Shown here: piece by piece, positions 1 through 64,000 of the stretch | How positions within the stretch are numbered: the first letter of the stretch is position 1 | Layout: every line of letters begins with the position of its first letter | NCBI GenBank assembly: GCA_965225855.1 | Contig: CBDDCK010000005.1 | Span: forward strand, 768,001 to 832,000 | Reading direction: 5' to 3' | Length of the DNA stretch: 64,000 nucleotides | Origin: Spirochaetia bacterium | GTDB taxonomy: Bacteria > Spirochaetota > Spirochaetia > SP-2023 | Program-made: the position numbers and the translations under genes | Notes under the pieces: generated by a model | Database searches by the model: none | What the model was told of the DNA's origin: nothing | Seen by the model: only the letters and a program-made list of their open reading frames with translations

Positions 1-9
1 AGGTGTGGT

Positions 10-1041
10 ATGAATTATGCTATTTGGAACAATAAAGGCGGGGTAGGCAAGTCTTTTTTAACGTTTGTGTTGGCCACAGAATACGCCAAAGCGCACCCCA
101 AACAACAAGTATGTGTGATAGACATGTGCCCGCAGGCCAATGTGAGCGAAATACTTTTAGGTGGCAACGGCAAGGGCCATAAAAATATCTCTAGCTTTCT
201 TTCTAGCACGGACAATAGAGGAAGAACAACCATCGGAGGGTATTTGGACAAAAGATTATCCCAGCCCGATAGCAAGACTGGCAATGAATCCCATTATGCC
301 ATAGCGATAAAAAAAGATTTTGCAATAAGTAACATTCCCAACAATCTTTTATTGGTTTGTGGCGATCCTTCGTTGGAGCTGCAAGTACAGTCTATTAATC
401 AAATAGCTTCGGTAGATTTGCCGGAAGGCCGATGGGGCAATGTGCATCACTGGATTCAAGACCTTATCGATGGAATCTCTAGCAATTACGACAACAATGT
501 GGTTTATTTTATAGATTGTAACCCCAGTTTTGCCACCTACACAGCCCAAGCGGTATTGGCAGCCCAAAGGTTGATCGTACCGTGTACTGCCGATGGAGCT
601 TCGGCGCGGGCTATAGACAACATTGGCCAATTATTATATGGCGTTGGGGTGTCGCAACTGTATGCCAAAACCAATTTTTGCGCCAAAGCCAAGGAAAACC
701 ATTTGGAAATTCCTAAAATACACCTTGTTTTGCTCAATAGATACACTACCAGTAGCAATGCCCCCAGTAAAGCATTTGAAGCTATGTACAAAGAAGTAAG
801 GAATAGAGTCTCTACATTTACTGGCAAAGATATTTTACTGAACAATGATACAGAGAGAACTTGCCAAGAGATACCCGATGCCCACGCGGTAGCGATAACT
901 TCTTCGGAGTTAGCAATTCCTATTTCAGAATTAACGGCTAAAGCATATCCATTACAACACGGCCAAACACAGATTAACCAAGCACCGCTAGAACGCTATC
1001 AAAAGGCCATCAATAAGATACTTCCATTATTATTGCAATAG
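10..1041 (+). CDS. ParA/MinD-family ATPase
   Basis: Deviant Walker A NKGGVGKS, IDMCPQAN and FIDCNP motifs; RBS-like AGGTG upstream. Confidence 0.85.
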   Translation: MNYAIWNNKGGVGKSFLTFVLATEYAKAHPKQQVCVIDMCPQANVSEILLGGNGKGHKNISSFLSSTDNRGRTTIGGYLDKRLSQPDSKTGNESHYAIAIKKDFAISNIPNNLLLVCGDPSLELQVQSINQIASVDLPEGRWGNVHHWIQDLIDGISSNYDNNVVYFIDCNPSFATYTAQAVLAAQRLIVPCTADGASARAIDNIGQLLYGVGVSQLYAKTNFCAKAKENHLEIPKIHLVLLNRYTTSSNAPSKAFEAMYKEVRNRVSTFTGKDILLNNDTERTCQEIPDAHAVAITSSELAIPISELTAKAYPLQHGQTQINQAPLERYQKAINKILPLLLQ

Positions 1042-1068
1042 TTTGGCTACCCCCCAAAAGCGCCCCGG

Positions 1069-1178
1069 CTAAATACGGGGAGAGCTTAGGCTAAATACGG
1101 GAAGAGCTTTAGACAAATACGGGGAGAGCTTCGGCTAAATACGGGAATAAGTTTGACGCAATACGCAAATAAATTATC
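1069..1178 (+). repeat. 22-bp tandem repeat array 1 (5 units, core CTAAATACG)
   Basis: Units start at 1069, 1091, 1113, 1135, 1157; the last is degenerate. Confidence 0.95.
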
Positions 1179-1192
1179 GTTATACAGTATAA
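1153..1192 (+). promoter_or_regulatory. Putative sigma70 promoter plus palindrome upstream of mod1
   Basis: TTGACG-16 nt-TATCGT, then TTATAC-A-GTATAA (1180-1192), then AGGAG RBS. Confidence 0.55.
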
Positions 1193-1208
1193 ACAAATAG
1201 GAGAAACT

Positions 1209-3095
1209 ATGAAGACCCCACCCCTAAGCCTAGAATACCTAAAGAATTTACTACAAGCCCAGCCGCACTACCTAGACCAAGAGGGCGAGCTAAACACGGC
1301 TTTATTGTATAAGCTAGCCCAGCAGTGCCAGCGCAATTTGCTGGAATTGTTGTTTGCCGATACGGCTGCGCGCAAGGCGTTTTTCTTGGAACAAGGCGGG
1401 GTTACGGTATTTGTGCGCGACCATTTTATCGACTACATACAGCACAAACGCTTTGTGGCCAATAGCTACACCGCCTATCGTAACAAAATTGGCTTGCACG
1501 ATGAGCACGACTATCTAAAGAAAAGCCAAGATGTGGTGCTGGCCTTTCCGTTTAAAGACTGCGTACTGGAAGGTGGCCAAACTAAAGACGATGCCAAGCG
1601 CAGCGAACGCTACTACCACCGCATACTGGCGATAGAACAACTTGACCGCTTGCTGGACCCCAAAGTGCTAACTAACGCGCGCCGCTATACTAAGGAGGGC
1701 CCAAGCGAATGTAGGGAATTTACCCGCAAACCAAGCGACCATACCATTAGCGATAATTTGATTATTAAAGGCAACAATTTAATTGCGTTGCATACCATCA
1801 AGGAACAGTTTGCCAAAAAAGTACAGCTGATCTACATCGACCCACCGTATAACACCGGCAACGATAGCTTTTTGTATAACGACAACTTTAACCACAGCAC
1901 TTGGTTGGTATTTATGAAAAATCGCCTAGAAGCAGCGCGCGAACTGCTGCGAGACGATGGCGTGATTTTTGTTCAGTGTGATGACAACGAACAGGCTTAT
2001 TTGAAGGTACTCATGGACGAAGTCTTTGGACGGGAGAATTTTGTTGCTAGTTTAGTTTATAAAAGAAGAAAAACCCAAGCAAATCTAACTAAGTGGATTG
2101 CTCCTATACATGAATATATTTTAGGATTTGCGAAGAGTAAAAATAGTTTATCAATAAATAGAATACCTTTGCGACAAGAGTATGTGAAAGAAATGTATAA
2201 GAATCCTGATAATGATTCCCGTGGTTTATGGAGAACGAAACCGTTAGCATCGCCTGATAACTCACCTAACAAAGAGTTTGAATTAGATTTAAGAAACGGC
2301 AGAAAAATTAAAGCAAAATGGAGAGTTTCCCAAAAGACTTATGATCAATACTTAAAAGATAATTTAGTCGTTATCCCTAGAGGCGGGGAAGGAATGCCTA
2401 ATGCAAAAGTTTTTTTGAAAGATAATGAAGGGCAAATACCTAATACTCTTTTAATTGATGTTGCAACGAATGAACAAGGCAGTAAAGAAATAGAACTTAT
2501 TTTTGGCTCTAATAGTGCTTTTGCCTATCCCAAGCCGGAAGGGCTGTTACAAAGGATTATCGAGATTGCCACTAAGCAAGGCGACCTAGTGCTAGACTTT
2601 TGTTTGGGCAGCGGAACTACTGCGGCGGTTGCCCACAAAATGGGCAGGCAATATATCGGCATTGAACAAATGGACTATATACAAACTATTGCGGTAGAGC
2701 GCCTTACCAAAGTTATTGCCGGCGAACAGGGCGGCATCAGCAAAAATGTAGCTTGGCAAGGCGGTGGCAGCTTTGTCTATTTAGAGCTGAAAGCGCACAA
2801 CCAAACTTTTATAGGGCGTATTACCGAGGCCACCACCCAAGCGCAAATGGCGCAAATACAGCAAGAGTTACTCAAAAACCCAGATTTGGACTACCGCCTA
2901 AACACCCAAGAGGTACGGCAGAGCGCCGAAGATTTTGCCGCGCTAAGCCTAGACGATCAAAGGCAAGCGCTTATTGACTTTTTGGAACTAAACCAATTAT
3001 ATGTGCCGTATACCGAGCGCAAAGACACGCGCTTTAATTGCACAGACAAAGAAATTAACCTAAGCGAAAGTTTTTACAAGGGAGAAAAATCATGA
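1209..3095 (+). CDS. mod: Type III Mod-like beta-class amino-methyltransferase (copy 1)
   Basis: NLIIKGNNL, motif IV DPPY, central variable region, motif I LDFCLGSGTT. Confidence 0.9.
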   Translation: MKTPPLSLEYLKNLLQAQPHYLDQEGELNTALLYKLAQQCQRNLLELLFADTAARKAFFLEQGGVTVFVRDHFIDYIQHKRFVANSYTAYRNKIGLHDEHDYLKKSQDVVLAFPFKDCVLEGGQTKDDAKRSERYYHRILAIEQLDRLLDPKVLTNARRYTKEGPSECREFTRKPSDHTISDNLIIKGNNLIALHTIKEQFAKKVQLIYIDPPYNTGNDSFLYNDNFNHSTWLVFMKNRLEAARELLRDDGVIFVQCDDNEQAYLKVLMDEVFGRENFVASLVYKRRKTQANLTKWIAPIHEYILGFAKSKNSLSINRIPLRQEYVKEMYKNPDNDSRGLWRTKPLASPDNSPNKEFELDLRNGRKIKAKWRVSQKTYDQYLKDNLVVIPRGGEGMPNAKVFLKDNEGQIPNTLLIDVATNEQGSKEIELIFGSNSAFAYPKPEGLLQRIIEIATKQGDLVLDFCLGSGTTAAVAHKMGRQYIGIEQMDYIQTIAVERLTKVIAGEQGGISKNVAWQGGGSFVYLELKAHNQTFIGRITEATTQAQMAQIQQELLKNPDLDYRLNTQEVRQSAEDFAALSLDDQRQALIDFLELNQLYVPYTERKDTRFNCTDKEINLSESFYKGEKS

Positions 3096-4636
3096 ACGAC
3101 CGTGAAATAGAATTTTTTACACAGATTATTGATAATCCCAATTCTACCAATGAACAGAAGGCGGGGGCGTATGGTAGTAGGGGAAATGCTTACAGCGAAC
3201 AAGGAAAGTATAAAGAGGCCATAGCCGACTTTACCCAAGCCATTGAGCTATTTACAGATAATAACGACAAAGCAATAGCTTATTTCAACAGAGGCCTTAC
3301 TTATTTTCAACAAAAAGGATACGAGCCTGCCATAGCAGACTATAGACAGGCCATTGGCTTATCTACAGATAACAACGACAAAGCAAAGGCGTATTTCAAC
3401 AGAGGCTATGTTTATAGAGAACAAAAAGAATATGAGCCCGCCATAGTGGATTTCACTCAAGCCATTGGGCTATTCACGGATAATAACGACAAAGCCAATG
3501 CGTATTTCAACAGAGGAGCTATTTACGGGGAACAAGAAAAATATAAGCTAGCGATAGCGGATTTTACCCAGGCCATTAGCTTATCTAAAGATAACAACGA
3601 CAAAGCAAAGATATATGATAACAGAGGCAATGCTTACTGTAAAACAGGAAAATACCAACAAGCGATAGCAAACTATACACAAGGGATTGACTTATATACA
3701 GATAACAACGACAAAGCCAATGCGTATTTCAACAGAGGCAATGCGTACAACAAACAAGGAAAATACCAACAAGCGATAGCAAACTATACACAAGGGATTG
3801 ACTTATATACAGATAACAACGACAAAGCCAATGCGTATTTCAACAGAGGCAATGCGTACAACAAACAAGGAAAATATCCAGAAGCCATAGCCGACTATAC
3901 CCAAGCCATTGACTTATACAAAGCGGATAACGACAAAGCAATTGCGTATTTAAACAGAGGCAATGCTTACGGAGAACAAGAAAAATACCAGCAAGCAATA
4001 GATGATTTTACAGAGGCCATTGAGTTATTCACGGATAACAACGATAAAGCAAAGGCATATCATAATAGGGCTATTGTTTACGGAGAACAAGAAAAATACC
4101 AGCAAGCGATAGCGGATTTTACAGAGGCCATTGGCTTATTCACGGATAATAACGACAAAGCCAATGCGTATTATAACATAGGCATTGTTTACGGAGAACA
4201 AGAAAAATACCAGCAAGCAATAGATGATTTTACAGAGGCCATTGAGTTATTCACGGATAACAACGATAAAGCAAAGGCATATCATAATAGGGCTATTGTT
4301 TACGGAGAACAAGAAAAATACCAGCAAGCAATAGATGATTTTACAGAGGCCATTGGCTTATTCACGGATAATAACGACAAAGCCAATGCGTATTATAACA
4401 TAGGCATTGCTTACGGAGAACAAGAAAAATACCAGCAAGCAATAGATGATTTTACAGAGGCCATTGAGTTATTCACGGATAATAACGAAAAAGCAGAGGC
4501 GCATTACAACAGGGGCCTTATTTACAGCAAACAAGAAAAATACGAACAAGCAGTAGCAGATTTTGATGAAGTTACAAAGCTAAACCCAGACCATGAATTA
4601 AAATACTTACAACAAGAAATTGCTGCTATATTATGA
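3092..4636 (+). CDS. TPR protein with about 13 repeats of 37 aa
   Basis: Repeating AYxNRGxxY..Y..AIADFT.AI.L.TDNNDKA; ATGA overlap with the mod1 stop. Confidence 0.92.
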   Translation: MNDREIEFFTQIIDNPNSTNEQKAGAYGSRGNAYSEQGKYKEAIADFTQAIELFTDNNDKAIAYFNRGLTYFQQKGYEPAIADYRQAIGLSTDNNDKAKAYFNRGYVYREQKEYEPAIVDFTQAIGLFTDNNDKANAYFNRGAIYGEQEKYKLAIADFTQAISLSKDNNDKAKIYDNRGNAYCKTGKYQQAIANYTQGIDLYTDNNDKANAYFNRGNAYNKQGKYQQAIANYTQGIDLYTDNNDKANAYFNRGNAYNKQGKYPEAIADYTQAIDLYKADNDKAIAYLNRGNAYGEQEKYQQAIDDFTEAIELFTDNNDKAKAYHNRAIVYGEQEKYQQAIADFTEAIGLFTDNNDKANAYYNIGIVYGEQEKYQQAIDDFTEAIELFTDNNDKAKAYHNRAIVYGEQEKYQQAIDDFTEAIGLFTDNNDKANAYYNIGIAYGEQEKYQQAIDDFTEAIELFTDNNEKAEAHYNRGLIYSKQEKYEQAVADFDEVTKLNPDHELKYLQQEIAAIL

Positions 4637-5790
4637 AACAAGAGTACATAAAGCTTATTGATTATCTCAATATGGCTTTAAGGCGTGGTTTACCGACTGA
4701 ACCTGTAAAAGCATACATTAAAAATACATTTGGCAAACAAGATACTGTTATTGATAGTATACTTGTTATCTTTGAAAATGTTCTCCATATACTAGATGAA
4801 TTAAAGGTAAGCAAAGATTCTAAAGACAAAGTAAAATACCTTTCTCATACAACCAAACTGCCAGTATTTACTAAGTATTTGGTCCCGATAAACAGTGAGG
4901 GAGAACCAGAACTAGGCAAATTGCACATGTACCATATTGCCTATGCCAACGACCCCACCGAAGGAACGGTGCTATTGGACCACTTAGGCATTGCGCACGA
5001 ACCAATAAAATCCAGTGCCAATATTCCCTATGTAATGGTGGCCAGCTTTTGTGGTGGCCAAACACCCGAAGCATTAGACCGTTTGCCCATATGGAGTATG
5101 TACGGCGATGATGCTAAAGGTATTGCCTTGCTCTTTCAAACAGAAGACTTAGCCTATAGTGGGCCAGAGCATGCCCTACCGCGTTTTTCATCATTTGAAT
5201 TTAATAAATTAAGTGATGATAGTAAGCAAGGCAAAGTGGCTACAGTGGCACAAAAAAATAAAGAAAGCACAGAAGAAGCGCCCCCACAGATATTATACAA
5301 AGTCCGATATATAGATAGCAGCAACCAAGAAGTGGATGGGGAAATGAAGGAAATAAGAGACAGCCTTAAACAAATAAAAGAAAAAGAGCAACAAATAAAG
5401 GAAGAGAATAAAAATGACCTTTCGATATACCATAAATGCTTAGAGTTACTAAACGGCATACGCTATTTGATAAAAGACAAAAGCTATGCCCACGAACAAG
5501 AATATCGTTTCGTGTGTTTTGCCGGTACCGAACATATCCCTGAAATACTAAAAAGAGAAGTGCTTACAGAACCAGAACAAGAGCCAAAAGATACCCAAGA
5601 CCATAGCCGCTCTCGTATTTATGTAGAAACCGATATACTAAAGAAGCTATGCGCGGTACTAACGGCCCCGAAAATAGAAAAGGGAAACGTCCTAGATATA
5701 CAGTATATTTTGCATTGGTATACAAAGTCGGACCAATTCCTCAAACCAGAACAATTGCCCGTATATACAAGCAGTATTCCGTACCGCTAG
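4633..5790 (+). CDS. DUF2971-like protein
   Basis: YANDPTEG, LPIWSMYGD.KGIAL and IKDKSYAHEQEYR motifs; ATGA overlap with the TPR gene. Confidence 0.7.
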   Translation: MKQEYIKLIDYLNMALRRGLPTEPVKAYIKNTFGKQDTVIDSILVIFENVLHILDELKVSKDSKDKVKYLSHTTKLPVFTKYLVPINSEGEPELGKLHMYHIAYANDPTEGTVLLDHLGIAHEPIKSSANIPYVMVASFCGGQTPEALDRLPIWSMYGDDAKGIALLFQTEDLAYSGPEHALPRFSSFEFNKLSDDSKQGKVATVAQKNKESTEEAPPQILYKVRYIDSSNQEVDGEMKEIRDSLKQIKEKEQQIKEENKNDLSIYHKCLELLNGIRYLIKDKSYAHEQEYRFVCFAGTEHIPEILKREVLTEPEQEPKDTQDHSRSRIYVETDILKKLCAVLTAPKIEKGNVLDIQYILHWYTKSDQFLKPEQLPVYTSSIPYR

Positions 5791-5807
5791 CTTGCGGCCC
5801 GGCCCGG

Positions 5808-5874
5808 CTCAATACGCAAAGCGCCCCGCTCTAAATACCGAGAGAGCCCCGGCAATATATGCAAAGAACTTTAG
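5808..5874 (+). repeat. Degenerate 22-bp repeat array (about 3 units)
   Basis: ctcaatacgcaaagcgcccc, ctaaataccgagagagccccgg, caatatatgcaaagaactttag. Confidence 0.65.
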
Positions 5875-5885
5875 CAATATAGCGA

Positions 5886-5913
5886 TGGACAAAAATAAAA
5901 GGCACGGTACAAT
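5886..5913 (+). promoter_or_regulatory. Putative promoter of the TIR operon
   Basis: TGGACA-16 nt-TACAAT upstream of a TAAGGAG RBS. Confidence 0.45.
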
Positions 5914-5965
5914 ACTTTTGCTAAGCTATGTTTTAGCCGATAGTAAAGGTTAAGGAGAAACTATT

Positions 5966-6379
5966 ATGAAAACCTACCATTTGTTTATAAGCCATTCTTG
6001 GACTTATGAAAATCAGTATGATAACCTTGTGAATTTATTAAATAATGCGCAGGATTTTAGGTACAAGAATTATTCTGTAGCGAAAGACAACCCTATCCAT
6101 ACTAATGGAACAAACAAACAATTACGAGTTGCGATAGCAGAAAAGATACGAAATAGCTCTGTTATATTAGTTCTTGCTGGAGTATATGCAACATATAGCA
6201 AATGGATTAATATAGAGATAGAAATAGCTAAAAACGACTTTTCACGCAAAAAGCCGATTATTGCCCTTGAACCGCGGGGAGCAAACAGAACATCTCAATA
6301 TGTAAAAGAGAATGCCGATGCCATAGTCAAATGGAATACCAATAGTATAGTTAAAGCCATTCAAGAGCTACGCTCGTAA
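5966..6379 (+). CDS. TIR-domain protein (MTH538/ThsB-like)
   Basis: LFISHSW start, SKWINIEIEIA with a putative catalytic Glu, KKPII. Confidence 0.85.
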   Translation: MKTYHLFISHSWTYENQYDNLVNLLNNAQDFRYKNYSVAKDNPIHTNGTNKQLRVAIAEKIRNSSVILVLAGVYATYSKWINIEIEIAKNDFSRKKPIIALEPRGANRTSQYVKENADAIVKWNTNSIVKAIQELRS

Positions 6380-6380
6380 T

Positions 6381-6851
6381 ATGAAAAAGCAAGATAACCC
6401 CGAAATAAGTACCTTATTAGAATTGTACAAACTCTATGTACAAACCGCAGAAAGCACCAGCGATAGAAGGCTGCGCAGTAACCGGTTTTACCTTACCTTT
6501 TGTTCTGTGCTGGCCAGCAGTGCCTATGCTCTGTTTCAGTTGGGGAAAGCAGACGGCTTATTTATATTTATTGCCAGTATTTTTGGCGTGTTGTTTTCTT
6601 TTGTGTGGCTGTGCAATATACGCTCTTACAAGGCCTTAAACAGCGGCAAGTTTGCGGTTATCCATAAGTTAGAGCAACAATTGCCTTTTGCCTGCTTTAG
6701 CGAAGAATGGCAGGAATTAGGGCGCCTGGGCTATAATCAGCGTATAAAGTACCGGCTGCTTAGCAATATTGAAAGTTTTGTACCGATGATCTTTATTGCC
6801 GGCTTTAAGCTGGTGATTCTGCTATATATCTATAGTTATTTTTGGGGCTAA
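6381..6851 (+). CDS. Small multi-TM membrane protein, candidate effector of the TIR gene
   Basis: About 3 hydrophobic segments; YVQTAESTSDRRLRSNRFY and YKALNSGKF.VI..LE..LP motifs; 1 nt after the TIR stop. Confidence 0.7.
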   Translation: MKKQDNPEISTLLELYKLYVQTAESTSDRRLRSNRFYLTFCSVLASSAYALFQLGKADGLFIFIASIFGVLFSFVWLCNIRSYKALNSGKFAVIHKLEQQLPFACFSEEWQELGRLGYNQRIKYRLLSNIESFVPMIFIAGFKLVILLYIYSYFWG

Positions 6852-7079
6852 GCGCCTAGCATTGCTGCCAATAGCCAAAGCGCCCGGGCCATTCACGGTG
6901 GGGTAAATACCAAAACCCTTATAAAATGCTTTTCAAAATCTTAGCTACATAATATCAAAAAGCATATAAACTAGAGTAAAGCACATTTTAGTAACCAACA
7001 AAAGTAAAGGCGGGGTAGGCTATTATGCTAAGATATTGATTATTAGATTGCTTGGGATAGAATTTATTGATAAGGGCTT

Positions 7080-8780
7080 GTGATGGCATACAATACACCG
7101 ATACATACCGAAAATCAAACTTTGGAAGAAATATTTGCCAATAGCAAACAGTACCAAGTACCTAAATTCCAGCGGGACTATTCTTGGGAACAAGAGCAAT
7201 GGCAAGTATTGTGGGACGATATTCAAACTATTGCCGAAGCTAGCGAAGACTACCACTATATGGGCTACTTAGTATTACAACAGGGGCAGCAAAACAAACA
7301 ATTTATTGTTGTCGATGGCCAGCAACGGCTTACGACCTTTTCTTTACTGGCACTTAGTGCGATTGGCAGGTTTAAGCAGTTAGGGCATGCGGATACCGCT
7401 AAAGAGTTTTTCCGCCGTTTTATTGGTTCAGAACAATATAGCTTTATTAAGATAACAGAGAAAAAACTTATCTTAAACAAGAACAATGAATATTATTACA
7501 ATCAATTAGTTAGCTTTTACAAACAAGACGCAGCAGCACAGCAAGCCCCGATACACAAGAGAGGCCAAAAGCAAACCGTTATTCTTATGGGCAAAGCGAT
7601 AGAGTATTTTAGCCAGCAGCTGGCTGGGCTAAGTGCCCAAAAAATCAGTGAGCTACTGCAAACTATGGCCGAGCGGGTATTGTTTACCACTATTTTTATT
7701 GCCGATCAAGTAAATGCCTACAAGATTTTTGAAACCTTAAACGCGCGCGGCGTACAGCTTAGCACGGGAGACTTACTAAAAAACTATATTTTTTCAGCAA
7801 TAGATACAAATGGACAAATCCCCGATGAAGAGCTAAACAGACTGGAAGAGATATGGGAAAACATAGGCCACAACGTTGGCAAGCATAAATACAGCGACTA
7901 TATTTTAGTGCAATGGAAAAGTAGCCATAGGCCTTTGCGCCCCAAACAACACCTTTTTACCACGATAAAAAAGCAGGTTTGTGGCGAGCAGCAAGCCAGT
8001 ACATACTTACAAATATTAGAACAAGACAGCGAGTTGTACAGTGCTTTGCTGGATTATGAGCACCATCTTTGGAAAGATTTTGACCAGTACCAGCAAGTAA
8101 CACAAGATATACGGGTACTGAATTTGTTTAACCTAAAGCAACCGATTAGCGTATTGCTAGCTGCGTACAAAAAATACAAGCCCAAACAATTTGCCACTAT
8201 ATTGCATTGGCTGATGGTATTTTCTATCCGCTACAATGTGATTTGCCGCTTGTATGCCAGTGAGCAAGAACATTTTTATAGTAAATTATGCCAACAAATA
8301 CAGCAACAAACGCCACTTGCCGAAGTAAAAACAACTATGCTGCAAGGTTTGTACCCCAACGATGAACTATTTAAACGGGCTTTTAGCGAAAAGTCCCTGC
8401 CAACCGAACAATCAAATAAGAAAGCTCGCTATATACTGGTAGCCCTGTGCCAATGCATGGGCGATAAAGCCCTTGATGAACAGCAACTTACCGTAGAACA
8501 CTTATTGCCACTAAAGCCCAATCAATTTTGGCAAGATAGTTTTGAGCAATCCACTAAGGCCTTTGCTACCCGTTTGGGCAATATGGCCCTAGTGGATTCT
8601 AAGATCAATCAGGAATTGGGGCAAAAACCCTTTGCCCAGAAAAGGCAGATGATCTTACAACAAAACATTTGCCCAATAAACCAAAGCCTGGCCGATTATA
8701 TGGAATGGACAACCGATACAATCCATTCGCGCCAAAGGGAAATGGCGCAAACAGCGTGCCGAACTTGGCAAATCAATTAA
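7080..8780 (+). CDS. GmrSD-like DUF262 + DUF1524 (HNH) nuclease
   Basis: FQRDYSW, VDGQQRLTT, FETLNARG, VEHLLP, LGNMAL. Confidence 0.88.
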   Translation: MMAYNTPIHTENQTLEEIFANSKQYQVPKFQRDYSWEQEQWQVLWDDIQTIAEASEDYHYMGYLVLQQGQQNKQFIVVDGQQRLTTFSLLALSAIGRFKQLGHADTAKEFFRRFIGSEQYSFIKITEKKLILNKNNEYYYNQLVSFYKQDAAAQQAPIHKRGQKQTVILMGKAIEYFSQQLAGLSAQKISELLQTMAERVLFTTIFIADQVNAYKIFETLNARGVQLSTGDLLKNYIFSAIDTNGQIPDEELNRLEEIWENIGHNVGKHKYSDYILVQWKSSHRPLRPKQHLFTTIKKQVCGEQQASTYLQILEQDSELYSALLDYEHHLWKDFDQYQQVTQDIRVLNLFNLKQPISVLLAAYKKYKPKQFATILHWLMVFSIRYNVICRLYASEQEHFYSKLCQQIQQQTPLAEVKTTMLQGLYPNDELFKRAFSEKSLPTEQSNKKARYILVALCQCMGDKALDEQQLTVEHLLPLKPNQFWQDSFEQSTKAFATRLGNMALVDSKINQELGQKPFAQKRQMILQQNICPINQSLADYMEWTTDTIHSRQREMAQTACRTWQIN

Positions 8781-8801
8781 CATACAGGCAAACCACCCCG
8801 G

Positions 8802-8911
8802 CTAAATACGGGAAGAGCCCGAGCTAAATACGGAGAGAGCTTGGGCTAAATACGGGGAGAGCCCGCCCTAAATACGGGAATAACTTCGGCGCAATACGCA
8901 AATAGATTATA
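8802..8911 (+). repeat. 22-bp tandem repeat array 2 (5 units)
   Basis: Units start at 8802, 8824, 8846, 8868, 8890. Confidence 0.95.
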
Positions 8912-8941
8912 GTTATATAGTATAAACAAATAGGAGAAACC

Positions 8942-9109
8942 ATGAAAAGCCAATCCCTAAGCCTAGAATCCTTAAAAGCTTTGCTAAAGGCACAACACCA
9001 CTACCTAGACCAAGAAGGCGAGCTAAACACAGCTTTGCTGCATAAGCTAGCCCAACAGTGTGAGCACAATTTGCTGGAATTGTTATGGGCAGACAAAATT
9101 ATTGGATAA
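8942..9109 (+). pseudogene. 5' remnant of a mod paralog (55 aa)
   Basis: MKSQSLSLESLKALLKAQHHYLDQEGELNTALLHKLAQQCEHNLLELL matches the mod N-termini, then stops. Confidence 0.9.
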
Positions 9110-9126
9110 AGAGAGTTTGATTTTTT

Positions 9127-9294
9127 ATGAATAAACCTAGTAAAGAGACTAAATTTAAAACGGTTATCGAGAGAAATACCTTTTATTTTTACAACAAGAT
9201 ATTTGAAGAAAAATATGAAGGATATTTAAATTCTCTAAAAGAAACTTTAGTGATTCTAAAATATAAAATAGAAGAGGTTTTTTCTGGAAAATAA
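9127..9294 (+). pseudogene. 55-aa ORF, possible truncated restriction endonuclease
   Basis: MNKPSKETKFKTVIERNTFYFYNKIFEEKYEGYLNSLKETL...; directly upstream of an MTase; resemblance to a DpnII-family N-terminus is from memory only. Confidence 0.4.
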
Positions 9295-9299
9295 GTTTT

Positions 9300-10217
9300 A
9301 TGTTAGAAAGTTATTTGAACAAAATTATTCAAGGCGACTGTTTACCATTATTAAAAGGCATTCCCAATGATTCTATAGATATTACATTTGCAGACCCACC
9401 TTTTAATTTAAAGAAGAAATATAATGGATATAAAGATAGTTTAGAATTTATAGAATATATTAATTGGTGTGAAGAATGGATAAAAGAAATGATTAGAATA
9501 ACCAAACCTACGGGTTCTATCTTTTTACATAATATACCTAAATGGCTAACTTTCTATGTGGGTATACTGAACAAATACGCTTATTTCAAGCATTGGATAG
9601 TGTGGAATGCCCCGAGTTCTCCTATGGGCAAAAGTTTACAACCCAATCATTATGGCATTTTGTTCTATACCAAACAAAGTAACAACACAAAGATTTATGA
9701 ATTGAGAATGCCACATGAAAGGGAAAGGAAAACGACATTTCTAAGAAAAGATTACGGTGGAAAGAAGGGAGGATTGCATCCTTTTGGCCCTTTGGTTTCC
9801 GATGTATGGTCGGATATACATAGAATCAAACATGCCAAATATAGAAATGCCCATCCTTGCCAACTACCAGTTCATTTATTAGAAAGGATAATATTATTGA
9901 CAACAGACCAACATGATATAGTTTTCGATCCTTTTGTTGGCACTGGCACCACAGCGGTAGCAGCCAAGAAATTAAATAGAAAGTTTATTGGTTTTGACTT
10001 AGCTCAAGAATACGTAAAAGTAGCTCAAGAAAATTTAGCTGCGGTACAACCAAACTCAAAAATTAACGATATATGGGTGAGTTTCTATTTAGAAGAGATA
10101 AAAACCATAAGAGATAAAGACTGGGATATACTATCAAGAAATTTTGAAATACCCAGCAACTTAACAGAAATTGACTTTAAAAAGATCAAACTGAAAAATG
10201 TTTCCAGTCTTTTTTGA
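9300..10217 (+). CDS. Beta-class N6A/N4C DNA methyltransferase (type II-like)
   Basis: IIQGDC, ADPPFN, HPCQLP, FDPFVGTGTT. Confidence 0.9.
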   Translation: MLESYLNKIIQGDCLPLLKGIPNDSIDITFADPPFNLKKKYNGYKDSLEFIEYINWCEEWIKEMIRITKPTGSIFLHNIPKWLTFYVGILNKYAYFKHWIVWNAPSSPMGKSLQPNHYGILFYTKQSNNTKIYELRMPHERERKTTFLRKDYGGKKGGLHPFGPLVSDVWSDIHRIKHAKYRNAHPCQLPVHLLERIILLTTDQHDIVFDPFVGTGTTAVAAKKLNRKFIGFDLAQEYVKVAQENLAAVQPNSKINDIWVSFYLEEIKTIRDKDWDILSRNFEIPSNLTEIDFKKIKLKNVSSLF

Positions 10218-10249
10218 AAGAGGACGACATTGTGCTAGACTTTTGTTTG
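10217..10249 (+). pseudogene. Fragment of a mod motif I region
   Basis: Reads KEDDIVLDFCL; 18 bp GTGCTAGACTTTTGTTTG are identical to mod1. Confidence 0.65.
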
Positions 10250-10300
10250 ATCAATACCAATAGCCTCTGCTCCAAAATTATTTGCGCCAAACCACCCCGG

Positions 10301-10432
10301 CTAAATACGCAAAGCGCCCCGGCTAAATACGCTTAGAGCTTGGGCTAAATACGGGAAGAGCCCGCCTTAAATACGGGAATAACTTTGGTTAAATACGGGA
10401 ATAAGTTTGACGCAATACGCAAATAAATTATA
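10301..10432 (+). repeat. 22-bp tandem repeat array 3 (6 units)
   Basis: Units start at 10301, 10323, 10345, 10367, 10389, 10411. Confidence 0.95.
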
Positions 10433-10434
10433 GT
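10407..10434 (+). promoter_or_regulatory. Putative sigma70 promoter of mod2
   Basis: TTGACG-16 nt-TATAGT. Confidence 0.6.
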
Positions 10435-10462
10435 TATACAGTATAAACAAATAGGAGAAACC

Positions 10463-12409
10463 ATGAAGACCCCAGCCCTAAGCCTAGAATCCTTAAAAAC
10501 TTTGCTACAAGCCCAGCCGCACTATGTAGACCCAGAAGGCGAGCTCAACACGGCTTTATTGTATAAGCTAGCCCAGCAGTGCCAGCGCAATTTGCTAGAA
10601 TTGTTGTTTGCGGACACGGCCGCGCGCAAGGCGTTTTTCTTGCAGCAGGGCGGGGTTACGGTGTTTGTGCGCGACCATTTTATCGACTACATACAGCACA
10701 AACGCTTTGTAGCCAACAGCTACACCGCCTATAAAAACAAAATCGGCTTGCACGATGAGCACGACTATCTAAAGAAAAGCCAAGATATTGTGCTGGCCTT
10801 TCCGTTTAAAGACTGCGTACTGGAGGGTGGCCAAACTAAAGACGATGCCAAACGCAGCGAACGCTACTACCACCGCATACTGGCGATAGAGGAACTTGAC
10901 CGCTTGCTGGACCCCAAAGTGCTAACTAACGCGCGCCGCTACACTAAGGAGGGCCTAAGCGAATGTAGGGAATTTACCCGCAGCCCAAGCAATAATACCA
11001 TTAGCGACAATTTGATTATCAAGGGCAACAACCTTATCGCCTTGCACAGCATCAAGGAACAATTTGCCAAAAAAGTAAAGCTGATCTATATCGACCCGCC
11101 ATATAATCCTCAAAGCCCCAATAATACTTTTTGCTACAATAATAATTTTAACCGTTCTACTTGGTTAGTGTTTATGAAAAATCGCTTGGAAGTAGCCAAG
11201 CAATTATTGACAGAAGACGGAGCGATAATTATTGCCATTGATGACAATGAAAGGGATTATTTGGGCGTTTTGTTAAGAGAATTATTTCATGAAGACCAAC
11301 ACGAAACCCATTGTATTACCATTGTGCACAACCCTCGTGGGGTACAAGGCACAAATTTTTCTTATACCCATGAATACGCATTCTTTGTAATACCCAAAGG
11401 AAAAAAGACTATTATAAACCAAAAAATAGCAGCAGAAAATATTACTTTTAGAGGTTTACGAGACAATGGCGGTATAAGTTTAAGAAGTGATGCTAAGAAT
11501 TGTTTTTATCCGATTATAGTAGATAAACAGAGCAAGCAAGTTATTGGCTTTGGGGCAGTCTGTGAAGATAGCTTTTCTCCCAAAGCGCGCATGATAGAAC
11601 ATGCCGATACGTATGCTATTTATCCGGTAGATGATGGCGGCGTAGAACGCAAATGGCGGTATGCCTATCAATCGGTAGCCAAAGTAAAGCACTTGTTGCG
11701 TGCTAGAGAAGTAAAAGGTATATGGGATATTCAAATAGGCAAAGACTTTCGCCAATACCCAACGGTATGGCAAAATACCAAATATGATGCCAATGAATAC
11801 GGCACGAAACTGATTAAATCTTTAGTGCCCAATGCCAGCTTTGACTTTCCCAAATCTTTATGGACTGTGTACGACTGCCTCTATGCTGTTGTCGGAGAAG
11901 ATAAAAATGCGATTGTTTTAGATTATCATGCGGGTAGTGGCACAACCGCACACGCTGTATTGGAATTAAATAAACAAGACAACGGCAATCGGCAATTTAT
12001 ACTTTGTGAACAAATGGACTATATAGAAAATGTAACCAGTCAAAGAATCCAAGCTGTATTAAAGCAAGAAAATATAGATAACAGCTTTGTCTATTTGGAG
12101 CTAAAACAGCACAACCAAGGCTTTATACAGCGTATTACCGAGGCCACCACCCAAGCGCAACTTAGCGCAATACAGCAAGAGTTACTGCAAAACCCCGATT
12201 TGGACTACCGCCTGAATACCGAAGCCGTGCAACAAAGCACCGAAGATTTTGCTGCGCTAAGCCTAGACAATCAAAGGCAAATATTGATAGACTTTTTGGA
12301 ACTCAACCAATTGTATGTGCCGTATAGCGAGCGCAAAGATACGCGCTTTCATTGCACGGACCAAGAAATACCACTAAGCGAAAGTTTTTACAACGGAGGC
12401 CAAGCATGA
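10463..12409 (+). CDS. mod: Type III Mod-like methyltransferase (copy 2)
   Basis: DPPYN and LDYHAGSGTT; N- and C-termini near-identical to copy 1, central part unrelated. Confidence 0.9.
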   Translation: MKTPALSLESLKTLLQAQPHYVDPEGELNTALLYKLAQQCQRNLLELLFADTAARKAFFLQQGGVTVFVRDHFIDYIQHKRFVANSYTAYKNKIGLHDEHDYLKKSQDIVLAFPFKDCVLEGGQTKDDAKRSERYYHRILAIEELDRLLDPKVLTNARRYTKEGLSECREFTRSPSNNTISDNLIIKGNNLIALHSIKEQFAKKVKLIYIDPPYNPQSPNNTFCYNNNFNRSTWLVFMKNRLEVAKQLLTEDGAIIIAIDDNERDYLGVLLRELFHEDQHETHCITIVHNPRGVQGTNFSYTHEYAFFVIPKGKKTIINQKIAAENITFRGLRDNGGISLRSDAKNCFYPIIVDKQSKQVIGFGAVCEDSFSPKARMIEHADTYAIYPVDDGGVERKWRYAYQSVAKVKHLLRAREVKGIWDIQIGKDFRQYPTVWQNTKYDANEYGTKLIKSLVPNASFDFPKSLWTVYDCLYAVVGEDKNAIVLDYHAGSGTTAHAVLELNKQDNGNRQFILCEQMDYIENVTSQRIQAVLKQENIDNSFVYLELKQHNQGFIQRITEATTQAQLSAIQQELLQNPDLDYRLNTEAVQQSTEDFAALSLDNQRQILIDFLELNQLYVPYSERKDTRFHCTDQEIPLSESFYNGGQA

Positions 12410-13506
12410 ATAACCGTGAAATAGAACAGTATACAAGGATTATTGACGACCCCAATTCTACCAATGAACAGAAGGCGGAGGTGTATATAGATAGGGGGCT
12501 TACTTATGCTATACAAGGGGAATTTGTAAAAGCGATAGCGGATTTTACAGAGGCTATAGGGCTAGCAACAGATAATGAAACGAAAGCAAATGTATATTTA
12601 GACAGAGGGCTTACTTACAGCAAACAAGGAAAATACCAGCAAGCGATAGCCGACTTTAACCAAGCCATTGAGTTAGCAACAGATAATGAAACGAAAGCAA
12701 AGGTTTATAACAACAGAGGAGCTATTTACAGCGAACAAGGAGAATACCAGCTAGCGCTAGCGGATTTTACCCAGGCCATTAAGCGATATACGGATAATAA
12801 CGACAAAGCCAATGCGTATATCAACAGAGGCGTTGCTTATGATGAACAAGAAAAATATCCAGAGGCCATAGCCGACTATAAAAATGCCTTAAACTTAAAC
12901 CCAAAACTTAAAGAAGCAAGAATAAATCTAGCTATAGCCGAAGTAAAAGAAAAACAAGCAAAATTTGACCGTTTATCTGGGGAGGCTCGCAGTTTTGGGT
13001 TGGCAAAAGAATATCAAGAGGAACAAGATAAACTAAACAAATATGTGAAGAAATGTACAAAATGGTTTATAGTAGGAATAGGAGCGCTAATCGTTGTAGT
13101 CTTATTGCAGATTACAGTAGGAATATTATCACTATTTGGTGTAACTTTCTGGCGGATCGATTGGAGTAAGATTTCTTTTAGTCTTACGACTATACTCACT
13201 ACCTTGCCTTTGCTTGCCCCCATAATATGGCTTACCAGTTTCTTTGCCAAACGCAGGAGCGAGGCCAATATGCTTTTGCAAGAATATAGCCACAAAACCA
13301 TATTTGCCAAATCGTATATTGCCTATAAACAGGAAATAGAAAAGCTAGAAAGCCCAGACTCGAACCTACAGCCCAAGTTATTAGAAGCAATGATAGAGAC
13401 ACTAAAACGCAGCCCGACAACTATTTTTAGCAAAAAACACTCCAGCGACTTACCGATTGAAGAGCTAAAGCAAATAATCGAGCTTGCCAAAACACTAAAA
13501 AGTTAG
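12406..13506 (+). CDS. TPR + coiled-coil + 2TM protein
   Basis: Start MNNREIE at the ATGA overlap; about 5 TPRs, then two hydrophobic segments and an EYSHK..AKSY tail. Confidence 0.85.
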   Translation: MNNREIEQYTRIIDDPNSTNEQKAEVYIDRGLTYAIQGEFVKAIADFTEAIGLATDNETKANVYLDRGLTYSKQGKYQQAIADFNQAIELATDNETKAKVYNNRGAIYSEQGEYQLALADFTQAIKRYTDNNDKANAYINRGVAYDEQEKYPEAIADYKNALNLNPKLKEARINLAIAEVKEKQAKFDRLSGEARSFGLAKEYQEEQDKLNKYVKKCTKWFIVGIGALIVVVLLQITVGILSLFGVTFWRIDWSKISFSLTTILTTLPLLAPIIWLTSFFAKRRSEANMLLQEYSHKTIFAKSYIAYKQEIEKLESPDSNLQPKLLEAMIETLKRSPTTIFSKKHSSDLPIEELKQIIELAKTLKS

Positions 13507-13532
13507 CGTTGCCTTTCAAGAAATAGCCTGCC

Positions 13533-13664
13533 CTAAATACGCTTAGAGCTTGGGCTAAATACGGTCAGAGCCTGCCCTAAATACGGGAAGAGCTTGGGCT
13601 AAATACGGGGAGAGCCCGCCCTAAATACGGGGAGAGCTTGGCCACTGTAGGCAAATAAATTATA
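13533..13664 (+). repeat. 22-bp tandem repeat array 4 (5 units plus a degenerate one)
   Basis: Units start at 13533, 13555, 13577, 13599, 13621; endings alternate gcttggg and gccYgcc. Confidence 0.95.
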
Positions 13665-13694
13665 GTTATACAGTATAAACAAATGGGAGAAATC

Positions 13695-15668
13695 ATGAAA
13701 ACCCCACCCCTAAGCCTAGAATCCTTAAAAGCTTTGCTACAAGCCCAGCCGCACTATGTAGACCCAGAAGGTGAACTGAACACGGCTTTATTGCACCAGC
13801 TAGCGCAGCAGTGCCAGCGCAATTTGCTGGAATTATTGTTTGATAATAGCGCTACCCGGCAGGCGTTCTTTTTTGAGCACGAAGGGCACAGCGTATTTGT
13901 GCGCGACCATTTTATCGACTACATACAGCACAAACGCTTTGTGGCCAATAGCTACACCGCCTATCGTAATAAAATTGGCTTGCACGATGGCCAAGACTAC
14001 CTAAAGAAAAACAAGGATATTGTACTGGCCTTTCCATTTAAAGACTGCGTTTTGGAAGGCGGTCAAAGCAAAAGCGAGGCCAAACGCAGCGAACGCTACT
14101 ACCACCGCATACTGGCGATAGAGGAACTTGACCGCTTGCTGGAGCCCAAAGTGCTGTGCAACGCGCGCCGCTACACTAAGGAGGGCCCAAGCGAATGTAG
14201 GGACTTTACCCGCAATAACAGCAATAATACCATTAGCGACAATTTGATTATCAAGGGCAACAATTTAATTGCCTTGCACAGCATCAACGAACAATTTGCC
14301 AAAAAAGTAAAGCTGATCTATATCGACCCGCCGTACAACACCGGCAACGATAGCTTTTTGTACAACGACAATTTTAACCATTCTACTTGGCTAGTATTTA
14401 TCAAAAACCGTCTGGAAATAGCGCGCAAGCTATTGCGAGGGGACGGGGTGATTTTTGTGCAGTGTGATGATAACGAAATGGCTTATTTAAAGGTGTTGAT
14501 GGACGAAGTCTTTGGACGGGAGAATTTTGTCAGTACCATCACCACAAGAGCAACGCCGAATGCCAGAGACTATGGATTGATTGCGCAAATGCATGAATTT
14601 ATTTTGTTTTATGCAAACGATGTTGTTCGAGCAAATACCAATTTAATCGATATGGAGGACAACCATCAGAAAGGCTTTTGTTATACAGACCAAAAAGGAG
14701 AATTTAATATCCATCCTCTGTATAACAGTAATGTCAATTTTCATATTGACAATAGACCAAACTTATTTTACCCATTCTACCTAAATACTCATAAAACAGA
14801 TCAAAACGGCTTCTTTGAAATTTCTTTGGAAAAACAAAGTGGTTGTATCGAAATTTACCCACCAAAATCCCAAAAGGATAGTGTTCAGTTGGTCTGGCGA
14901 TGGGGCAAAGAAAAATCTTTAGCAAATATTAACAAAGAAATTGTCGGTTATCAAACAAGACAAGGTCTATTTAGAATTGTGCAAAAAATGCGTGGAGATA
15001 AACAGCTTGCTAGAACTATATGGTTTGATACAAGTATTTCGAATAGAAGAGCTACAGAAGATTTACAAAAGCTGTTTGCGGAAAAAGTCTTTGCCTATCC
15101 CAAGCCGGAAGGGCTGTTACAAAGAATTATCGAGATTGCCACTAAGGAAGGCGACCTAGTTTTGGACTTTTGTTTGGGCAGCGGCACGACTGCGGCGGTG
15201 GCCCACAAAATGGGCCGGCAATATATCGGCATAGAACAAATGGACTATATACAAACTATTGCGGTAGAGCGCCTTGCCAAAGTAATTGCCGGCGAGCAGG
15301 GCGGTATCAGCAAAAATGTGGGCTGGGCCGGCGGTGGCAGCTTTGTCTATTTGGAGCTGAAAGCACACAACCAAGCTTTTATACAGCGTATTACCGAGGC
15401 CAGCAGCCAAGCGCAACTTAGCGAAATCCAGCAAGAGTTACTACAAAACCTCGATTTGGACTACCGCCTAAATACCGAAGCCGTGCAACAAAGCGCCGAA
15501 GATTTTGCCGCGCTAAGCCTAGAAAAGCAAAGGCAAATATTGATAGACTTTTTGGAACTCAACCAATTATATGTGCCGTATAGCGAGCGCAAAGACACCC
15601 GCTTTAGCTGCACACAACAAGAAATACCACTAAGCGAAAGTTTTTACAACGGAGGAAACCATGAATAA
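13695..15668 (+). CDS. mod: Type III Mod-like methyltransferase (copy 3)
   Basis: DPPYN and LDFCLGSGTT; start MKTPPL chosen by comparison with the paralogs. Confidence 0.9.
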   Translation: MKTPPLSLESLKALLQAQPHYVDPEGELNTALLHQLAQQCQRNLLELLFDNSATRQAFFFEHEGHSVFVRDHFIDYIQHKRFVANSYTAYRNKIGLHDGQDYLKKNKDIVLAFPFKDCVLEGGQSKSEAKRSERYYHRILAIEELDRLLEPKVLCNARRYTKEGPSECRDFTRNNSNNTISDNLIIKGNNLIALHSINEQFAKKVKLIYIDPPYNTGNDSFLYNDNFNHSTWLVFIKNRLEIARKLLRGDGVIFVQCDDNEMAYLKVLMDEVFGRENFVSTITTRATPNARDYGLIAQMHEFILFYANDVVRANTNLIDMEDNHQKGFCYTDQKGEFNIHPLYNSNVNFHIDNRPNLFYPFYLNTHKTDQNGFFEISLEKQSGCIEIYPPKSQKDSVQLVWRWGKEKSLANINKEIVGYQTRQGLFRIVQKMRGDKQLARTIWFDTSISNRRATEDLQKLFAEKVFAYPKPEGLLQRIIEIATKEGDLVLDFCLGSGTTAAVAHKMGRQYIGIEQMDYIQTIAVERLAKVIAGEQGGISKNVGWAGGGSFVYLELKAHNQAFIQRITEASSQAQLSEIQQELLQNLDLDYRLNTEAVQQSAEDFAALSLEKQRQILIDFLELNQLYVPYSERKDTRFSCTQQEIPLSESFYNGGNHE

Positions 15669-16737
15669 CCGTGACATAGAACGATACACAGAGATTATTG
15701 AAAACTCGAATTTTTCAGATAAAGAGAGGGTAAAAGCGTATAACAACAGAGGCAATGCTTACAGGAGACAAAAAGAATATGAGCCCGCAATAGCGGATTT
15801 TATAGAGGCTATTGCGTTAGCAACAGATAATGAAACAAAAGCAATTGCGTATTTCAACAGAAGCTTTGCGTACTTTCAGCAAAAGAAATACGAGCTAGCG
15901 ATAAAGGACTTTACGCAAACCATTGATTTATTTACATATAGTAACCAAATGATACAGCGAGTGTTAAGAGAAGCTAAGACAAACTTTGATAATCGAGATT
16001 ATAGTGAAGCGATAGAAAAATATCAAAATATAATTCCTTCCTTAAAAGAGAATGAGGTTGGGAAAAAAGCGTATCAAGGGAGAAGTGATTCATATTTAAA
16101 ATTGGGAAAGCATAATGAGTCGATAGCCGATCATAAAAAGGCCATAGACTTAGATAGGCAATTAGAATCAGCAAAACTTTATTTGTGCCTTGCAGAAACA
16201 AAAAAGGCAGTAGAAGAAAGCAATAAGGTAAAAGAGGAATTTCAAAGCTTATATGGAGATGCCGGCAGTATTGGGCTGGCAACAGGATATGAAAAGCAAC
16301 AAGATAAACTAAATAAATATGTGAAGAAATGTACGATATGGTTTATAGTAGGAATAGGAGCGCTAATCGCTGTAGCTTTATGGCAGATATTTTGCAATAA
16401 GGATTCTTTTAGTCTTACTACTATACTCACCGCCTTGCCTTTGCTTGCCCCCATAATATGGCTTACCAGTTTCTTTGCCAAACGCAGGAGCGAGGCCAAT
16501 ATGCTTTTGCAAGAATATAGCCACAAAACCATATTTGCCAAATCTTATAGTGCTTATAAACAGGAAATAGAAAACCTAAAAAGCCCAGACTTGAACCTAC
16601 AGCCCAAGCTATTAGCAGCAATGATAGACACCATAAAACACAGCCCGAAAACTATTTTTAGCAAAAAACACTCCAGCGACTTACCGATTGAAGAGCTAAA
16701 GCAAATAATCGAGCTTGCTAAAACATTAAAAAGTTAG
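15661..16737 (+). CDS. TPR + coiled-coil + 2TM protein (paralog of 12406-13506)
   Basis: Different TPR set; C-terminal region near-identical to the paralog; overlaps the mod3 stop. Confidence 0.85.
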   Translation: MNNRDIERYTEIIENSNFSDKERVKAYNNRGNAYRRQKEYEPAIADFIEAIALATDNETKAIAYFNRSFAYFQQKKYELAIKDFTQTIDLFTYSNQMIQRVLREAKTNFDNRDYSEAIEKYQNIIPSLKENEVGKKAYQGRSDSYLKLGKHNESIADHKKAIDLDRQLESAKLYLCLAETKKAVEESNKVKEEFQSLYGDAGSIGLATGYEKQQDKLNKYVKKCTIWFIVGIGALIAVALWQIFCNKDSFSLTTILTALPLLAPIIWLTSFFAKRRSEANMLLQEYSHKTIFAKSYSAYKQEIENLKSPDLNLQPKLLAAMIDTIKHSPKTIFSKKHSSDLPIEELKQIIELAKTLKS

Positions 16738-16785
16738 CGTTGTCTTTCAAGAAATAGCCCGGGCGATTCAGGCCAAGCGCCCCGG

Positions 16786-16917
16786 CTAAATACGGGAAGC
16801 GCCCGCCTTAAATACGGGGAGAGCCGAAGCTAAATACGGGAAGCGCCCGCCCTAAATACGCTTAGAGCTTGGGCTAAATACGGGAAGAGCCCGCCCTAAA
16901 TACGCTTAGAGCTTGGC
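16786..16917 (+). repeat. 22-bp tandem repeat array 5 (6 units)
   Basis: Units start at 16786, 16808, 16830, 16852, 16874, 16896. Confidence 0.95.
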
Positions 16918-16969
16918 CACTGTAGATAAATTGATTATGATTATACACTATAACTAAATAGGAGAAACC

Positions 16970-17137
16970 ATGAAGACCCCACCCCTAAGCCTAGAAAGTC
17001 AAAAGAAAATACTTGTCGGCTTTTGGGAACTCAATCAATTATATGTTCCCTACACCGAACGCAAGGACACGCGCTTTAACTGCACGGACCAAGAAATTAC
17101 CCTAAGCGAGAATTTTTGTATGGGAGGCCAAGCATGA
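16970..17137 (+). pseudogene. In-frame internally deleted mini-mod (55 aa)
   Basis: MKTPPLSLE (mod N-terminus) fused to SQKKILVGFWELNQLYVPYTERKDTRF...GGQA (mod C-terminus). Confidence 0.9.
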
Positions 17138-18170
17138 GCAACAAAGAAATAGAACGGTACACACAAATTATTGAAACCCCAATTCTACCAATGAAGAGAG
17201 GGCGGTGGCGTATGGTGGTAAAGGGATTACTTATTTTCAACAAAAAGAATACGAGCCCGCCATAGCCGACTTTAACCAAGCCATTGAGTTATTTACAGAT
17301 AATAACGACAAAGCAATAGCTTATACCAACAGAGGCAATGCTTATAAAGAACAAAAAGAATACGAGCCCGCCATAGCGGACTTTAACCAAGCCATTGAGT
17401 TATTTACAGATAACAACGACAAAGCAATAGCTTATACCAACAGAGGCGCTGCGTACTTTGAACAAGGAGAATACCAGCTAGCAATAGCGGATTTTACCCA
17501 GGCCATTGGGCTAGCTGTAGATAATAACCTTAAAGCAATGGCATATATTGACAAAGGAACTGCTTACGAACAACAAGAACAATACGAGCCCGCCATAGCG
17601 GACTTTACCCAAGCCATTCATTTATACAGAGATAACAACGAAAAAGCAAAGGCTTATAACGGCAGAGGCCTTACTTATGGGAAACAAGAACAATACGAGC
17701 CCGCCATAGCGGACTACACACAGGCCATTGAGCGATATATGGATAATAACTTTAAAGCAAAGGCCTATAACAACAGAGGCTATGCTTACGGAGAACAAGA
17801 AAAATACCAACAAGCGATAGCGGACTACACACAGGCCATTGGCTTATTTACAGACAATAACGACAAAGCAAAGGCCTATAATAACAGAGGCTATGCTTAC
17901 GGAGAACAAGAAAAATACCAACAAGCGATAGCGGACTACACACAGGCCATTGGCTTATTTACAGACAATAACGACAAAGCAAAGGCCTATAACAACAGAG
18001 GCTATGCTTACGGAGAACAAAAAGAATACGAGCTAGCGATAGCGGACTTTACCCAAGCCATTCATTTATACAGAGATAACAACGACAAAGCAAAGGCCTA
18101 TAATAACAGAGGCCTTACTTATGGGAAACAAGAAAAATATGATAATGAAGGAAATAAAGAAGAATCTTAA
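17134..18170 (+). pseudogene. Frameshifted and truncated TPR gene
   Basis: Starts MSNKEIERYTQIIE; one-base shift near 17175 versus paralogs; ORF 17205-18170 carries about 8 TPRs. Confidence 0.8.
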
Positions 18171-18552
18171 AATAATTAAGAGAAAAAGAGCCGAATGTAT
18201 ACCCAAAAAGTTTAGAGTTACTAAGCGGTTTGCACTATTTGATAAAAGATGCCAGCTATGCCTACGAACAAGAATACCGTTTCGTGTGTTTTGCCAGCAC
18301 AGAACATATGCCCGAGATATTACAAAGAGAAAACCAGACCAAGAGCCAAAAGATACCCAAGACCATAGCTGCTCTCGTATTTATGTAGAAACCGATATAC
18401 TAGAAAAGTTATCCGCGGTGCTAACGGCCCCGAAAATAGAAAAGGCAAAAGTCCTAGATATACAGTATTTTTTGCATTGGTATACAAAGTCGGGCCAATT
18501 CTCCAAACAAGAACAATTGCCTGTATATACAAGCCGTATTCCGTACCGCTAG
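18145..18552 (+). pseudogene. 3' remnant of the DUF2971-like gene
   Basis: QEPKDTQDHS.SRIYVETDIL...LPVYTS.IPYR is near-identical to 4633-5790; 5' part missing and frameshifted. Confidence 0.85.
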
Positions 18553-18826
18553 CTTGCCGCCCGGCCCGGCCTGCACTTGACTGCACGCAAAAAATATATA
18601 CACAACAACTCAAGAAATTCCCCTAGGCAAAGCGTTTTACTGCCAAGCTCCTAAGTTTTGAATACTTAAAAGATTGACTAAAGACAAAGTCCCTTGTTCA
18701 ATTTAGTTTTTTGCTGCTGCATATAAACCTTGTATAAATACGAAACTATTGATATATTCAAGCCGTTATAATTCTTTTACTTTTTTGATCTTTGTACTTT
18801 TTTGAACCATTTTAAGGAGTTTATCT

Positions 18827-19726
18827 ATGGCGGTACATAAAATCCAAAACGAAGAGCTTTCTGTTGAAGTTTCTACTCTTGGGGCAGAACTTTATTCGAT
18901 TAATCACCAAGGCACAGAGTATCTGTGGCCAGGCAACCCCGAAACTTGGAATGGCAGGGCTCCTATTTTATTCCCAATTATTGGGCCCTTATTGAATGGT
19001 AGCTACCAATTAGATGGCAAAAGTTACCAAATGGGGCAACATGGTTTTGCCCGCCACAGTGAATGGCAACTTATTCAAAGCGAAACAGATTTCCTACTTT
19101 TTTCCCTAAAGGAAAACGAACAAATCCAGAAGCTCTACCCTTTTGCTTTCTATTTAGAAGCAGGTTATCGTATTGTAAATAATAAACTAGAATGTAGTTA
19201 TCGGGTTAATAATCAATCGGCAATTGACATGCCTTTTGCCATCGGCAGTCATACGGCATTCCGAGTGCCGATTGACCCTTCATTAAACTTTAGCGACTAT
19301 GAATTAGAGTTTGAAAAACAAGAGGATACAGTCCGATATTTGCAAATCAGTGGAGGGCCTTTAAGCGGTGAAACGGTAGCATTTCGTACCCAAAACCGTA
19401 AGCTGCCTTTAGAGCATAGTTTTTTTGCCAATAGTTCTATTGTTTTTAAAGAATTAGCCTCGGAGCGCATTACGATTCAAAGTCCGAAAGACAAAGAAAA
19501 CCGTAAAGCTTCCATTTCTTTTGCTGGCTTTCCCTACTGTACATTGTGGACGTATTTTCACCGTAGTGAACCTTATTTGTGTATTGAACCTTGGTATGGT
19601 GTTACCCCAACAGTGGGCAGCAGTACAGACATGCGCGAGCGTGAAGGGAATTTGTGTTTAAAGCCCAAACAAGAATTTTCTTGTCAATTCCAAATTGCAC
19701 TTGGTTCAGTTAATTGTTTTAGTTAA
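18827..19726 (+). CDS. Aldose 1-epimerase family protein (LacX-like)
   Basis: APILFPIIG, HGFAR, LCIEPWYG. Confidence 0.88.
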   Translation: MAVHKIQNEELSVEVSTLGAELYSINHQGTEYLWPGNPETWNGRAPILFPIIGPLLNGSYQLDGKSYQMGQHGFARHSEWQLIQSETDFLLFSLKENEQIQKLYPFAFYLEAGYRIVNNKLECSYRVNNQSAIDMPFAIGSHTAFRVPIDPSLNFSDYELEFEKQEDTVRYLQISGGPLSGETVAFRTQNRKLPLEHSFFANSSIVFKELASERITIQSPKDKENRKASISFAGFPYCTLWTYFHRSEPYLCIEPWYGVTPTVGSSTDMREREGNLCLKPKQEFSCQFQIALGSVNCFS

Positions 19727-19766
19727 ATAGTCTGGGAAATAAAAAGTCATAAATTAGGAGAAAGCT

Positions 19767-20003
19767 ATGGCAATGGATATGGCTGTTGTAGAGCAGCTAA
19801 TCAAAGAAAAGCTGCCCGATGCCCAAGTACATATTAGTGATTTTGTGGGGGATAATAACCATTTGTCTGCTACAGTAACATCGGCACAATTTGTGGGTAA
19901 AACGCGCGTGCAGCAACACAAGATGGTATTCGATGCCTTGGGCGAGAGAATGGGTGATGAACTCCATGCACTGGCAATTCAAACTATTGCCAAAGAAAAA
20001 TAA
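19767..20003 (+). CDS. BolA/IbaG family protein
   Basis: GDNNH...F.GK.RVQQHKMV...LHALAIQT; adjacent to grxD. Confidence 0.9.
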   Translation: MAMDMAVVEQLIKEKLPDAQVHISDFVGDNNHLSATVTSAQFVGKTRVQQHKMVFDALGERMGDELHALAIQTIAKEK

Positions 20004-20017
20004 AAAAGGAAGAAACA

Positions 20018-20341
20018 ATGTCTGTAGAACAACAAATCAAGCAAATTGTGTCTGAATATGATGTAGTTGTATTTATGAAAGGCACACAACAACAACCTCT
20101 ATGTGGCTTTTCTAACACGGTTGCTCAAATTTTGGCCCACCTTCAAGTGAGTTATCACGATGTCAATGTATTGGAAGATGATGCGATTCGCGAAGGTGTC
20201 AAACAATTTTCCCAATGGCCAACGTTGCCCCAAGTATATGTCAAAGGGGAATTTTTGGGCGGTTGCGATATTATTCGGGAAATGTTTAATACCGAAGAAT
20301 TAGCACAGTACTTGGATAGTAAAGGTATTAACCATTGCTAA
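20018..20341 (+). CDS. grxD: Monothiol glutaredoxin Grx4
   Basis: FMKG...CGFS, WPTLPQ, GGCDI. Confidence 0.93.
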   Translation: MSVEQQIKQIVSEYDVVVFMKGTQQQPLCGFSNTVAQILAHLQVSYHDVNVLEDDAIREGVKQFSQWPTLPQVYVKGEFLGGCDIIREMFNTEELAQYLDSKGINHC

Positions 20342-20448
20342 AAAGTACTTAAAGATTTACAAAGTAAAAGTAAAAGCCGTTTTGTCAGCAAAAAATAAAA
20401 GAACTGCTACTTTGTCATATTGCTTGCAGCTATTATACCATCTAGCTT

Positions 20449-22287
20449 ATGTTTAAACGCCTTTACCCTTACATGAAGCCTTTTGCGCGATATTTTTATC
20501 TAGCAATATTTTTACTAATATTAGATATTTTTGTTAATATTATGATTCCTTGGGCTACCGGACAAATTATTGATAAAGTATTCCAGGCAAGTTCTATAAG
20601 TTGGGAACTGCGCCGAGAAACTTTACACCACTTGCTACTACTACTAACTTCTTGTTTTATCGTTCTATTGCTGTGCATTTATTTGCGGGGTCTGGCAATA
20701 GAATGGTTTAGCCAAAAAACAATGCACAGCCTACGAGCAGCCCTGTTTAATCACATGCAAAAACTGGATATGAGTTTTTATCATCAAAACACGGTAGGGG
20801 AATTGATGTCTCGGGTTACCGGTGATATTGAACAGCTACGCAATTATTGTGCTCACGGTTTGCCTGCTACTGTATTTAATCTAATGTTTTTTCCTTCTGC
20901 AGCTATATATATGCTGTATTTAAATTGGCAGCTAACCCTCTTATGTTTGCTGGTATCGCCATTAATCGGATTGATAGCTGTTCGTTTTTCTAAAATCAGT
21001 AAACACAACCAAGAGTATAACCGCAAAATCTATGCCAAATTAAGTGCAGTCGTTCAAGAAAGTTTAAACGGTGTTCGAGTCATCCAGAATTTTATGAGTC
21101 AAGATTATCAAGCAAAGCGTTTTTTAGAATCAAACCGTAAGTTTACGGAGGGGAGGTATCGCTCTGTTAAAAATTGGGCAAAACACGTGCCTGTTCTCGA
21201 GGTATTAGGTTCTTTCAGCAATATTTTAGCTTTAACCATAGGCGGTTACATGGCCATTCGAGGGGATTTTAGCTTGGGGACTTGGATACAATTTACCGGT
21301 TATACTTGGATGTTAGTAATGCCCATGCGCCAACTGGGTGAATTAATTAGTTCCATAAATTTTGCCAGAGTTGCATCGGAGCGTTTGTTTTGCATTCTCG
21401 ATGAGCAACCCAAAATTTACAGCCCAGAAACGGGAGCGTATATACCGAAACAAACTTTACCTGAAGGCCTACATTCAATAGGGCAATTGCCTGGAGGTCA
21501 AATAATACAAACCTACCCTCAAGGAAAAGGTGAAATTGAATTTGTCAATGTTACTTGGTACGGCAGTGATGCAAATACAAAACAAGCTGAGCGAACAGCA
21601 ATATTGGAAAATATTTGCCTAAAAATTCCAGCAGGTAGTAGTCTGGGAATTATTGGCGAAACAGGTGTGGGTAAAACTTCTTTGGCTAATTTGATTTGCC
21701 GCTTTGCCGATCCAGATAATGGCCAAATTTTTATGGATGGAATCGATTTGCGGCAATGGGATATACATGCTTTGCGCTCCCAAATTTCTTATGTAATGCA
21801 AGAACCTTTTTTATTTTCCGATACCTTGGCTTTTAATATCAGCTTCAATGAATCCTCAATCTCGCAAGATAAAGTGATTCGTTCAGCGCAGCGCAGTGCA
21901 GCGCATAGTTTTATTGGCATGCTACAAGAAGGTTATCAAACTATGGTGGGCGAGCGTGGAGTAGGGCTTTCAGGTGGCCAGCGTCAACGCACAGCACTAG
22001 CTCGAGCCTTGGTAAAAGAAAGCTCAATCTTGATTTTAGATGATACCACTTCGGCAGTGGATATGGAAACCGAAAAAGAAATTCAGCAACAACTTTTGGC
22101 CGTGGATTCACACCATACCCGCATTATCATTGCCCATCGCCTTAGTTCTGTAATGCTTTGCACTCAAATTATTGTAATGGAAGAGGGCCGTATTATAGAG
22201 CGTGGCAATCACCAAGAATTGATGGCACAAGAAGGTTATTATTGCCAAGTCTTCAATGAGCAACAACTGCTTGAAAAAGAGGAATAG
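20449..22287 (+). CDS. ABC exporter subunit (TMD+NBD, degenerate Walker B)
   Basis: GETGVGKT, LSGGQRQ, ILDDTTSAVD. Confidence 0.9.
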   Translation: MFKRLYPYMKPFARYFYLAIFLLILDIFVNIMIPWATGQIIDKVFQASSISWELRRETLHHLLLLLTSCFIVLLLCIYLRGLAIEWFSQKTMHSLRAALFNHMQKLDMSFYHQNTVGELMSRVTGDIEQLRNYCAHGLPATVFNLMFFPSAAIYMLYLNWQLTLLCLLVSPLIGLIAVRFSKISKHNQEYNRKIYAKLSAVVQESLNGVRVIQNFMSQDYQAKRFLESNRKFTEGRYRSVKNWAKHVPVLEVLGSFSNILALTIGGYMAIRGDFSLGTWIQFTGYTWMLVMPMRQLGELISSINFARVASERLFCILDEQPKIYSPETGAYIPKQTLPEGLHSIGQLPGGQIIQTYPQGKGEIEFVNVTWYGSDANTKQAERTAILENICLKIPAGSSLGIIGETGVGKTSLANLICRFADPDNGQIFMDGIDLRQWDIHALRSQISYVMQEPFLFSDTLAFNISFNESSISQDKVIRSAQRSAAHSFIGMLQEGYQTMVGERGVGLSGGQRQRTALARALVKESSILILDDTTSAVDMETEKEIQQQLLAVDSHHTRIIIAHRLSSVMLCTQIIVMEEGRIIERGNHQELMAQEGYYCQVFNEQQLLEKEE

Positions 22288-22290
22288 CTG

Positions 22291-24060
22291 ATGGTCGACA
22301 GCCAAATTGAAAACGAAGATGATATAGAACTAAGCCGAGAAACTTTATGGCGTTTACTTGGTTTACTAAGGCCTTGGAAATGGCACGTTATATGCGCTTT
22401 ATTGCTAATGGTCTTAGGGGCTTTAGCTATGTTGACCGGCCCGTATTTGACGAAATTATTAATTGATTATTATGTCCCGAACAAAAAAATTGCTTGGGTT
22501 TTTGGCATAGGCGGCCTTTATGCTTTATTAGTGATGTGCAATGGTGTTTGCCTGCGCTACCGAATAAAAATGATGGTAGTAATTGGCGATAAAGTCCTTG
22601 AAAAACTGCGCCAACAAGCTTTTGAACACGCTTTAAAACTCTCATTTTCATTTTATGACCAAATGCCTAGCAGCAAAGTTATGGTACGTATCGTTTACAA
22701 TACAGAACAATTGCAACAATTTTTAAAACATGGTTTTGTAAACTTGTTGATAGACCTTGTTCGCATTGTGTTAATTTTTGGACTTTTGTTAGCCATTAAC
22801 ATAAAACTAAGCCTAATTGTGCTAGCCTCTTCACCATTGATTGGCCTATTGGTTGCCCTGTTGCGTTCAACAATTCATGAGCGCTGGCAAACGGTGCAAC
22901 AAAAAAATTCAGTGGTCAACGCCTTTTTACAGGAAAATATTTCCGGTATAAAAGTCAATCAGTCCTATTTGCGAGAAGATAGCAATATTCAGCGTATGGA
23001 ACAAAACTTAAGCAGTTTTGTACGTCTGTGGATGCGCGCTATTGTAGCCAATAATGTTGTTTTCCCTTTAGTTTTGTTATTTAACAGTATATCCATTTTG
23101 TTGGTATATATTTATGGTTTTGAACAACTGCGCCTTGGGCTAATTTCTGTTGGCGGTTTAGTTACTTTTGCCCAATATACTTGGATGTTTAATGAACCTG
23201 TAGTCGCCATGAGCCAATATTACAGCCAGATCATGCAAGCTATTTCCGCAGCAGAGCGTGTCTTTGACATTCTCAACCGGCCGATAGAAATTAACAGCCC
23301 GCAACAGCCATTACCACTACTCCGTTGCCGTGGCAAAATTACTTTTGAAAATGTCGATTTTTCCTATAAACCAGAAATGCGGGTATTAAGAGATTTAAGC
23401 TTTGTGCTACAGCCGGGCGAACGAGTGGCCATTGTCGGCGAAACGGGTGCCGGTAAGACAACGATTATCAATTTACTCACGCGTTTTTACGATATTCAAG
23501 GCGGACGCATTTTACTGGATGACCAAGATATTTGCACATTCGATTTAAAAGATTTGCGAAGTAAAGTGGGCGTGATGATGCAAGATAGCTTTTTGTTTAA
23601 CAGCAGCATCCGTGAAAATATCCGCTATGGTAATTTAGCTGCAACCGATGAAGAAGTTTTGACCGCAGCTAAACTCGTCCACGCTCACGAATTTATAATA
23701 AAACAAGAAAATGCTTATGACACGATGATAGGAGAGCGTGGAGTAAAGCTATCGCTGGGGCAAAGGCAATTGCTAGCGTTTGCTCGCATATTACTTTATA
23801 ATCCGCAAGTGCTCATTTTAGATGAAGCAACTTCCAGCATTGACACAAAGACCGAAGCCTTATTACAACAAGCTATTGAAGTAGTGCTTTCCCAGCGTAC
23901 AAGTATCGTGATAGCCCATCGCCTTTCTACTGTTCGCAATGCCGATCGTATATTTGTTATGGCGAATGGACATATTATTGAAGAAGGGAAACACAAAGAG
24001 CTGCTTGCCAAAGGCGGAAAATATTTTCAATTATATGAAAGCTTGAAAATTGAAGCCTAA
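22291..24060 (+). CDS. ABC exporter subunit (TMD+NBD), heterodimer partner
   Basis: GETGAGKT, LSLGQRQ, ILDEATSSID. Confidence 0.9.
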   Translation: MVDSQIENEDDIELSRETLWRLLGLLRPWKWHVICALLLMVLGALAMLTGPYLTKLLIDYYVPNKKIAWVFGIGGLYALLVMCNGVCLRYRIKMMVVIGDKVLEKLRQQAFEHALKLSFSFYDQMPSSKVMVRIVYNTEQLQQFLKHGFVNLLIDLVRIVLIFGLLLAINIKLSLIVLASSPLIGLLVALLRSTIHERWQTVQQKNSVVNAFLQENISGIKVNQSYLREDSNIQRMEQNLSSFVRLWMRAIVANNVVFPLVLLFNSISILLVYIYGFEQLRLGLISVGGLVTFAQYTWMFNEPVVAMSQYYSQIMQAISAAERVFDILNRPIEINSPQQPLPLLRCRGKITFENVDFSYKPEMRVLRDLSFVLQPGERVAIVGETGAGKTTIINLLTRFYDIQGGRILLDDQDICTFDLKDLRSKVGVMMQDSFLFNSSIRENIRYGNLAATDEEVLTAAKLVHAHEFIIKQENAYDTMIGERGVKLSLGQRQLLAFARILLYNPQVLILDEATSSIDTKTEALLQQAIEVVLSQRTSIVIAHRLSTVRNADRIFVMANGHIIEEGKHKELLAKGGKYFQLYESLKIEA

Positions 24061-24262
24061 AGACTTTCAACTTTAGCAACAAATTTTTGTACTCAAAACC
24101 AAATTATGCAGTTTTTCGCTTAGTTAAATGCTTTTAGTCGATAGTAATTTCCTATAGCAGACTAGAAAAAACTTAAAGCATAACAACACAATGCCGACAC
24201 TGTGCTAAGAGTTTTTGCAGGCAAAATATGCTCTTATATGCTACTTTTGGAAGGATATATTA

Positions 24263-25126
24263 ATGGTAAGGAGTTTCTATACGAGCACAAGTGGGCTAAA
24301 GGCTCAAGAACAGCGCATGAATAATGTGGCCAACAATTTGGCAAATGTCAATCGTACAGGTTTTAAGCGCGATATTTCTGTAATGAAAGCTTTTCCTGAA
24401 ATGTTAATCAGCAGGCTCAATGACCAAGTGCAACGCCTACCTATTGGAAGTATTGACAATGGGCCGCTTATTGGAATGTTGGGAACTGGTGTTGAATCCA
24501 ACCAGACTTTCATTGATTTTTCGCAGGGCAGCCTTGTAGAAACAAAGCACCCATATGACATGGGCTTAGAGGGTGCAGGTTTTTTTGTGGTCGAAACCCC
24601 CCAGGGGGAACGCTATACTCGCAATGGCGAATTCACTCTTGGTAAAGAAGGTTTTCTCGAAACAAAAGAAGGGCTGCGTATTTTGGGAGAAAAAGGCCCT
24701 ATCTCACTCAAATTACACAATTTTCGTATCGACCGCAATGGCAATATTTTTTATAATCCAGAGTTTCAAAATGTCGGTCTTGTTGGTGAGCGCGATAATC
24801 GGTGGGAAAAAGAAGAATTATTAGATACCATGAGACTTGTAGGGTTTGAGCGACCACAGCATTTGGAAAAAATGGGCTCTTCTCTGTTTAAGCCCGCTTA
24901 TGAGAGTAATCTGGAAATACCCGTAAGTGGTTATCCGCAATTACTTACAGATAATCAGCGGCCCATAGTGCGTTGGAAAATGTTGGAAAAATCCAATATC
25001 AATGCGGTTTCGGAAATGGTTCAAATGATAGAAGTTCAGCGTGCTTATGAAGCGAATCAAAAAGTTATTCAAACCGATGATCAATTGCTGGGTCGTCTAA
25101 TAAATGGTGTGGGGAAATACGCTTAG
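24263..25126 (+). CDS. flgF: Flagellar basal-body rod protein (FlgF/FlgG family)
   Basis: ANNLANVN..GFKR, YTRNG, LEKSNIN..EMV; start MVRSFY follows AAGGA. Confidence 0.75.
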   Translation: MVRSFYTSTSGLKAQEQRMNNVANNLANVNRTGFKRDISVMKAFPEMLISRLNDQVQRLPIGSIDNGPLIGMLGTGVESNQTFIDFSQGSLVETKHPYDMGLEGAGFFVVETPQGERYTRNGEFTLGKEGFLETKEGLRILGEKGPISLKLHNFRIDRNGNIFYNPEFQNVGLVGERDNRWEKEELLDTMRLVGFERPQHLEKMGSSLFKPAYESNLEIPVSGYPQLLTDNQRPIVRWKMLEKSNINAVSEMVQMIEVQRAYEANQKVIQTDDQLLGRLINGVGKYA

Positions 25127-25155
25127 AAAGATTTGGGTTTTTAGGAGATAATACT

Positions 25156-25950
25156 ATGATTCGTTCCCTTTGGACAGCTGCTTCAGGTATGGACAGCACG
25201 CAGCAATATTTTGATACAATTGCCAACAATTTAGCCAATGTGAACACGGTGGGTTATCGTCGAGTTCGTGCAGAGTTTGAAGATTTGCTTTATGCTCATG
25301 AAAAATTGGCAGGAACTCGCGCTACAGATGAGACGGTTCGTCCCCTTGACGTCTCGATTGGGCACGGTAGTCGCGTTTCAGCAACCCAGCGCATTTTCAA
25401 TCAAGGCGTAATTAAAGCTAGCGAAAATCCTGTAGATATAGCGATTCAGGGTGAAGGTTTTTTTCGGTTGGAAATGCCTAATGGCGAATATTCCTACAGT
25501 CGCAATGGAGCCTTTAAAGTCGATGCGAACAAACAAATAGTTACAGCCCAAGGGTTTCGTTTATCTCCAGAAGTTATTTTGCCAGAAAGTATTAACTTGG
25601 AAGAAGATTTGACTATCACTCGCGATGGTAAAGTCAATGTACGGATCAAAGATGATGTTACAGAAGTTGGGCAGATTGAGTTATTTCGTTTTGTAAATCC
25701 AGCGGGTTTAAAAGCTTTAGGTGAAAATGTCTTTCAAGAGACCCAAGCTTCTGGTCAAGCAATTCAAGGTAGCCCCGAAGACGGTAAAGGTATGGGAAGC
25801 CTTTACCAACGTTTTTTAGAATATTCCAATGTCAATATGGCGAAAGAAATGGTCAATATGATAGTCGCAAATAGGGCTTATGAGTTTAATTCTCGGGCAA
25901 TACGAACTAGCGATAGCATGCTCAATACAGCTATCAATATTAAACGCTAG
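25156..25950 (+). CDS. flgG: Flagellar distal rod protein
   Basis: MIRSLWTAASGM, ANNLANVNT, RAYEFNSRAI.TSD.ML. Confidence 0.92.
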   Translation: MIRSLWTAASGMDSTQQYFDTIANNLANVNTVGYRRVRAEFEDLLYAHEKLAGTRATDETVRPLDVSIGHGSRVSATQRIFNQGVIKASENPVDIAIQGEGFFRLEMPNGEYSYSRNGAFKVDANKQIVTAQGFRLSPEVILPESINLEEDLTITRDGKVNVRIKDDVTEVGQIELFRFVNPAGLKALGENVFQETQASGQAIQGSPEDGKGMGSLYQRFLEYSNVNMAKEMVNMIVANRAYEFNSRAIRTSDSMLNTAINIKR

Positions 25951-25965
25951 GTTTCATGTTCGAAG

Positions 25966-28900
25966 ATGCCTTCCATTCAAGATCTAAATGCCTTTAAGAA
26001 TATAGTAAACCTGCTCGGTAGTGAGCCCGAGGTGGTTCAAGCTAGAGATGAAGCCCTTGAAGATATTCAGCCGGGCGAGAATACTTTACCTTTAATGCCA
26101 GAGCTTTCTGCTATGCGGGAAGCCTTAGAACAAAGAAATCAAGAAGATAGTGAAGATCTTGAAGATAATGAAACCCAAGAACAGATTACTCCTGTAGAAA
26201 ATGAGGTTTTAGAAGAACGGCTCGTAGAAATTGTCATGAATGATGAGCTCGAAGAGCAAGAAAGAGTAGAGCAAGAAGAAAACTTTCTCGAAGAGCAGAT
26301 AGATGAGGAGGCTTTGTATCCTCTTTTCGAAGAATTTGATACGCTTTTTAATGATTCTTCTAATACAGAAAAGCCAGAAGAGAATCCACTGGATGCCCAG
26401 CCATTAGAAGAAACTCAAAAAGAAGTTACGGCTGAAGAATTCGCCCAGCAAAATCAACCCTTTCCTGAAGAAGCTGTACCACAGTCGGTTTACGAAATGC
26501 TGAATACGGGATTTGGAGAATTGGATAGTGAGAGGCTAAGTACAGAAATATTAGATGATAAAGCTGTAGAAGATATAACTCCAGAAGAACTAGAAACCCC
26601 TCCTATGGCAACAGAAATAGAAGAGCCTACGGAGCCAGAAAAACCTCCGATTTTAGCAGAGACCGAAGACTTGCCAACCGATCTGGCTGAAGATGAATTT
26701 AATCCATGGGATGAGTTCGATGATGTAGAAAATTTAGAAGAAAACACTCAAGAAGATGTAGCTTCATACAGCACTGATATAAGTACTTATGATGGCTATA
26801 AAGAAAATACTTCTGAACAGCCTTTATCGGCTCATCAACGTATTCTCCATTTAGAAGAAGCCATCAAAGAGCACCGTAATGTAGACCTGCTTAATGTCAA
26901 TGAAGAACAAATTGAGCAAGAAGATGAAGAGCTGCAATTTATTATAAATCATGATAATGCTCGCGATTTTCTACTCCAGCTAAGTTCCTACCCGATTGCC
27001 TTAAAAATGGCAATTGAGGAAGAGATTGGCGAAAGGGAACTTAACGAAGAAGCTTTAGAAACATTGGTAGATATGGTTATCAATGGGGTTGCTCCCCGCC
27101 ATGTAGCCAATTACTTTTTTTCCCAAACAGGTAAGCGAATCTTACTACCCAAAGGGCAGCGCTATCATGCAATTGCTAAGAAAGACGATATAAGCTTGCT
27201 CTTCCAGCAGCAATTTACCGATCTTGCGCTGCCTGTAATACGCCTTACTTGTGTTGGTATTGTATTATTAGCTTTGTTATTTTGGTTGCCTTTTTATTAC
27301 ATCTATCGTCCAATACAAGCCTATTCATACTATCAGCAAGGCCATTTGGAAATCCTTCGCGATAATTTTAGTCAAGCTGAAAGATTTTTTACCCTTGCAA
27401 CGTATGGTTGGCCTTTGTTCAATGATACTTTTTTTGTTAAAGGTTGGCCTTTTAGATATTGGTATTTAGAGTATGCCAAAGCTTATGCGCAACGGAAAAG
27501 TTTTGCAGAATCAACTTTTAAATTGCGTGAGACTCTGCGCAACTATCCCGATTATCGGGACGCATGGTTTGAATATATCAATCTTTTAAGCCAAGAAATG
27601 GGGGAATATGCCAAGGCAGAAGACGTTATTCAACAATACTATGATCGTTTTGGGCATGATTATCGCTCTTTAATCATACGAGGGCAAAATTACCTAAATT
27701 GGGGTGAAGTCGATCCCATTTATTATGAAGAGGCCCGTTTAGTATTTAGCGCAACTTATAGTTTGGAAAACAAAGATGATCTTCCGTTACTATATCTTTT
27801 GGATTATTATATACGCACCGAACCGTATAACCCCGATGAAGAACAGCTGCAAAAACTAACATCGTTCTTTTTAGACGCAGACCCCATGGAGCTAGAAGTT
27901 CCTGGGCCACTCTTTTCCCAAGTTATGAGTAAAACGGCGGACTACTATTTAAATCAAGGTCAAATTGAATTGGCCAAAAAATTGTTATTAAATGCTTCAA
28001 AAGTTACCAATAACAGTATGGAAGTTTACCGTTCTTTTGCCAATTATTACAACATTGTGGGCGATAACGAGAAAGAAGAAGAAGCTCTCAATATGTCTTT
28101 ATTTTTCTTGCGTTATCGCGATGATCGAAATACAACACCCAATCTATTGGAAAAATTGTCCCTAACAACACGATATGCGAATTTTCTTATAAAAGATCAG
28201 CAAATATCTAGGACGAATTTTTTGTTCAATGCTCTTTTAACCCAATTACAAAAAACAGAGCAACTCTACTTACATACGAGAAAAGGAGAATTATCTAACA
28301 TTTATGCTATGTTTGGCAATTTTTATTACCAAAATACAACAACCGCTCTCAATTCAGTTTCTTACTATCGAAAAGCAATACAACTAGGAATCCAAGCTCC
28401 TTATCTTCGTTATAACTACGGCTATCAACTATACCAAAAGAATGATTTTAACCATGCTGTCGATCAATTTATCGAGAGTCAAGTACATTTGGCTGAAAAT
28501 AATAAAATTAAATATGCATTGGGTAATAGTTTATTGCAAGCAGGTAATTATAATAGTGCCCAAGGTATTATGGAAGAAGCTTATTCAAGTATACAAGAAG
28601 AATTGCGCACAAGCTATTTACTCGACCCTCAGTATTCTAAGGAAGCCCGAGATCGCTTATTTATGTTAGTGCGATTGGCAAATGATCTAGGGGTTTCATA
28701 TTATCGTGAAACTCTGCGAAGCCCAAACCTCAGTAATGAAGAAACATCAATGGCTTATTTTATCCAAGCTATGGGTTATTTAGATATACTTAGCCGTGAA
28801 AATACGGTTGCTTTAAAATTACCTCCCGAGCTGTTATTTCGGCCGCGTTTGCTAAATAGAAAGAGTATTGAAAATTTAGAAAACAGTATTGCCGCTAAAG

Positions 28901-29049
28901 GCCTTATACCCGGTAGTCTTCCCGATAAAAACTTTAAACAAATTTTAGAAAGTAAAATTATCGCTCCTATTCTCCATAAAGACCTTAAACCATATTCACT
29001 TGATATTCTTGATCCAACTATTCTACAGGAAACTATGGGCTATGAATAA
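25966..29049 (+). CDS. flcA: Periplasmic flagellar collar protein FlcA-like
   Basis: N-terminal F...V..LGSEP, acidic cytoplasmic region, one TM segment, TPR-like periplasmic part. Confidence 0.6.
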   Translation: MPSIQDLNAFKNIVNLLGSEPEVVQARDEALEDIQPGENTLPLMPELSAMREALEQRNQEDSEDLEDNETQEQITPVENEVLEERLVEIVMNDELEEQERVEQEENFLEEQIDEEALYPLFEEFDTLFNDSSNTEKPEENPLDAQPLEETQKEVTAEEFAQQNQPFPEEAVPQSVYEMLNTGFGELDSERLSTEILDDKAVEDITPEELETPPMATEIEEPTEPEKPPILAETEDLPTDLAEDEFNPWDEFDDVENLEENTQEDVASYSTDISTYDGYKENTSEQPLSAHQRILHLEEAIKEHRNVDLLNVNEEQIEQEDEELQFIINHDNARDFLLQLSSYPIALKMAIEEEIGERELNEEALETLVDMVINGVAPRHVANYFFSQTGKRILLPKGQRYHAIAKKDDISLLFQQQFTDLALPVIRLTCVGIVLLALLFWLPFYYIYRPIQAYSYYQQGHLEILRDNFSQAERFFTLATYGWPLFNDTFFVKGWPFRYWYLEYAKAYAQRKSFAESTFKLRETLRNYPDYRDAWFEYINLLSQEMGEYAKAEDVIQQYYDRFGHDYRSLIIRGQNYLNWGEVDPIYYEEARLVFSATYSLENKDDLPLLYLLDYYIRTEPYNPDEEQLQKLTSFFLDADPMELEVPGPLFSQVMSKTADYYLNQGQIELAKKLLLNASKVTNNSMEVYRSFANYYNIVGDNEKEEEALNMSLFFLRYRDDRNTTPNLLEKLSLTTRYANFLIKDQQISRTNFLFNALLTQLQKTEQLYLHTRKGELSNIYAMFGNFYYQNTTTALNSVSYYRKAIQLGIQAPYLRYNYGYQLYQKNDFNHAVDQFIESQVHLAENNKIKYALGNSLLQAGNYNSAQGIMEEAYSSIQEELRTSYLLDPQYSKEARDRLFMLVRLANDLGVSYYRETLRSPNLSNEETSMAYFIQAMGYLDILSRENTVALKLPPELLFRPRLLNRKSIENLENSIAAKGLIPGSLPDKNFKQILESKIIAPILHKDLKPYSLDILDPTILQETMGYE

Positions 29050-30175
29050 AAAACTATTGCCACTATTAATTTTACTGCTCCACAGCAGTTTAATCTCCCA
29101 AACTACAGGCGATGATCAATTGTCTCCTGTAGTAGCCGAGCAACAAAACCCTAGTTGGCTGTTATTAGAGCAAGGAAAAATTTTATATCAGCAAAGGGAC
29201 TATGGTGAAGCGTTGCGTAAATTCTTACTAGCAAAGCGTTCTAGCCCTTATGCACCCGAAGCAAACTATTTAATTAGCCGAATTTTCGATGTGGATAATC
29301 ACCTGCGTTTGGCTGTTACACAATTGCAAGAAGCTTTGGATCAAAAAGAATTTTTTTATGATGAGAATGATATATACAAACTTTATATAGTCTTGGCCAA
29401 TATTTACTATCGCCAGCAAGAATTTCACCAATATGAAGCAGCTTTGTTAAAAGCCATTGCCATAGAATTGCCTACAACAACCAAAAGATTCCGTAAAGGC
29501 CGTCAAATCCGTAGTATGTTGCAAACCCAAGGTATTGATAACATACTGTATTACTACGATGATATTTTTTCATATATCGTTCCAGCAACAAATGAATTAG
29601 CCCTTTATTATTATCAGAAGGCTTATTACAACGATAGTTTGCGTTTAGGGCTTTATTCTATTATATCGACATTTTCTCAAGGGATTAAGTACTTACAAGA
29701 ACAACAATATATATCTCGTATCCCCAAAGATATCAACGATTTGTATGAATTAGACCCTGAATATATTATTGATAAGCTGAGTACAGATTTAAAAAGTTTA
29801 GGTGTTGATTACCAGTTTCGCTGGAATTTATCGGATTTATCTTTGGAAGAACCAGAAACACAATTGATCCAAATCATCGGCAAAATTCAAGAAATCGACC
29901 CGCTATATCACTTTAGTTTAATAGGTTATTACCTAAATACATTAGAGCAATATCCAGTAACGCAGGAATTGATATACAAAAATAATTTGTATCGCCATCT
30001 TTATTTTATCGGCTCTGCTCTATCTATCCAGGGGTATATGGACGGTGCCAGCGATATTTTAAATGTCTTAAGCTATTTACCACAAGCAGGAGAATGGCAA
30101 CAACGCTCAATTTCTCAACTGCGCCAATCGTTTATTGACAGACAAGTGCCTTTAGGTACTTACCTGCTAGACTAA
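29042..30175 (+). CDS. Exported TPR-like protein
   Basis: Signal peptide MNKKLLPLLILLL; TPR-like helices. Confidence 0.65.
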   Translation: MNKKLLPLLILLLHSSLISQTTGDDQLSPVVAEQQNPSWLLLEQGKILYQQRDYGEALRKFLLAKRSSPYAPEANYLISRIFDVDNHLRLAVTQLQEALDQKEFFYDENDIYKLYIVLANIYYRQQEFHQYEAALLKAIAIELPTTTKRFRKGRQIRSMLQTQGIDNILYYYDDIFSYIVPATNELALYYYQKAYYNDSLRLGLYSIISTFSQGIKYLQEQQYISRIPKDINDLYELDPEYIIDKLSTDLKSLGVDYQFRWNLSDLSLEEPETQLIQIIGKIQEIDPLYHFSLIGYYLNTLEQYPVTQELIYKNNLYRHLYFIGSALSIQGYMDGASDILNVLSYLPQAGEWQQRSISQLRQSFIDRQVPLGTYLLD

Positions 30176-30185
30176 TCTTCTGGCT

Positions 30186-31931
30186 ATGGGCTTACTGCAA
30201 TATAATTTATTCAGTAGTTATCTGCGCTCAATCAAAACCAACCCTTTCTTGCTATTATTTGCTGCTGGTTTTTTATTTGCTCTAAGCTTTCCCAGTAGCC
30301 TTGCCCCATTTTCTTTTTGGCCGTTCTCTTTGCTAGGCCGTGTAGTAGAGCAAGGGTTGCCCATTATGGCTTTTGTTTTTGCTTTACCATTGCTCCAAGT
30401 TTTGCAACAATTGCGCAGCTTAGGTCAGTCCATACGCTATGGCGCATTCTATGGTTTTAGTAGTTATTTATTACTTAGCCTTTGGTTGCTCACTTATGAC
30501 TGGATTGCTTTTATTCTCATACCCGGTATTTATCTTTACTATTTTAGTATCTTTTTTACTGCACACTTACTATTGAAAAAAATTATGGCAAAGTATGCCC
30601 TACCCTCTTGCCTCAATTACTTCAGTTTTGTTGCCCTTTGGTTGCTGCTGGAATACTTAAAATCCACGGGTTGGGTGGCATATACTTATGGCAGCTTATT
30701 GTATAGCCATTATTTATATCCCCATATTATTTATTTTAGTCGTAACTTTTTTCTGCAAAACCTTGCTTACATCTTGCTGCTAACACCCTCAATTTGCTGC
30801 CATGCTTGGCTCACAGGGAAAAAACCAAAATTCAAAAAGTGGGGCTTACTGTTTGCAAGTTTAGCCATTGCAATCCTAAATTTGACTTTTATTGCTAAGG
30901 TAGACAATTTTGCTTCTGTGGATTCCCATACGGAATTGTTAAGGCAAACAAACCAAAAAGCCATGCCCACAAGCCCCAATACTCTAAATATTGCTTTGAT
31001 TCAGCACAATATTAATTCTTGGCAAACGGAAAAAAATACCGATCGGCAAGCACTGAATCGTTTATTAGTATTGAGCCGCCAAGCAGAAAAAGCCAATGCC
31101 GAGCTGATCATTTGGTCAGAAACCGCTTTTGTTCCGCGATTCCGTTCATACCGCAATCAAAAGCTTGGCCCGATCAAACAGAGTATAGAGCAATTAGAAC
31201 AGCAATTGCATCAAAATCCAGATACTAATATCGCAAAAAATTTAAACTATTTTCGCCTGCGCTATAATGAAATTTTACTTAGCCATAAGCTACAGAATTA
31301 TTTAAAACAAGTCCAGGCAACCTACTTAATTGGCACCAATGACAACAAAGCCTTTGTCAAAGAAAAACGTTGGGGGCTGTACAATGGTATGTTATTGATT
31401 CGCAATGGCGAAATTTTAGCTACGTATCATAAGAAACGCTTAGTGCCTTTCAGTGAAGAAGCAAAGTTTGAAGACTTATTGCCAGAGCTGAATAATTACT
31501 TGCAAAAAAATAATTTTGCCCAATATAGTTCGGGTACCGGCAGCCCAATAGTGCCAGTACCTTTGCAAAATAAAACTCTTCGCCAACTAAATATTTATGC
31601 TATGATTTGTTATGAAGATTCACTGCCATTGTATTGGCCACACCGTTTATTTACCCCGCCTCAGAAGAGTTCTGTGCTAGCCAAGCAAAACTTTGATATA
31701 TTACTGTCCATTTCTAATGATTCTTGGAGCCCATCGCCGGTTGGTGGTTTACAACATTTAAGTAGCTCGATTAGCCGAGCAGTGGAAACGCAAAAGTATT
31801 TTTTGCGCGGCAGTACTTCAGGGCAAACAACAGCAATAAGCCCTAAGGGCCAGATATTACAGCGTTTGCCCGCTAATGTTCCAGCTATTTTATATTTTCG
31901 CTTGCCTTTGGATAAGCTAAATGGCAGGTAA
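30186..31931 (+). CDS. lnt: Apolipoprotein N-acyltransferase
   Basis: Multi-TM N-terminus; nitrilase triad IWSETA, YHK..LVPFSE, ICYED. Confidence 0.88.
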   Translation: MGLLQYNLFSSYLRSIKTNPFLLLFAAGFLFALSFPSSLAPFSFWPFSLLGRVVEQGLPIMAFVFALPLLQVLQQLRSLGQSIRYGAFYGFSSYLLLSLWLLTYDWIAFILIPGIYLYYFSIFFTAHLLLKKIMAKYALPSCLNYFSFVALWLLLEYLKSTGWVAYTYGSLLYSHYLYPHIIYFSRNFFLQNLAYILLLTPSICCHAWLTGKKPKFKKWGLLFASLAIAILNLTFIAKVDNFASVDSHTELLRQTNQKAMPTSPNTLNIALIQHNINSWQTEKNTDRQALNRLLVLSRQAEKANAELIIWSETAFVPRFRSYRNQKLGPIKQSIEQLEQQLHQNPDTNIAKNLNYFRLRYNEILLSHKLQNYLKQVQATYLIGTNDNKAFVKEKRWGLYNGMLLIRNGEILATYHKKRLVPFSEEAKFEDLLPELNNYLQKNNFAQYSSGTGSPIVPVPLQNKTLRQLNIYAMICYEDSLPLYWPHRLFTPPQKSSVLAKQNFDILLSISNDSWSPSPVGGLQHLSSSISRAVETQKYFLRGSTSGQTTAISPKGQILQRLPANVPAILYFRLPLDKLNGR

Positions 31932-32557
31932 GGCGAACCATAGTCAAAATGCAATAAGCAGGCTAATGCTCACTTGACAATTTGTTCTGTAATTATGCTT
32001 TACTATTTCAATTCTACTTCAAAGGAGTATGCAATGGCAATTACCTAAGCATATACCACCCCGAACTATAAATGGCCTGCAACTTTGTATTTTACGGTTA
32101 GCCAAGCCATAGGGATAACAAACTAGCTTGGCAGCAGAAAAATTTTACCTATGAGGTGGTCTTTGGGTGTGTTATTTTTTGTGGGTGTATCCAATAATAA
32201 TCGACCTAATCCATAACTATCGACTTCAAAATTCCAATAGTTATTGGGGTGTTTTGGTGTGGGCCTTTTTTGAGGGTTGGCCCAAAAACTTGAAATCAAA
32301 GGGCTAAGTAATCAGACCTTTCATCTACATTTTTAGATGTAATAACAAAGACAAGAGAAAAAGACAAAATAATTTATATCAAATTTTATTAAATCTGCAC
32401 TAAATCCTTTCTAATTTTGTCCCAGAATCAAATCTTTCAATGAAATCACCTTGACTCGTAATCTATTTTGGCTCATAACTGATGCAGGACGTGATAACTT
32501 TGTGCCATCGGACGTGATAACTCGATTTTTTTCTCCATACCAAGGCTATAATTTGAT

Positions 32558-32592
32558 AAAAGCAGCCTTGATAAAAAATTTACCAAGGCTGC
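32558..32592 (-). terminator. Putative intrinsic terminator of the lipoprotein gene
   Basis: GCAGCCTTG/CAAGGCTGC stem followed by a T-run on the minus strand, just after the stop. Confidence 0.55.
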
Positions 32593-32630
32593 AATTGGCC
32601 AATGCAAGCGTTGCAACAACCAAACCCTAC

Positions 32631-35129
32631 TTACCAATTTACAACTTGAATAGCATTGGTTGGTACTGCTGGACTACCAATTCCAAATCCTGCTGCTGCT
32701 TCAAGGTTGTATGCACCATCATTATCACTTTTACCAACCTTAACCAGTATCTTATTGGCTTCCGCTTTTACACTACCGCTTAAAATAATCCTTACGCTTG
32801 TTGTACTTGCATCAGAACCTGTGGCTGTGTTTTCACCTGCAGCTGTGTGCTGGGGTAATGTGTATTTCTTACTACCATCACCGGATACAATCGTCAATTT
32901 GCTAAAGTCCCACTCTGCAACTGTTGGCGGTAACCTGCTACCTTTAATAAATAACAAGCCTGTACGAGAATTGTAGACTAAGTTGGTGATCTGGCTTACA
33001 TACCCACTAACGGTAATCGGGTTATTGCTTGTGTCTGCTGCGCTACCACCTGCAAATCCTGCTGCTGCTTCCAGGTTGTATGCACCAGTATCATCACTAT
33101 CACCATTCTTAACCAATATATCCGTGGCTTTCGTTACTTCATAACCCTTTAAAGTAATCGTTAAGCTTGTTGTACTTGCTGCAGAACCTGTGGCTCTAGT
33201 AAAACCGATTGGGTTGTGGTTTTGTAATGGTTGACTCTTACGACCATTACCTGCGACAAACCTCAATTTGGTGAAGTCCCAGCCTGTAACTGCTTTTGGT
33301 AAATTAGTACCTGTAATCACTAACACGCCTGTAGCAGCATTGTAGGTTGCACGGGTAATTGCGGGTGGGTTACCACTAACGGTTAAGTCTTTGGCTGTAT
33401 CTAAACCCGCCCAAGCACCAGTGCCAACGCTAAGCAACCTATCTTTTCTACCATTGCTATCCATACCGGTCTTGCCATTCAGAGTAGCTTTATCGTCATC
33501 GGTAAGGTAAAGCCAAAGCGCTGTGCCATCGCTATGCAGGCGGTACTTACCTTTTGCAAGACCACGACTATCTGGCCCAGTGGCTGTGCCATCTGCAGTA
33601 TAGGAATCTAAAGCTATCCCATCTACCGTGATGGTTTGGATTTGGGCTTGGGTCGCAGTTGTAGGACTTAAGTTAGAACCTTGTACGGTTAACAGCGCCG
33701 TGCCAACATGGTAGGTTGCACTGGTAATTGCGGGTGGGTTTCCACTAACGGCCAAGGCTTTGGCTGTATCTAAACCCGCCCAAGTACCAGTGCTAGTAAG
33801 CAACCCATCTTTTAGACCATTGCTATCCATACCGGGCTTGCCATTCAGAGTAGTTTTATGTCGATCGGTAAGGTAAAGCCAAAGCGCTGTGCCATCGCTT
33901 TTCATACGGTACTTACCTTTTGCAAGACCGCGACTATCTGGCCCAGTGGCTGTGGCAGTATAGGAATCTAAAGCTACCCCATCTACCGTGATGGTTTGGA
34001 TTTGGGCTTGGGTAGCACTAGCTAAGAGAGTACCTTGCAAGGTTAACAGCGCCGTGCCAACATGGTAGCTTGCACCGGTAATTGCGGGGTTTCCACTAAC
34101 GGTTAAGGCTTTGGCTGTATCTAAACCCGCCCAACTACCAGTGCTAGTAAGCAACCCATCTTTTAGACCATTGCTATCCATACCGTCCTTGCCATTCAGA
34201 GTAGTTTTATGTTGATCGGTAAGGTAAAGCCAAAGCGCTGTGCCATCGCTTTTCATACGGTACTTACCTTTTGCAAGACTGCTACTATCTGCCCCAGTGG
34301 CTGTGCCATCTGCAGTATAAGAATTTAAGACTAGGTCATATACTTTGATGGTTTGGATTTGGGCTTGGGTCGCATTACCTAAGTGAGTACCTTGTACGGT
34401 TAACAGTGCCGTGCCAACATGGTAGCTTGCACGGGTAATTGCGGCTTTAGGCGACTGCTCTTCGGCTTTAGGTTGCTTAGGCGACTGCTCTTCGGTTTCG
34501 GTCTTAGACTGCTTATCTTCGACTTCTTCGGTTTGTTCGGCTTCGGGTAGTTCATGCGACTGCTTATCTTCAGCTTGTTCGACTTCTTCAGCTTGTTCGT
34601 CTTGTTCAGCTTCTTCAGTTTGCTTAGATGGCTGATTGTCATCGGATACTTTAGACTGCTTATCGGGTATATTCCTAACGGTTAAGTCTTTGGCTGTATC
34701 TAAACCCGCCCAAGCACCAGAGCCAACGCTAAGCAACCCATCTTTTCTACCATTGCTACCCACCTTGGCCTCAAGAGTAGCTTTATCTTTATCAGTAAGT
34801 CTAAGCCAAAGCTCTGTGCCATCGCTTTTCATACGGTACTTACCTTTTGCAAGACCGTTACTATCTGGCCCAGTGGCTGGGTCATCTGCAGTATAGGAAT
34901 CTAAAGCTACGCCATCTACTACGATGGTTTGGATTTGGGCTTCTGTAGGACTTAAGTCAGTACCTTGTACGGTTAACAGAGCCGTAGCAAAGTCGTAGAT
35001 GGCATTATTGATAGACGGCCCAGAAGATGGCCCAGAAGATCGATCATCGTCATCGGGTGGGGCGCAGGCCAAGGCCATAAAGGCCAGTAGCCAGGCTACT
35101 GGCAATAAAAGTAGTTTGAGCTTATACAT
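32631..35129 (-). CDS. Repeat-domain surface lipoprotein (832 aa)
   Basis: GGAGG RBS; MYKLKLLLLPVAWLLAFMALA-C lipobox; four ~120-aa repeats, an acidic linker and two C-terminal repeats of a second type. Confidence 0.85.
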   Translation of the reverse strand: MYKLKLLLLPVAWLLAFMALACAPPDDDDRSSGPSSGPSINNAIYDFATALLTVQGTDLSPTEAQIQTIVVDGVALDSYTADDPATGPDSNGLAKGKYRMKSDGTELWLRLTDKDKATLEAKVGSNGRKDGLLSVGSGAWAGLDTAKDLTVRNIPDKQSKVSDDNQPSKQTEEAEQDEQAEEVEQAEDKQSHELPEAEQTEEVEDKQSKTETEEQSPKQPKAEEQSPKAAITRASYHVGTALLTVQGTHLGNATQAQIQTIKVYDLVLNSYTADGTATGADSSSLAKGKYRMKSDGTALWLYLTDQHKTTLNGKDGMDSNGLKDGLLTSTGSWAGLDTAKALTVSGNPAITGASYHVGTALLTLQGTLLASATQAQIQTITVDGVALDSYTATATGPDSRGLAKGKYRMKSDGTALWLYLTDRHKTTLNGKPGMDSNGLKDGLLTSTGTWAGLDTAKALAVSGNPPAITSATYHVGTALLTVQGSNLSPTTATQAQIQTITVDGIALDSYTADGTATGPDSRGLAKGKYRLHSDGTALWLYLTDDDKATLNGKTGMDSNGRKDRLLSVGTGAWAGLDTAKDLTVSGNPPAITRATYNAATGVLVITGTNLPKAVTGWDFTKLRFVAGNGRKSQPLQNHNPIGFTRATGSAASTTSLTITLKGYEVTKATDILVKNGDSDDTGAYNLEAAAGFAGGSAADTSNNPITVSGYVSQITNLVYNSRTGLLFIKGSRLPPTVAEWDFSKLTIVSGDGSKKYTLPQHTAAGENTATGSDASTTSVRIILSGSVKAEANKILVKVGKSDNDGAYNLEAAAGFGIGSPAVPTNAIQVVNW

Positions 35130-35192
35130 AAGCAATACCTCCAACAATGGATAAAGATTAGCCAACCCATACGGGCTAGTGCATAGAGCCCT

Positions 35193-35221
35193 ATTGTGTT
35201 AGGGGGGGGGAATTGAGTCAA
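35193..35221 (-). promoter_or_regulatory. Putative promoter with a C9 tract in the spacer
   Basis: Minus strand TTGACT-caattCCCCCCCCCtaa (17 nt)-CACAAT. Confidence 0.6.
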
Positions 35222-35569
35222 GGCCCATATAAGCTTTTTGTAAGTTTTTTACAAGTTTTTTTGTTTTTTAGTGTTGTAAGGTAGTTAAAAATCAATGCCA
35301 ATCAAAAGGCTTGAGATTATTTGAGATATCTTGAGATTGCTTGAGATACCTTGGGTAAAAATTTGTAATACGCTAGACGCAGTCCGGGTGTTGCGTTGCG
35401 TATGATCGTAGTAAACATCATGGCACAAAGTATAAGAATTTGGTATAAGAATTTGAGTTTTTTGTATCGCAGTACAGCCCAGTTTTTAGCAAAATAATAC
35501 AATACAATTTTTTGCGATTTTTTTAGAGACTGCCACAGTCTCATTGGAAAATTCCCAGGTTGCAAATCA

Positions 35570-35612
35570 AAAAAGCTAGTAAGGTTTTCAGTCAAAACCT
35601 TACTAGCTTTTT
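35570..35612. repeat. Perfect 19-bp inverted repeat with 5-nt loop
   Basis: AAAAAGCTAGTAAGGTTTT-cagtc-AAAACCTTACTAGCTTTTT. Confidence 0.85.
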
Positions 35613-36106
35613 GAGACCGTGGCCCGTTACCATGATATTTTGAAAGCATATTGTTGCCCAATTACTGCCGACAACCCATATGCCGAAAAACAAAAATTTT
35701 TTACTTGTTCCATTTGTGGATTCAGCCGAAAGGCACAAAAAAGCGGTGCATGGTTTGGTTATCCTAGCACCGCTTTGGCTTTTTGAAGTTTTGAGCGTTT
35801 TTGCTCTGGTTTGGTGTTAAAAATGGATTCTGGCTTTTTCTCGTGCAATGAAAAATTTTTTACTTTTTTATTTTGGAAAGTAAGCCAATTTTTACCTTCC
35901 ATTTGTCCCAAAAATCCCGAGTTATCACGTCTTATCCCGTTCAGTTATCATGTCCTCTTTCACATAACCACTGCTTTGTTTTTGCTAAGTTTTTTATTCA
36001 ATAAAGGAATTAAATAGCCAGCCAGATAGTTTTCCAGTAGCATTTTTATCTTTTGTTCATTGCTATAGAGCGAATTTTTAACAATCTTCGCAACATTGAA
36101 TGTAGA

Positions 36107-37759
36107 ATGAAAACAGCCATTATTTCTCGCAGTAAATCTATTATTATCGTGATGTTGGGGACTTTTAGTTCTCGATTTCTAGGCTTTGCGCGAAATGCAA
36201 CTATTGCTTTTTATTTTGGTGCTGGTGAAAAAGCCGATGTATTGAATTTTATTCAGGCTATCCCATTGTTATTACGCCGTCTAGCTGCCGAAGGTTCACT
36301 GGAAACCGCATTAGTTCCCGAATTGGTACGCAGCTATGAGCAAGACCCTAGTTTTCTTAGCAGTAAAGCTATCTGGCGTAAATTATTGGCGGTGCAATGG
36401 TGTATACTTTTGCCACTGTGTTTATTGCTTTGGCTTTTTCCTAATCAAATTATTGACCTTTTAACTGAATTTCCAAAGCCGGAGCAACGGCAGCTAGCCA
36501 GCCAAATGCTGTATTACGTAAGCCCTTATGTTTTTTTACTTAGCCAAAGTGTGTTGTTAGGGGCTCTACTTTCCAGCCAACAACGTTTTACCCTTAGCTC
36601 GTTTACGCCTTTATTTTTCTCTGTAACGATTATTGCTACGACTGTTTGGCTGCAAAAATACTACAGTGTTTTTGCTGTATTATGGGGAATGCTGGCTGGC
36701 ATTGTGTTGCAATTACTGTTTTTGCTCCCGCCTATTTTACGCTCTGGTTATGCTTTATTGCCTTATTTTCGGTTATCTGATTTTCGCTTCGACCCTGCGA
36801 TAAAACGGATTTGCCAAGTATGGCTACCACTGTGGTTTAGCACGAGCCTTTTGGCTTTAATGCAGTTCGTGGCCCATTATTTGGCCTCCCAAACGCAAAG
36901 CGGCAGTATTTCGGCTTTGACCAATGCTTTAATTTTCTTTCAATTGCCGCAAGGGTTGATTTATGCTTCCATTGCCAAAGTTTGCTTACCTCAAATGAGC
37001 CAGCTTGCCGACCCGCGTACGACTCAAGTATTGCGCTACGGTTTGCAACAGTTATTGATATTATTGCTCCCAGCAACTCTCGTGTTATTTATGATGAGCG
37101 ATGCGCTGGTGGCTATAGCATTTCAGCGGGGTGCTTTTGCTTTGCAAGATACTTTGCTCACAGCCGAGGTGCTGCGCTATTATATTCTGGGAACTTTGCC
37201 GATTGCTGGTTTCCGTTTTTTGCAGCAATATCTGTATGCACAATCGCACAAGGTGCAGCCGTTGCTGCAAACTTTTTGGGTAGTGGCAATGGATATACCT
37301 TTGTCTTTTTACTTAATAGAGAAAATTGGTGTAATTGCTTTACCGATTGCCAATACTTTTAGTTATAGTGTGGTTGGGCTGTATTCTTATTTTATTACAG
37401 CAAGATATAGTCATAAAGATGGTGGTGGGCTGTTGTGTCGTGTACGTTGGCATCGCCTGTGTTTTGGCTTATTGCCAAAATTATTATTGGTGTGTGGTTT
37501 GCTACAGATACTCGATAGAGGGCTAGTTTATGCCGAGCAATACCTATTTGATAGAACTACACCCAATTTTTTGAATAATCTACGGCTTACGGCACAAGGG
37601 TTGGAACAGAGTCAACAATGGTGGTGGAGCCAAGGTGGTACCCTGCACAACTTCGGCATTTTGGCTATCCATGGTTTGATTTTACTAGGATTTTTTATTG
37701 TATTGTGCCGCATTATTCATATACCGTTGCTCAAACAATCGAAAATAAAAACAGTTTAA
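36107..37759 (+). CDS. murJ: Lipid II flippase
   Basis: SRFLGFARN..IA..FGAG, RRLAAEGSL, FQRGAF; many TM segments. Confidence 0.9.
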   Translation: MKTAIISRSKSIIIVMLGTFSSRFLGFARNATIAFYFGAGEKADVLNFIQAIPLLLRRLAAEGSLETALVPELVRSYEQDPSFLSSKAIWRKLLAVQWCILLPLCLLLWLFPNQIIDLLTEFPKPEQRQLASQMLYYVSPYVFLLSQSVLLGALLSSQQRFTLSSFTPLFFSVTIIATTVWLQKYYSVFAVLWGMLAGIVLQLLFLLPPILRSGYALLPYFRLSDFRFDPAIKRICQVWLPLWFSTSLLALMQFVAHYLASQTQSGSISALTNALIFFQLPQGLIYASIAKVCLPQMSQLADPRTTQVLRYGLQQLLILLLPATLVLFMMSDALVAIAFQRGAFALQDTLLTAEVLRYYILGTLPIAGFRFLQQYLYAQSHKVQPLLQTFWVVAMDIPLSFYLIEKIGVIALPIANTFSYSVVGLYSYFITARYSHKDGGGLLCRVRWHRLCFGLLPKLLLVCGLLQILDRGLVYAEQYLFDRTTPNFLNNLRLTAQGLEQSQQWWWSQGGTLHNFGILAIHGLILLGFFIVLCRIIHIPLLKQSKIKTV

Positions 37760-38949
37760 AGCCGTTCATTGGTTGTTGTATTACTGGCAAGTTTGGCCCG
37801 GTCTTCAGCTAAGCTTTGTTTATTGTGTTCGCTTTCTACATCACTAAGGTTTATTTGTTGTAATTGTACGAGCATTTCTTGGCTTTTAGCTAAAATCATG
37901 GTTTGAGTTACTTTGCCTTTGGGCTTGGCATGGGGCGGGGCATCTCCAACTTGGATTACCAAACGTTTGTTGGAAAGCCATTTCAAATCCGTTAGGGCAG
38001 AATAAATACCTTCGTAAACAGCTTCTGGTTTGTCACCACCGCCGCGCAATCGGATGCCATCCAAAATAGTTTGCACTGTATCTAAATTGTTGCTGAAGTC
38101 AAAAGGTTTTACCAAATATTCTTCGCCGTAATCTCGGTACAAAACAATGCCAATACGAAAGCTATCAAATTTAGCTACTTGCTGCTTTACCATCGGGATC
38201 AATTTAGAGCGCAAAAACTCGACATTATCCCGCATGCTGATTGTCGTATCCAATACCAAGGCCACATCAATAGTGTTGCGTGATAAATCATTAATTTTTT
38301 GGTCGAGATTGTTTAAAACGGAAACAACGGCTGGTGGTGGCTCTTTTGCGTTTTCTTGTTCAGGCAACGCAGATAAGGATAACATAAACGGGTTATCCTC
38401 AAAGCTTCCTGAATAATCACCATAGGCTTTACTAAAGGTTCGGATATTGATCCATGAGTCCCTGCCGATTGTTTTGCTGCCATTGCGGCTCCAAGGGTAA
38501 CCATAGACTACTGTAAAAGGAATAAAAATATGAAAAGCCCCGTGAGGGAAATACGGGTTACTCTCTGGGGTGGAATCAATTAAAGAATACAATTCTTGTG
38601 GCAAAAACTTGCCTTCTAATAAGCGTTTTTCGTTGCCATTGTATGGGTTGTAAGTAGATGCTCGTAAAGCATAAACATGCTGTTTCTTTTCTGGGTCGTT
38701 GGTGTGGTCGGTGATCATGATCGAGCCGAGTTCCGGTTTGTTTTCAACCCATAAGTGAAAACCTGCATCTTTTGGGGTGTATTCAATGTATAATTCCCCG
38801 GGTTGCAGTTTTATATTTTTTTCTTGAGTGTGTAATTCAACGGTTATAGCCCCAAGCAAAAAATAGGCAAATAGCCATGTATGGAATGATGATGCCCACC
38901 CAATTGCCTTTTGGCATCTAGACTGAAAGTGTTTACTAAGCCTATTCAT
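37756..38949 (-). CDS. Exported protein with C-terminal vWA domain
   Basis: MIDAS-like LDTTISM, YRDY, GGGD.PE, VGDAPPH. Confidence 0.8.
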   Translation of the reverse strand: MNRLSKHFQSRCQKAIGWASSFHTWLFAYFLLGAITVELHTQEKNIKLQPGELYIEYTPKDAGFHLWVENKPELGSIMITDHTNDPEKKQHVYALRASTYNPYNGNEKRLLEGKFLPQELYSLIDSTPESNPYFPHGAFHIFIPFTVVYGYPWSRNGSKTIGRDSWINIRTFSKAYGDYSGSFEDNPFMLSLSALPEQENAKEPPPAVVSVLNNLDQKINDLSRNTIDVALVLDTTISMRDNVEFLRSKLIPMVKQQVAKFDSFRIGIVLYRDYGEEYLVKPFDFSNNLDTVQTILDGIRLRGGGDKPEAVYEGIYSALTDLKWLSNKRLVIQVGDAPPHAKPKGKVTQTMILAKSQEMLVQLQQINLSDVESEHNKQSLAEDRAKLASNTTTNERL

Positions 38950-39136
38950 GTTGTCCTCCCTCCAAGCAACCTTATTGTTGTTTGCTGCAATGAAAATGGG
39001 AACGCCTTTTTGATCAATTTCTATTACCGCGTAAAAAAAGAGAAAATAAAGGCTGATTCATGCAAATCTCCGAAAGATTTTAGTCTCTTTGTTCCTATTG
39101 TCGTTGTAGAGTTTTACAGGATTGTAAGGAGTCTTT

Positions 39137-40276
39137 ATGCTTGTATGCCGTTCCGTGTATTCGTGTTTTTGCTGCTTGCATTGTGTATCGCTGCAGCCGT
39201 TTCCATTGCGATTGGGCAGGTTATTGTGGTTGTTTGTGTTGTTATTCAGTTTGTTCTGGGGTTGTGATCTGGCGCAAAACCTGCTAGGTTTAGCGTCCCA
39301 CGATATTCAGCCTCCAGTGTTGTTGCGCCAACAAAGCTTTGATGACTATTTTGTCTTCCATTTTAATGAACCAATAGTCAGCGCAACATTCACCAATATT
39401 GAGCCTAAATTACCTTATGATTCCATTGATTTTGAGGGTAAAGTTCTAACGATTCGGCTTTCAAAAAAGACCATACCGGGAAAGCCTTACCTGTTGCGTG
39501 CCAGTGTAGTCGATGCCAATGATAATGTACTCAACTTTTTAACAAGGGTTTACGGCCAGAATATCAACCCCGCTCACATGCTGATCAATGAATTTAATCC
39601 AGAAGGTAGCAAGCGTTCCAACTCGCCAGAAGTGGTGGAACTCTACGTTACCAAGGGCGGCAATATTGGTGGTTTGACCTTTACCTACGGCAGTCTCGAA
39701 GAGAATAAAGGCAGCTTTGTCTTCCCATCGATGGACGTTGCGAGCGGGGACTTTATTTTGTTGCATACGCGCTGGGACGAGAATCATAAACGGGATATAC
39801 GGCGTTTGAATGAAAGCCCAGAAACAGGTAAGGATGCTGCTAAGGCAAGGCTAAGCAGTGATAATGCATGGGACTTTTGGTTAGAGAATCTTACTGGTTT
39901 GAGTAACACCAATGGAGCACTGGCATTGTACCAAGCCCCGCAGCAAGATGCACCGCTGCTCGATGTGGTTATCTATTCTACTTCGGTTACCAGTAAGCGT
40001 TACCGAGGTTGGAAAACATCTTATTTGTTGCGCCAAGTAGAGCGTTTGCAAAGCGGTTGGCAGGGTGCTTTAACCCCAGATTCGCAGAATCAATTCCGCC
40101 CTCTCGTGCCAGAAGATGCCATACGGTCTAAAGACTCTACTGGTACCCGCAGTATTTCGCGCCTGCACAACGGCGGTATACCCGTTGATAGCAATAGTGC
40201 TGCGGACTGGATCATTGTGCCAACCCGCCAATATAGCTTTGGCAAAACCAACAGTTTAAAGCGTTATACCAAGTAA
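39137..40276 (+). CDS. Putative lipoprotein with lamin-tail-like domain
   Basis: Hydrophobic stretch ending FWG-C; LINEF...VELY; start uncertain. Confidence 0.55.
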   Translation: MLVCRSVYSCFCCLHCVSLQPFPLRLGRLLWLFVLLFSLFWGCDLAQNLLGLASHDIQPPVLLRQQSFDDYFVFHFNEPIVSATFTNIEPKLPYDSIDFEGKVLTIRLSKKTIPGKPYLLRASVVDANDNVLNFLTRVYGQNINPAHMLINEFNPEGSKRSNSPEVVELYVTKGGNIGGLTFTYGSLEENKGSFVFPSMDVASGDFILLHTRWDENHKRDIRRLNESPETGKDAAKARLSSDNAWDFWLENLTGLSNTNGALALYQAPQQDAPLLDVVIYSTSVTSKRYRGWKTSYLLRQVERLQSGWQGALTPDSQNQFRPLVPEDAIRSKDSTGTRSISRLHNGGIPVDSNSAADWIIVPTRQYSFGKTNSLKRYTK

Positions 40277-40358
40277 ATATTTGCGATTTTCTTAGTAAAG
40301 CCTTGCGATTCACATAGTAAATATTTGCGATTCTCCTAGTAAAACCTTGTGGTTTATG
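40271..40358 (+). repeat. Second family of 22-bp tandem repeats (4 units, A/B alternating)
   Basis: aagtaaatatttgcgattttct / tagtaaagccttgcgattcaca / tagtaaatatttgcgattctcc / tagtaaaaccttgtggtttatg. Confidence 0.85.
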
Positions 40359-40516
40359 CTTTCTGTATTGGCGTTTGTCTCTCTCATTTTCTACTTGCTT
40401 TGCCTTGCGATTTTCCGATTTATGCCTTGGCTTTCTATGATTTACGCAAAATTACTTGCAAGCTTTACCCCAGCTCGCTTTAATGATGGCCACTTAAAAT
40501 CTGGAGGAAATACAAT

Positions 40517-41533
40517 ATGAATAGCTATCAATACTGCCAAAACATTCCGAAAGCGGAGCTGCATATCCATATTGAAGGCTCTTTAGAGCCTGAACTGATG
40601 TTCCAATTGGCACAGAAACACAGCCTGGAACTGCCGTATTCCAGTGTCGAATAGCTTAGGCAAGCCTATCAATTCTCGAATTTACAAAGCTTTTTAAACA
40701 TTTACTATCAGGGGGCCAGTGTGCTGCTAGATGAAGATGATTTTTATGAGTTGATGATGGCTTACTTGCGCAAAGCGAAGTTGGACAACATTCAACGCGC
40801 CGAGATTTTCTTTGACCCCCAAACCCACACTAGCCGAGGCGTGGCCTTTGAAACGATGGTAAAGGGCTTGCATCGCACTATGAATCAAATGCAAGAGCAG
40901 ACAGGTATTTCCTGCAGCTTGATTATGTGCTTCTTGCGCCACTTGGGCGGCGAGCAAGCCTTTCAGTTAATGCAGGAAGCATTGCCGTACAAACAATACT
41001 TTGAAGCCGTTGGTTTGGACTGTTCCGAGCAGGGCTTTGAGCCGTCTTTGTTTGTGAAAGCCTATGACTTAGCCAGAGAACATGGCTTTGACCTTGTGGC
41101 TCATGCGGGCCAAGAAGACCCGCCTTGCTACATTAGGCAAGCAATGGATTTGCTCCCATTTCAGCGAATTGACCACGGGCTACCCATTATAGAGGATGAA
41201 TAACTTATGCAAAGAGCCATTGAATCCCAGTTGCCATTGACCATGTGCCCACTGTCTAACTTCAAGCTATGCGCTGTGCCCAGCTTAGAACAGCACCGAT
41301 TGAAGAAGCTGTTAGACAAAGGTTTGTGTGTTACTATCAATTCAGATGACCCTGCTTATTGGGGGGATTACTTGGCTGAAAACTATATTCAGAGTGCCAA
41401 GGCCTTGGGTTTAAGCCGTAAAAATCTATACCAATTGGCCAAAAACAGCTTTACTGCTTGCTTGATTAGCGATGAACAATGCCAAGCGTATTACCGCTTG
41501 TTAGAGCAGTTTGAGAAGAATTTTAATGAATAA
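40517..41533 (+). pseudogene. Adenine/adenosine deaminase pseudogene
   Basis: [29 protein letters not shown]; in-frame stops TAG 40652-40654 and TAA 41201-41203; HAGEE appears as HAGQE. Confidence 0.88.
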
Positions 41534-41583
41534 ATTGGCCAATCTTTGTAGCGATATCTATTAGATTGTAGGAGATTACCGTA

Positions 41584-42813
41584 ATGATATACCATTTTTG
41601 TCGTTTGAGAATACTATTGCTATCTGTTAGCTTGTGTTTTTCTATTGCCGTTTTGTATGGTGAAAGTCTATGTAAAGTAGCCCGTATATCTACGGCTAGC
41701 ACAGCAATTCGCAAGGAAAGCCAGGCCAAAGGCCAGCTTATTCAGCGCACCCAATACCACACAATTCGCTTGCAGGCCCTCTATAGTGGCTTCAATCATC
41801 CGTGGGGTATGGCTTGGTATACATCGCATTCGCGCAAAGAAAGCCCTATGATCGTGAGTGAACGCAATGGGGCTGTGTGGTTATTATCATCAGTAGGCAA
41901 CAAGCAAATCAGTGGCTTACCCAGTGATGTTTGCCAGCTAGGGCAGGGTGGTTGGTTTGATATTGTGCAGGCTAGCAATGCTACATTCTACCTTAGTTAT
42001 GCAAAAGGTAGCCGAACATCGAATAGAACTGCCGTGATTTCCTTCAGTTTGCATGAGCAAGACGTATTTGACCCAAGGCGCAAGACGGTGATAGCCCAGA
42101 ACGTTGGCCTCGTGTACCAGATGAACAAAGCAGCAAAATCGTTTAAACATTACGGGGGAATGCTTAGCATTGGCTACGATTCCAACGGCAAAGAACTGCT
42201 ATTGATTGGTTTGGGTGAACGGGGCCAAAGGTATGAAGCCCAAGACCTCAACAGCGATCACGGTACAATCCAAGCGATTTCTTTGGCGGGACACCGCAGC
42301 CGCACCGTAAGCTATGGCAACCGCAATATCCAAGGTTTGTATTATGATTCAGTGCGGCGCAAGCTCTACCAAACAGAACACGGCCCCCAAGGCGGCGATG
42401 AATTGAACCTTATAAAGCTGAATCGCTCGACGCCGGCCAACTATGGTTGGCCGGTGATTTCCTATGGTCGAGAGTATGGTTCGGGCAAACCGATAGGCCA
42501 AGGCAGCCACAAAGCGGGTATGGAACAGCCTTTGTATTATTGGCAAGTATCGCCTGCGCTTTCGGGATTAACGGGATATTACGGTGAAGAGTTTCAGCAA
42601 TGGAGTGGCCATTTGCTGGCAAGCTCCCTGAAATTCCAGCAGATTTACCGTTTAAAGCTCGATCAAAGTGGCAGCAAAGTATTGGAAGTAGAGGCCTTAC
42701 TCACAGAGAAACTGGGGCGGATTCGCTCAATCAAAAACCATAATGGCGTGCTATACATGGTTACAGACCAAAACCCGGGCAAAGTATACCGCATAGAAAA
42801 TGCCAAACTGTAA
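41584..42813 (+). CDS. PQQ-dependent sugar dehydrogenase (GSDH/YliI family)
   Basis: HPWGM, GQGG..D, HYGG, YG.RN.QG, EHGPQGGDELN, NYGWP. Confidence 0.85.
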   Translation: MIYHFCRLRILLLSVSLCFSIAVLYGESLCKVARISTASTAIRKESQAKGQLIQRTQYHTIRLQALYSGFNHPWGMAWYTSHSRKESPMIVSERNGAVWLLSSVGNKQISGLPSDVCQLGQGGWFDIVQASNATFYLSYAKGSRTSNRTAVISFSLHEQDVFDPRRKTVIAQNVGLVYQMNKAAKSFKHYGGMLSIGYDSNGKELLLIGLGERGQRYEAQDLNSDHGTIQAISLAGHRSRTVSYGNRNIQGLYYDSVRRKLYQTEHGPQGGDELNLIKLNRSTPANYGWPVISYGREYGSGKPIGQGSHKAGMEQPLYYWQVSPALSGLTGYYGEEFQQWSGHLLASSLKFQQIYRLKLDQSGSKVLEVEALLTEKLGRIRSIKNHNGVLYMVTDQNPGKVYRIENAKL

Positions 42814-42931
42814 ACGCTGTACAAACCGTTTAGCAGTGATTGATAGCTGAAATCTATGCGACAATTCAATTGAGTATCGTAGAGAATAAAGCTCTATTTA
42901 GGCGATAATCTAGATCAATGCCGCAGAGATT

Positions 42932-43952
42932 TTACAGCAAAATAAAGCGCAATAAGAACAAAAGCATTAGGCTATACATGATAGGGTGCACTTCATTAGT
43001 CCGTTTTTTCGCTAGCATTCGGATTGATTAGACAAAGAAACCGATGGCAATGCCTTCGGCAATGCTAAAGGTCAACACCATGAATATTATGGTAAACAAG
43101 CAAGAAACAGTTATGGGAAAGTCGTCCCACGGTATGCTGCCCAGTTGAGTTTATCATTAAACAGCCCACCATAATCAGGGCTGGGGCGGTGATATTGGGG
43201 TTGATTACGCTAAAGTAATGGCGAAAAGAATAGAGCTAAAAGGAAGCACAGGGCTACGACTACAGCGGTTAAACTTGTTTTTCCTCTGGCTTCAATGCCC
43301 GTCATCGACTCTACATAACTGGTGATAGAAGAGGCGCCAATCACCGAGCCAACAATCGTACCTAGGGAATCTACCAGCAGAGCTTTGCTGGTTATTCTTG
43401 AGCGAACCATCGGCTTGTATTAGGCCCACTCACTGGGCTACTGCGATCAACAAGCCGTTAGTGAGGAAGAAGTCCACAAAGAAAAAGGCAAACACTACCG
43501 ACCAAAAGTCTCCAGATAACAGGGTTTGGCTGTTGAAGCCTTGCAATACTCCCAACAAGGTTGGCTGAATGCTGGGCACGGGTGCAATGATGTTGCTGGG
43601 CAATGTCGATACACCTAACAGTAAGCTTAGTGTAGCTGTGGCCATCATACCTAGGAAAATGGCTGCCGGTTAAGCGCATAATCAAAAAGATCGCTGTCAA
43701 TAAAAGGCATTGATTCCCATGCCAGAAGCTAGTGCAACTGGATAATTGGCCCACAGACCCATTAGCAAAGTGGCTACTATAGTCCCCAAGATCGTGGCTA
43801 CAAATAGCGCATTCCGATCGATACCAGCGGCACTTAAGATGTCTGGATTCACAAAGATAATGTAAACCATAGATAAGAACGTGGTCAGTCCCGCTAGGAC
43901 TTCCCTAGTAAGAGTGCTACCATTTTTGTTCTAACTGAAAGCGTTTGAGTAT
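42932..43952 (-). pseudogene. Decayed NCS2/AzgA-family permease paralog
   Basis: Homologous to 44038-45339 at both ends; ATA in place of the start codon, frameshifts, stops and an internal deletion after GINAF. Confidence 0.85.
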
Positions 43953-44037
43953 ATGTAAAGCTCCTTTTTTGTTGGGCATTGTTTACAAGTTAATAGGAAG
44001 AGGTTGCTGAATAACGGGGTAAATATTTTGGACAATT

Positions 44038-45339
44038 TTATTGCAGCATGAAGTGTAATAAAAACAATATCATCAAGCCATACATAATAGGGTGCACTTT
44101 TTTGCCTCGTTTGCTCGCCAACATTAAGATCGGATACATGAAGAAACCGACTGCAATGCCTTTGGCAATGCTGAAGGTTAGCACCATGAATATCACGGTT
44201 AAAAATGAAGAAACGGTTAAAGCAAAGTCGTTCCAAACAATGCGGCCCAGTGAATCTACCATCAAACATCCTACAATCATCAAGGTAGGGGCGGTGATAT
44301 TGGCGTTCACTATGCTAAGTAGGGGTGAGAAAAATAGAGTCGATAAAAAGCAAAGGGCGGTTACTACGGAGCTTAGGCCAGTTCTTCCCCCCTGTTCAAT
44401 ACCTGTCATCGACTCTACATAAGTGGTTACTGAAGATGTTCCCAGAATGGCTCCAAAGATGGTTCCTACCGAATCTGCAAGTAAAGCTTGTTGACCTTTT
44501 TTGAGAGAGCCATCTTTTTTTATGAGGCCTATACGTTGCCCTACGGCAATCAAAACACCATTCGTATCAAAAAAGTCAATAAAGAAAAATGCAAAGACAA
44601 CAATCCAAAAATCATTGGATAATAAAGCCTTGCTGTTTAATTCTGTAAATAAACCAAATAGAATGGGCTCTAAGCTAGGTATGGGTGCAATGATATTACT
44701 GGGTAAAGTACAAACCCCCAAAGTTAGGCCCAAGATAATGGAAGCTAGCATACCAAGAAAAATAGCTGCAGGCAGTTTCATAATCACAAAGACAGCAGTC
44801 AAGATAAAGCCAATGATGCTAACTAATACAGGCGTTTCCGCTAAATTACCAATGGTTACAAAAGTTGCTGGGTGTGCTGTGATGATGCCTGCATTCTTCA
44901 AACCAATGAAGGTGATAAAAAAGCCAATACCCGCTGCCACCGCATTTTTTAGGGAAAGTGGAATAGCGTTGATAATGGTGTTTCGCAGACCGGTGAGGGA
45001 AATAATTGTAAAGATGATACCCGAAACAAAAACAGCGGCCATGGCCATTTGCCAAGAATAGCCCATGGTTGCGACAACGCTAAAAGCAAAAAAAGAGTTG
45101 ATCCCCATTGCTGGAGCCAAGGCGATTGGGTAATTGGCCCAAAGGCCCATCAGTAGAGTGGCAAATACACTGCTCAAAATGGTTGCCACAAATACGGCGT
45201 TTTGGTCCATACCGGTTGTACTTAGGATAGCTGGGTTCACAAAAATAATGTAAACCATCGATGCAAAAGTGGTTATGCCAGCTACAGTTTCGGTGGCAAC
45301 AGAACTACCATTCTGCTCGAGCTGAAAGCGTTTTATCAT
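44038..45339 (-). CDS. NCS2/AzgA-family purine permease
   Basis: AGITTF.SMVYIIFVNP.IL, ALAPAMG.NSFFAF, FFDT.G, TYVES..G...GGRTGL. Confidence 0.92.
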   Translation of the reverse strand: MIKRFQLEQNGSSVATETVAGITTFASMVYIIFVNPAILSTTGMDQNAVFVATILSSVFATLLMGLWANYPIALAPAMGINSFFAFSVVATMGYSWQMAMAAVFVSGIIFTIISLTGLRNTIINAIPLSLKNAVAAGIGFFITFIGLKNAGIITAHPATFVTIGNLAETPVLVSIIGFILTAVFVIMKLPAAIFLGMLASIILGLTLGVCTLPSNIIAPIPSLEPILFGLFTELNSKALLSNDFWIVVFAFFFIDFFDTNGVLIAVGQRIGLIKKDGSLKKGQQALLADSVGTIFGAILGTSSVTTYVESMTGIEQGGRTGLSSVVTALCFLSTLFFSPLLSIVNANITAPTLMIVGCLMVDSLGRIVWNDFALTVSSFLTVIFMVLTFSIAKGIAVGFFMYPILMLASKRGKKVHPIMYGLMILFLLHFMLQ

Positions 45340-45513
45340 TATGGAGACTCCTCAATTACTATTGAACTATTCTTCTATCGGTCCCACCTCATACATGATA
45401 TTGAGAATAGCAATTACACAGAATATTATATAGTCAATTTGGATGTTATATGCAAGTACATTTACATTATTTATATAGTTTACTCAAGCTTTTATAGTAA
45501 ATCCATAAAGTAC

Positions 45514-45542
45514 TTGACAACCTAATGTGTTCTAGCTATGGT
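45514..45542 (+). promoter_or_regulatory. Putative tRNA promoter
   Basis: TTGACA-17 nt-TATGGT. Confidence 0.6.
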
Positions 45543-45558
45543 ACACGGCGATCTATTT

Positions 45559-45631
45559 CGGGCTGTAGCGCAGGGGTTAGCGTACAAGTCTGGGGGACTT
45601 GTGGTCGGCGGTTCGAATCCGCCCAGCCCGA
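45559..45631 (+). tRNA. tRNA-Pro (GGG), CCA not encoded
   Basis: Acceptor CGGGCTG/CAGCCCG; anticodon arm CAAGT-CTGGGGG-ACTTG; T arm GGCGG-TTCGAAT-CCGCC. Confidence 0.95.
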
Positions 45632-46106
45632 TTTTTCCCGTAGTTGTATCGGCTTTATTTTTCTGTGCTTTTCTGCAGTATTTTGGCAAACCCAACTAAA
45701 CAATCATGGTTCTCGACAGCTATTTTTACAAAGTATTTGCCTACCGTGGGAATGGCCTTACAACAACAATAGTATTTGGCAGCTTTGTACCAAAAGAGGT
45801 TTTCTTAATGCCCATTAAGAGAGTCTCTTGATACCCATTAAGAGAGTCTGCGGGATTGATAAAGATCAAAGCCACTAGCCATAGGCGCTTGGGCTTGGGA
45901 TTGCCAAAGCTAAAATCAACAAAAACCAGCAGCATGGCCAGCAGCATGGGCATGGTTTGGGTAAAGGCAGAAATAGACTTTTTGATAAACAATCCTTACT
46001 ACAATATAATCGAGTGGAGGGATTATTGGCTAAAAAAGTAGTTGTCAAACAAAAATGAAAAAATAAACAACTCACGGCTACTTTATTGGCTTTGATTGAC
46101 TTCTTT

Positions 46107-46760
46107 TTATTTGGGGCGGTAGCCCTTACATAAAAAGTAGATTTCAAAAGATTGGTTGCGTACTGCTTGAGGTTTTAACCGTTGACAGCTGGCAAAAATC
46201 TGGCGCAGTTCGCACTGTAATTGTTGTTCGCATCCGCCTTGAAAAAGTTTAAACAGCAAGGTTCCATCATGTTGTAAAAACTGTGGTAGCATAGCGATAA
46301 TCGCTTCAACTAAGGCTTGAGAATGGCTGGTATCTACTGTGCGGTTGCCAGTAGTCTTTGGTGCCATATCACTCAAAATAACATCAAATAAGCCATTGAG
46401 TTTCATATATGGCAGAAGCTGTTGCTGAAACTCCGTGCAAGTAAAATCAACTTGGAAAAAGCTGAAAGCTGGAGAGAGTTGCATCTTTCTATTTATCTCA
46501 ACTAAATCTACCGCACAGAGCCATGAACCGTAATTATCTTTTGCAGTTTGGATACGCTGCAATACATAGCGACTCCAGCTGCCCGGTGCAGCACCCAAAT
46601 CTAATACCCGCATGCCAGGGAACAATAGCTTATGCTGCTGGTCTATTTGATTTAGTTTAAATACAGAGCGGGCCTGATAGCCTTCTTGGAAAGCTCTCTT
46701 TGTATAACTGTCGTGGACGTAGTTGCGATTTTTCGGTTTGGTTTGCTTGGTTTTCTTCAT
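46107..46760 (-). CDS. rlmE: 23S rRNA Um2552 methyltransferase
   Basis: ARSVFKL, LDLGAAPGSWS, SDMAP.TTG, KLFQG, S.EIY. Confidence 0.92.
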   Translation of the reverse strand: MKKTKQTKPKNRNYVHDSYTKRAFQEGYQARSVFKLNQIDQQHKLLFPGMRVLDLGAAPGSWSRYVLQRIQTAKDNYGSWLCAVDLVEINRKMQLSPAFSFFQVDFTCTEFQQQLLPYMKLNGLFDVILSDMAPKTTGNRTVDTSHSQALVEAIIAMLPQFLQHDGTLLFKLFQGGCEQQLQCELRQIFASCQRLKPQAVRNQSFEIYFLCKGYRPK

Positions 46761-46807
46761 TATCAGAATTTTTTAGCATAGGATTTATGTTGGTTTTTTC
46801 ACAAATC

Positions 46808-47563
46808 TTATTCTAAAGAGCGGAATGGGTCTAAAAAATTATCCCATTCGTCATCAAACTTGCTTTCTTTATGGTTTGCATCATCTTGAAAATTTTGGGC
46901 TTGATTTTGTTTGCTTTCTTGCTCCACTAATTGCAGCAAGTTTTGGTGCACTTTTGCATAAGCCACATCATCTCTGTTTCCAAATAACAAATTTAGAGCC
47001 GTTGCAATATGCTCTAAAATTGGGTCGCAATTTTCAGTTGGGAACAATAAAACATGGACAATACCGCTGGTAACTAAAGCTAGCAGCAGGTTTATCGTAT
47101 GTTCGCTGTTTTTGTGATCTGGGTTTATTTGATTGAGTAGAGCAGCCAATAAACTTTTCAATGGCCTAGTTCGTTTATGGACCAGGTTACCAATAGAATG
47201 ACCTTCTTTCTCTAAGTTCAAAATAAAGGCACTTTGGCTCACCAGCTCGCGGCGTTTTTCACTGCAAGATATGACTATATGACTCAAAATAAAACGCAAG
47301 CGGTCTAATGCTCGCAAATGCTCTAGCGTTACTACTTTATAATAATAGATCATAAATTTATCAGTAAATTGTTTAGAAGCAAAAAATAATATTTGGTGCT
47401 TGTTGCGAAAATATTGGTATAAAGTAGTTCTGGCTATTTTTGCAGCTTTGGCCACATCGGCCAAAGTCGTTGCTTCATAACCTTGCTGCGAAAATAATTC
47501 TAAGGCTTCATTTAGAATTTCCTTTTTCCGTGTTTCGTGGTTAATTTTTTTAGGCATTATCAA
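46808..47563 (-). CDS. TetR-family regulator
   Basis: LF..QGY..TTL.DVA..A.IARTTLYQYF.NK. Confidence 0.88.
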   Translation of the reverse strand: MIMPKKINHETRKKEILNEALELFSQQGYEATTLADVAKAAKIARTTLYQYFRNKHQILFFASKQFTDKFMIYYYKVVTLEHLRALDRLRFILSHIVISCSEKRRELVSQSAFILNLEKEGHSIGNLVHKRTRPLKSLLAALLNQINPDHKNSEHTINLLLALVTSGIVHVLLFPTENCDPILEHIATALNLLFGNRDDVAYAKVHQNLLQLVEQESKQNQAQNFQDDANHKESKFDDEWDNFLDPFRSLE

Positions 47564-47588
47564 AAAATATAAGCTGAGGAAATATACT

Positions 47589-48788
47589 TTAAATATGGGG
47601 CATTGCTAGTGGGTCTACATCGGTTTCATAGTCAATCTCAGGGATACCAAAACCGTGGATACGCAAGTAACTTTTGCGGAAACCTTCAATATCAGAAAGC
47701 TCGGCTAGATTATAGCTATTCACTTCAGCCCATAGGCGGGCCACTTCCGTTTGAATATCTTCACGCATTTCCCAGTCATCCATTCGAATACGGCCTTTTG
47801 AATCAAGCTCTAGTTTGCCTTCTCCATACAAACGCTGGTAAAACAAACGATACATTTGCTCAATGCATTCTTCATGGATGCCTTTTGCTTTCATAACTTT
47901 ATATAATACAGCAACATACAGCGGCACTACCGGAATGACTGAAGACGCTCTTGTTACTAATGCTTTATTTACCGAAATATACGCTTGGCCCTCGATATTT
48001 GCTAAACTTTGGTTTAATTTTGCAGCAGTTTGTTCTAAATGTTCCTTGGCCCCGCCGATTGTGCCGTTCCAGTAAATTGGGTAAGTCAACTCTGGCCCAA
48101 TATAAGAATATGCAACGGTCTTGGTTCTTTGGGCTAGCAAATTATTTTCTCTTAAAGTTTCTATCCAAGCAAACCAATCTTCGCCGCCCATTACTTTAAT
48201 CGTTGCTTTTTGTTCTTCCTCGCTGGCCGCTTCGACCTTAATAGCACTAATTTTCCCCGTCATAAAATCTACAGTCTGGTTATCAAAATTCTTTCCAATG
48301 GGTTTTAATACCGAACGGTAGGTTTGACCACTAACGGGGTCGGTGCGCTGCGCAGAGGCCAAACTATAAACGACTATGTCAAACCCATCAAACCCTTGGC
48401 GACACAATTTGCGTGCAGCAGTAACTACTTGTTCTTTAATTTCATTGGAGAATGCATCGCCATTAATACTTTGACTATTGATTTTTGCTTTGGCAGCCAT
48501 CGTATCAAATGCAAAATTGCAGTAATAGCCCGGAGTGCCCGGGCGTTTGGCCGAAGCTTCTTTTTCAAAAGCAACGCCAATAGTGGTAGTGTTGGCACCA
48601 AAAGCCAAAGAAATGCGGGAAGCCAAACCAAAACCAGCAGAGCAGCCAATAATCAAAGCATTTTTCGGCCCGTTTGCAATTTTCTTCTGGTTCGATACAT
48701 AATCTATCTGGCGTTTTACATCGGCCACAATTCCCTGCGGATGTGTTGTGATGCAGACGTTGTTCAAAATTTTGGGTTCAATTTTCAT
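47589..48788 (-). CDS. fabV: Enoyl-ACP / trans-2-enoyl-CoA reductase
   Basis: HPQG, GCSAGFGLASRI, GDAFS, VMGGEDW, Y..GTIG.AK. Confidence 0.93.
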   Translation of the reverse strand: MKIEPKILNNVCITTHPQGIVADVKRQIDYVSNQKKIANGPKNALIIGCSAGFGLASRISLAFGANTTTIGVAFEKEASAKRPGTPGYYCNFAFDTMAAKAKINSQSINGDAFSNEIKEQVVTAARKLCRQGFDGFDIVVYSLASAQRTDPVSGQTYRSVLKPIGKNFDNQTVDFMTGKISAIKVEAASEEEQKATIKVMGGEDWFAWIETLRENNLLAQRTKTVAYSYIGPELTYPIYWNGTIGGAKEHLEQTAAKLNQSLANIEGQAYISVNKALVTRASSVIPVVPLYVAVLYKVMKAKGIHEECIEQMYRLFYQRLYGEGKLELDSKGRIRMDDWEMREDIQTEVARLWAEVNSYNLAELSDIEGFRKSYLRIHGFGIPEIDYETDVDPLAMPHI

Positions 48789-48872
48789 ATGGATACTTCC
48801 TCTATATTGGGTATGGGTAATGTTTATCGATCTAGTGGCTTCAAAAATTCTGGTAATGATTTCTTTGATAAA

Positions 48873-49301
48873 CTATTTGGGTACCTCACCGACAATGCAT
48901 TTCCACGAAGCTTCTGCAGCGATTTCTCCCCCCAGTATTGCTTTGCCAGACTGTACGAGCATTTTTGCACCGATGCGCTCATTGATAATTTCAAACTCCA
49001 CGCTATCCCCAGGGCTGACTTGTTTGCGGAATTTAGCTTTGTCAATGGTCGCCAAAAAAAACAGATTATCGCTAGAGAGCAAACCCGCTTTGCGTAGCCC
49101 TGCCCCGCCACATTGGGCCATCGCCTCCACCAGCAAAACCCCCGGCACTACCGGATATTGGGGGAAATGGCCGGCAAAAAAATTGTCTTTCTCTACAGAA
49201 TAGTTGCGCTTGCCAATAATTTTTTCACTTCCTGCTTCCAAAATTTCATCGACAAACAAAAATGGTTCTCGATGTGGGATAAAATCTTTTACTTCCGACA
49301 T
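48873..49301 (-). CDS. fabZ: 3-hydroxyacyl-ACP dehydratase
   Basis: IPHREPFLFVD, FFAGHFP..PVVPGVLLVEAMAQ. Confidence 0.93.
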   Translation of the reverse strand: MSEVKDFIPHREPFLFVDEILEAGSEKIIGKRNYSVEKDNFFAGHFPQYPVVPGVLLVEAMAQCGGAGLRKAGLLSSDNLFFLATIDKAKFRKQVSPGDSVEFEIINERIGAKMLVQSGKAILGGEIAAEASWKCIVGEVPK

Positions 49302-49310
49302 GTGTTGTTC

Positions 49311-50564
49311 CTATCTTTCCGTGTATCGTTTCACTACTAAGCAGGCATTGTGCCCACCAAAACCAAGTGAAGTAGAAGCTGCTATTTCTATTTTGCATTC
49401 TTGGCCTTGATCGGCGACAAAATCTAAATCGCATTCGGGATCGGGGTTTTCTAAATTGATCGTGGGAGGCACAAATTGGTCGTGTATCGCACCAATACAA
49501 ACCATTAGTTCGATAGCTCCAGCTGCGCCAATCATATGGCCTGTCATAGATTTGGTTGAAGAAACTTTTAATTTATCGGCATGGTCTTGAAATGCCAAAC
49601 GAATTGCCTTGGTTTCTATAGGGTCGTTAATTAATGTCGAAGTACCATGAGCATTGATATAAGATATTTCTTCAGGGCTGACCTTAGCCATTTTCAAAGC
49701 TTTATCAATGGCTCTAGCTGTGTAAAAACCGTCATCTCTAGGGGAGGTTAAATGAAAAGCATCACAAGTAATGCCATAACCTAGCAATTCCGCATAAATC
49801 TTCACACCGCGTTTTTTAGCATTTTCCAAAGTTTCCAAAATTAAAACGGCTGCGCCTTCACCCATAACAAAACCATCGCGGTCGCGGTCAAAAGGCCGGC
49901 TAGCTCGATGGGGTTCATCGTTAAAATTTGTGCTTAAAGTTTGTAGTTTGGTAAAGGCCCCAATCCCCAACTCGGTCAAAGCTGCTTCTGAACCGCCGAC
50001 TACGGCTGCTTGGATTAAGCCGGATTGAATGGCGCAAAAGGTTTGGCCAATTGCATCTGTACCCGAGGCACAGGCCGTTACCACACCATAGCTAGGGCCG
50101 TGGAAATCATACAAAGTTGCCAAGGTACTTGAACCTTCGTTGATAATTAATTTGGGAATCGATAATGGCGGAATCCCACTAGGCCCTTTGCGTTCCAACA
50201 TACGGGCAGCTTCTTCCATTATTTCAAAGCCACCTATGCCATTGCCGATAATTACAGCTATTTCGTCTTTCGGGTAGAAATTTTGTTCTTTGCTTAACCC
50301 TGCGTCTTCAATTGCTTGAGCCCCTGCATGACAGAAAAATTTTGTAAAGCTGGCCATCTTTCGTAGGGTTTTTCGATCAAAATATTTACTGCTATCTAAG
50401 CCAATTACTTCTGCTGCCACTTTAGAAGGGAATAAATCTGGATTGCAGCGCGTTAATAGCCGAGTACCGCTAACACCTTTTTTCATATTTTGCCAAGTGT
50501 CTTCCCATGTATGGCCCAACGGGCTGACAGCACCCATACCTGTAATAACTACGCGTGTACTCAT
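49311..50564 (-). CDS. fabF: 3-oxoacyl-ACP synthase II
   Basis: RVVITGMG, TACASG, NAHGTST, KSMTGH; start MSTRVV follows GGAGG. Confidence 0.93.
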   Translation of the reverse strand: MSTRVVITGMGAVSPLGHTWEDTWQNMKKGVSGTRLLTRCNPDLFPSKVAAEVIGLDSSKYFDRKTLRKMASFTKFFCHAGAQAIEDAGLSKEQNFYPKDEIAVIIGNGIGGFEIMEEAARMLERKGPSGIPPLSIPKLIINEGSSTLATLYDFHGPSYGVVTACASGTDAIGQTFCAIQSGLIQAAVVGGSEAALTELGIGAFTKLQTLSTNFNDEPHRASRPFDRDRDGFVMGEGAAVLILETLENAKKRGVKIYAELLGYGITCDAFHLTSPRDDGFYTARAIDKALKMAKVSPEEISYINAHGTSTLINDPIETKAIRLAFQDHADKLKVSSTKSMTGHMIGAAGAIELMVCIGAIHDQFVPPTINLENPDPECDLDFVADQGQECKIEIAASTSLGFGGHNACLVVKRYTER

Positions 50565-50595
50565 AAAACCTCCAACTTTGTTGCCAATTTTTGCA

Positions 50596-51366
50596 TTATA
50601 TTGCCATGCCACCATCGACCGGAATTACTTGACCCGTCATATAAGTTGCCAAATCGCTGGCTAAAAATAATACAATCCGGCTAATTTCTTCAGGCTGGCC
50701 AAACCGCCCCAATGGTATTTGGGCTAGTACTTTTTCGCGCTGCTTATCGCTTAGTTTCTCCGTCATGGGAGTTTCAATAAAACCCGGGGCAATGGCATTG
50801 ACCCGCACACCACGGCTGGCAATTTCGCGCGCTACACTTTTAGTAAAACCAATCAAGGCAGCCTTAGAAGCTGCATAGTTTACCTGTCCAGCATTGCCGA
50901 TCAACCCGACAATTGAGCTCATATTGATAATACAGCCAGCCTTTTTTAGAGCCATTTGACGGGAGAGCAATTTTGTCAAATAAAATACGCTGTTTAAATT
51001 GACATCAATAACTTCTTTCCACTGTTCGCTTTTCATACTAAACAACAAGCCATCGCGGGTAATACCAGCATTGTTGACTAAAATGTCGATATGGCCATAC
51101 TCAAGAGCCACTTTGTTGAGAATCTCTTCTACTTTTGCTTCATCGGCTACGTTGGCCTCATAGCCATCGACTCGCACTTGATTTTGTAAGGCCAACTGTT
51201 GCATTTGTGAGTGCTCAGGTGATAAAGAGTTACTGATATAAACCACTTCAGCTTCGGCTTGCAACAGAGTTTTGACAATGTCTTTACCAATACCGCGCCC
51301 CCCTCCAGTAACTAGGGCTCTTTTACCTTTTAGCGATACTAAGTTTATTATTCTTTCACTTGCCAT
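50596..51366 (-). CDS. fabG: 3-oxoacyl-ACP reductase
   Basis: TGGGRGIG, NNAGITRD, GQVNYAASK. Confidence 0.93.
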   Translation of the reverse strand: MASERIINLVSLKGKRALVTGGGRGIGKDIVKTLLQAEAEVVYISNSLSPEHSQMQQLALQNQVRVDGYEANVADEAKVEEILNKVALEYGHIDILVNNAGITRDGLLFSMKSEQWKEVIDVNLNSVFYLTKLLSRQMALKKAGCIINMSSIVGLIGNAGQVNYAASKAALIGFTKSVAREIASRGVRVNAIAPGFIETPMTEKLSDKQREKVLAQIPLGRFGQPEEISRIVLFLASDLATYMTGQVIPVDGGMAI

Positions 51367-51389
51367 AAAAACCTCATATATATTGTTAT

Positions 51390-52451
51390 CTACCAGCGAA
51401 TTAAGTTGCCACCGTAGGTCAGGCCAGAACCAAAGCCAACAGTTAAAACTAAATCACCTTTGTTTAAAATATGTTTTTCTTGCATTTCACAAAGCGCAAT
51501 CGGAATGGAAGCCGAGGACGTATTTGCATAAGAAGCTATGTTCAAATAAAAACGTTCTAGCGGAATATTTTTGCGTTTAGCCACTGCTTGGATAATCCGC
51601 TCGTTTGCTTGATGGGGTACGATGTAAGCGATTTCATCAAGACATAAATTATTGCGCTGTAATAAAATTTGGATTATATCTTGATTTGCTTGTACCGCAA
51701 AATTGTAGACTGCACGGCCATCCATTTCCAATTTATTGCGCATTGTTGGGGTTGCAGCTGTAATGTTATCTTGAATATCCAATGGCACGCTCGGCACGAT
51801 TGGATTGCGACTGCCTCCATCGGGCACCAATAGGGCCTTGGCTCCCTTGCCATCAGAGCGCAATACCGAATCGATAATTTTGCTATTACCGGACTGCCGG
51901 CTCAGTAGTACGGCACCAGCACCATCACCCAAAAGTACTGCGGTGGAACGGTCGCTCCAATTGGTAATAGCAGAAAGTTTTTCCGCTGAAATAAGCAAAA
52001 CATTTTGGTACTGTTTGTCGGCAAGCATCATGCTTTTGCCAATTTGCAAACCATAAACAAAGCCAGAGCAAGCAGCCTTAATATCAAAAGCGGCAGCCTG
52101 GCTACAACTTAGTTGATGCTGAATTACACAGGCCGTAGAAGGGAAGCCATAATAATCAGGTGCAGAGCTAGAAACGATAATTAAATCAATATTTTCGGCT
52201 GTCAGCCCAGCCCGCAGCAAAACTTTTTCTGCTGCTTTTGCGCCTAAATCAGAAGAAGCCTGTTCTTTGCTAGCAATATGGCGTTGGTGAATCCCCGTAT
52301 GGGAGACAATCCATTCATCGGAGCTATCTACTTTTTGCGAAAGCTCTTGATTGGAAATACAATTTTCGGGCACGTAAAAATCAATGACTTGGATTCCAAG
52401 CTGCTCTGTATTATCAAACATAAAAGGCATTTTTTCTGTTTTTGCATTCAT
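51390..52451 (-). CDS. fabH: 3-oxoacyl-ACP synthase III (paralog B)
   Basis: AACSGF, PHQAN, NTSSASIP, GFGSG; start uncertain. Confidence 0.9.
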   Translation of the reverse strand: MNAKTEKMPFMFDNTEQLGIQVIDFYVPENCISNQELSQKVDSSDEWIVSHTGIHQRHIASKEQASSDLGAKAAEKVLLRAGLTAENIDLIIVSSSAPDYYGFPSTACVIQHQLSCSQAAAFDIKAACSGFVYGLQIGKSMMLADKQYQNVLLISAEKLSAITNWSDRSTAVLLGDGAGAVLLSRQSGNSKIIDSVLRSDGKGAKALLVPDGGSRNPIVPSVPLDIQDNITAATPTMRNKLEMDGRAVYNFAVQANQDIIQILLQRNNLCLDEIAYIVPHQANERIIQAVAKRKNIPLERFYLNIASYANTSSASIPIALCEMQEKHILNKGDLVLTVGFGSGLTYGGNLIRW

Positions 52452-52629
52452 AGTTTGTCGAAATGCCTCCAAGCAAGTTCCTTTCTATTTCAATTGTATC
52501 GTTTCAATGTATTGATCGGAAATCAGAAAATAACCTGTATATTAACAATTTTCCACAAAAATAGTCAATGATGACACTTCAACAAAATTTGTCAAATAAA
52601 AGCAAACCACCACTAAACATTGGGAAAGT

Positions 52630-53676
52630 TCAACAAGCCCCCCATCGCAGCAGTGTCCCTGCATAGGTTAAGCCCGCCCCAAAGCCAATAGCTAAAATAA
52701 GGTCTCCTGTTTGTAGCTGTCCACTGTTTTCCAATTCGGCCAAAGCAATCGGAATTGAGGCCGCCGAAGTATTGGCATAGTTTTCAATATTGACAAAAAA
52801 TTTTTCCATTGGGATATTTTCACGTTTAGCCACCGCCTGAATAATGCGCAAATTTGCTTGGTGTGGCACGATGTAGCACAAGTCATCAACGCAAAGTTGG
52901 TTGCGCTCAAGCATTTCATGCAATATTTCTTGATTAGCGGCCACGGCAAAATTGTAGACTGCCCGCCCATCCATTTCCACATATTGGCGTATTTCAGCCA
53001 TATTTTCGGTATTGCCGCTATCAATTGGGAATCGGCTACCGCCCTCTGGAACCCATAATTTTTCGGCCCCACTGCCATCGCTTTTGAGCAGAGTGTCTAA
53101 AATAGAGGTCGCCGGTGATTTTTTGGTACCATTCGTTGCAGCCTCACAAACTAATAGGGCGGCGCCTGCACCATCACCAAACAACACGCAGGTTGAACGA
53201 TCTTGCCAGTTGATTATTCTCGAAAGAACTTCGGCCCCCAAAACTAATACTTTGTCGTATCGAGCATTTGATTCGAGCATAGAACGCCCTATTTCTAAAG
53301 CATAGCTAAAACCAGAACAAGCAGCAGTAATGTCAAAAGCGGTTGCTTGGCAGCCCAGTTTATGCTGTAAAACGCAGGCGGTTGATGGAAAACTTTTATA
53401 ATCTGGGGTTGCGGTAGCCACTACGATCAGGTCAATTTCTTCAGCTGCTACGCCGCTTTTTTGTAAAACTTGTTGAGCAGCAGCCAAGGCTAAATCAGAA
53501 CAAGCTTGTTGTTTTGCAGCAATATGCCTTTGCCGAATACCCGTGTGAGAGGTAATCCATTCATCAGAAGTATCGAGACTGCAGGCTAATTCTTGGTTGC
53601 TGACTTTGCGCTTGGGTAGGTAATGGCCAAAAGATAAAATAGCAGCACGCCGCGTTTGGGTATGGTTCTCAGCCAA
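52630..53676 (-). CDS. fabH: 3-oxoacyl-ACP synthase III (paralog A)
   Basis: AACSGF, PHQAN, NTSAASIP, GFGAG; TTG start after GAGGAG. Confidence 0.9.
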   Translation of the reverse strand: MAENHTQTRRAAILSFGHYLPKRKVSNQELACSLDTSDEWITSHTGIRQRHIAAKQQACSDLALAAAQQVLQKSGVAAEEIDLIVVATATPDYKSFPSTACVLQHKLGCQATAFDITAACSGFSYALEIGRSMLESNARYDKVLVLGAEVLSRIINWQDRSTCVLFGDGAGAALLVCEAATNGTKKSPATSILDTLLKSDGSGAEKLWVPEGGSRFPIDSGNTENMAEIRQYVEMDGRAVYNFAVAANQEILHEMLERNQLCVDDLCYIVPHQANLRIIQAVAKRENIPMEKFFVNIENYANTSAASIPIALAELENSGQLQTGDLILAIGFGAGLTYAGTLLRWGAC

Positions 53677-53840
53677 ATGAATCTTCTCCTCTTCTGCTTG
53701 GCTTTTGTTTACTTAGATTACTGGTAGCATATCTTTAGAGTCAATTAGTTTGGCATTGAAATAGGGATTTTTGCTAGATATTTTTTGCATAAAAATCCCG
53801 ACTAAAAAATAATTAAATATTTTCTTTATATGTTTTTAGA

Positions 53841-55139
53841 GTGGATATGGCTGCCGCACTATTGTCTGAAAAAGCAAAAAAAAGTAGACTGCTTTTTCAT
53901 AATCTTGATAGTTTTGCTCCTAAATTGATGAGGCTAACGCCCGATTGCTGGGGTTATTTTATGTTCCTTCGTTTTTTAAAATGTATGTCTGAATCCAATC
54001 CTAAAACTTATGAAGCCAATTCTTTCCAAAAACGGCGAGGCTTGCGGCAATACCAACAACAGCAAGAACGTTCTAACAGTGAGCAGCAGACCGTCCTGCC
54101 GAATTCGTCAAGTTCCGTACTGCTGGAAAAACCAAAAGTTGGTACGGGTTTAGCGCATGACTTAGCGCCTGAATTTGTGAATATTGAAAATGAACAAGTA
54201 GGGATTCACGCTCTCGATCCTTATTTTTCAACCAAGCTAGGTAATGCTCTCGCTTTTGAATTTGCCAGTCCTCCTAAACCGGATACCACTATAGTAGACC
54301 GTGGGCAAACTAAGGAGCAGATTCAGCAAGTTACGGCAAAAAAAAAGCTTGGTTTAACAGCAAAATGGCAAACTAAACTAGAAGCAAAATTACCAGCAAA
54401 ACCGCAGGGTTGGACAGCAGATCAAAAGCAGCCGCAAAAAGCCAAAAAACCCGTAAAAATAAAAGAGGCGAAAACGCCTTACCAACATTTTGTCGCCGAA
54501 CTTAGCAATAAAGATATGGCTTATCTTTTGGAGCAATCCAATGCGGCTTTGCAAACTTTGTTGTTAAAAAATACAACACGCCATAAACGTTCTCAAATTT
54601 TGCAGCAGATGCCGCGCAAGCAACGCGCTTTGTTACTGCGCTCTTGGGCAGAAAGCAACGAAAAATTGGATAGCGAAGGTTTTTTACGGGCTTTTTACTG
54701 GCTGCGGCGCAAGGTTCGGCCTGAATATTCCCAAACGGAGGTGGGGGATATGATGGTAGAAGGCTATCCGGAAGTCAATGGTATGAAGATTTTAAGCACA
54801 ATTTTAGATGGGTTGAAGCCTGAGCAAGAACAAGATATTCTACAATCTTTTTTTCATAGTGATAATGAACTTGCAGCTTGGCTAGAACGCGATAGGGGTT
54901 CTACTTGGCAACGCCAAATACTTTCTGTAATTGTCCGTCAAGCAAGTGACTTGGAATTGGCCTTGTTATTTGGTATTCCACGCTATGGCCGTTTGCTGCG
55001 CCATTTGTTAGCGCCCGGTAAAAAATTGGATATACTAAACGCTAGTATTGAACTGGCTCAATTACCGCAAGACCAACGGCAAAAATTGGAAGGCAAATTA
55101 TTTGCTAGTTTTCCTGTTTTGCAAGAATGGCAAAATTAG
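53841..55139 (+). CDS. Divergent FliG-like protein
   Basis: C-terminal half resembles the FliG middle and C regions (G.KILSTIL..L..EQEQ.ILQS....DNELA); start uncertain. Confidence 0.45.
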   Translation: MDMAAALLSEKAKKSRLLFHNLDSFAPKLMRLTPDCWGYFMFLRFLKCMSESNPKTYEANSFQKRRGLRQYQQQQERSNSEQQTVLPNSSSSVLLEKPKVGTGLAHDLAPEFVNIENEQVGIHALDPYFSTKLGNALAFEFASPPKPDTTIVDRGQTKEQIQQVTAKKKLGLTAKWQTKLEAKLPAKPQGWTADQKQPQKAKKPVKIKEAKTPYQHFVAELSNKDMAYLLEQSNAALQTLLLKNTTRHKRSQILQQMPRKQRALLLRSWAESNEKLDSEGFLRAFYWLRRKVRPEYSQTEVGDMMVEGYPEVNGMKILSTILDGLKPEQEQDILQSFFHSDNELAAWLERDRGSTWQRQILSVIVRQASDLELALLFGIPRYGRLLRHLLAPGKKLDILNASIELAQLPQDQRQKLEGKLFASFPVLQEWQN

Positions 55140-55182
55140 CCGTTTGGGCTATTTGGCTCACTTTAGCTTTTTATATTGGTTT

Positions 55183-56988
55183 TTATAGGCTTGGCTTTAC
55201 GATAGGCAGTGTTTGGCCTTTTTCTGTTGCTCGTTGCGCATAAGTTTTATACGGCTTTTGCCTACTGTAACCGTTGCGTGGGCTGCGGAAACGAATGCCA
55301 ATTTGCATACCCCAGCCTTTTTGGGTAGATGAATCAAAACTTAGTGCGGTATAAAGTTGCAAGTTGTCTAAATTAAAAGCTATGGAAGGCGATAATTTTT
55401 GTTGGTAATATTGCAAGGTCAAGTGTATGGTATTGTTAAACAAGCCAATTCCAAGTAAAAGGCGCAAATGGTCAATCGGTTCAAATAGAGCAGAATAGGG
55501 GCTTTGCCCTTTCGGTAACATGCCCCGGATTTGGATCAATTCTAAGCCACCAAATACTTTGAGGTATTTGGTATACCATTTTTCGGCATAAAGCCCTAAG
55601 TCAAAATCTAGGGGATAGCGAATATCTTCGTTCTTAGTCAAAATAGGTATGTTTAACCCAAGGAAGTCGGAAATCTTTAGCCCAGCGTGCAAAAATGATA
55701 GTTTGGGCGATAGTGCGCCAAAGTGGAATTGCAGACCAAAATCCAACCCAATGTTGGTGCCACCTTTGGGAATGAGTAGGTCGACTACTTCAAATTCTTC
55801 ACCAGAGGCAACTTGAGACAGAATCCTGCCGAAGGCTTCTTGATTGGTGCCAAAATAGGGGGCCACCTTAAAACCAAGCCCAAAAGTAAAACCGGGCAGC
55901 AGCTCGTCAAAGTCGTGGGCAAAAGCGATGCGTAAAGGCGCAGAAAGGTAAAATTGAAAGGCAAGCTTTACTTCAGCATCCAGTTTAGAGTCAATTCCAG
56001 GCAGCTTGAGTGATAGAGGCAATTTGGAATCTACACCAGTGCGCAGAGCAACTTTTTGTTCTAAGCCAAAATAAAAGCCCCAAGCCAAGGGGTTTTGGTC
56101 ATTGACGTGGCTAATGCCAAATGTACGCGAATACAGCTTAAAGCCTAAGTTACCCAAATCGTCAAAAAGGCCATTGATAAAACCTTTACCCACACCACTG
56201 ACAATTTCCCCAAGCGATATATTGCTTTTTATACTTGTTGTTAGATCTTTTTTTACTGCATCATCTTCTAAATTCTTGGTTGTCAGTTTCTCTTGGTCTT
56301 TAGGTAGAGATGGAACGTCTTTTGTTAGTTCTACATACTTTTCTTTGGGAATTCTCTTTAAGCCTTCGGTAAGTTTTTTCAATTGGTCTTTGTTCAATTT
56401 TGTTATATCAAAATCATCGGGTATTCTTTCGGGTATTTCTGTCGGTAATCCTCCCACAGTACTGTATAACGAAACCATGTTATACGGCAAATCGGGCAGA
56501 GTAGATGATACAGTTATAGGTGACGCAGTATAATCCTCTGTGCCTTCGGTAATGTTTTCAAGGTCTTTTATTTCATCTTCTATCTTTTTTGTAACCCCTT
56601 CTATATCCTTCAGTATTTTCCAAATATCTTTGCTCAAAAATAATCCTACAGAAATTATTTCGGTAATCCAGTCATATTTTGGGTTGGGCTTGTATTTTTG
56701 AGAATTTCGATCGGCATTGCGCAGATTTTTTCTTTTTTTCTTTTGGTTTTCATGTGGTTCAATTTTTGTTTTTATACCAGCAGGGTTGGATAAAATCGAG
56801 CTGGCTTTGCCGGGTTGAGCAACCATTGCATCGAGGCCACCACGCCGCCATTCATCATTGGGTGCTTGGGCCAATAGTGGGCTGCTAACCATCATGCCAT
56901 AAAAGATGCCATGAAGAAATATCAGTATTTGCCCATATATAGTGGTTATTCGGCTAATGGGTAAAACATTTTTTTGGGTATTTTCCAT
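55183..56988 (-). CDS. Putative outer-membrane beta-barrel protein
   Basis: Signal-like N-terminus, NPAG motif near the mature N-terminus, alternating hydrophobic strands in the C-terminal half. Confidence 0.5.
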   Translation of the reverse strand: MENTQKNVLPISRITTIYGQILIFLHGIFYGMMVSSPLLAQAPNDEWRRGGLDAMVAQPGKASSILSNPAGIKTKIEPHENQKKKRKNLRNADRNSQKYKPNPKYDWITEIISVGLFLSKDIWKILKDIEGVTKKIEDEIKDLENITEGTEDYTASPITVSSTLPDLPYNMVSLYSTVGGLPTEIPERIPDDFDITKLNKDQLKKLTEGLKRIPKEKYVELTKDVPSLPKDQEKLTTKNLEDDAVKKDLTTSIKSNISLGEIVSGVGKGFINGLFDDLGNLGFKLYSRTFGISHVNDQNPLAWGFYFGLEQKVALRTGVDSKLPLSLKLPGIDSKLDAEVKLAFQFYLSAPLRIAFAHDFDELLPGFTFGLGFKVAPYFGTNQEAFGRILSQVASGEEFEVVDLLIPKGGTNIGLDFGLQFHFGALSPKLSFLHAGLKISDFLGLNIPILTKNEDIRYPLDFDLGLYAEKWYTKYLKVFGGLELIQIRGMLPKGQSPYSALFEPIDHLRLLLGIGLFNNTIHLTLQYYQQKLSPSIAFNLDNLQLYTALSFDSSTQKGWGMQIGIRFRSPRNGYSRQKPYKTYAQRATEKGQTLPIVKPSL

Positions 56989-57061
56989 AAATTTTAGAAA
57001 GCGAGAATCGTCGATATTCCTATAAATGTCAATAATTTTTGAAGCATTTATTAAGGATGGC

Positions 57062-59911
57062 TTAGGGCAGGTTGGGCAAATTTGCCAAAAATTCATCGTA
57101 TGAATAAATGGCAATACCCCATTCTTTGGCTTTTTGTAGTTTGCTACTATTGGCTGTGGGGTTGCCACACAATAGAATATTGGTATTTTTGTTCATGGTA
57201 GAGCTCACTTGGTAGCCGTTTATTTCCAGCTTTTCCTGTAGCTGTTTGCGCGCTAGGGGGCCACTGCCAGTCATACAAATATTTTTACCACCATCTGCTA
57301 GTTGTCTATTTTGGTTGGCAACATTTTCAAATTTGAGTATGGCTATTAATTCTTGCAATAAAATTTGGTTTTCCACCAACCACTGGTTTAGATTTTCCAA
57401 AACGCTGTAGCGGCTTGCGGGCTCGTAAAATTGGCTTAAATCTTCAATTTGGCGCAGCTCTAAATAATGGGGTTGCTTGCTCAACAATATTTTTTGCCAA
57501 ATTGAGAAGCCTTTTTTCCAAAGTTCATTGCGCCCACTTTGGCTCTCCCAAGTTCGCCAAAGGGCCAAAAATCTTTGTGGGCCAGCTGCTTTTTTGGGGA
57601 ACATAGCTTGTTGCAATTCTTCAATCAGGTGCTTTGCCAGTTGTGTTTTGTGGGGGGCAGGCTCGCATTGATTGGCGTATTGATTATAGGGCTGCCAATC
57701 GCTTACAGTTTGAGAAAAGGCATGAAGCATTGCATCTTGCAAAATGGCATGTTGGCGTTCGGCTTCTGTAGCTGCCCATCGTGTTCCCATTTGTTCAATC
57801 CATATTTTCCATTTTGCGCTGTGCTCTTTTTTGGCTAGTTTGTGGCAAAATTCTTTGTTTTGTTGTTCTAGCTTTTTTTCTAACCATGGGGAAAAACTTC
57901 TGCGGTGAATTTCGTTGCGTCCAGTTTGGCTGCCCCAAGCCTGCCAAAGGTATTCTAGTTTTGTTTCTAGGCTTATTTCTGGTGGTTTCTCTAAAGTTTG
58001 TTCTGAAATTTTTAGGGGAGAGCCTAATAATGTTGCCACCAAAGAATGGCTCAATTCCCCCCAATCTAACGTTTCTTCCCATTTTTCAGAAAATAAGTCT
58101 GTTGTGTTTGTGCGAAAATACAAAGGCAGGGCAGCCTGAATAGTTTGTTCTAAACTGTCTTGCCATTCTAGGGGATTTTGCCGCAGCCTCCACTGCTGGG
58201 CAACTTGGCGGACAAAATTTTCCCAACGTGACTTGCGGCGTAATTCACCTAATTTTTGCAAGCTTTTCTGCTGTAACATTGGAATACCCAGTCGTTCCAC
58301 TAATTGCTGTACGTTTAACTGGCGAGAATTTTCCCGTTCTGAAAGAAAGCGATTGATTTTTTTTTCGGCATAGCCGGGTATTTGACCCAGGTCTTCTGCT
58401 GTAAGGTTATATAAATCTTGTAGACAATATAATTTACCTTGTTGATATAGCTGGCGAATACTCTGTTCGGCAACGTGTTCCATACTAGATTGTTTTACCC
58501 AAAACAAAATACGCTGCACCACTTGTTCTGGACAACTGCGGTTGGGGCAAATAAGGTCTACCCCTTGTTCATGCAAAGCTCCACTGCAAGAAGGGCATTG
58601 TTGTGGAATAGTTGATCTGCCAAATTGTTCACAGATTTTTTTGGCAAACAGGCAGGCTTCCTGAATGGGAATAGGATTATGCTCTTTACTATTTGCATAG
58701 CAGTTGAGTGCAAAATCCTCTGGTAAATTATGGGATTGCAAGTTGTCTAACAAACTGCCTAAATTATTTTGCACATAGGGGATAACATCTCCAGCGCGTT
58801 CTACCTCCAAAATATCGCCGCGCTGAATATTTAAGCGTTTGACGTTGGCGTAATTGTGTAAGCTGGCGCGTTCAATCATAGCCGATGCTAAGTTTAGAGG
58901 TAAAAACTCGGCTACCGGGCTAAGCCTCCCTTGGCGGCCTAATTGCCAGTGGACTTCACGCAGCAAAGTTGTACCACTTTCTGCGGGGGGCTTTAAAGCA
59001 ATTGCGTAATGGTGATGATGGCTTACCACCCATAAGGCATCAATGGCTGCAAATAGCTGGCTATCGTCTAAGCAAATAATGAGGCCATCGGTTTCATAGG
59101 GCCAGATTTGGCGCAACTCATTCAAGTATAATTGATAATATGTCTTGAGCTGGGCAATGGTAGTCTGTTTGGACTCCACTGTGTGAAATCCTAGTTTTGC
59201 TAATTGCAAAACTTGCTGGTATTCACTATTAGCTAATCGTTGCTGCGGGCATTGGTATGCGATAAAACGCAGCTGTCGCATTTCTTCTGGAGACTGCTCT
59301 TTGCGGTTGATCAGCCCAGCACAAATATTGCGTAAAGGTCGGCCACCGGTTTGTACTATATTGCCATTTTTGGGTAAGTATAATTCTCCTCGTACTTCAA
59401 AATTTGCCAAATTCTCAATGCCTTCATATTGCAAATTATGGATAGCTGTTATGTCCAGCTCTGCTGGAATGTCTTTAATGAACGGGGCTATGTGGCTGAT
59501 ATTTTGCCCTTGCCTGCCATCTCCGCGGCTGGCCACATATTGTAGTTTGTCGTTTTGGTAGTAGCAAGAAGCAGATATACCATCAATCTTAGGCTGAATA
59601 CATAGAGGGGTCTCTAGGTTGAGTTTGAGCAAGCTGCTGTCTTGCAAGCGCTGAAACCAAGCGTTGATGCCTGCTACTTGTTTGGCTTTGTCCATAGATA
59701 GCATGGCAACTTTATGGGTAATTTTGTCTGTATTGGTGTCGTCCATTACCTCAAACCCTACTTGATTGAAATACGGGTGATTGGGTTGTTGTTTGCGCAA
59801 TTGTTCTTCGAGCTGGTCAAATTCAGCATCGCTCATTAGGGGGCTGCCGTTATAGTAGGCTGCTTTGGCTTGCAATAGCTGTGTTACATCTGGTTCATCA
59901 GAGTCGTTCAT
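57062..59911 (-). CDS. ligA: NAD-dependent DNA ligase with a large insertion (949 aa)
   Basis: YY....MSDAEFD.L, PKIDG, EVRGE, YETDG, RAGDVIP, C4 Zn finger, C-terminal BRCT. Confidence 0.9.
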   Translation of the reverse strand: MNDSDEPDVTQLLQAKAAYYNGSPLMSDAEFDQLEEQLRKQQPNHPYFNQVGFEVMDDTNTDKITHKVAMLSMDKAKQVAGINAWFQRLQDSSLLKLNLETPLCIQPKIDGISASCYYQNDKLQYVASRGDGRQGQNISHIAPFIKDIPAELDITAIHNLQYEGIENLANFEVRGELYLPKNGNIVQTGGRPLRNICAGLINRKEQSPEEMRQLRFIAYQCPQQRLANSEYQQVLQLAKLGFHTVESKQTTIAQLKTYYQLYLNELRQIWPYETDGLIICLDDSQLFAAIDALWVVSHHHHYAIALKPPAESGTTLLREVHWQLGRQGRLSPVAEFLPLNLASAMIERASLHNYANVKRLNIQRGDILEVERAGDVIPYVQNNLGSLLDNLQSHNLPEDFALNCYANSKEHNPIPIQEACLFAKKICEQFGRSTIPQQCPSCSGALHEQGVDLICPNRSCPEQVVQRILFWVKQSSMEHVAEQSIRQLYQQGKLYCLQDLYNLTAEDLGQIPGYAEKKINRFLSERENSRQLNVQQLVERLGIPMLQQKSLQKLGELRRKSRWENFVRQVAQQWRLRQNPLEWQDSLEQTIQAALPLYFRTNTTDLFSEKWEETLDWGELSHSLVATLLGSPLKISEQTLEKPPEISLETKLEYLWQAWGSQTGRNEIHRRSFSPWLEKKLEQQNKEFCHKLAKKEHSAKWKIWIEQMGTRWAATEAERQHAILQDAMLHAFSQTVSDWQPYNQYANQCEPAPHKTQLAKHLIEELQQAMFPKKAAGPQRFLALWRTWESQSGRNELWKKGFSIWQKILLSKQPHYLELRQIEDLSQFYEPASRYSVLENLNQWLVENQILLQELIAILKFENVANQNRQLADGGKNICMTGSGPLARKQLQEKLEINGYQVSSTMNKNTNILLCGNPTANSSKLQKAKEWGIAIYSYDEFLANLPNLP

Positions 59912-59945
59912 ATGGCTACCTTTTTGCTTTTGGTATATCGCCTGT

Positions 59946-60923
59946 TTATGGGTGTACGGGGATATCCCATTGCCGCATAGAATCGCTAATAAAATCCAGA
60001 ATTTGCGTTTGCGTTTGTTTACCGCGGCCAACTATTTGCAGCGGTGACCCAAAGGCAAAATGGACTTTTTGTTCTGGCTTGAGTATGGGAATGTATTGAA
60101 TTGCTTTGTGTGGCGAGCGGCTCCAAAAGTTGGTACTGAGCGCAACGGGCACAACCGCTACGCCAGCTTTGGCTGCCAGCTTTACCGCAATGGAATTAAA
60201 GCGACTGCGGCTAAATTGGTTTACTTCTCGTGTGCCTTGGGGAAAGATGATAATCGAGCGTGGTTTTTTTTTACTTTCTGGACCGCAGCTTTCTGAGTGA
60301 CTATTCCCCTGTAAAATCGCGCTGCCTTCCTGCAATACTACTTCCAAATCGGTTAAAGGGTTTTTGCGCTCTAAGGCAATGTAAGGCCGAGAACAAATTA
60401 GCGGAGCAAAATAACCTTTTGTCAATGAAGATTTTACCACAAAAGTAGTGGGCATGTAAGGGGTGATATAACCGCAAATTGTTTGGGTTTCTAAAGTACT
60501 CATGTGGTTAACTGCAAACACAACAGGGCTTTTTTGCGAATTTGTCCCATTCTCTGAATTTGTGGGGGGCTGCAACCATGCTTGTAAATGCTCTAGCCCC
60601 TGGATTTCAAAATCCGCCCCATATGTTTCAAATAAACGGCTTAGCTCCAAACCACTGCGCCCCCAAAGATAATCGCTATATTCACCCTGCAAAGCCAAAG
60701 CCCTATCGCGGCGCACAACTTTCATATAGTTCCAAAACATCGAAAGGCCAGCTAAATTGCTATTTGTTCGACTAGAGAAAAATCGCTGCGGAATATAATC
60801 ACTGCGGTAGTTACCACTGCTCAAATCGAAGGGAGGGGAAAATTCCTTTAGGCATAGTAAGTCTTTAATATGCTCTTCAGAATAAGTTTGGGCTGCAGCA
60901 CTAACAGAAAATTTCGCATTCAT
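59946..60923 (-). CDS. plsC: 1-acyl-sn-glycerol-3-phosphate acyltransferase family protein
   Basis: NHMSTLE, FVVKSSL, IFPQGTR, VVPVAL; start uncertain. Confidence 0.75.
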   Translation of the reverse strand: MNAKFSVSAAAQTYSEEHIKDLLCLKEFSPPFDLSSGNYRSDYIPQRFFSSRTNSNLAGLSMFWNYMKVVRRDRALALQGEYSDYLWGRSGLELSRLFETYGADFEIQGLEHLQAWLQPPTNSENGTNSQKSPVVFAVNHMSTLETQTICGYITPYMPTTFVVKSSLTKGYFAPLICSRPYIALERKNPLTDLEVVLQEGSAILQGNSHSESCGPESKKKPRSIIIFPQGTREVNQFSRSRFNSIAVKLAAKAGVAVVPVALSTNFWSRSPHKAIQYIPILKPEQKVHFAFGSPLQIVGRGKQTQTQILDFISDSMRQWDIPVHP

Positions 60924-61104
60924 GCAGCGCATGGTACAGAGATGCAAAACATTCGTCTATAAATCGTTTCTGAATCGTCTTTGAAAGGCATAATTCTTGA
61001 ATATCAAAAATAAGGCTTTACTTTTATAGCCAAGTACTATATAGTCTGGCGCACAATTTATGCTTGCATTATATATAGTTATTTTACTATAGATAGGAAT
61101 AAAA

Positions 61105-62025
61105 GTGTCGTGTGAAGAGAAAACACTGCTAACTACATTGTCCAGTCAATTGCCAAAGCCGCCGTGGTTGCGGAAAAAACTTTACAGCAATACCAAGCGT
61201 GTCGATCATGCTATTCAGCACAATGGTTTAGAAACAATTTGTAAAGAAGCTGCCTGCCCCAATCGCAGTGAGTGTTGGAATGCAGGTACCGCTACATTTT
61301 TAATTTTGGGGCGGATTTGTACCCGAAAGTGCACGTTTTGCAATGTGGAGTCGGGCCAGCCTGGTTTGCTCGATCCGTTGGAACCACAAAAAGTGGCCGA
61401 TGCGGTAGAAGCTTTGAGTTTGAATTATACGGTGATCACTTCGGTCAATCGCGATGATTTAGCCGATGGTGGGGCTCAGCACTTTGTCCGTGTTATGGAG
61501 GCTGTGCGCAAGCGTAGGCCCGAAAGTAAGATAGAAGTTTTGATTCCCGATTTTCAAGGAGATTGGAACGCACTGGAAAAAGTGGTTGCAGCAGCTCCAG
61601 AAGTGTTGAATCACAACATTGAAACTATTGAACCTTTTTACTATTATGTCCGTCCCGATGCCGACTACCAGCGTTCGCTAGAATTGTTTCGCCAGGTGAA
61701 AAGCTTGGTGCCTGAAATGGTTACCAAATCTGGCATTATGGTGGGCATGGGGGAAAACCCTGATGATGTGAAGCAAACATTTTGTGATCTAAAGGAAGCC
61801 GGTGTTGATATTTTAACGGTTGGTCAATATTTGCAGCCCAGTAAGCAACATTTAAATGTGGAAGAATATGTTTGCCCAGAGCAGTTTGCCGATTACGCTG
61901 ATTATGCTGATTCTATTGGGTTTAAAGGTGTTGCTTCGGGAGTGTTTGTGCGCAGTTCGTATAGAGCTGACAAATTGTATTTACAAGCGAAACAAAAAAT
62001 AACAGTGCAGGTTTCTGCTAGGTGA
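61105..62025 (+). CDS. lipA: Lipoyl synthase
   Basis: CKEAACPNRSEC, CTRKCTFC, RDDL.DGGA, VRSSYRA. Confidence 0.95.
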   Translation: MSCEEKTLLTTLSSQLPKPPWLRKKLYSNTKRVDHAIQHNGLETICKEAACPNRSECWNAGTATFLILGRICTRKCTFCNVESGQPGLLDPLEPQKVADAVEALSLNYTVITSVNRDDLADGGAQHFVRVMEAVRKRRPESKIEVLIPDFQGDWNALEKVVAAAPEVLNHNIETIEPFYYYVRPDADYQRSLELFRQVKSLVPEMVTKSGIMVGMGENPDDVKQTFCDLKEAGVDILTVGQYLQPSKQHLNVEEYVCPEQFADYADYADSIGFKGVASGVFVRSSYRADKLYLQAKQKITVQVSAR

Positions 62026-62046
62026 ATTTGCAATAAGGAGTCCCAG

Positions 62047-64000
62047 ATGTTCCAGGATTTGGATCCAGAAGAAACAGAGGAATGGCTTGATGCTTTTGCC
62101 GCTGTCATCAAAAATGAAGGTGAGGAAAAGGCGGAATTTTTAATTGATATACTGCAGCACCGTTTAGGTGGTATTTCTCACCGGCTTTCTACGCCCTATA
62201 TCAATACGATTGCGCCCGAGCGCAGCGAGCAAATGCCAGAAAATAGGTTGATTGCGCACAATGTAGCAGCCTATGTGCGGTGGAACGCTATGGCTATGGT
62301 TGTGCGGGCCAATAAAAAAATTGACGGTATCGGTGGGCATATTGCCTCCTACACTTCTTCGTCCTTCCTTTATGAAATTGGTTTTGACTATTTTTTTCGT
62401 GGCCCTAATGCCGAAAATGGTGAAGATTTAATTTTTTTTCAGGGGCATAGTTCTCCCGGTATTTATGCTCGCGCTTTTATTGAAGGGCGGCTTTCCGAAA
62501 AGCAATTGGAAAACTTCCGCCAAGAAGTAGGTGGTAATGGTTTATCTTCTTATCCACACCCACGTTTGATGCCAAATTTTTGGCAGTTTCCCACGGTTTC
62601 TATGGGTTTGGGCCCGATTATGGCCATCTATCAAGCTCGCTTTATGAAGTACATGGAGAATCGTGGTTTCTTAAATGTTGGCAAACGGAAAGTTTGGGCC
62701 TTTTTAGGTGATGGCGAAACTGATGAGCCAGAGACGCTGGGTTCTATTGGCATTGCTGCCCGCGAAAAATTGGATAACTTAATTTTTGTATTGAATTGTA
62801 ATTTGCAGCGTTTAGATGGCCCTGTTCGCAGTGCCGGCAAAATTGTTCAAGAAATGGAAGGCTATTTTCGCGGTGCAGGCTGGAATGTAATTAAAGTGCT
62901 TTGGGGTTCTGAATGGGATGAGCTGTTTGCCAAAGATGAGAGTGGCTATTTGATGAAGCATTTGGAAGCTATTGTCGATGGTGATTTCCAACGATTAAAT
63001 GCCAATTACAAAGATGGATCCTACATTCGCGAACATTTGTTTAATACGCCAGAATTGCGTAAATTGATTGAAGGCTGGAGTGATGAGAAAATTGCAACAC
63101 TTTCGCGCGGTGGGCACGACCCACGCAAAGTCTATGCGGCAATGCACGAGGCTGTGAGGCATAAAGGCCAACCCACTATTTTGTTAGTACAGACTATCAA
63201 AGGCTTGGGTATGGGTGAAGCTGGGGAGGCTGCCAATGATACCCACAGTCAAAAGAAAATGAATCGGGAATCCTTGATCGCTTTTCGCGATCGCTTCCAT
63301 GTGCCTTTAAAAGATGATGAGCTGGAAGCGCTGCCATTTATTAAACCGCAACCCGGAAGTCCGGAAGCGGAGTTTCTCAAGCAGACTCGCAGTAATTTAG
63401 GTGGCTCTATTCCCGTGCGGCAATTTAGCCCCAATCCTTTAGATGTACCAGAGCTTAGCGAATTCCAAGCTGTGTTAGCCAGTAGTGGTGAGCGCAAAAT
63501 ATCGACCACTATGGGTTTTGTGCGCATTTTGAGTATTTTGCTGCGAAATAAAGCCATTGCTGATCGTATTGTGCCCATTGTGCCAGACGAAGCTCGTACC
63601 TTTGGTATGGAAGGTTTATTCAAGCAGTTGGGGATTTACAACCCTGAGGGTCAAGTTTATACCCCAGTAGACAAGTTTACTCTCATGTGGTACCGAGAGG
63701 ATATTAAGGGCCAATTGTTGCAGGAAGGCATTAACGAAGCGGGTGGCTTTAGTTCTTGGCTTGCTGCGGGGACTTCTTATGCCAATCACAATATTCCAAT
63801 GATTCCGTTTTTTGCTTATTACTCGATGTTTGGTTTTCAGCGTGTTGGAGACTTGGCTTGGGCAGCCGGCGATTTGCTGGCCAAAGGCTTTTTAATCGGT
63901 GCAACTGCTGGCCGAACGACGCTAAACGGGGAAGGATTACAGCATCAAGATGGTCACCATTTGCTCATTGCTGCGACTTTGCCCAGTTGCCAAGCCTATG
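62047..64000 (+). CDS. aceE: Pyruvate dehydrogenase E1, homodimeric type (runs off the window)
   Basis: TAAGGAG RBS; MFQDLDPEETEEWL, GGHIAS, QGHSSPG.YAR, FPTVSMGLG, GDGE, GLQHQDGH. Confidence 0.95.
   Translation, partial: MFQDLDPEETEEWLDAFAAVIKNEGEEKAEFLIDILQHRLGGISHRLSTPYINTIAPERSEQMPENRLIAHNVAAYVRWNAMAMVVRANKKIDGIGGHIASYTSSSFLYEIGFDYFFRGPNAENGEDLIFFQGHSSPGIYARAFIEGRLSEKQLENFRQEVGGNGLSSYPHPRLMPNFWQFPTVSMGLGPIMAIYQARFMKYMENRGFLNVGKRKVWAFLGDGETDEPETLGSIGIAAREKLDNLIFVLNCNLQRLDGPVRSAGKIVQEMEGYFRGAGWNVIKVLWGSEWDELFAKDESGYLMKHLEAIVDGDFQRLNANYKDGSYIREHLFNTPELRKLIEGWSDEKIATLSRGGHDPRKVYAAMHEAVRHKGQPTILLVQTIKGLGMGEAGEAANDTHSQKKMNRESLIAFRDRFHVPLKDDELEALPFIKPQPGSPEAEFLKQTRSNLGGSIPVRQFSPNPLDVPELSEFQAVLASSGERKISTTMGFVRILSILLRNKAIADRIVPIVPDEARTFGMEGLFKQLGIYNPEGQVYTPVDKFTLMWYREDIKGQLLQEGINEAGGFSSWLAAGTSYANHNIPMIPFFAYYSMFGFQRVGDLAWAAGDLLAKGFLIGATAGRTTLNGEGLQHQDGHHLLIAATLPSCQAY

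Follow-up and report, generated by a model that had tools for sequence, protein, structure and literature searches.

A candidate multi-Mod type III restriction–modification region with nested, predicted TPR-effector genes in a Spirochaetia bacterium

We analysed a 64,000-nucleotide stretch of a Spirochaetia genome (the window) and found that its type III mod genes lie in tandem cassettes, each built on the plan of a 22-bp repeat leader, a mod gene and a TPR gene with a predicted toxic C-terminal domain. Because the genome holds ten such cassettes and the one matching res gene is found 1.5 kb beyond the window edge, the region most likely represents a restriction system of many specificities in which predicted abortive-infection genes are nested, rather than a new system devoid of res. 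The fuller reading, in which a type III system of several Mods and one Res harbours TPR sensor-toxin genes, is judged from sequence to stand at about even chances.

Results

Cassettes and Mod genes

Half of the ten cassettes form the array in the window; the other five form a second array at G000:C5:110.7-132.2 kb, about 640 kb away, made up of four cassettes and one mod-deleted cassette. The methylase genes and remnants of the window array are as follows.

1209..3095, + strand: type III Mod of cassette 1, 628 aa, intact (Pfam N6_N4_Mtase 4.6e-49, TypeIII_RM_meth 1.1e-15; PADLOC MTase_III 618.7 bits)
8942..9109, + strand: 5' mod remnant of cassette 2 (a "hollowed" mod), 55 codons and then a stop (translation)
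9127..9294, + strand: DpnII-like type II endonuclease remnant, 55 codons (blastn against locus L084)
9300..10217, + strand: type II-like N6/N4 DNA methylase, 305 aa (Pfam N6_N4_Mtase 2.6e-51; PADLOC MTase_II 224.4 bits)
10463..12409, + strand: type III Mod of cassette 3, 648 aa, intact (Pfam; PADLOC MTase_III 432 bits)
13695..15668, + strand: type III Mod of cassette 4, 657 aa from 13695, intact, with an upstream ATG at 13683 likewise open (Pfam; PADLOC MTase_III 622.8 bits)
16970..17137, + strand: internally deleted mod of cassette 5, with 10 N-terminal and about 45 C-terminal codons (translation compared with Mod termini)

The preliminary description had counted five leaders and mod starts. 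All five leaders and ATGs are present, but an intact mod follows in just three (1209-3095, 10463-12409 and 13695-15668, by Pfam N6_N4_Mtase and TypeIII_RM_meth and PADLOC MTase_III), and cassettes 2 and 5 are clearly degraded. By sequence the Mods are type III enzymes; their profile matches the solved type III Mods 6k0w (7.3e-65), EcoP15I (4zcf, 9.6e-52) and Mbo45V (7dsu, 3e-43).

Across the genome, seven Mods are intact; between them they carry six different target-recognition domains (TRDs), and the DPPY and GSGTT motifs are invariant in all seven. N-terminal parts are 77-95% and C-terminal parts 67-92% identical, while TRDs share 16-35% identity except for one pair at 98%; Mod 1 and the Mod at G000:C5:130075-131961 have TRDs that are 98% identical, and the TRD of cassette 3 diverges most, sharing 16-18% identity with the rest. 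With dS between Mods of 0.28-0.56, dN/dS is 0.12-0.22, indicating purifying selection. The view that the unit has been amplified and diversified is borne out: the ten cassettes of the two arrays carry six TRD types and two kinds of effector. Duplication and recombination at the conserved mod ends and the leader may have spread and shuffled it.

In cassette 2, the mod remnant matches residues 1-40 of Mod 1 at 80% identity. The DpnII-like endonuclease behind it is intact in genome G071 (336 aa), and about 817 bp of it are gone from the window copy: window positions 9001-9272 correspond to L084 1316-1589 (87%) and 9274-10203 to L084 2407-3336 (94%) by blastn, and the L084 endonuclease ORF matches Pfam DpnII at 1.6e-06. 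The type II-like methylase of this cassette now lacks its endonuclease.

That the array arose by wrong joining of a repeat, or consists of dead paralogs, seems very improbable. Degradation of two of the five window cassettes would fit it, as would the short-read contigs, which leave the cassettes unbridged, so that their order is that of the assembly. Cassette copies are just 80-88% identical in DNA, however, and a difference of 12-20% is far too much for collapse or expansion during assembly; contigs from three runs of one sample contain the unique TRD and effector segments with 0 mismatches, which speaks against the misassembly that the preliminary description had allowed for. Decay is countered by the open frames, invariant catalytic motifs and low dN/dS of the seven Mods.

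The region makes up most of a 23-kb defence island, in which several neighbours lie outside the repeated cassette.

1..1041, + strand: ParA-like ATPase gene, 343 aa from the ATG at 10, between res (outside the window) and cassette 1 (Pfam AAA_31 1.7e-13, CbiA 4.2e-09; NCBIfam ParA_partition match below cut-off)
5966..6379, + strand: ThsB-like TIR protein, 137 aa (Pfam ThsB_TIR 3e-17; PADLOC ThsB 7.6e-13)
6381..6851, + strand: 8xMP membrane protein, 156 aa (Pfam 8xMP 7e-34)
7080..8780, + strand: GmrSD-type (type IV) restriction enzyme, 566 aa (Pfam GmrSD_N 6.7e-37, GmrSD_C 4.2e-22; PADLOC HEC-06 533.8 bits)

The repeat leader

Each cassette begins with a tandem array of a 22-bp unit, which Tandem Repeats Finder also scored at period 44 in the window.

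1067..1154, + strand: array 1, 3.6 copies (Tandem Repeats Finder; sequence)
8797..8898, + strand: array 2 (Tandem Repeats Finder; sequence)
10295..10426, + strand: array 3 (Tandem Repeats Finder)
13525..13641, + strand: array 4 (Tandem Repeats Finder)
16784..16916, + strand: array 5 (Tandem Repeats Finder; sequence)
1153..1180, + strand: sigma-70-like promoter match TTGACG-16-TATCGT at the array/leader junction (consensus scan)

From the end of each array to the ATG (1209, 8942, 10463, 13695 and 16970) there are 65 bp, and the leader in between is near-identical, with the ribosome-binding site AGGAGA. The consensus scan gave equivalent promoter matches at 10407-10434, 13638-13666 and 16913-16941. 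Since the total of sigma-70-like sites shows no excess over shuffled sequences (61 against 45.2, sd 7.1), it is the conserved position alone that makes these matches notable. The leader had been taken as a feature of the cassettes; this did not hold, as the same repeat forms 28 arrays genome-wide, some of them ahead of canonical mod-res pairs or close to lipoprotein genes. It may be a genome-wide promoter-proximal element, probably an array of binding sites, outside the cassette's own mechanism.

These arrays bear on the idea that the Mods are mainly phasevarion-like regulators, with expression depending on how many copies of the 22-bp unit are present and with the TPR genes as passengers. Phase-variable type III Mods are well known (PMC5909438), copy number varies from 2 to 6 among the cassettes, a promoter-like site abuts the array, and the same array precedes other contingency-type genes (lipoproteins, other restriction–modification genes). 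Set against this, the mod ORFs contain no simple repeats (homopolymers reach a length of 7, and no other unit exceeds 3 copies), the short-read contigs, which are blind to rare variants, show no array length variants, the intact cognate Res points to restriction, and the neighbourhood, with its GmrSD and TIR genes, is a defence island. We regard such an epigenetic role as improbable.

The res gene

The array had been described as having no res. Inside the window this is correct (no match to PF04851, ResIII, in a genome-wide search), but an intact res of the cognate family lies 1.5 kb to the left of window base 1, in the same island and 2.7 kb upstream of cassette 1. It is an 854-aa ORF (G000:C5:763920-766484, equal to L018:9920-12484; ResIII 3.6e-29, PADLOC REase_III 400 bits) and the sole copy of its family in the genome. 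It shares 35% identity over its full length with the Res that abuts the Mod homolog of G022. Identity to the Res of G116 reaches 56%, and the Mod of that genome shares 54% identity with Mod 1. This Res adjoins no mod and is about 640 kb from the second array, an arrangement that counts against the one-Res reading.

In a class-wide sample, 12 genomes besides this one encode a Mod whose N-terminal domain is of the same type and scores above the cut-off. In all 12, a Res of the same family as ours lies downstream of the Mod, directly abutting it in seven, and none has a TPR gene after mod; in G051 three ORFs lie between mod and res. The proposal that the TPR gene occupies the res slot agrees with this pattern.

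TPR genes and their predicted effector domains

The genes in that slot, and their effector partners, are listed below.

3092..4636, + strand: TPR protein of cassette 1, 514 aa, about 13 TPRs of 37 aa (Pfam TPR_1 7e-118, 13 stretches)
4633..5790, + strand: DUF2971 protein, 385 aa, a predicted ADP-ribosyltransferase-like effector (Pfam DUF2971 30.2 bits, cut-off 22)
12406..13506, + strand: TPR protein of cassette 3, 366 aa, with C-terminal coiled-coil and membrane domain (Pfam TPR_1 7.5e-36)
15661..16737, + strand: TPR protein of cassette 4, 358 aa, with a membrane C-terminus like that of cassette 3 (Pfam TPR_1 6e-20)
17134..18170, + strand: TPR gene of cassette 5, broken (three-frame translation; Pfam TPR_1 7.4e-75 on 17205-18170)
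18121..18552, + strand: DUF2971 effector remnant, a 143-aa ORF in a third frame without a Pfam match (sequence comparison; blastn)

As reported before, the four TPR starts (3092, 12406, 15661, 17134) overlap the preceding stop, by 4 nt in cassettes 1 and 3 and by 8 nt in cassette 4, and the gene at 17134 is broken: its ATG is out of frame with the ORF at 17205-18170, and the frame changes near 17190 and 18120. Every cassette checked has the TPR start overlapping the stop of a mod or mod remnant. The cassette 1 TPR gene holds a 111-bp tandem repeat in 12.1 copies (Tandem Repeats Finder), and its stop is in turn overlapped by 4 nt by the start of the DUF2971 gene; the two parts form a single 833-aa protein in the other array (L016:4707-7208). 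Only the C-terminal half of the cassette 5 remnant resembles this DUF2971 gene (blastn, 5426-5808 against 18198-18570, 87%).

The TPR genes share a variable-repeat region, whose repeat number differs, and end in one of two effector kinds, DUF2971 (in two sub-types) or a two-helix membrane domain. Two different N-terminal TPR lineages occupy the same slot. DUF2971 exceeds the Pfam cut-off at five places in the genome, all within cassettes; its ExE motif (E288, E290) is invariant in 15 sequences, and DarT ranked first, weakly, in two fold searches. The membrane kind is carried by three cassettes and gave no match to a known family, and the C-terminus of the cassette 3 protein none in Pfam; its hydrophobic stretches (214-251, 256-281) recur in cassette 4 (220-247, 249-273), where the C-terminus is 82% identical. 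One effector C-terminal domain matches the PADLOC candidate PDC-S31 (101 bits). With their DUF2971 and membrane domains the effectors appear defence-like, in line with the preliminary description, and no DarG-like antitoxin gene was seen. With dN/dS of 0.21-0.98 the effector genes are evolving rapidly, and some may therefore be in decay.

Relatives of TPR-DUF2971 have a Mod nearby in one of 14 genome loci and in none of 38 metagenome loci, and fusions at L045, L046, L047, L048, L052 and L055 lack any Mod or Res match. A self-standing, widespread Mod-TPR system therefore finds no support here, since the relatives mostly stand alone. These Mod-less loci, together with an intact 1273-aa TPR-effector behind an internally deleted mod, argue for autonomy of the TPR-effectors. 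A tie between Mod and TPR protein fits other observations as well as, or better than, independence: all eight intact-looking effector domains of the genome lie inside cassettes, the overlap of TPR start and mod stop is general, two TPR lineages share one slot, and in G071 a TPR-DUF2971 gene adjoins two mods.

Discussion

In the multi-Mod, one-Res reading, each Mod would methylate its own motif, and the parts conserved outside the TRD would likely let any Mod draw on the single Res in trans, for up to six specificities, as in a mycoplasma locus with three mod genes and one res. The TPR part may bind a phage-derived protein and then release the effector, so that infection would be aborted with no need for Mod, through predicted DarT-like ADP-ribosylation in the DUF2971 class and through membrane damage in the other. 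Under one leader, mod and TPR gene would be transcribed together, which would simply couple two layers of defence.

A closer tie is conceivable, though we think it unlikely: the TPR protein could be a guard resembling PrrC, silent on a conserved part of Mod (or Mod2Res) until a phage anti-restriction protein blocks or strips Mod and the freed effector kills or arrests the cell. The precedent is PrrC, an anticodon nuclease that T4 Stp sets off and whose gene lies within the type Ic EcoprrI locus, as outlined in PMC1484252 and PMC12707154. Placement inside a restriction–modification locus, translational coupling to mod in every cassette, confinement of the genome's effector copies to cassettes, the refilling of the slot by a second TPR lineage and the G071 gene beside its mod pair are all in keeping with a guard. 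Yet most relatives of TPR-DUF2971, whether close or distant, lack a neighbouring Mod (13 of the 14 loci in genomes, all 38 in metagenomes), a TPR-effector persists intact behind a deleted mod, though Mods with the same conserved parts exist in trans, and there is no homology to PrrC.

Alternatively, the TPR protein could replace Res at its dock, so that Mod finds unmethylated sites and an effector of the DUF2971 class ADP-ribosylates the DNA without cutting. The gene lies in the exact res slot, with an overlap like mod-res overlaps elsewhere, and DUF2971 has been likened to the DNA-modifying DarT (PMC12522546), its weak top fold match. However, the membrane effector of three cassettes cannot act on DNA, the cognate Res is kept intact in the island, and effector relatives stand alone in other genomes and work without Mod, as in Aristaios, described as a lactococcal single-gene abortive system with DUF2971 (PMC11381338). 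We doubt such a replacement strongly.

Among known systems, the mycoplasma multi-mod loci, namely Mbo45ORF167P of M. bovis PG45 with three mod and one res and a similar locus in M. pulmonis (bioRxiv 10.64898/2026.05.01.722158), share with the preferred one-Res reading the mod paralogs with common conserved ends, differing middles and a single res, and the Mod profile from our genome matches their solved Mbo45V. Here, in contrast, seven intact Mods are spread over two distant arrays with Res adjoining none, and every mod has a TPR-effector gene behind and a 22-bp array ahead. PrrC/EcoprrI likewise nests a toxic abortive-infection gene in a restriction–modification operon (toxicity being predicted in our case), but the proteins have no sequence relation, a TPR sensor stands in place of the ABC-ATPase and DUF2971 or membrane effectors in place of the tRNase, and the host system is type III instead of type I.

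Our effectors resemble Aristaios and the DarT of DarTG in that they have DUF2971 over the Pfam cut-off, the invariant ExE and DarT as best, if weak, fold match, whereas here DUF2971 is fused or coupled to long TPR arrays behind a methylase gene, and the DarG-like partner of DarTG is not seen. Defence genes nested between mod and res are also comparable, as the post-mod slot takes foreign genes (three ORFs in G051), but in our genome the nested gene and mod were amplified tenfold and res was left at the island edge. Finally, the phasevarions of Haemophilus, Neisseria and Moraxella (PMC5909438) are described as having Mod alleles that differ in the TRD alone and repeats associated with the gene; their short repeats lie inside the ORF, whereas our 22-bp units lie upstream of the promoter, and here all alleles are found together in one genome.

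Organization of the mod/TPR cassettes

The five repeat leaders and mod starts claimed for the window in the preliminary description were borne out by Tandem Repeats Finder, the ORF listing and reading of the sequence. Every array of the 22-bp unit ends 65 bp upstream of the ATG that opens a type III mod frame, and the leader is near-identical among the copies, with the ribosome-binding site AGGAGA. That description had spoken of a five-copy array of Mod/TPR cassettes, a picture that holds only in part: the five leader/mod starts are real, but three mods only are complete. Cassette 2 has a hollowed mod, in which 55 codons and a stop give way to what is left (55 codons) of a DpnII-like endonuclease gene and then to an intact type II-like methylase (9300-10217), while cassette 5 carries a mod with an internal deletion, a TPR gene with two frame changes and a DUF2971 domain remnant at its end.

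Cassette features in the window (arrays from Tandem Repeats Finder, the list of ORFs and inspection of the sequence; mods from Pfam and PADLOC)
1067-1154, array of the 22-bp unit, cassette 1
1209-3095, complete mod, cassette 1
3092, start of the TPR gene overlapping this mod (all three such overlaps are 4 or 8 nt)
8797-8898, array of the 22-bp unit, cassette 2
10295-10426, array of the 22-bp unit, cassette 3
10463-12409, complete mod, cassette 3
12406, start of the TPR gene overlapping this mod
13525-13641, array of the 22-bp unit, cassette 4
13695-15668, complete mod, cassette 4
15661, start of the TPR gene overlapping this mod
16784-16916, array of the 22-bp unit, cassette 5

In cassette 1, a DUF2971 gene (4633-5790) starts within the TPR stop and is followed, in order, by genes for a ThsB-like TIR protein, an 8xMP membrane protein and a GmrSD-type enzyme (Pfam, PADLOC). 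The ThsB-like gene and the 8xMP gene, which begins 2 nt later, occupy 5966-6851; no ThsA was seen, and the two may represent a two-gene TIR-plus-membrane-effector defence pair.

A domain search of the source genome returned seven PF12564 matches. Three are in the window (C5:768001-832000); the other four belong to a second array, on the minus strand of the same contig (C5:110.7-132.2 kb), which holds four leader/mod/TPR cassettes and one with an internally deleted mod and an intact 1273-aa TPR gene. In total there are ten cassettes: the Mod is intact in seven, the mod is internally deleted in two and hollowed in one. Wherever its start was checked, the TPR-effector gene overlaps the stop of the mod or mod remnant.

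An assembly artefact or mere decay is a highly improbable source of this arrangement, as the copies are 80-88% identical in DNA and the Mods differ from one another with a dS of 0.28-0.56 and a dN/dS of 0.12-0.22. Judging from their sequences, the copies are old, selected paralogs. The contigs of four sequencing runs (X1-X3, from one sample, and X4) do not bridge the cassettes, and window positions 9511-10144 are covered by contigs of no run, a gap that is not informative. Contig joints considered as possible rearrangements were rejected, since they lie within repeats and have sides of 20-32 letters, with one of 112 (7003 to 1, 16 mismatches).

Mod methylases with six TRD types

The three window Mods matched Pfam N6_N4_Mtase (3.8e-22 to 4.6e-49) together with an N-terminal TypeIII_RM_meth domain, and their best PADLOC match was MTase_III (432-623 bits). 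A Mod profile also matched solved type III Mods in the PDB, namely 6k0w (7.3e-65), EcoP15I Mod (9.6e-52) and Mbo45V (3e-43), so that by similarity the cassette Mods are type III rather than type II. The methylase motifs D211-P-P-Y214 and G467-S-G-T-T471 (SAM motif, FxGxG-type) are invariant in all seven Mods. Identity among them is 77-95% over the first 280 residues and 67-92% over the last ~110, and falls to 16-35% in the central target recognition domain (TRD; alignment columns 281-520), with the exception of one pair that is 98% identical there; the seven Mods therefore comprise six TRD types. A pattern search of genome contigs with the Mod alignment recovered no relative, the patterns being too specific.

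Such a set of Mods might be taken for a phase-variable epigenetic repertoire, an explanation that we consider improbable because repeats are lacking inside the mod ORFs: in all seven, the longest homopolymer is 7, units of 2-7 nt reach at most three copies, and Tandem Repeats Finder reported none.

TPR genes and their effector ends

Most of the TPR genes share the N-terminus MNxREIExYTxII.NPNSTNEQ, and the number of 37-residue TPRs per gene ranges from about 3 to over 25. One gene has a different N-terminus, like that of stand-alone genes in G071 (a MAG of the same class), and retains the mod-stop overlap. The TPR genes at 3218-4564, 12563-12881 and 17238-18139 consist of 111-bp tandem repeats of 73-84% identity, and repeat number has therefore probably been altered among the paralogs by slippage or recombination.

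The effector ends are of two kinds, either DUF2971 (two sub-types) or a ~170-residue coiled-coil domain with two hydrophobic stretches. DUF2971 occurs as a gene of its own in window cassette 1, as part of an 833-aa fusion protein, in split form in another cassette, and in a divergent form that also matches the PADLOC candidate PDC-S31 (101 bits). PF11185 exceeded its cut-off at five places in the genome; the product of 4633-5790 reached 30.2 bits (cut-off 22), and the C-terminus of a 610-aa TPR protein 25.7 bits. The coiled-coil domain, which belongs to no Pfam family, is found in window cassettes 3 and 4 and in one cassette of the second array; an ESM Atlas lead to DUF6161 (score 0.92) was dropped, having no hmmscan support at E up to 5. 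Every match in the genome to DUF2971 (five) or to the membrane domain (three) falls within a cassette. With ten cassettes, six TRD types and two effector kinds, the suggestion that the unit amplifies and diversifies as a cassette is upheld.

DUF2971 is placed in a DarT-like ADP-ribosyltransferase family in PMC12522546, and PMC11381338 gives it as the sole domain of the lactococcal abortive-infection gene Aristaios. In an alignment of 15 DUF2971 sequences, Y285, E288 and E290 (YAHEQEYRF) do not vary; they correspond to the conserved Tyr of motif II and ExE of motif III, as these are described in PMC12522546. An AF2 model of the DUF2971 protein (pLDDT 67.5) had DarT as its best Foldseek match, at a non-significant E of 1.1, and DarT was also the best match in a Foldseek-independent structure search; the DUF2971 profile matched only TPR proteins among PDB sequences, via the TPR-like N-terminus. 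We regard the predicted ADP-ribosyltransferase fold as a supported lead.

A single cognate Res at the edge of the island

The genome-wide profile search gave no ResIII match within the window, in agreement with the preliminary description, which had seen no helicase/Res ORF there. As a statement about the genome, "no res" fails, because an intact cognate gene, Res854, lies 1.5 kb to the left of window base 1 (C5:763920-766484; 854 aa, no stops; ResIII 3.6e-29; PADLOC REase_III 400 bits over residues 38-852). Over its whole length, Res854 aligns (35% identity, E 3e-149) with a Res of genome G022 whose gene comes immediately after that of the closest Mod homolog outside the source genome; the alignment includes GTGKT, DEAHH and the C-terminal EPD...EPKG. 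The source genome also has two canonical EcoP15I-like mod-res pairs, with whose Res the relation is confined to the helicase core (E 4e-08), and Res854, present in single copy, is the only gene of its family there.

None of the seven Mods is followed by res; a stretch of 2.7 kb, holding an HTH gene, a HicB-HTH gene and a ParA-like gene, separates cassette 1 from the sole cognate res upstream of it. The HTH gene and the HicB-like antitoxin-HTH gene occupy C5:766738-767869 (extracted locus L018:12738-13869). On its left, Res854 is bordered by an HU-like gene and then by the core genes dnaX, recR and peroxiredoxin, and to the right of cassette 5 are the core genes for an aldose epimerase-like protein, BolA and glutaredoxin. 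Since core genes flank both sides, we delimit an island of ~23 kb, in which no integrase was seen. Replacement of Res by a Mod-guided ADP-ribosyltransferase, with the TPR-effector gene standing where res is absent behind each mod and Res854 retained intact nearby, is in our judgement an improbable account. These results indicate that calling a mod "orphan" from one window can mislead where res is displaced by a few kb.

Relatives in other genomes

PF12564 was searched for across the class in 401 genomes, the source genome among them; the domain was present in 16 and over the cut-off in 13 (12 besides the source). A Res854-family Res lies downstream of Mod in all 12. It directly abuts Mod in seven (G022, G060, G145, where this occurs twice, G154, G240, G248 and G383), follows after a ~800-bp gap in G116 (Mod 54% and Res 56% identical to those of the source genome), is separated by three ORFs in G051 and lies 7 kb farther downstream in G071, while in G068 and G400 the mod is interrupted or mod and res are both broken. 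A TPR gene right after mod was found in 0 of these 12 genomes. Within the same genus, this Mod family was absent in three of three genomes and the Res854 family in two of two tested.

The locus of G071 has a scrambled order: a 964-aa TPR-DUF2971 fusion, two mods, two unrelated genes, a hollowed mod with a type II pair, a DUF4917 gene and res. Its hollowed-mod insert is 94% identical in DNA to that of the window and retains an intact 336-aa endonuclease. Comparison of window 9001-10203 with this locus (L084:1316-3336; G071 belongs to another family) suggests a recent transfer of the type II methylase insert, because the flanking Mods share only ~45% protein identity; the window endonuclease gene has lost ~817 bp, leaving an orphan methylase. 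A further G071 locus (L046, C1:104581-121714) has two TPR-DUF2971 genes and fragments of others among lipoprotein genes, with no mod, and is a second kind of home for such genes.

A protein search with the DUF2971 gene found 12 other proteins at E <= 1e-5, five of them with TPR families. Among 14 loci with relatives on genome contigs, TPR and DUF2971 are adjacent or fused in eight, and a cassette-family Mod is nearby in one (G071), besides a weak opposite-strand methylase match in another locus (L053). On metagenome contigs (38 loci), a TPR gene is adjacent in four and a Mod or Res match occurs in none; a search of these contigs with the TPR N-terminal alignment found no relative. The TPR-DUF2971 gene is therefore usually free-standing, and the Mod-TPR linkage that the preliminary description proposed to look for in related genomes is not conserved in these loci.

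This distribution bears on the main rival explanation, a PrrC-like guard, in which the TPR-effector is tied to the state of an R-M enzyme, as in precedents described in PMC1484252 and PMC12707154. Such a guard is favoured by the strict coupling of mod and TPR gene within the source genome and by the presence of two TPR lineages in the same slot; linkage to R-M loci is, however, not conserved elsewhere, and we consider the guard unlikely.

The 22-bp repeat is not restricted to cassettes

The unit has a consensus of about GGCTAAATACGGGAAGAGCCCG, and two unit types alternate with a period of 44. A loose core motif detects 28 arrays of 2-15 copies across the genome, preceding 9 of 9 mod starts of the cassette family and three canonical type III mods, and lying, in either orientation, near several lipoprotein-family genes and next to other defence-like genes; the leader is thus not specific to the cassettes. 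Examples are C5:1231284-1231599 (15 copies), C5:83548-83884, C5:1008488-1014447 and C4:302647-302698, and neighbours also include a 758-aa TIR-like gene, ATPase genes and an 894-aa methylase gene. The canonical EcoP15I-like pairs with an array upstream are a Mod of 665 aa with a Res of 979 aa, and a Mod of 657 aa with a Res of 971 aa, three small ORFs between (C5:532890-544596, locus L019); the second canonical EcoP15I-like mod has an identical start elsewhere, at C5:1810026. Multi-copy lipoproteins of 560-750 aa with the signal peptide MYKLKLLLLPVA..LAFMALACAPPDDDD (for example at C4:302982, C5:289981, C5:976172, C5:1231932, C5:1564826, C5:1948124) look like a variable surface-protein family.

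Four of the five leaders have a sigma-70-like match abutting the array, with the -35 at the array end, and the promoter scan overall did not rise above shuffles. An RNA-structure reading of the arrays was dropped (folding z of -1.96 to +0.18 against shuffles), and Rfam at gathering threshold gave 0 matches in window 1-19000. As to array length, no indels are listed in the assembled contigs of one sample, and contigs drop rare variants. Five other genomes, two of which belong to the same genus, gave no match to the motif. We read the repeat as a species-specific, promoter-proximal DNA element, perhaps an array of binding sites.

Proposed mechanism and comparison with known systems

Our analyses demonstrate the identity of the Mods and of the Res, an allelic design, the families to which the effectors belong and the usual autonomy of these. 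The reading we favour, at about even chances, is a type III system whose many Mods share one Res, every mod being transcribed together with an autonomous, TPR-based sensor-toxin gene like Aristaios. The seven Mods of six TRD types would methylate each its own motif and would pair in trans with the single Res854, while the TPR part would sense phage and the effector end would be toxic. On a bolder and rather doubtful reading, the TPR-effector would be a dedicated Mod partner, docking on the conserved Mod arms in place of Res; once a phage had disabled or hijacked the methylase, it would fire its toxin, an ADP-ribosyltransferase or a membrane one. The cassettes would then form a modular immune system, a "guarded methylase" amplified ten-fold, in which specificities and effectors can be exchanged.

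If the favoured reading of many Mods with one Res holds, six type III specificities are served by one Res in one small genome, and each methylase gene is welded to an abortive-infection gene, giving layered immunity (restriction first, suicide second) from exchangeable TRD, TPR repeat number and effector. The cassettes offer a test bed for what TPR-DUF2971 proteins sense, be it phage proteins or an R-M enzyme's state, for whether one Res can serve many Mods, and for the role of the 22-bp repeat at contingency-type loci.

Among the matches listed in searches of a set of open-access papers, none dealt with a type III Mod that has a TPR gene behind it. The separate ingredients are all known already, namely type III loci with several mods, the shuffling of TRDs, defence genes lodged within R-M operons, and abortive genes built on TPRs or on DUF2971. 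What is new is the combination and its scale: a mod/TPR-effector unit amplified ten-fold, comprising six specificities and two kinds of effector, a res displaced to the island edge, and a genome-wide repeat leader. Phasevarions differ in having a simple repeat tract in the mod ORF, which all seven mods here lack. The cassettes resemble PrrC-type guardians in that a toxic gene lies within an R-M locus, as the TPR-effector genes, predicted to be toxic, do. They also resemble M. bovis PG45, for which a preprint (bioRxiv 10.64898/2026.05.01.722158) describes three mods with one res, in having several mods, here seven intact ones, and one cognate Res.

Follow-up and report, generated by a model that had tools for sequence, protein, structure and literature searches.

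A predicted spirochete surface-lipoprotein gene with a candidate poly-C promoter switch probably carried by a natural mini-prophage

The element lying between lnt and murJ in the window analysed here (64,000 nucleotides of a Spirochaetia bacterium contig) is very probably a natural mini-prophage of the mini-Mu kind, in which the two ends of a resident transposable prophage enclose a predicted surface-lipoprotein gene in place of the phage genes. We assign it so because the ends match those of that prophage and the 6-bp duplications suit the class of its transposase, which likely placed the element at this site in trans. The whole account, which joins the mini-prophage and its insertion in trans to a poly-C promoter switch, we consider probable. 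The features of the element and its flanks, exclusive of the cargo gene and its promoter, are:

30186..31931, + strand: lnt (apolipoprotein N-acyltransferase), host flanking gene outside the element (Pfam CN_hydrolase and LNT_N)
32474..35968: the element, ~3.5 kb including the flanking CATAAC copies, between lnt and murJ
32474..32479, no strand: left copy of the 6-bp CATAAC target duplication, read from the sequence; its central TA fits the flank bias of the family
32480..32542, + strand: End A, copy of the prophage right (tail-side) end, TGA-N5 followed by two 13-bp sites (32487 and 32510)
32562..32592, - strand: terminator-like hairpin 3' of the lipoprotein gene, 14-pair stem with a T tail; putative function
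35389..35712, no strand: upstream segment found mainly in end-bearing family members, with a perfect 19-bp inverted repeat at 35570-35612
35713..35962, - strand: End B, copy of the prophage left end, TGA-N5 followed by two sites (35943-35955 and 35920-35932)
35963..35968, no strand: right copy of the 6-bp CATAAC target duplication, read from the sequence
36053..37759, + strand: murJ, host flanking gene outside the element (Pfam MurJ; TIGR01695 above cut-off)

An earlier sequence-only reading had described the termini correctly: TG stands at 32480 and CA at 35961-35962 with inverted identity at 16 of the terminal 20 bases (the present alignment adds 33 of the first 45), each end holds two exact copies of RGACRTGATAACT 23 bp apart (on the + strand in End A and the - strand in End B), and CATAAC is duplicated exactly on the two flanks. 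Allowing at most one mismatch, RGACRTGATAACT occurs four times in the 64-kb window, each time within the element ends, while shuffled sequences average 0.20 matches and reached four in 0 of 100 trials. The 13-bp sites are likely transposase-binding sites. Contigs of read run X1 are identical to the window over both flanks and continue 26 and 29 letters into the ends, fewer than the 31 letters that count as bridging; the assembly may itself have been built from X1.

Both ends lead to one prophage. End A shows 94% identity across 64 bp with G000:C5:1293704-1293767 and was also aligned with the prophage and phage Bise ends, and End B shows 89% identity over 260 aligned bases with G000:C5:1257688-1257947, its interior containing ~200 bp of phage-internal DNA. 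The prophage region is bordered by End B and End A sequences ~36.1 kb apart, with terminase, portal, repressor, Mor-like activator, protease, capsid, sheath and baseplate genes between them. The search for sister ends and an autonomous transposase that the sequence-only reading had proposed returned 63 ends and a single rve-domain gene, which lies inside this 36-kb B3/BcepMu-type prophage. It encodes an unbroken 586-aa protein in which D144, D238 and E274 are invariant among five homologs, a transposition ATPase gene adjoins it (phrog_310 and phrog_296), and its best phage matches are Komp_PAO1_1, Bise, Ps59, BcepMu and B3 (28-38% identity); the transposase had no sequence match in the PDB and no relatives in viral contigs from the related-locus search. 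A DDE transposase related to those of B3 and Tn552 accompanied by its ATPase, together with head, tail and Mor-like genes in a 36-39-kb unit, places the prophage among the B3/BcepMu-type phages. The earlier comparison with Tn552 and IS21 needs correction: the parent is a B3/BcepMu-type transposable prophage and no IS21- or Tn552-like transposon, its transposase being of the Tn552-related class according to PMC8705779, which also gives 6-bp duplications as the product of B3-type transposases.

The isolated phage Bise has the design of TGA-N5 and two sites 23 bp apart at its right end, and a prophage of a congener, whose transposase is 55% identical, has it at both ends. In congener G002 each prophage end is present in a single copy, so no expansion took place there. 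At the prophage itself TG...CA ends with a 6-bp duplication were not found, the left terminus being damaged and the flanks different, and the duplication missing there is seen at the derived units. In the prophage copy on contig C5 the portal ORF is short and the tape-measure and baseplate-J genes are split; a second copy, which differs by 1-bp changes, has an intact J gene and runs off the end of contig C4. Given the damaged terminus, the missing duplication and the broken virion genes, helper activity at present is at most a prediction, which weighs against our explanation.

The distribution of the 63 ends carries the argument from this one site to the genome. Fifty-seven of them stand in one fixed orientation, either a B end upstream of a family gene (30) or an A end downstream (27). 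An exact 6-bp duplication, in unique flanking sequence, encloses 5 of 17 two-ended units (chance about 1e-10), and TA is central in the 6-bp target at 24 of 58 distinct flanks as against 7.9% genome-wide. Similarity among end copies stops at TG, phage-internal DNA continues beyond the ends for up to 670 bp (B) or 350 bp (A), and the end motif borders phage DNA in three genomes. Two correctly oriented phage ends with no transposase between them, and target duplications of the length made by the helper at independent insertions, are the marks of a mini-Mu-like element, and both are present here; sister ends, duplications and a cognate transposase elsewhere likewise bear out the proposal of a non-autonomous cargo element moved in trans. 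When six duplication-flanked units were removed in silico no long reading frame was restored (longest 140 codons), and these six insertions thus look intergenic. Other observations count against the explanation: the duplication is absent at 12 of the 17 two-ended units, only 40 of 108 paralogs bear ends while 68 have neither, no more than 4 of these 68 are preceded within 1.6 kb by phage left-end-internal DNA, and an identical flank of 20-64 bp common to five B ends means that some copies were made without fresh transposition. Across all A x B pairs, cross-matches of the duplication between distant ends stayed at chance level, with 2 beyond the 6 paired cases against a null mean of 1.9.

Relatives give little view of the site before insertion. 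Genes lnt and murJ both occur in G001-G004, far apart or on separate contigs, and in 3 of 3 congeners other genes adjoin them, so that gene order is not conserved. No joint across the element was seen among the 15 of 33 joints listed from contigs of four runs. The lipoprotein as query was not found in 40 related genomes, the paired-end pattern was absent from 400 other genomes of the phylum (a sample lying outside G001-G003), and aligning the repeats to genome contigs gave nothing from the related-locus search; a word-based homolog search returned 89 proteins, all except 5 of them on contigs whose lengths match those of this genome.

As had been read from the letters alone, the lipoprotein gene is the single clear gene inside the element, accompanied by shorter, overlapping ORFs of 80-114 aa:

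32631..35129, - strand: cargo gene, 832-aa predicted lipoprotein from ATG (ORF, repeats and structure model)
35064..35129, - strand: signal peptide ending MALAC; lipidation and surface exposure predicted

The product passes from a signal peptide with Cys22 through an Asp/Ser/Pro tether into Ig-like repeats of ~120 aa each (four type-1 and two type-2), with a Glu/Gln-rich linker after the first repeat. A model of residues 467-832 predicts tandem beta-sandwiches (pLDDT 86.6), consistent with an Ig-like repeat protein, and its best structural match is S-layer SbsC (Z 8.2, rmsd 2.5, 95 aligned), a likeness of fold that says nothing on function. The Cys is invariant in the 107 paralogs whose signal pattern was read; judged by the lipobox rules the MALAC/MAFAC box is atypical and also fits an A-X-A site, and a more distant homolog (C4:210671) has an LTAC box. 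Pfam matches to CrtC, DUF6679 and CotO were rejected as lacking a significant single stretch or falling below cut-off, and the Atlas gave unnamed clusters of low recognition value. The family comprises 108 mosaic paralogs with tandem Ig-like domains and makes up 8% of the genome, which fits the earlier suggestion that the element spreads variable surface proteins, their surface role being predicted. Its members are scattered one by one, with a median gap of 16.6 kb on C5, 105 ORFs exceed 430 aa, and all 108 copies keep a ribosome site and start. The mosaic analysis uses the 200-nt window and domain-identity results, block lengths having been dropped because the identity filter conceals sub-blocks. 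Silent-cassette variation of the vlsE/tprK type relies on one expression site and promoterless partial donors, and the family does not belong to it, since the 108 copies also have a promoter motif.

Upstream of the cargo gene lies the region to which we attribute the predicted switch:

35162..35179, - strand: leader hairpin; a 16-nt motif from it recurs once in the prophage early region (C5:1270717)
35193..35221, - strand: sigma-70-type promoter TTGACT-17-CACAAT, predicted active
35202..35210, - strand: poly-C tract in the promoter spacer, C9 (G9 on the + strand), predicted ON; length from the assembly alone

Throughout the family the poly-C tract sits between -35 and -10, an arrangement of the tp0126/vlp type in which length variants span the working spacing. 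Spacers in 107 family promoter motifs measure 13 (1), 14 (19), 15 (85), 16 (1) and 17 bp (1), whereas of the 38 promoter-like matches that precede tRNA genes 24 have spacers of 16-17 bp, and one combines the family's own hexamers TTGACG and CAAAAT at 17. Because 105 of the 107 spacers are 13-15 bp long against 16-17 at the tRNA promoters, ON/OFF phase variation of the family is the reading that the sequence somewhat favours. Three copies are predicted ON among ~105 nearly identical promoters whose main difference is the length of the spacer: the window copy (C5:800631-803165), C5:1901464-1904511 with 17 bp and C5:1508615-1510501 with 16 bp. The window copy, which alone reaches 17 bp by tract expansion and holds the only C/G run of at least nine in the genome, would be the strongest candidate for the ON state in the consensus assembly. 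Tracts of 8 and 9 C belong to separate promoter sub-lineages. Against a switch, a strict intergenic scan gave, next to 16 matches with a 16-bp and 9 with a 17-bp spacer, another 11 with 14 bp, a plain promoter scan of the element found 6 sites against 8.3 in shuffles and so no excess, and the genome has MutS, which would slow the slippage of such short tracts.

Among other explanations of the element, the idea that a host regulator of the family uses the end motif as its operator deserves almost no credence: 30 B ends do lie upstream of family genes, but 27 A ends lie downstream, the target bias and the phage DNA bordering the motif in three genomes count against it, and the terminal position and the duplications refute it, although binding of a host factor could be a secondary role. 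Regulator sites before genes with no further copies of the ends, an outcome that the sequence-only reading had held against itself, are thus not what the genome holds. Scarcely more probable is descent, as a non-autonomous form, from an ordinary IS or a Tn552/IS21-like transposon unrelated to phage, a reading that we regard as largely refuted already. Such elements do end in TG...CA, carry repeated sites and make a 6-bp duplication, and the transposase has weak matches to IS21, IS481 and IS3, but these score 48, 31 and 27 bits where the cut-offs stand at 224, 160 and 160 and membership was rejected; moreover the sole rve gene lies in the prophage, the ends run on into phage-internal DNA, a search of the genome for Y1 transposases was negative, and nothing ties the one full IS1595 transposase present to these ends. 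A real, if lesser, possibility is that the family spread mainly by other routes, whether gene-conversion duplication with illegitimate recombination or an older element; the phage ends would then have joined late as passengers, and only a minority of copies, the window copy among them, would have been moved by the phage transposase. The end-less majority with its ragged repeat boundaries and the ends copied along with their flanks speak for it, as does a second candidate end (TGTAAC-N3-GCACGCAAAAT) that lies downstream, faces inward and mostly stops sharply at TGT in 16 of 108 copies and of which congener G001 has two orphan occurrences. However, the phage end still stands in one fixed orientation at 40 of 108 copies, the mosaic structure implies recombination frequent enough to erase ends, and searches found for the TGTAAC-type end no partner end, convincing duplication or transposase. 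That the phage transposase was the main disperser of all 108 copies falls somewhat short of an even balance; the natural mini-prophage remains our strongly preferred reading of the element itself.

The predicted switch has a rival of its own, in which the 15-bp promoter works, either weakly and uniformly or with an activator, so that the copies are all expressed at once, and C9 reflects neutral slippage or a mistake in the assembly. We think this unlikely, though it has points in its favour: the spacer is exactly 15 bp in 85 of 107 promoters, neighbouring T-runs inside the ends range from 6 to 7 and so make the C6/C7 spread nothing special, and the 1-bp differences between prophage copies mean that repeats in the assembly can hold indels. 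Yet 15 bp occurs at 0 of 38 tRNA promoter-like matches, the common seven-C promoters have no alternative -10 at 16-19 bp from -35, and 17 bp is kept in three divergent paralogs without a pure tract and was regained in one copy through a 3-bp insertion. The seven-C form also exists outside the assembly, as a 2-base deletion at 35202 in five contigs of X1, read-run contigs being such as merge paralogs.

The mini-prophage account starts from what is seen: the ends match the prophage, and both the 6-bp duplication and the target bias are as expected of its transposase class. A founding capture, single because the orientation is fixed, would have placed a left end on one side of a lipoprotein gene and a right end on the other, and TnpA/TnpB of a resident prophage would then have made new copies by replicative transposition, on two occasions apparently carrying along 14-26 kb of host DNA between two units. 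Recombination between copies may have produced the mosaic pattern now visible in the genes and swapped or removed ends and flanks. Tracts of 6-7 C, giving a 14-15-bp spacer, are predicted to allow little transcription and tracts of 8-9 C (16-17 bp) to permit it, so that each cell would show one or few of ~105 variants. The proteins may form Ig-repeat surface rods with the distal domain most variable, and give the cell a changeable coat or set of adhesins in the face of antibodies, phages or predators. Only tentatively do we extend this to domesticated phage transposition as the engine of surface variation, with a decayed prophage as transposase donor, self-contained default-OFF cassettes seeded across the chromosome, new mosaics from recombination between them and a choice among ~105 genes by slips of one or two bases in the poly-C, possibly built in successive waves by two elements.

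To our knowledge, mini-Mu elements are known as laboratory constructs. If the account is true, a surface-variation system of the host can arise directly from a transposable phage, a natural mini-Mu would have helped build a gene family that is 8% of the genome, and the origin of large dispersed antigen families in spirochetes would have a concrete answer. Together with the unbroken TnpA/TnpB, the short ends might also be developed into a transposon tool for spirochetes, for which PMC8705779 sees a need. We did not find such a system in the literature searched, which took in few subscription papers; the parts are of known kinds and their combination is new as far as that literature goes.

The closest relatives of the system are the B3/BcepMu-type phages (Pseudomonas B3 and Bise, Burkholderia BcepMu), which share the transposase class, TG...CA ends and 6-bp duplication; the parent prophage is likewise ~36 kb long and the end design is nearly identical to the right end of Bise. 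Elements of the present kind differ in measuring 2.4-3.7 kb, in carrying a host-type surface gene and no phage gene, and in a ratio of ends to the one full transposase gene of about 60 to 1. Engineered mini-Mu and mini-D3112 are phage ends around a cargo on which a helper acts in trans; the spirochete elements share the ends and cargo but are natural, present in dozens of copies and confined to one cargo family whose genes are apparently maintained intact. PMC8705779 names both constructs as laboratory tools and brings the TG-CA prophages of Leptospira into the B3/BcepMu-type comparison. Large paralogous lipoprotein families with a promoter per gene are also described for Mycoplasma gallisepticum vlhA (PMC6258824) and M. 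hyorhinis vlp (PMC2268961), where repeat length sets ON or OFF and 0-3 genes per genome are at ON length. The vlhA genes sit in 3-5 cassettes with GAA repeats upstream of a non-sigma-70 promoter, whereas the spirochete genes are dispersed singly, probably phage-mobilised and fitted with a short poly-C inside a sigma-70 spacer. In the Treponema pallidum tp0126 and tpr promoters a poly-G homopolymer sets the -35/-10 distance of surface genes, and tp0126 transcription is best when it sets the spacer at 17; there (PMC7864442) a handful of genes and no mobile element are involved, in contrast to ~105 genes with phage ends here. Borrelia IS605 stem-loops similarly place mobile-element ends beside paralogous lipoprotein genes without a transposase, but they are single HUH stem-loop relics at 3' ends, and the abstract of PMC2775950 reports neither paired ends nor target duplications. 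Finally, both cargo repeat types match repeats in giant adhesin-like proteins of 1,000-7,000 aa, several of which carry DUF4347, Big_9, cadherin-like, Calx-beta or RTX domains, while the cargo is short, by prediction lipoprotein-anchored, multiplied and devoid of their anchor or export domains.

The observation made in the window is real and of greater extent than first described: the element between lnt and murJ (32480-35962) is very probably a phage-derived mini-transposon. TG lies at 32480 and CA at 35961-35962, 16 of the 20 terminal bases match as an inverted repeat, two RGACRTGATAACT sites spaced 23 bp apart occupy each end, and CATAAC stands at both sides, all as the sequence-only reading had claimed; these four sites are the sole RGACRTGATAACT matches in the 64-kb window (0.20 expected). 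The lone clear gene was said to be the lipoprotein, and the element indeed holds a single long ORF (832 aa, minus strand). Gene order around lnt and murJ is not conserved in the three congeners compared. The target site (32451-32479) resembles a promoter facing murJ (TTGACT-17-CATAAC, CATAAC being the -10), a putative promoter that the insertion would have cut off from murJ. Elsewhere in the window two adjoining ORFs of 160 and 108 aa (40721-41533) are presumably pieces of one adenine/adenosine deaminase. Three genes for FlaA, a spirochete marker, exceed the cut-off in the source genome, and none does in 14 control genomes, which identifies the source organism as a spirochete.

Judged by sequence, the element ends are those of a prophage of the same genome. 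The window was placed at G000:C5:768001-832000 (contig C5 of the source genome) and the genome scanned with two end patterns. Sister elements, which the sequence-only reading had anticipated, are represented by 63 ends: 32 of type A (TGATGCAGG), copies of the right, tail-side prophage end, and 31 of type B (TGAAAGAGG, TGATCCGG, TGATACGG), copies of the left end. The autonomous transposase it also anticipated is probably the single rve integrase core match in the genome, an unbroken 586-aa ORF (C5:1273165-1274925) with D144, D238 and E274 invariant across five homologs. It lies within a 36-kb B3/BcepMu-type transposable prophage, bounded by a B end at its start and an A end at its stop, among terminase, portal, repressor, Mor-like activator, protease, capsid, sheath, tape-measure and baseplate genes. 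The transposase matches phrog_310, a 279-aa ORF two genes further on matches phrog_296, and 15 of 19 ORFs tested in the region have PHROG matches. The element aligns with the prophage on its B side (89% identity, 260 aligned bases) and its A side (94%, 64 bases). Bise, BcepMu and B3 are among the best phage matches of the transposase; enzymes of the B3 type generate 6-bp duplications (PMC8705779). A congener's prophage, with a 55%-identical transposase, shows the TGA-N5-site-10 bp-site design at both of its ends, and phage Bise shows it at the right one; seven aligned ends share 15 invariant columns.

The prophage itself looks decayed: its left terminus is damaged, no duplication surrounds it, the portal ORF is short, and the tape-measure and baseplate-J genes are split. 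There are also partial copies truncated by the end of contig C4 and the start of contig C3, so an intact copy possibly lies in an assembly gap. At C3:774-928 a prophage right end adjoins part of the repressor gene of that prophage, the arrangement that self-targeted transposition would leave. A 46-bp tandem-repeat family and numerous prophage fragments of 50-400 bp are dispersed in the genome (C5:1264372-1264473, C5:1292605-1292855 and over 15 further sites), some close to family genes.

The cargo is one member of a mosaic family of about 105 genes for predicted surface lipoproteins. BLASTP of 3,895 ORFs gave 114 matches; 108 copies with a common ribosome site and start were kept (105 with ORFs >430 aa), and six were left out as fragments or distant homologs. 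The family occupies 8.2% of the genome and is dispersed (median gap on C5, 16.6 kb), with a usual architecture of a signal peptide followed by 1-5 type-1 and 2-3 type-2 repeats; across 103 genes median repeat identity is 77% for the first and 61% for the last. The best partner of the window gene changes between 200-nt windows; several proximal ones are at 99-100% identity, the final three at 88-91%. Residues 467-832 are modeled as three beta-sandwich domains (pLDDT 86.6), a predicted fold that resembles tandem Ig arrays and the S-layer protein SbsC (Z 8.2, rmsd 2.5, 95 aligned). In a profile search with an E limit of 0.001 there were 431 representatives, and the majority of the matches listed exceed 1,000 aa; DUF4347 is found in 4 of 14 scanned, and some carry cadherin-like, Big_9, Calx-beta or RTX domains. 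No member of the family turned up in 40 related genomes, three of them congeners with 89-92% completeness. Divergent homologs of the lipoprotein (C5:353655, 571733, 206266 and 1734765; C4:210671; ORFs of 145-1,315 aa), of which three have fixed 17-bp promoters, are candidates for ancestral resident genes. Contigs from sequencing runs X4 and X6 (study P2) differ from the window at a few places in lnt and murJ, and their summed depth, which is not copy number, far exceeds the flank values on both end bins, a hint that a related strain also has repeated ends.

Placement of the ends argues for transposition. All but six of the 63 lie B-upstream or A-downstream of a family gene (57/63); of those six, three form the right end of a prophage copy. 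Both ends accompany 17 of the 108 family genes, in units of 2.35-3.70 kb, and five of these 17 keep an exact 6-bp duplication (chance per pair 0.0019). TA occupies positions 3-4 of the target in 24 of 58 distinct flanks vs 7.9% background, with no comparable peak at other offsets; because this bias extends to single ends, most ends mark true insertions. Two composite units resemble transport by Mu, in which host DNA moves between two same-orientation Mu copies. One (C5:1590138-1616622), between two converging genes, has outer A and B ends separated by 26.5 kb, with exact CCTAAT on both flanks, and contains host genes and four family genes; the other (C5:1027022-1041147) is a 14.1-kb A/B pair with a 5/6 flank match and host genes between two lipoprotein units.

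On the other side, the duplication is absent in 12 of the 17 two-ended units, and five B ends with common flanks are products of copying by recombination. Only a B end accompanies 13 family genes, only an A end 10, and neither 68; phage left-end DNA lies near only four of these 68. Two single-site A ends (C1:131313, C5:4244) have 52 bp of outer flank in common, starting GATGCAGCAC, which resembles an A terminus, and a pseudo-end may have been used there. A second candidate end, TGTAAC-N3-GCACGCAAAAT (fuller form TGTAAC-N3-GCACG(A/C)AAAATGAAA), lies downstream of 16 family genes, with two more in the congener genome G001:

C5:93018, 430776, 1319633, 1566944 (G000), examples at family copies
C1:27100, C5:1452844 (G000), orphans
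C4:30410, C4:609882 (G001), congener copies

Two sites 22 bp apart occur at C1:27100 and at G001 C4:30410. A partner end and transposase for this type were sought and none was found; it may be what remains of an earlier wave. The genome also has a single full-length match to an IS1595-family transposase (C5:896632-897060) and two fragments. Given the missing duplications, copied flanks, end-less copies and second end type, the phage transposase probably accounts for the window copy together with part of the family, though not demonstrably for the whole of it.

The family promoter, TTGAC(G/T)-N5-polyC-N3-CA(A/C)AAT, which lies some 63 bp upstream of the ATG, makes phase variation somewhat the likelier reading. 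Genome-wide, 107 motifs have spacers of 13 (1), 14 (19), 15 (85), 16 (1) and 17 bp (1), the last being the window copy, whose nine-C tract is the only C/G run that long in 2.7 Mb. One more family copy reaches 17 bp through a 3-bp insertion, and spacers of 17 bp also occur in three divergent paralogs lacking a pure C tract. Promoter-like matches upstream of tRNAs (n=38) have spacers of 13 (1), 14 (5), 15 (0), 16 (9), 17 (15), 18 (3), 19 (3) and 20 bp (2), and a strict intergenic scan gave 14 (11), 15 (3), 16 (16) and 17 (9). We infer that 14-15 bp would be OFF and 16-17 bp ON; about three copies would then be ON in the consensus, one extra C would switch on a seven-C copy, and the window copy would be the clearest ON candidate. 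In contigs of run X1 the seven-C form is confirmed (2-base deletion at 35202) and the nine-C form is not. T-runs in the ends (6-7) show as much variation as the C tract; MutS is present. A leader hairpin motif (35162-35179) occurs 109 times, always before family genes except at C5:1270717 in the prophage early region, where a tRNA-like stem bearing a GGTTCGATTCC loop directly precedes it. G-rich, possibly quadruplex-forming tracts lie upstream of many end-less genes (e.g. near C5:427600 and C5:1477350), and 34 of 77 such motifs fall within 1.2 kb of a family start, placements that are not independent because the copies are related. In other bacteria gene conversion is promoted by quadruplex motifs.

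Tn552-related phage transposases are the subject of published work, and B3-type ends and duplications, non-autonomous elements, spacer-length phase variation and multigene lipoprotein families are each known separately. A search of mainly open-access literature found no natural mini-transposable-phage described as having amplified a surface family, though supplementary prophage tables could list similar units; the part of PMC8987985 covered describes none. The predicted switching has parallels in T. pallidum tp0126 (PMC7864442), mycoplasma vlp (PMC2268961) and vlhA, in which the ON length is found in 0-3 genes of each genome, though expression extends to other genes (PMC6258824). The nearest spirochete parallel is the IS605 relics adjoining Borrelia lipoprotein genes (PMC2775950); the combination of these known parts in one system is unusual.
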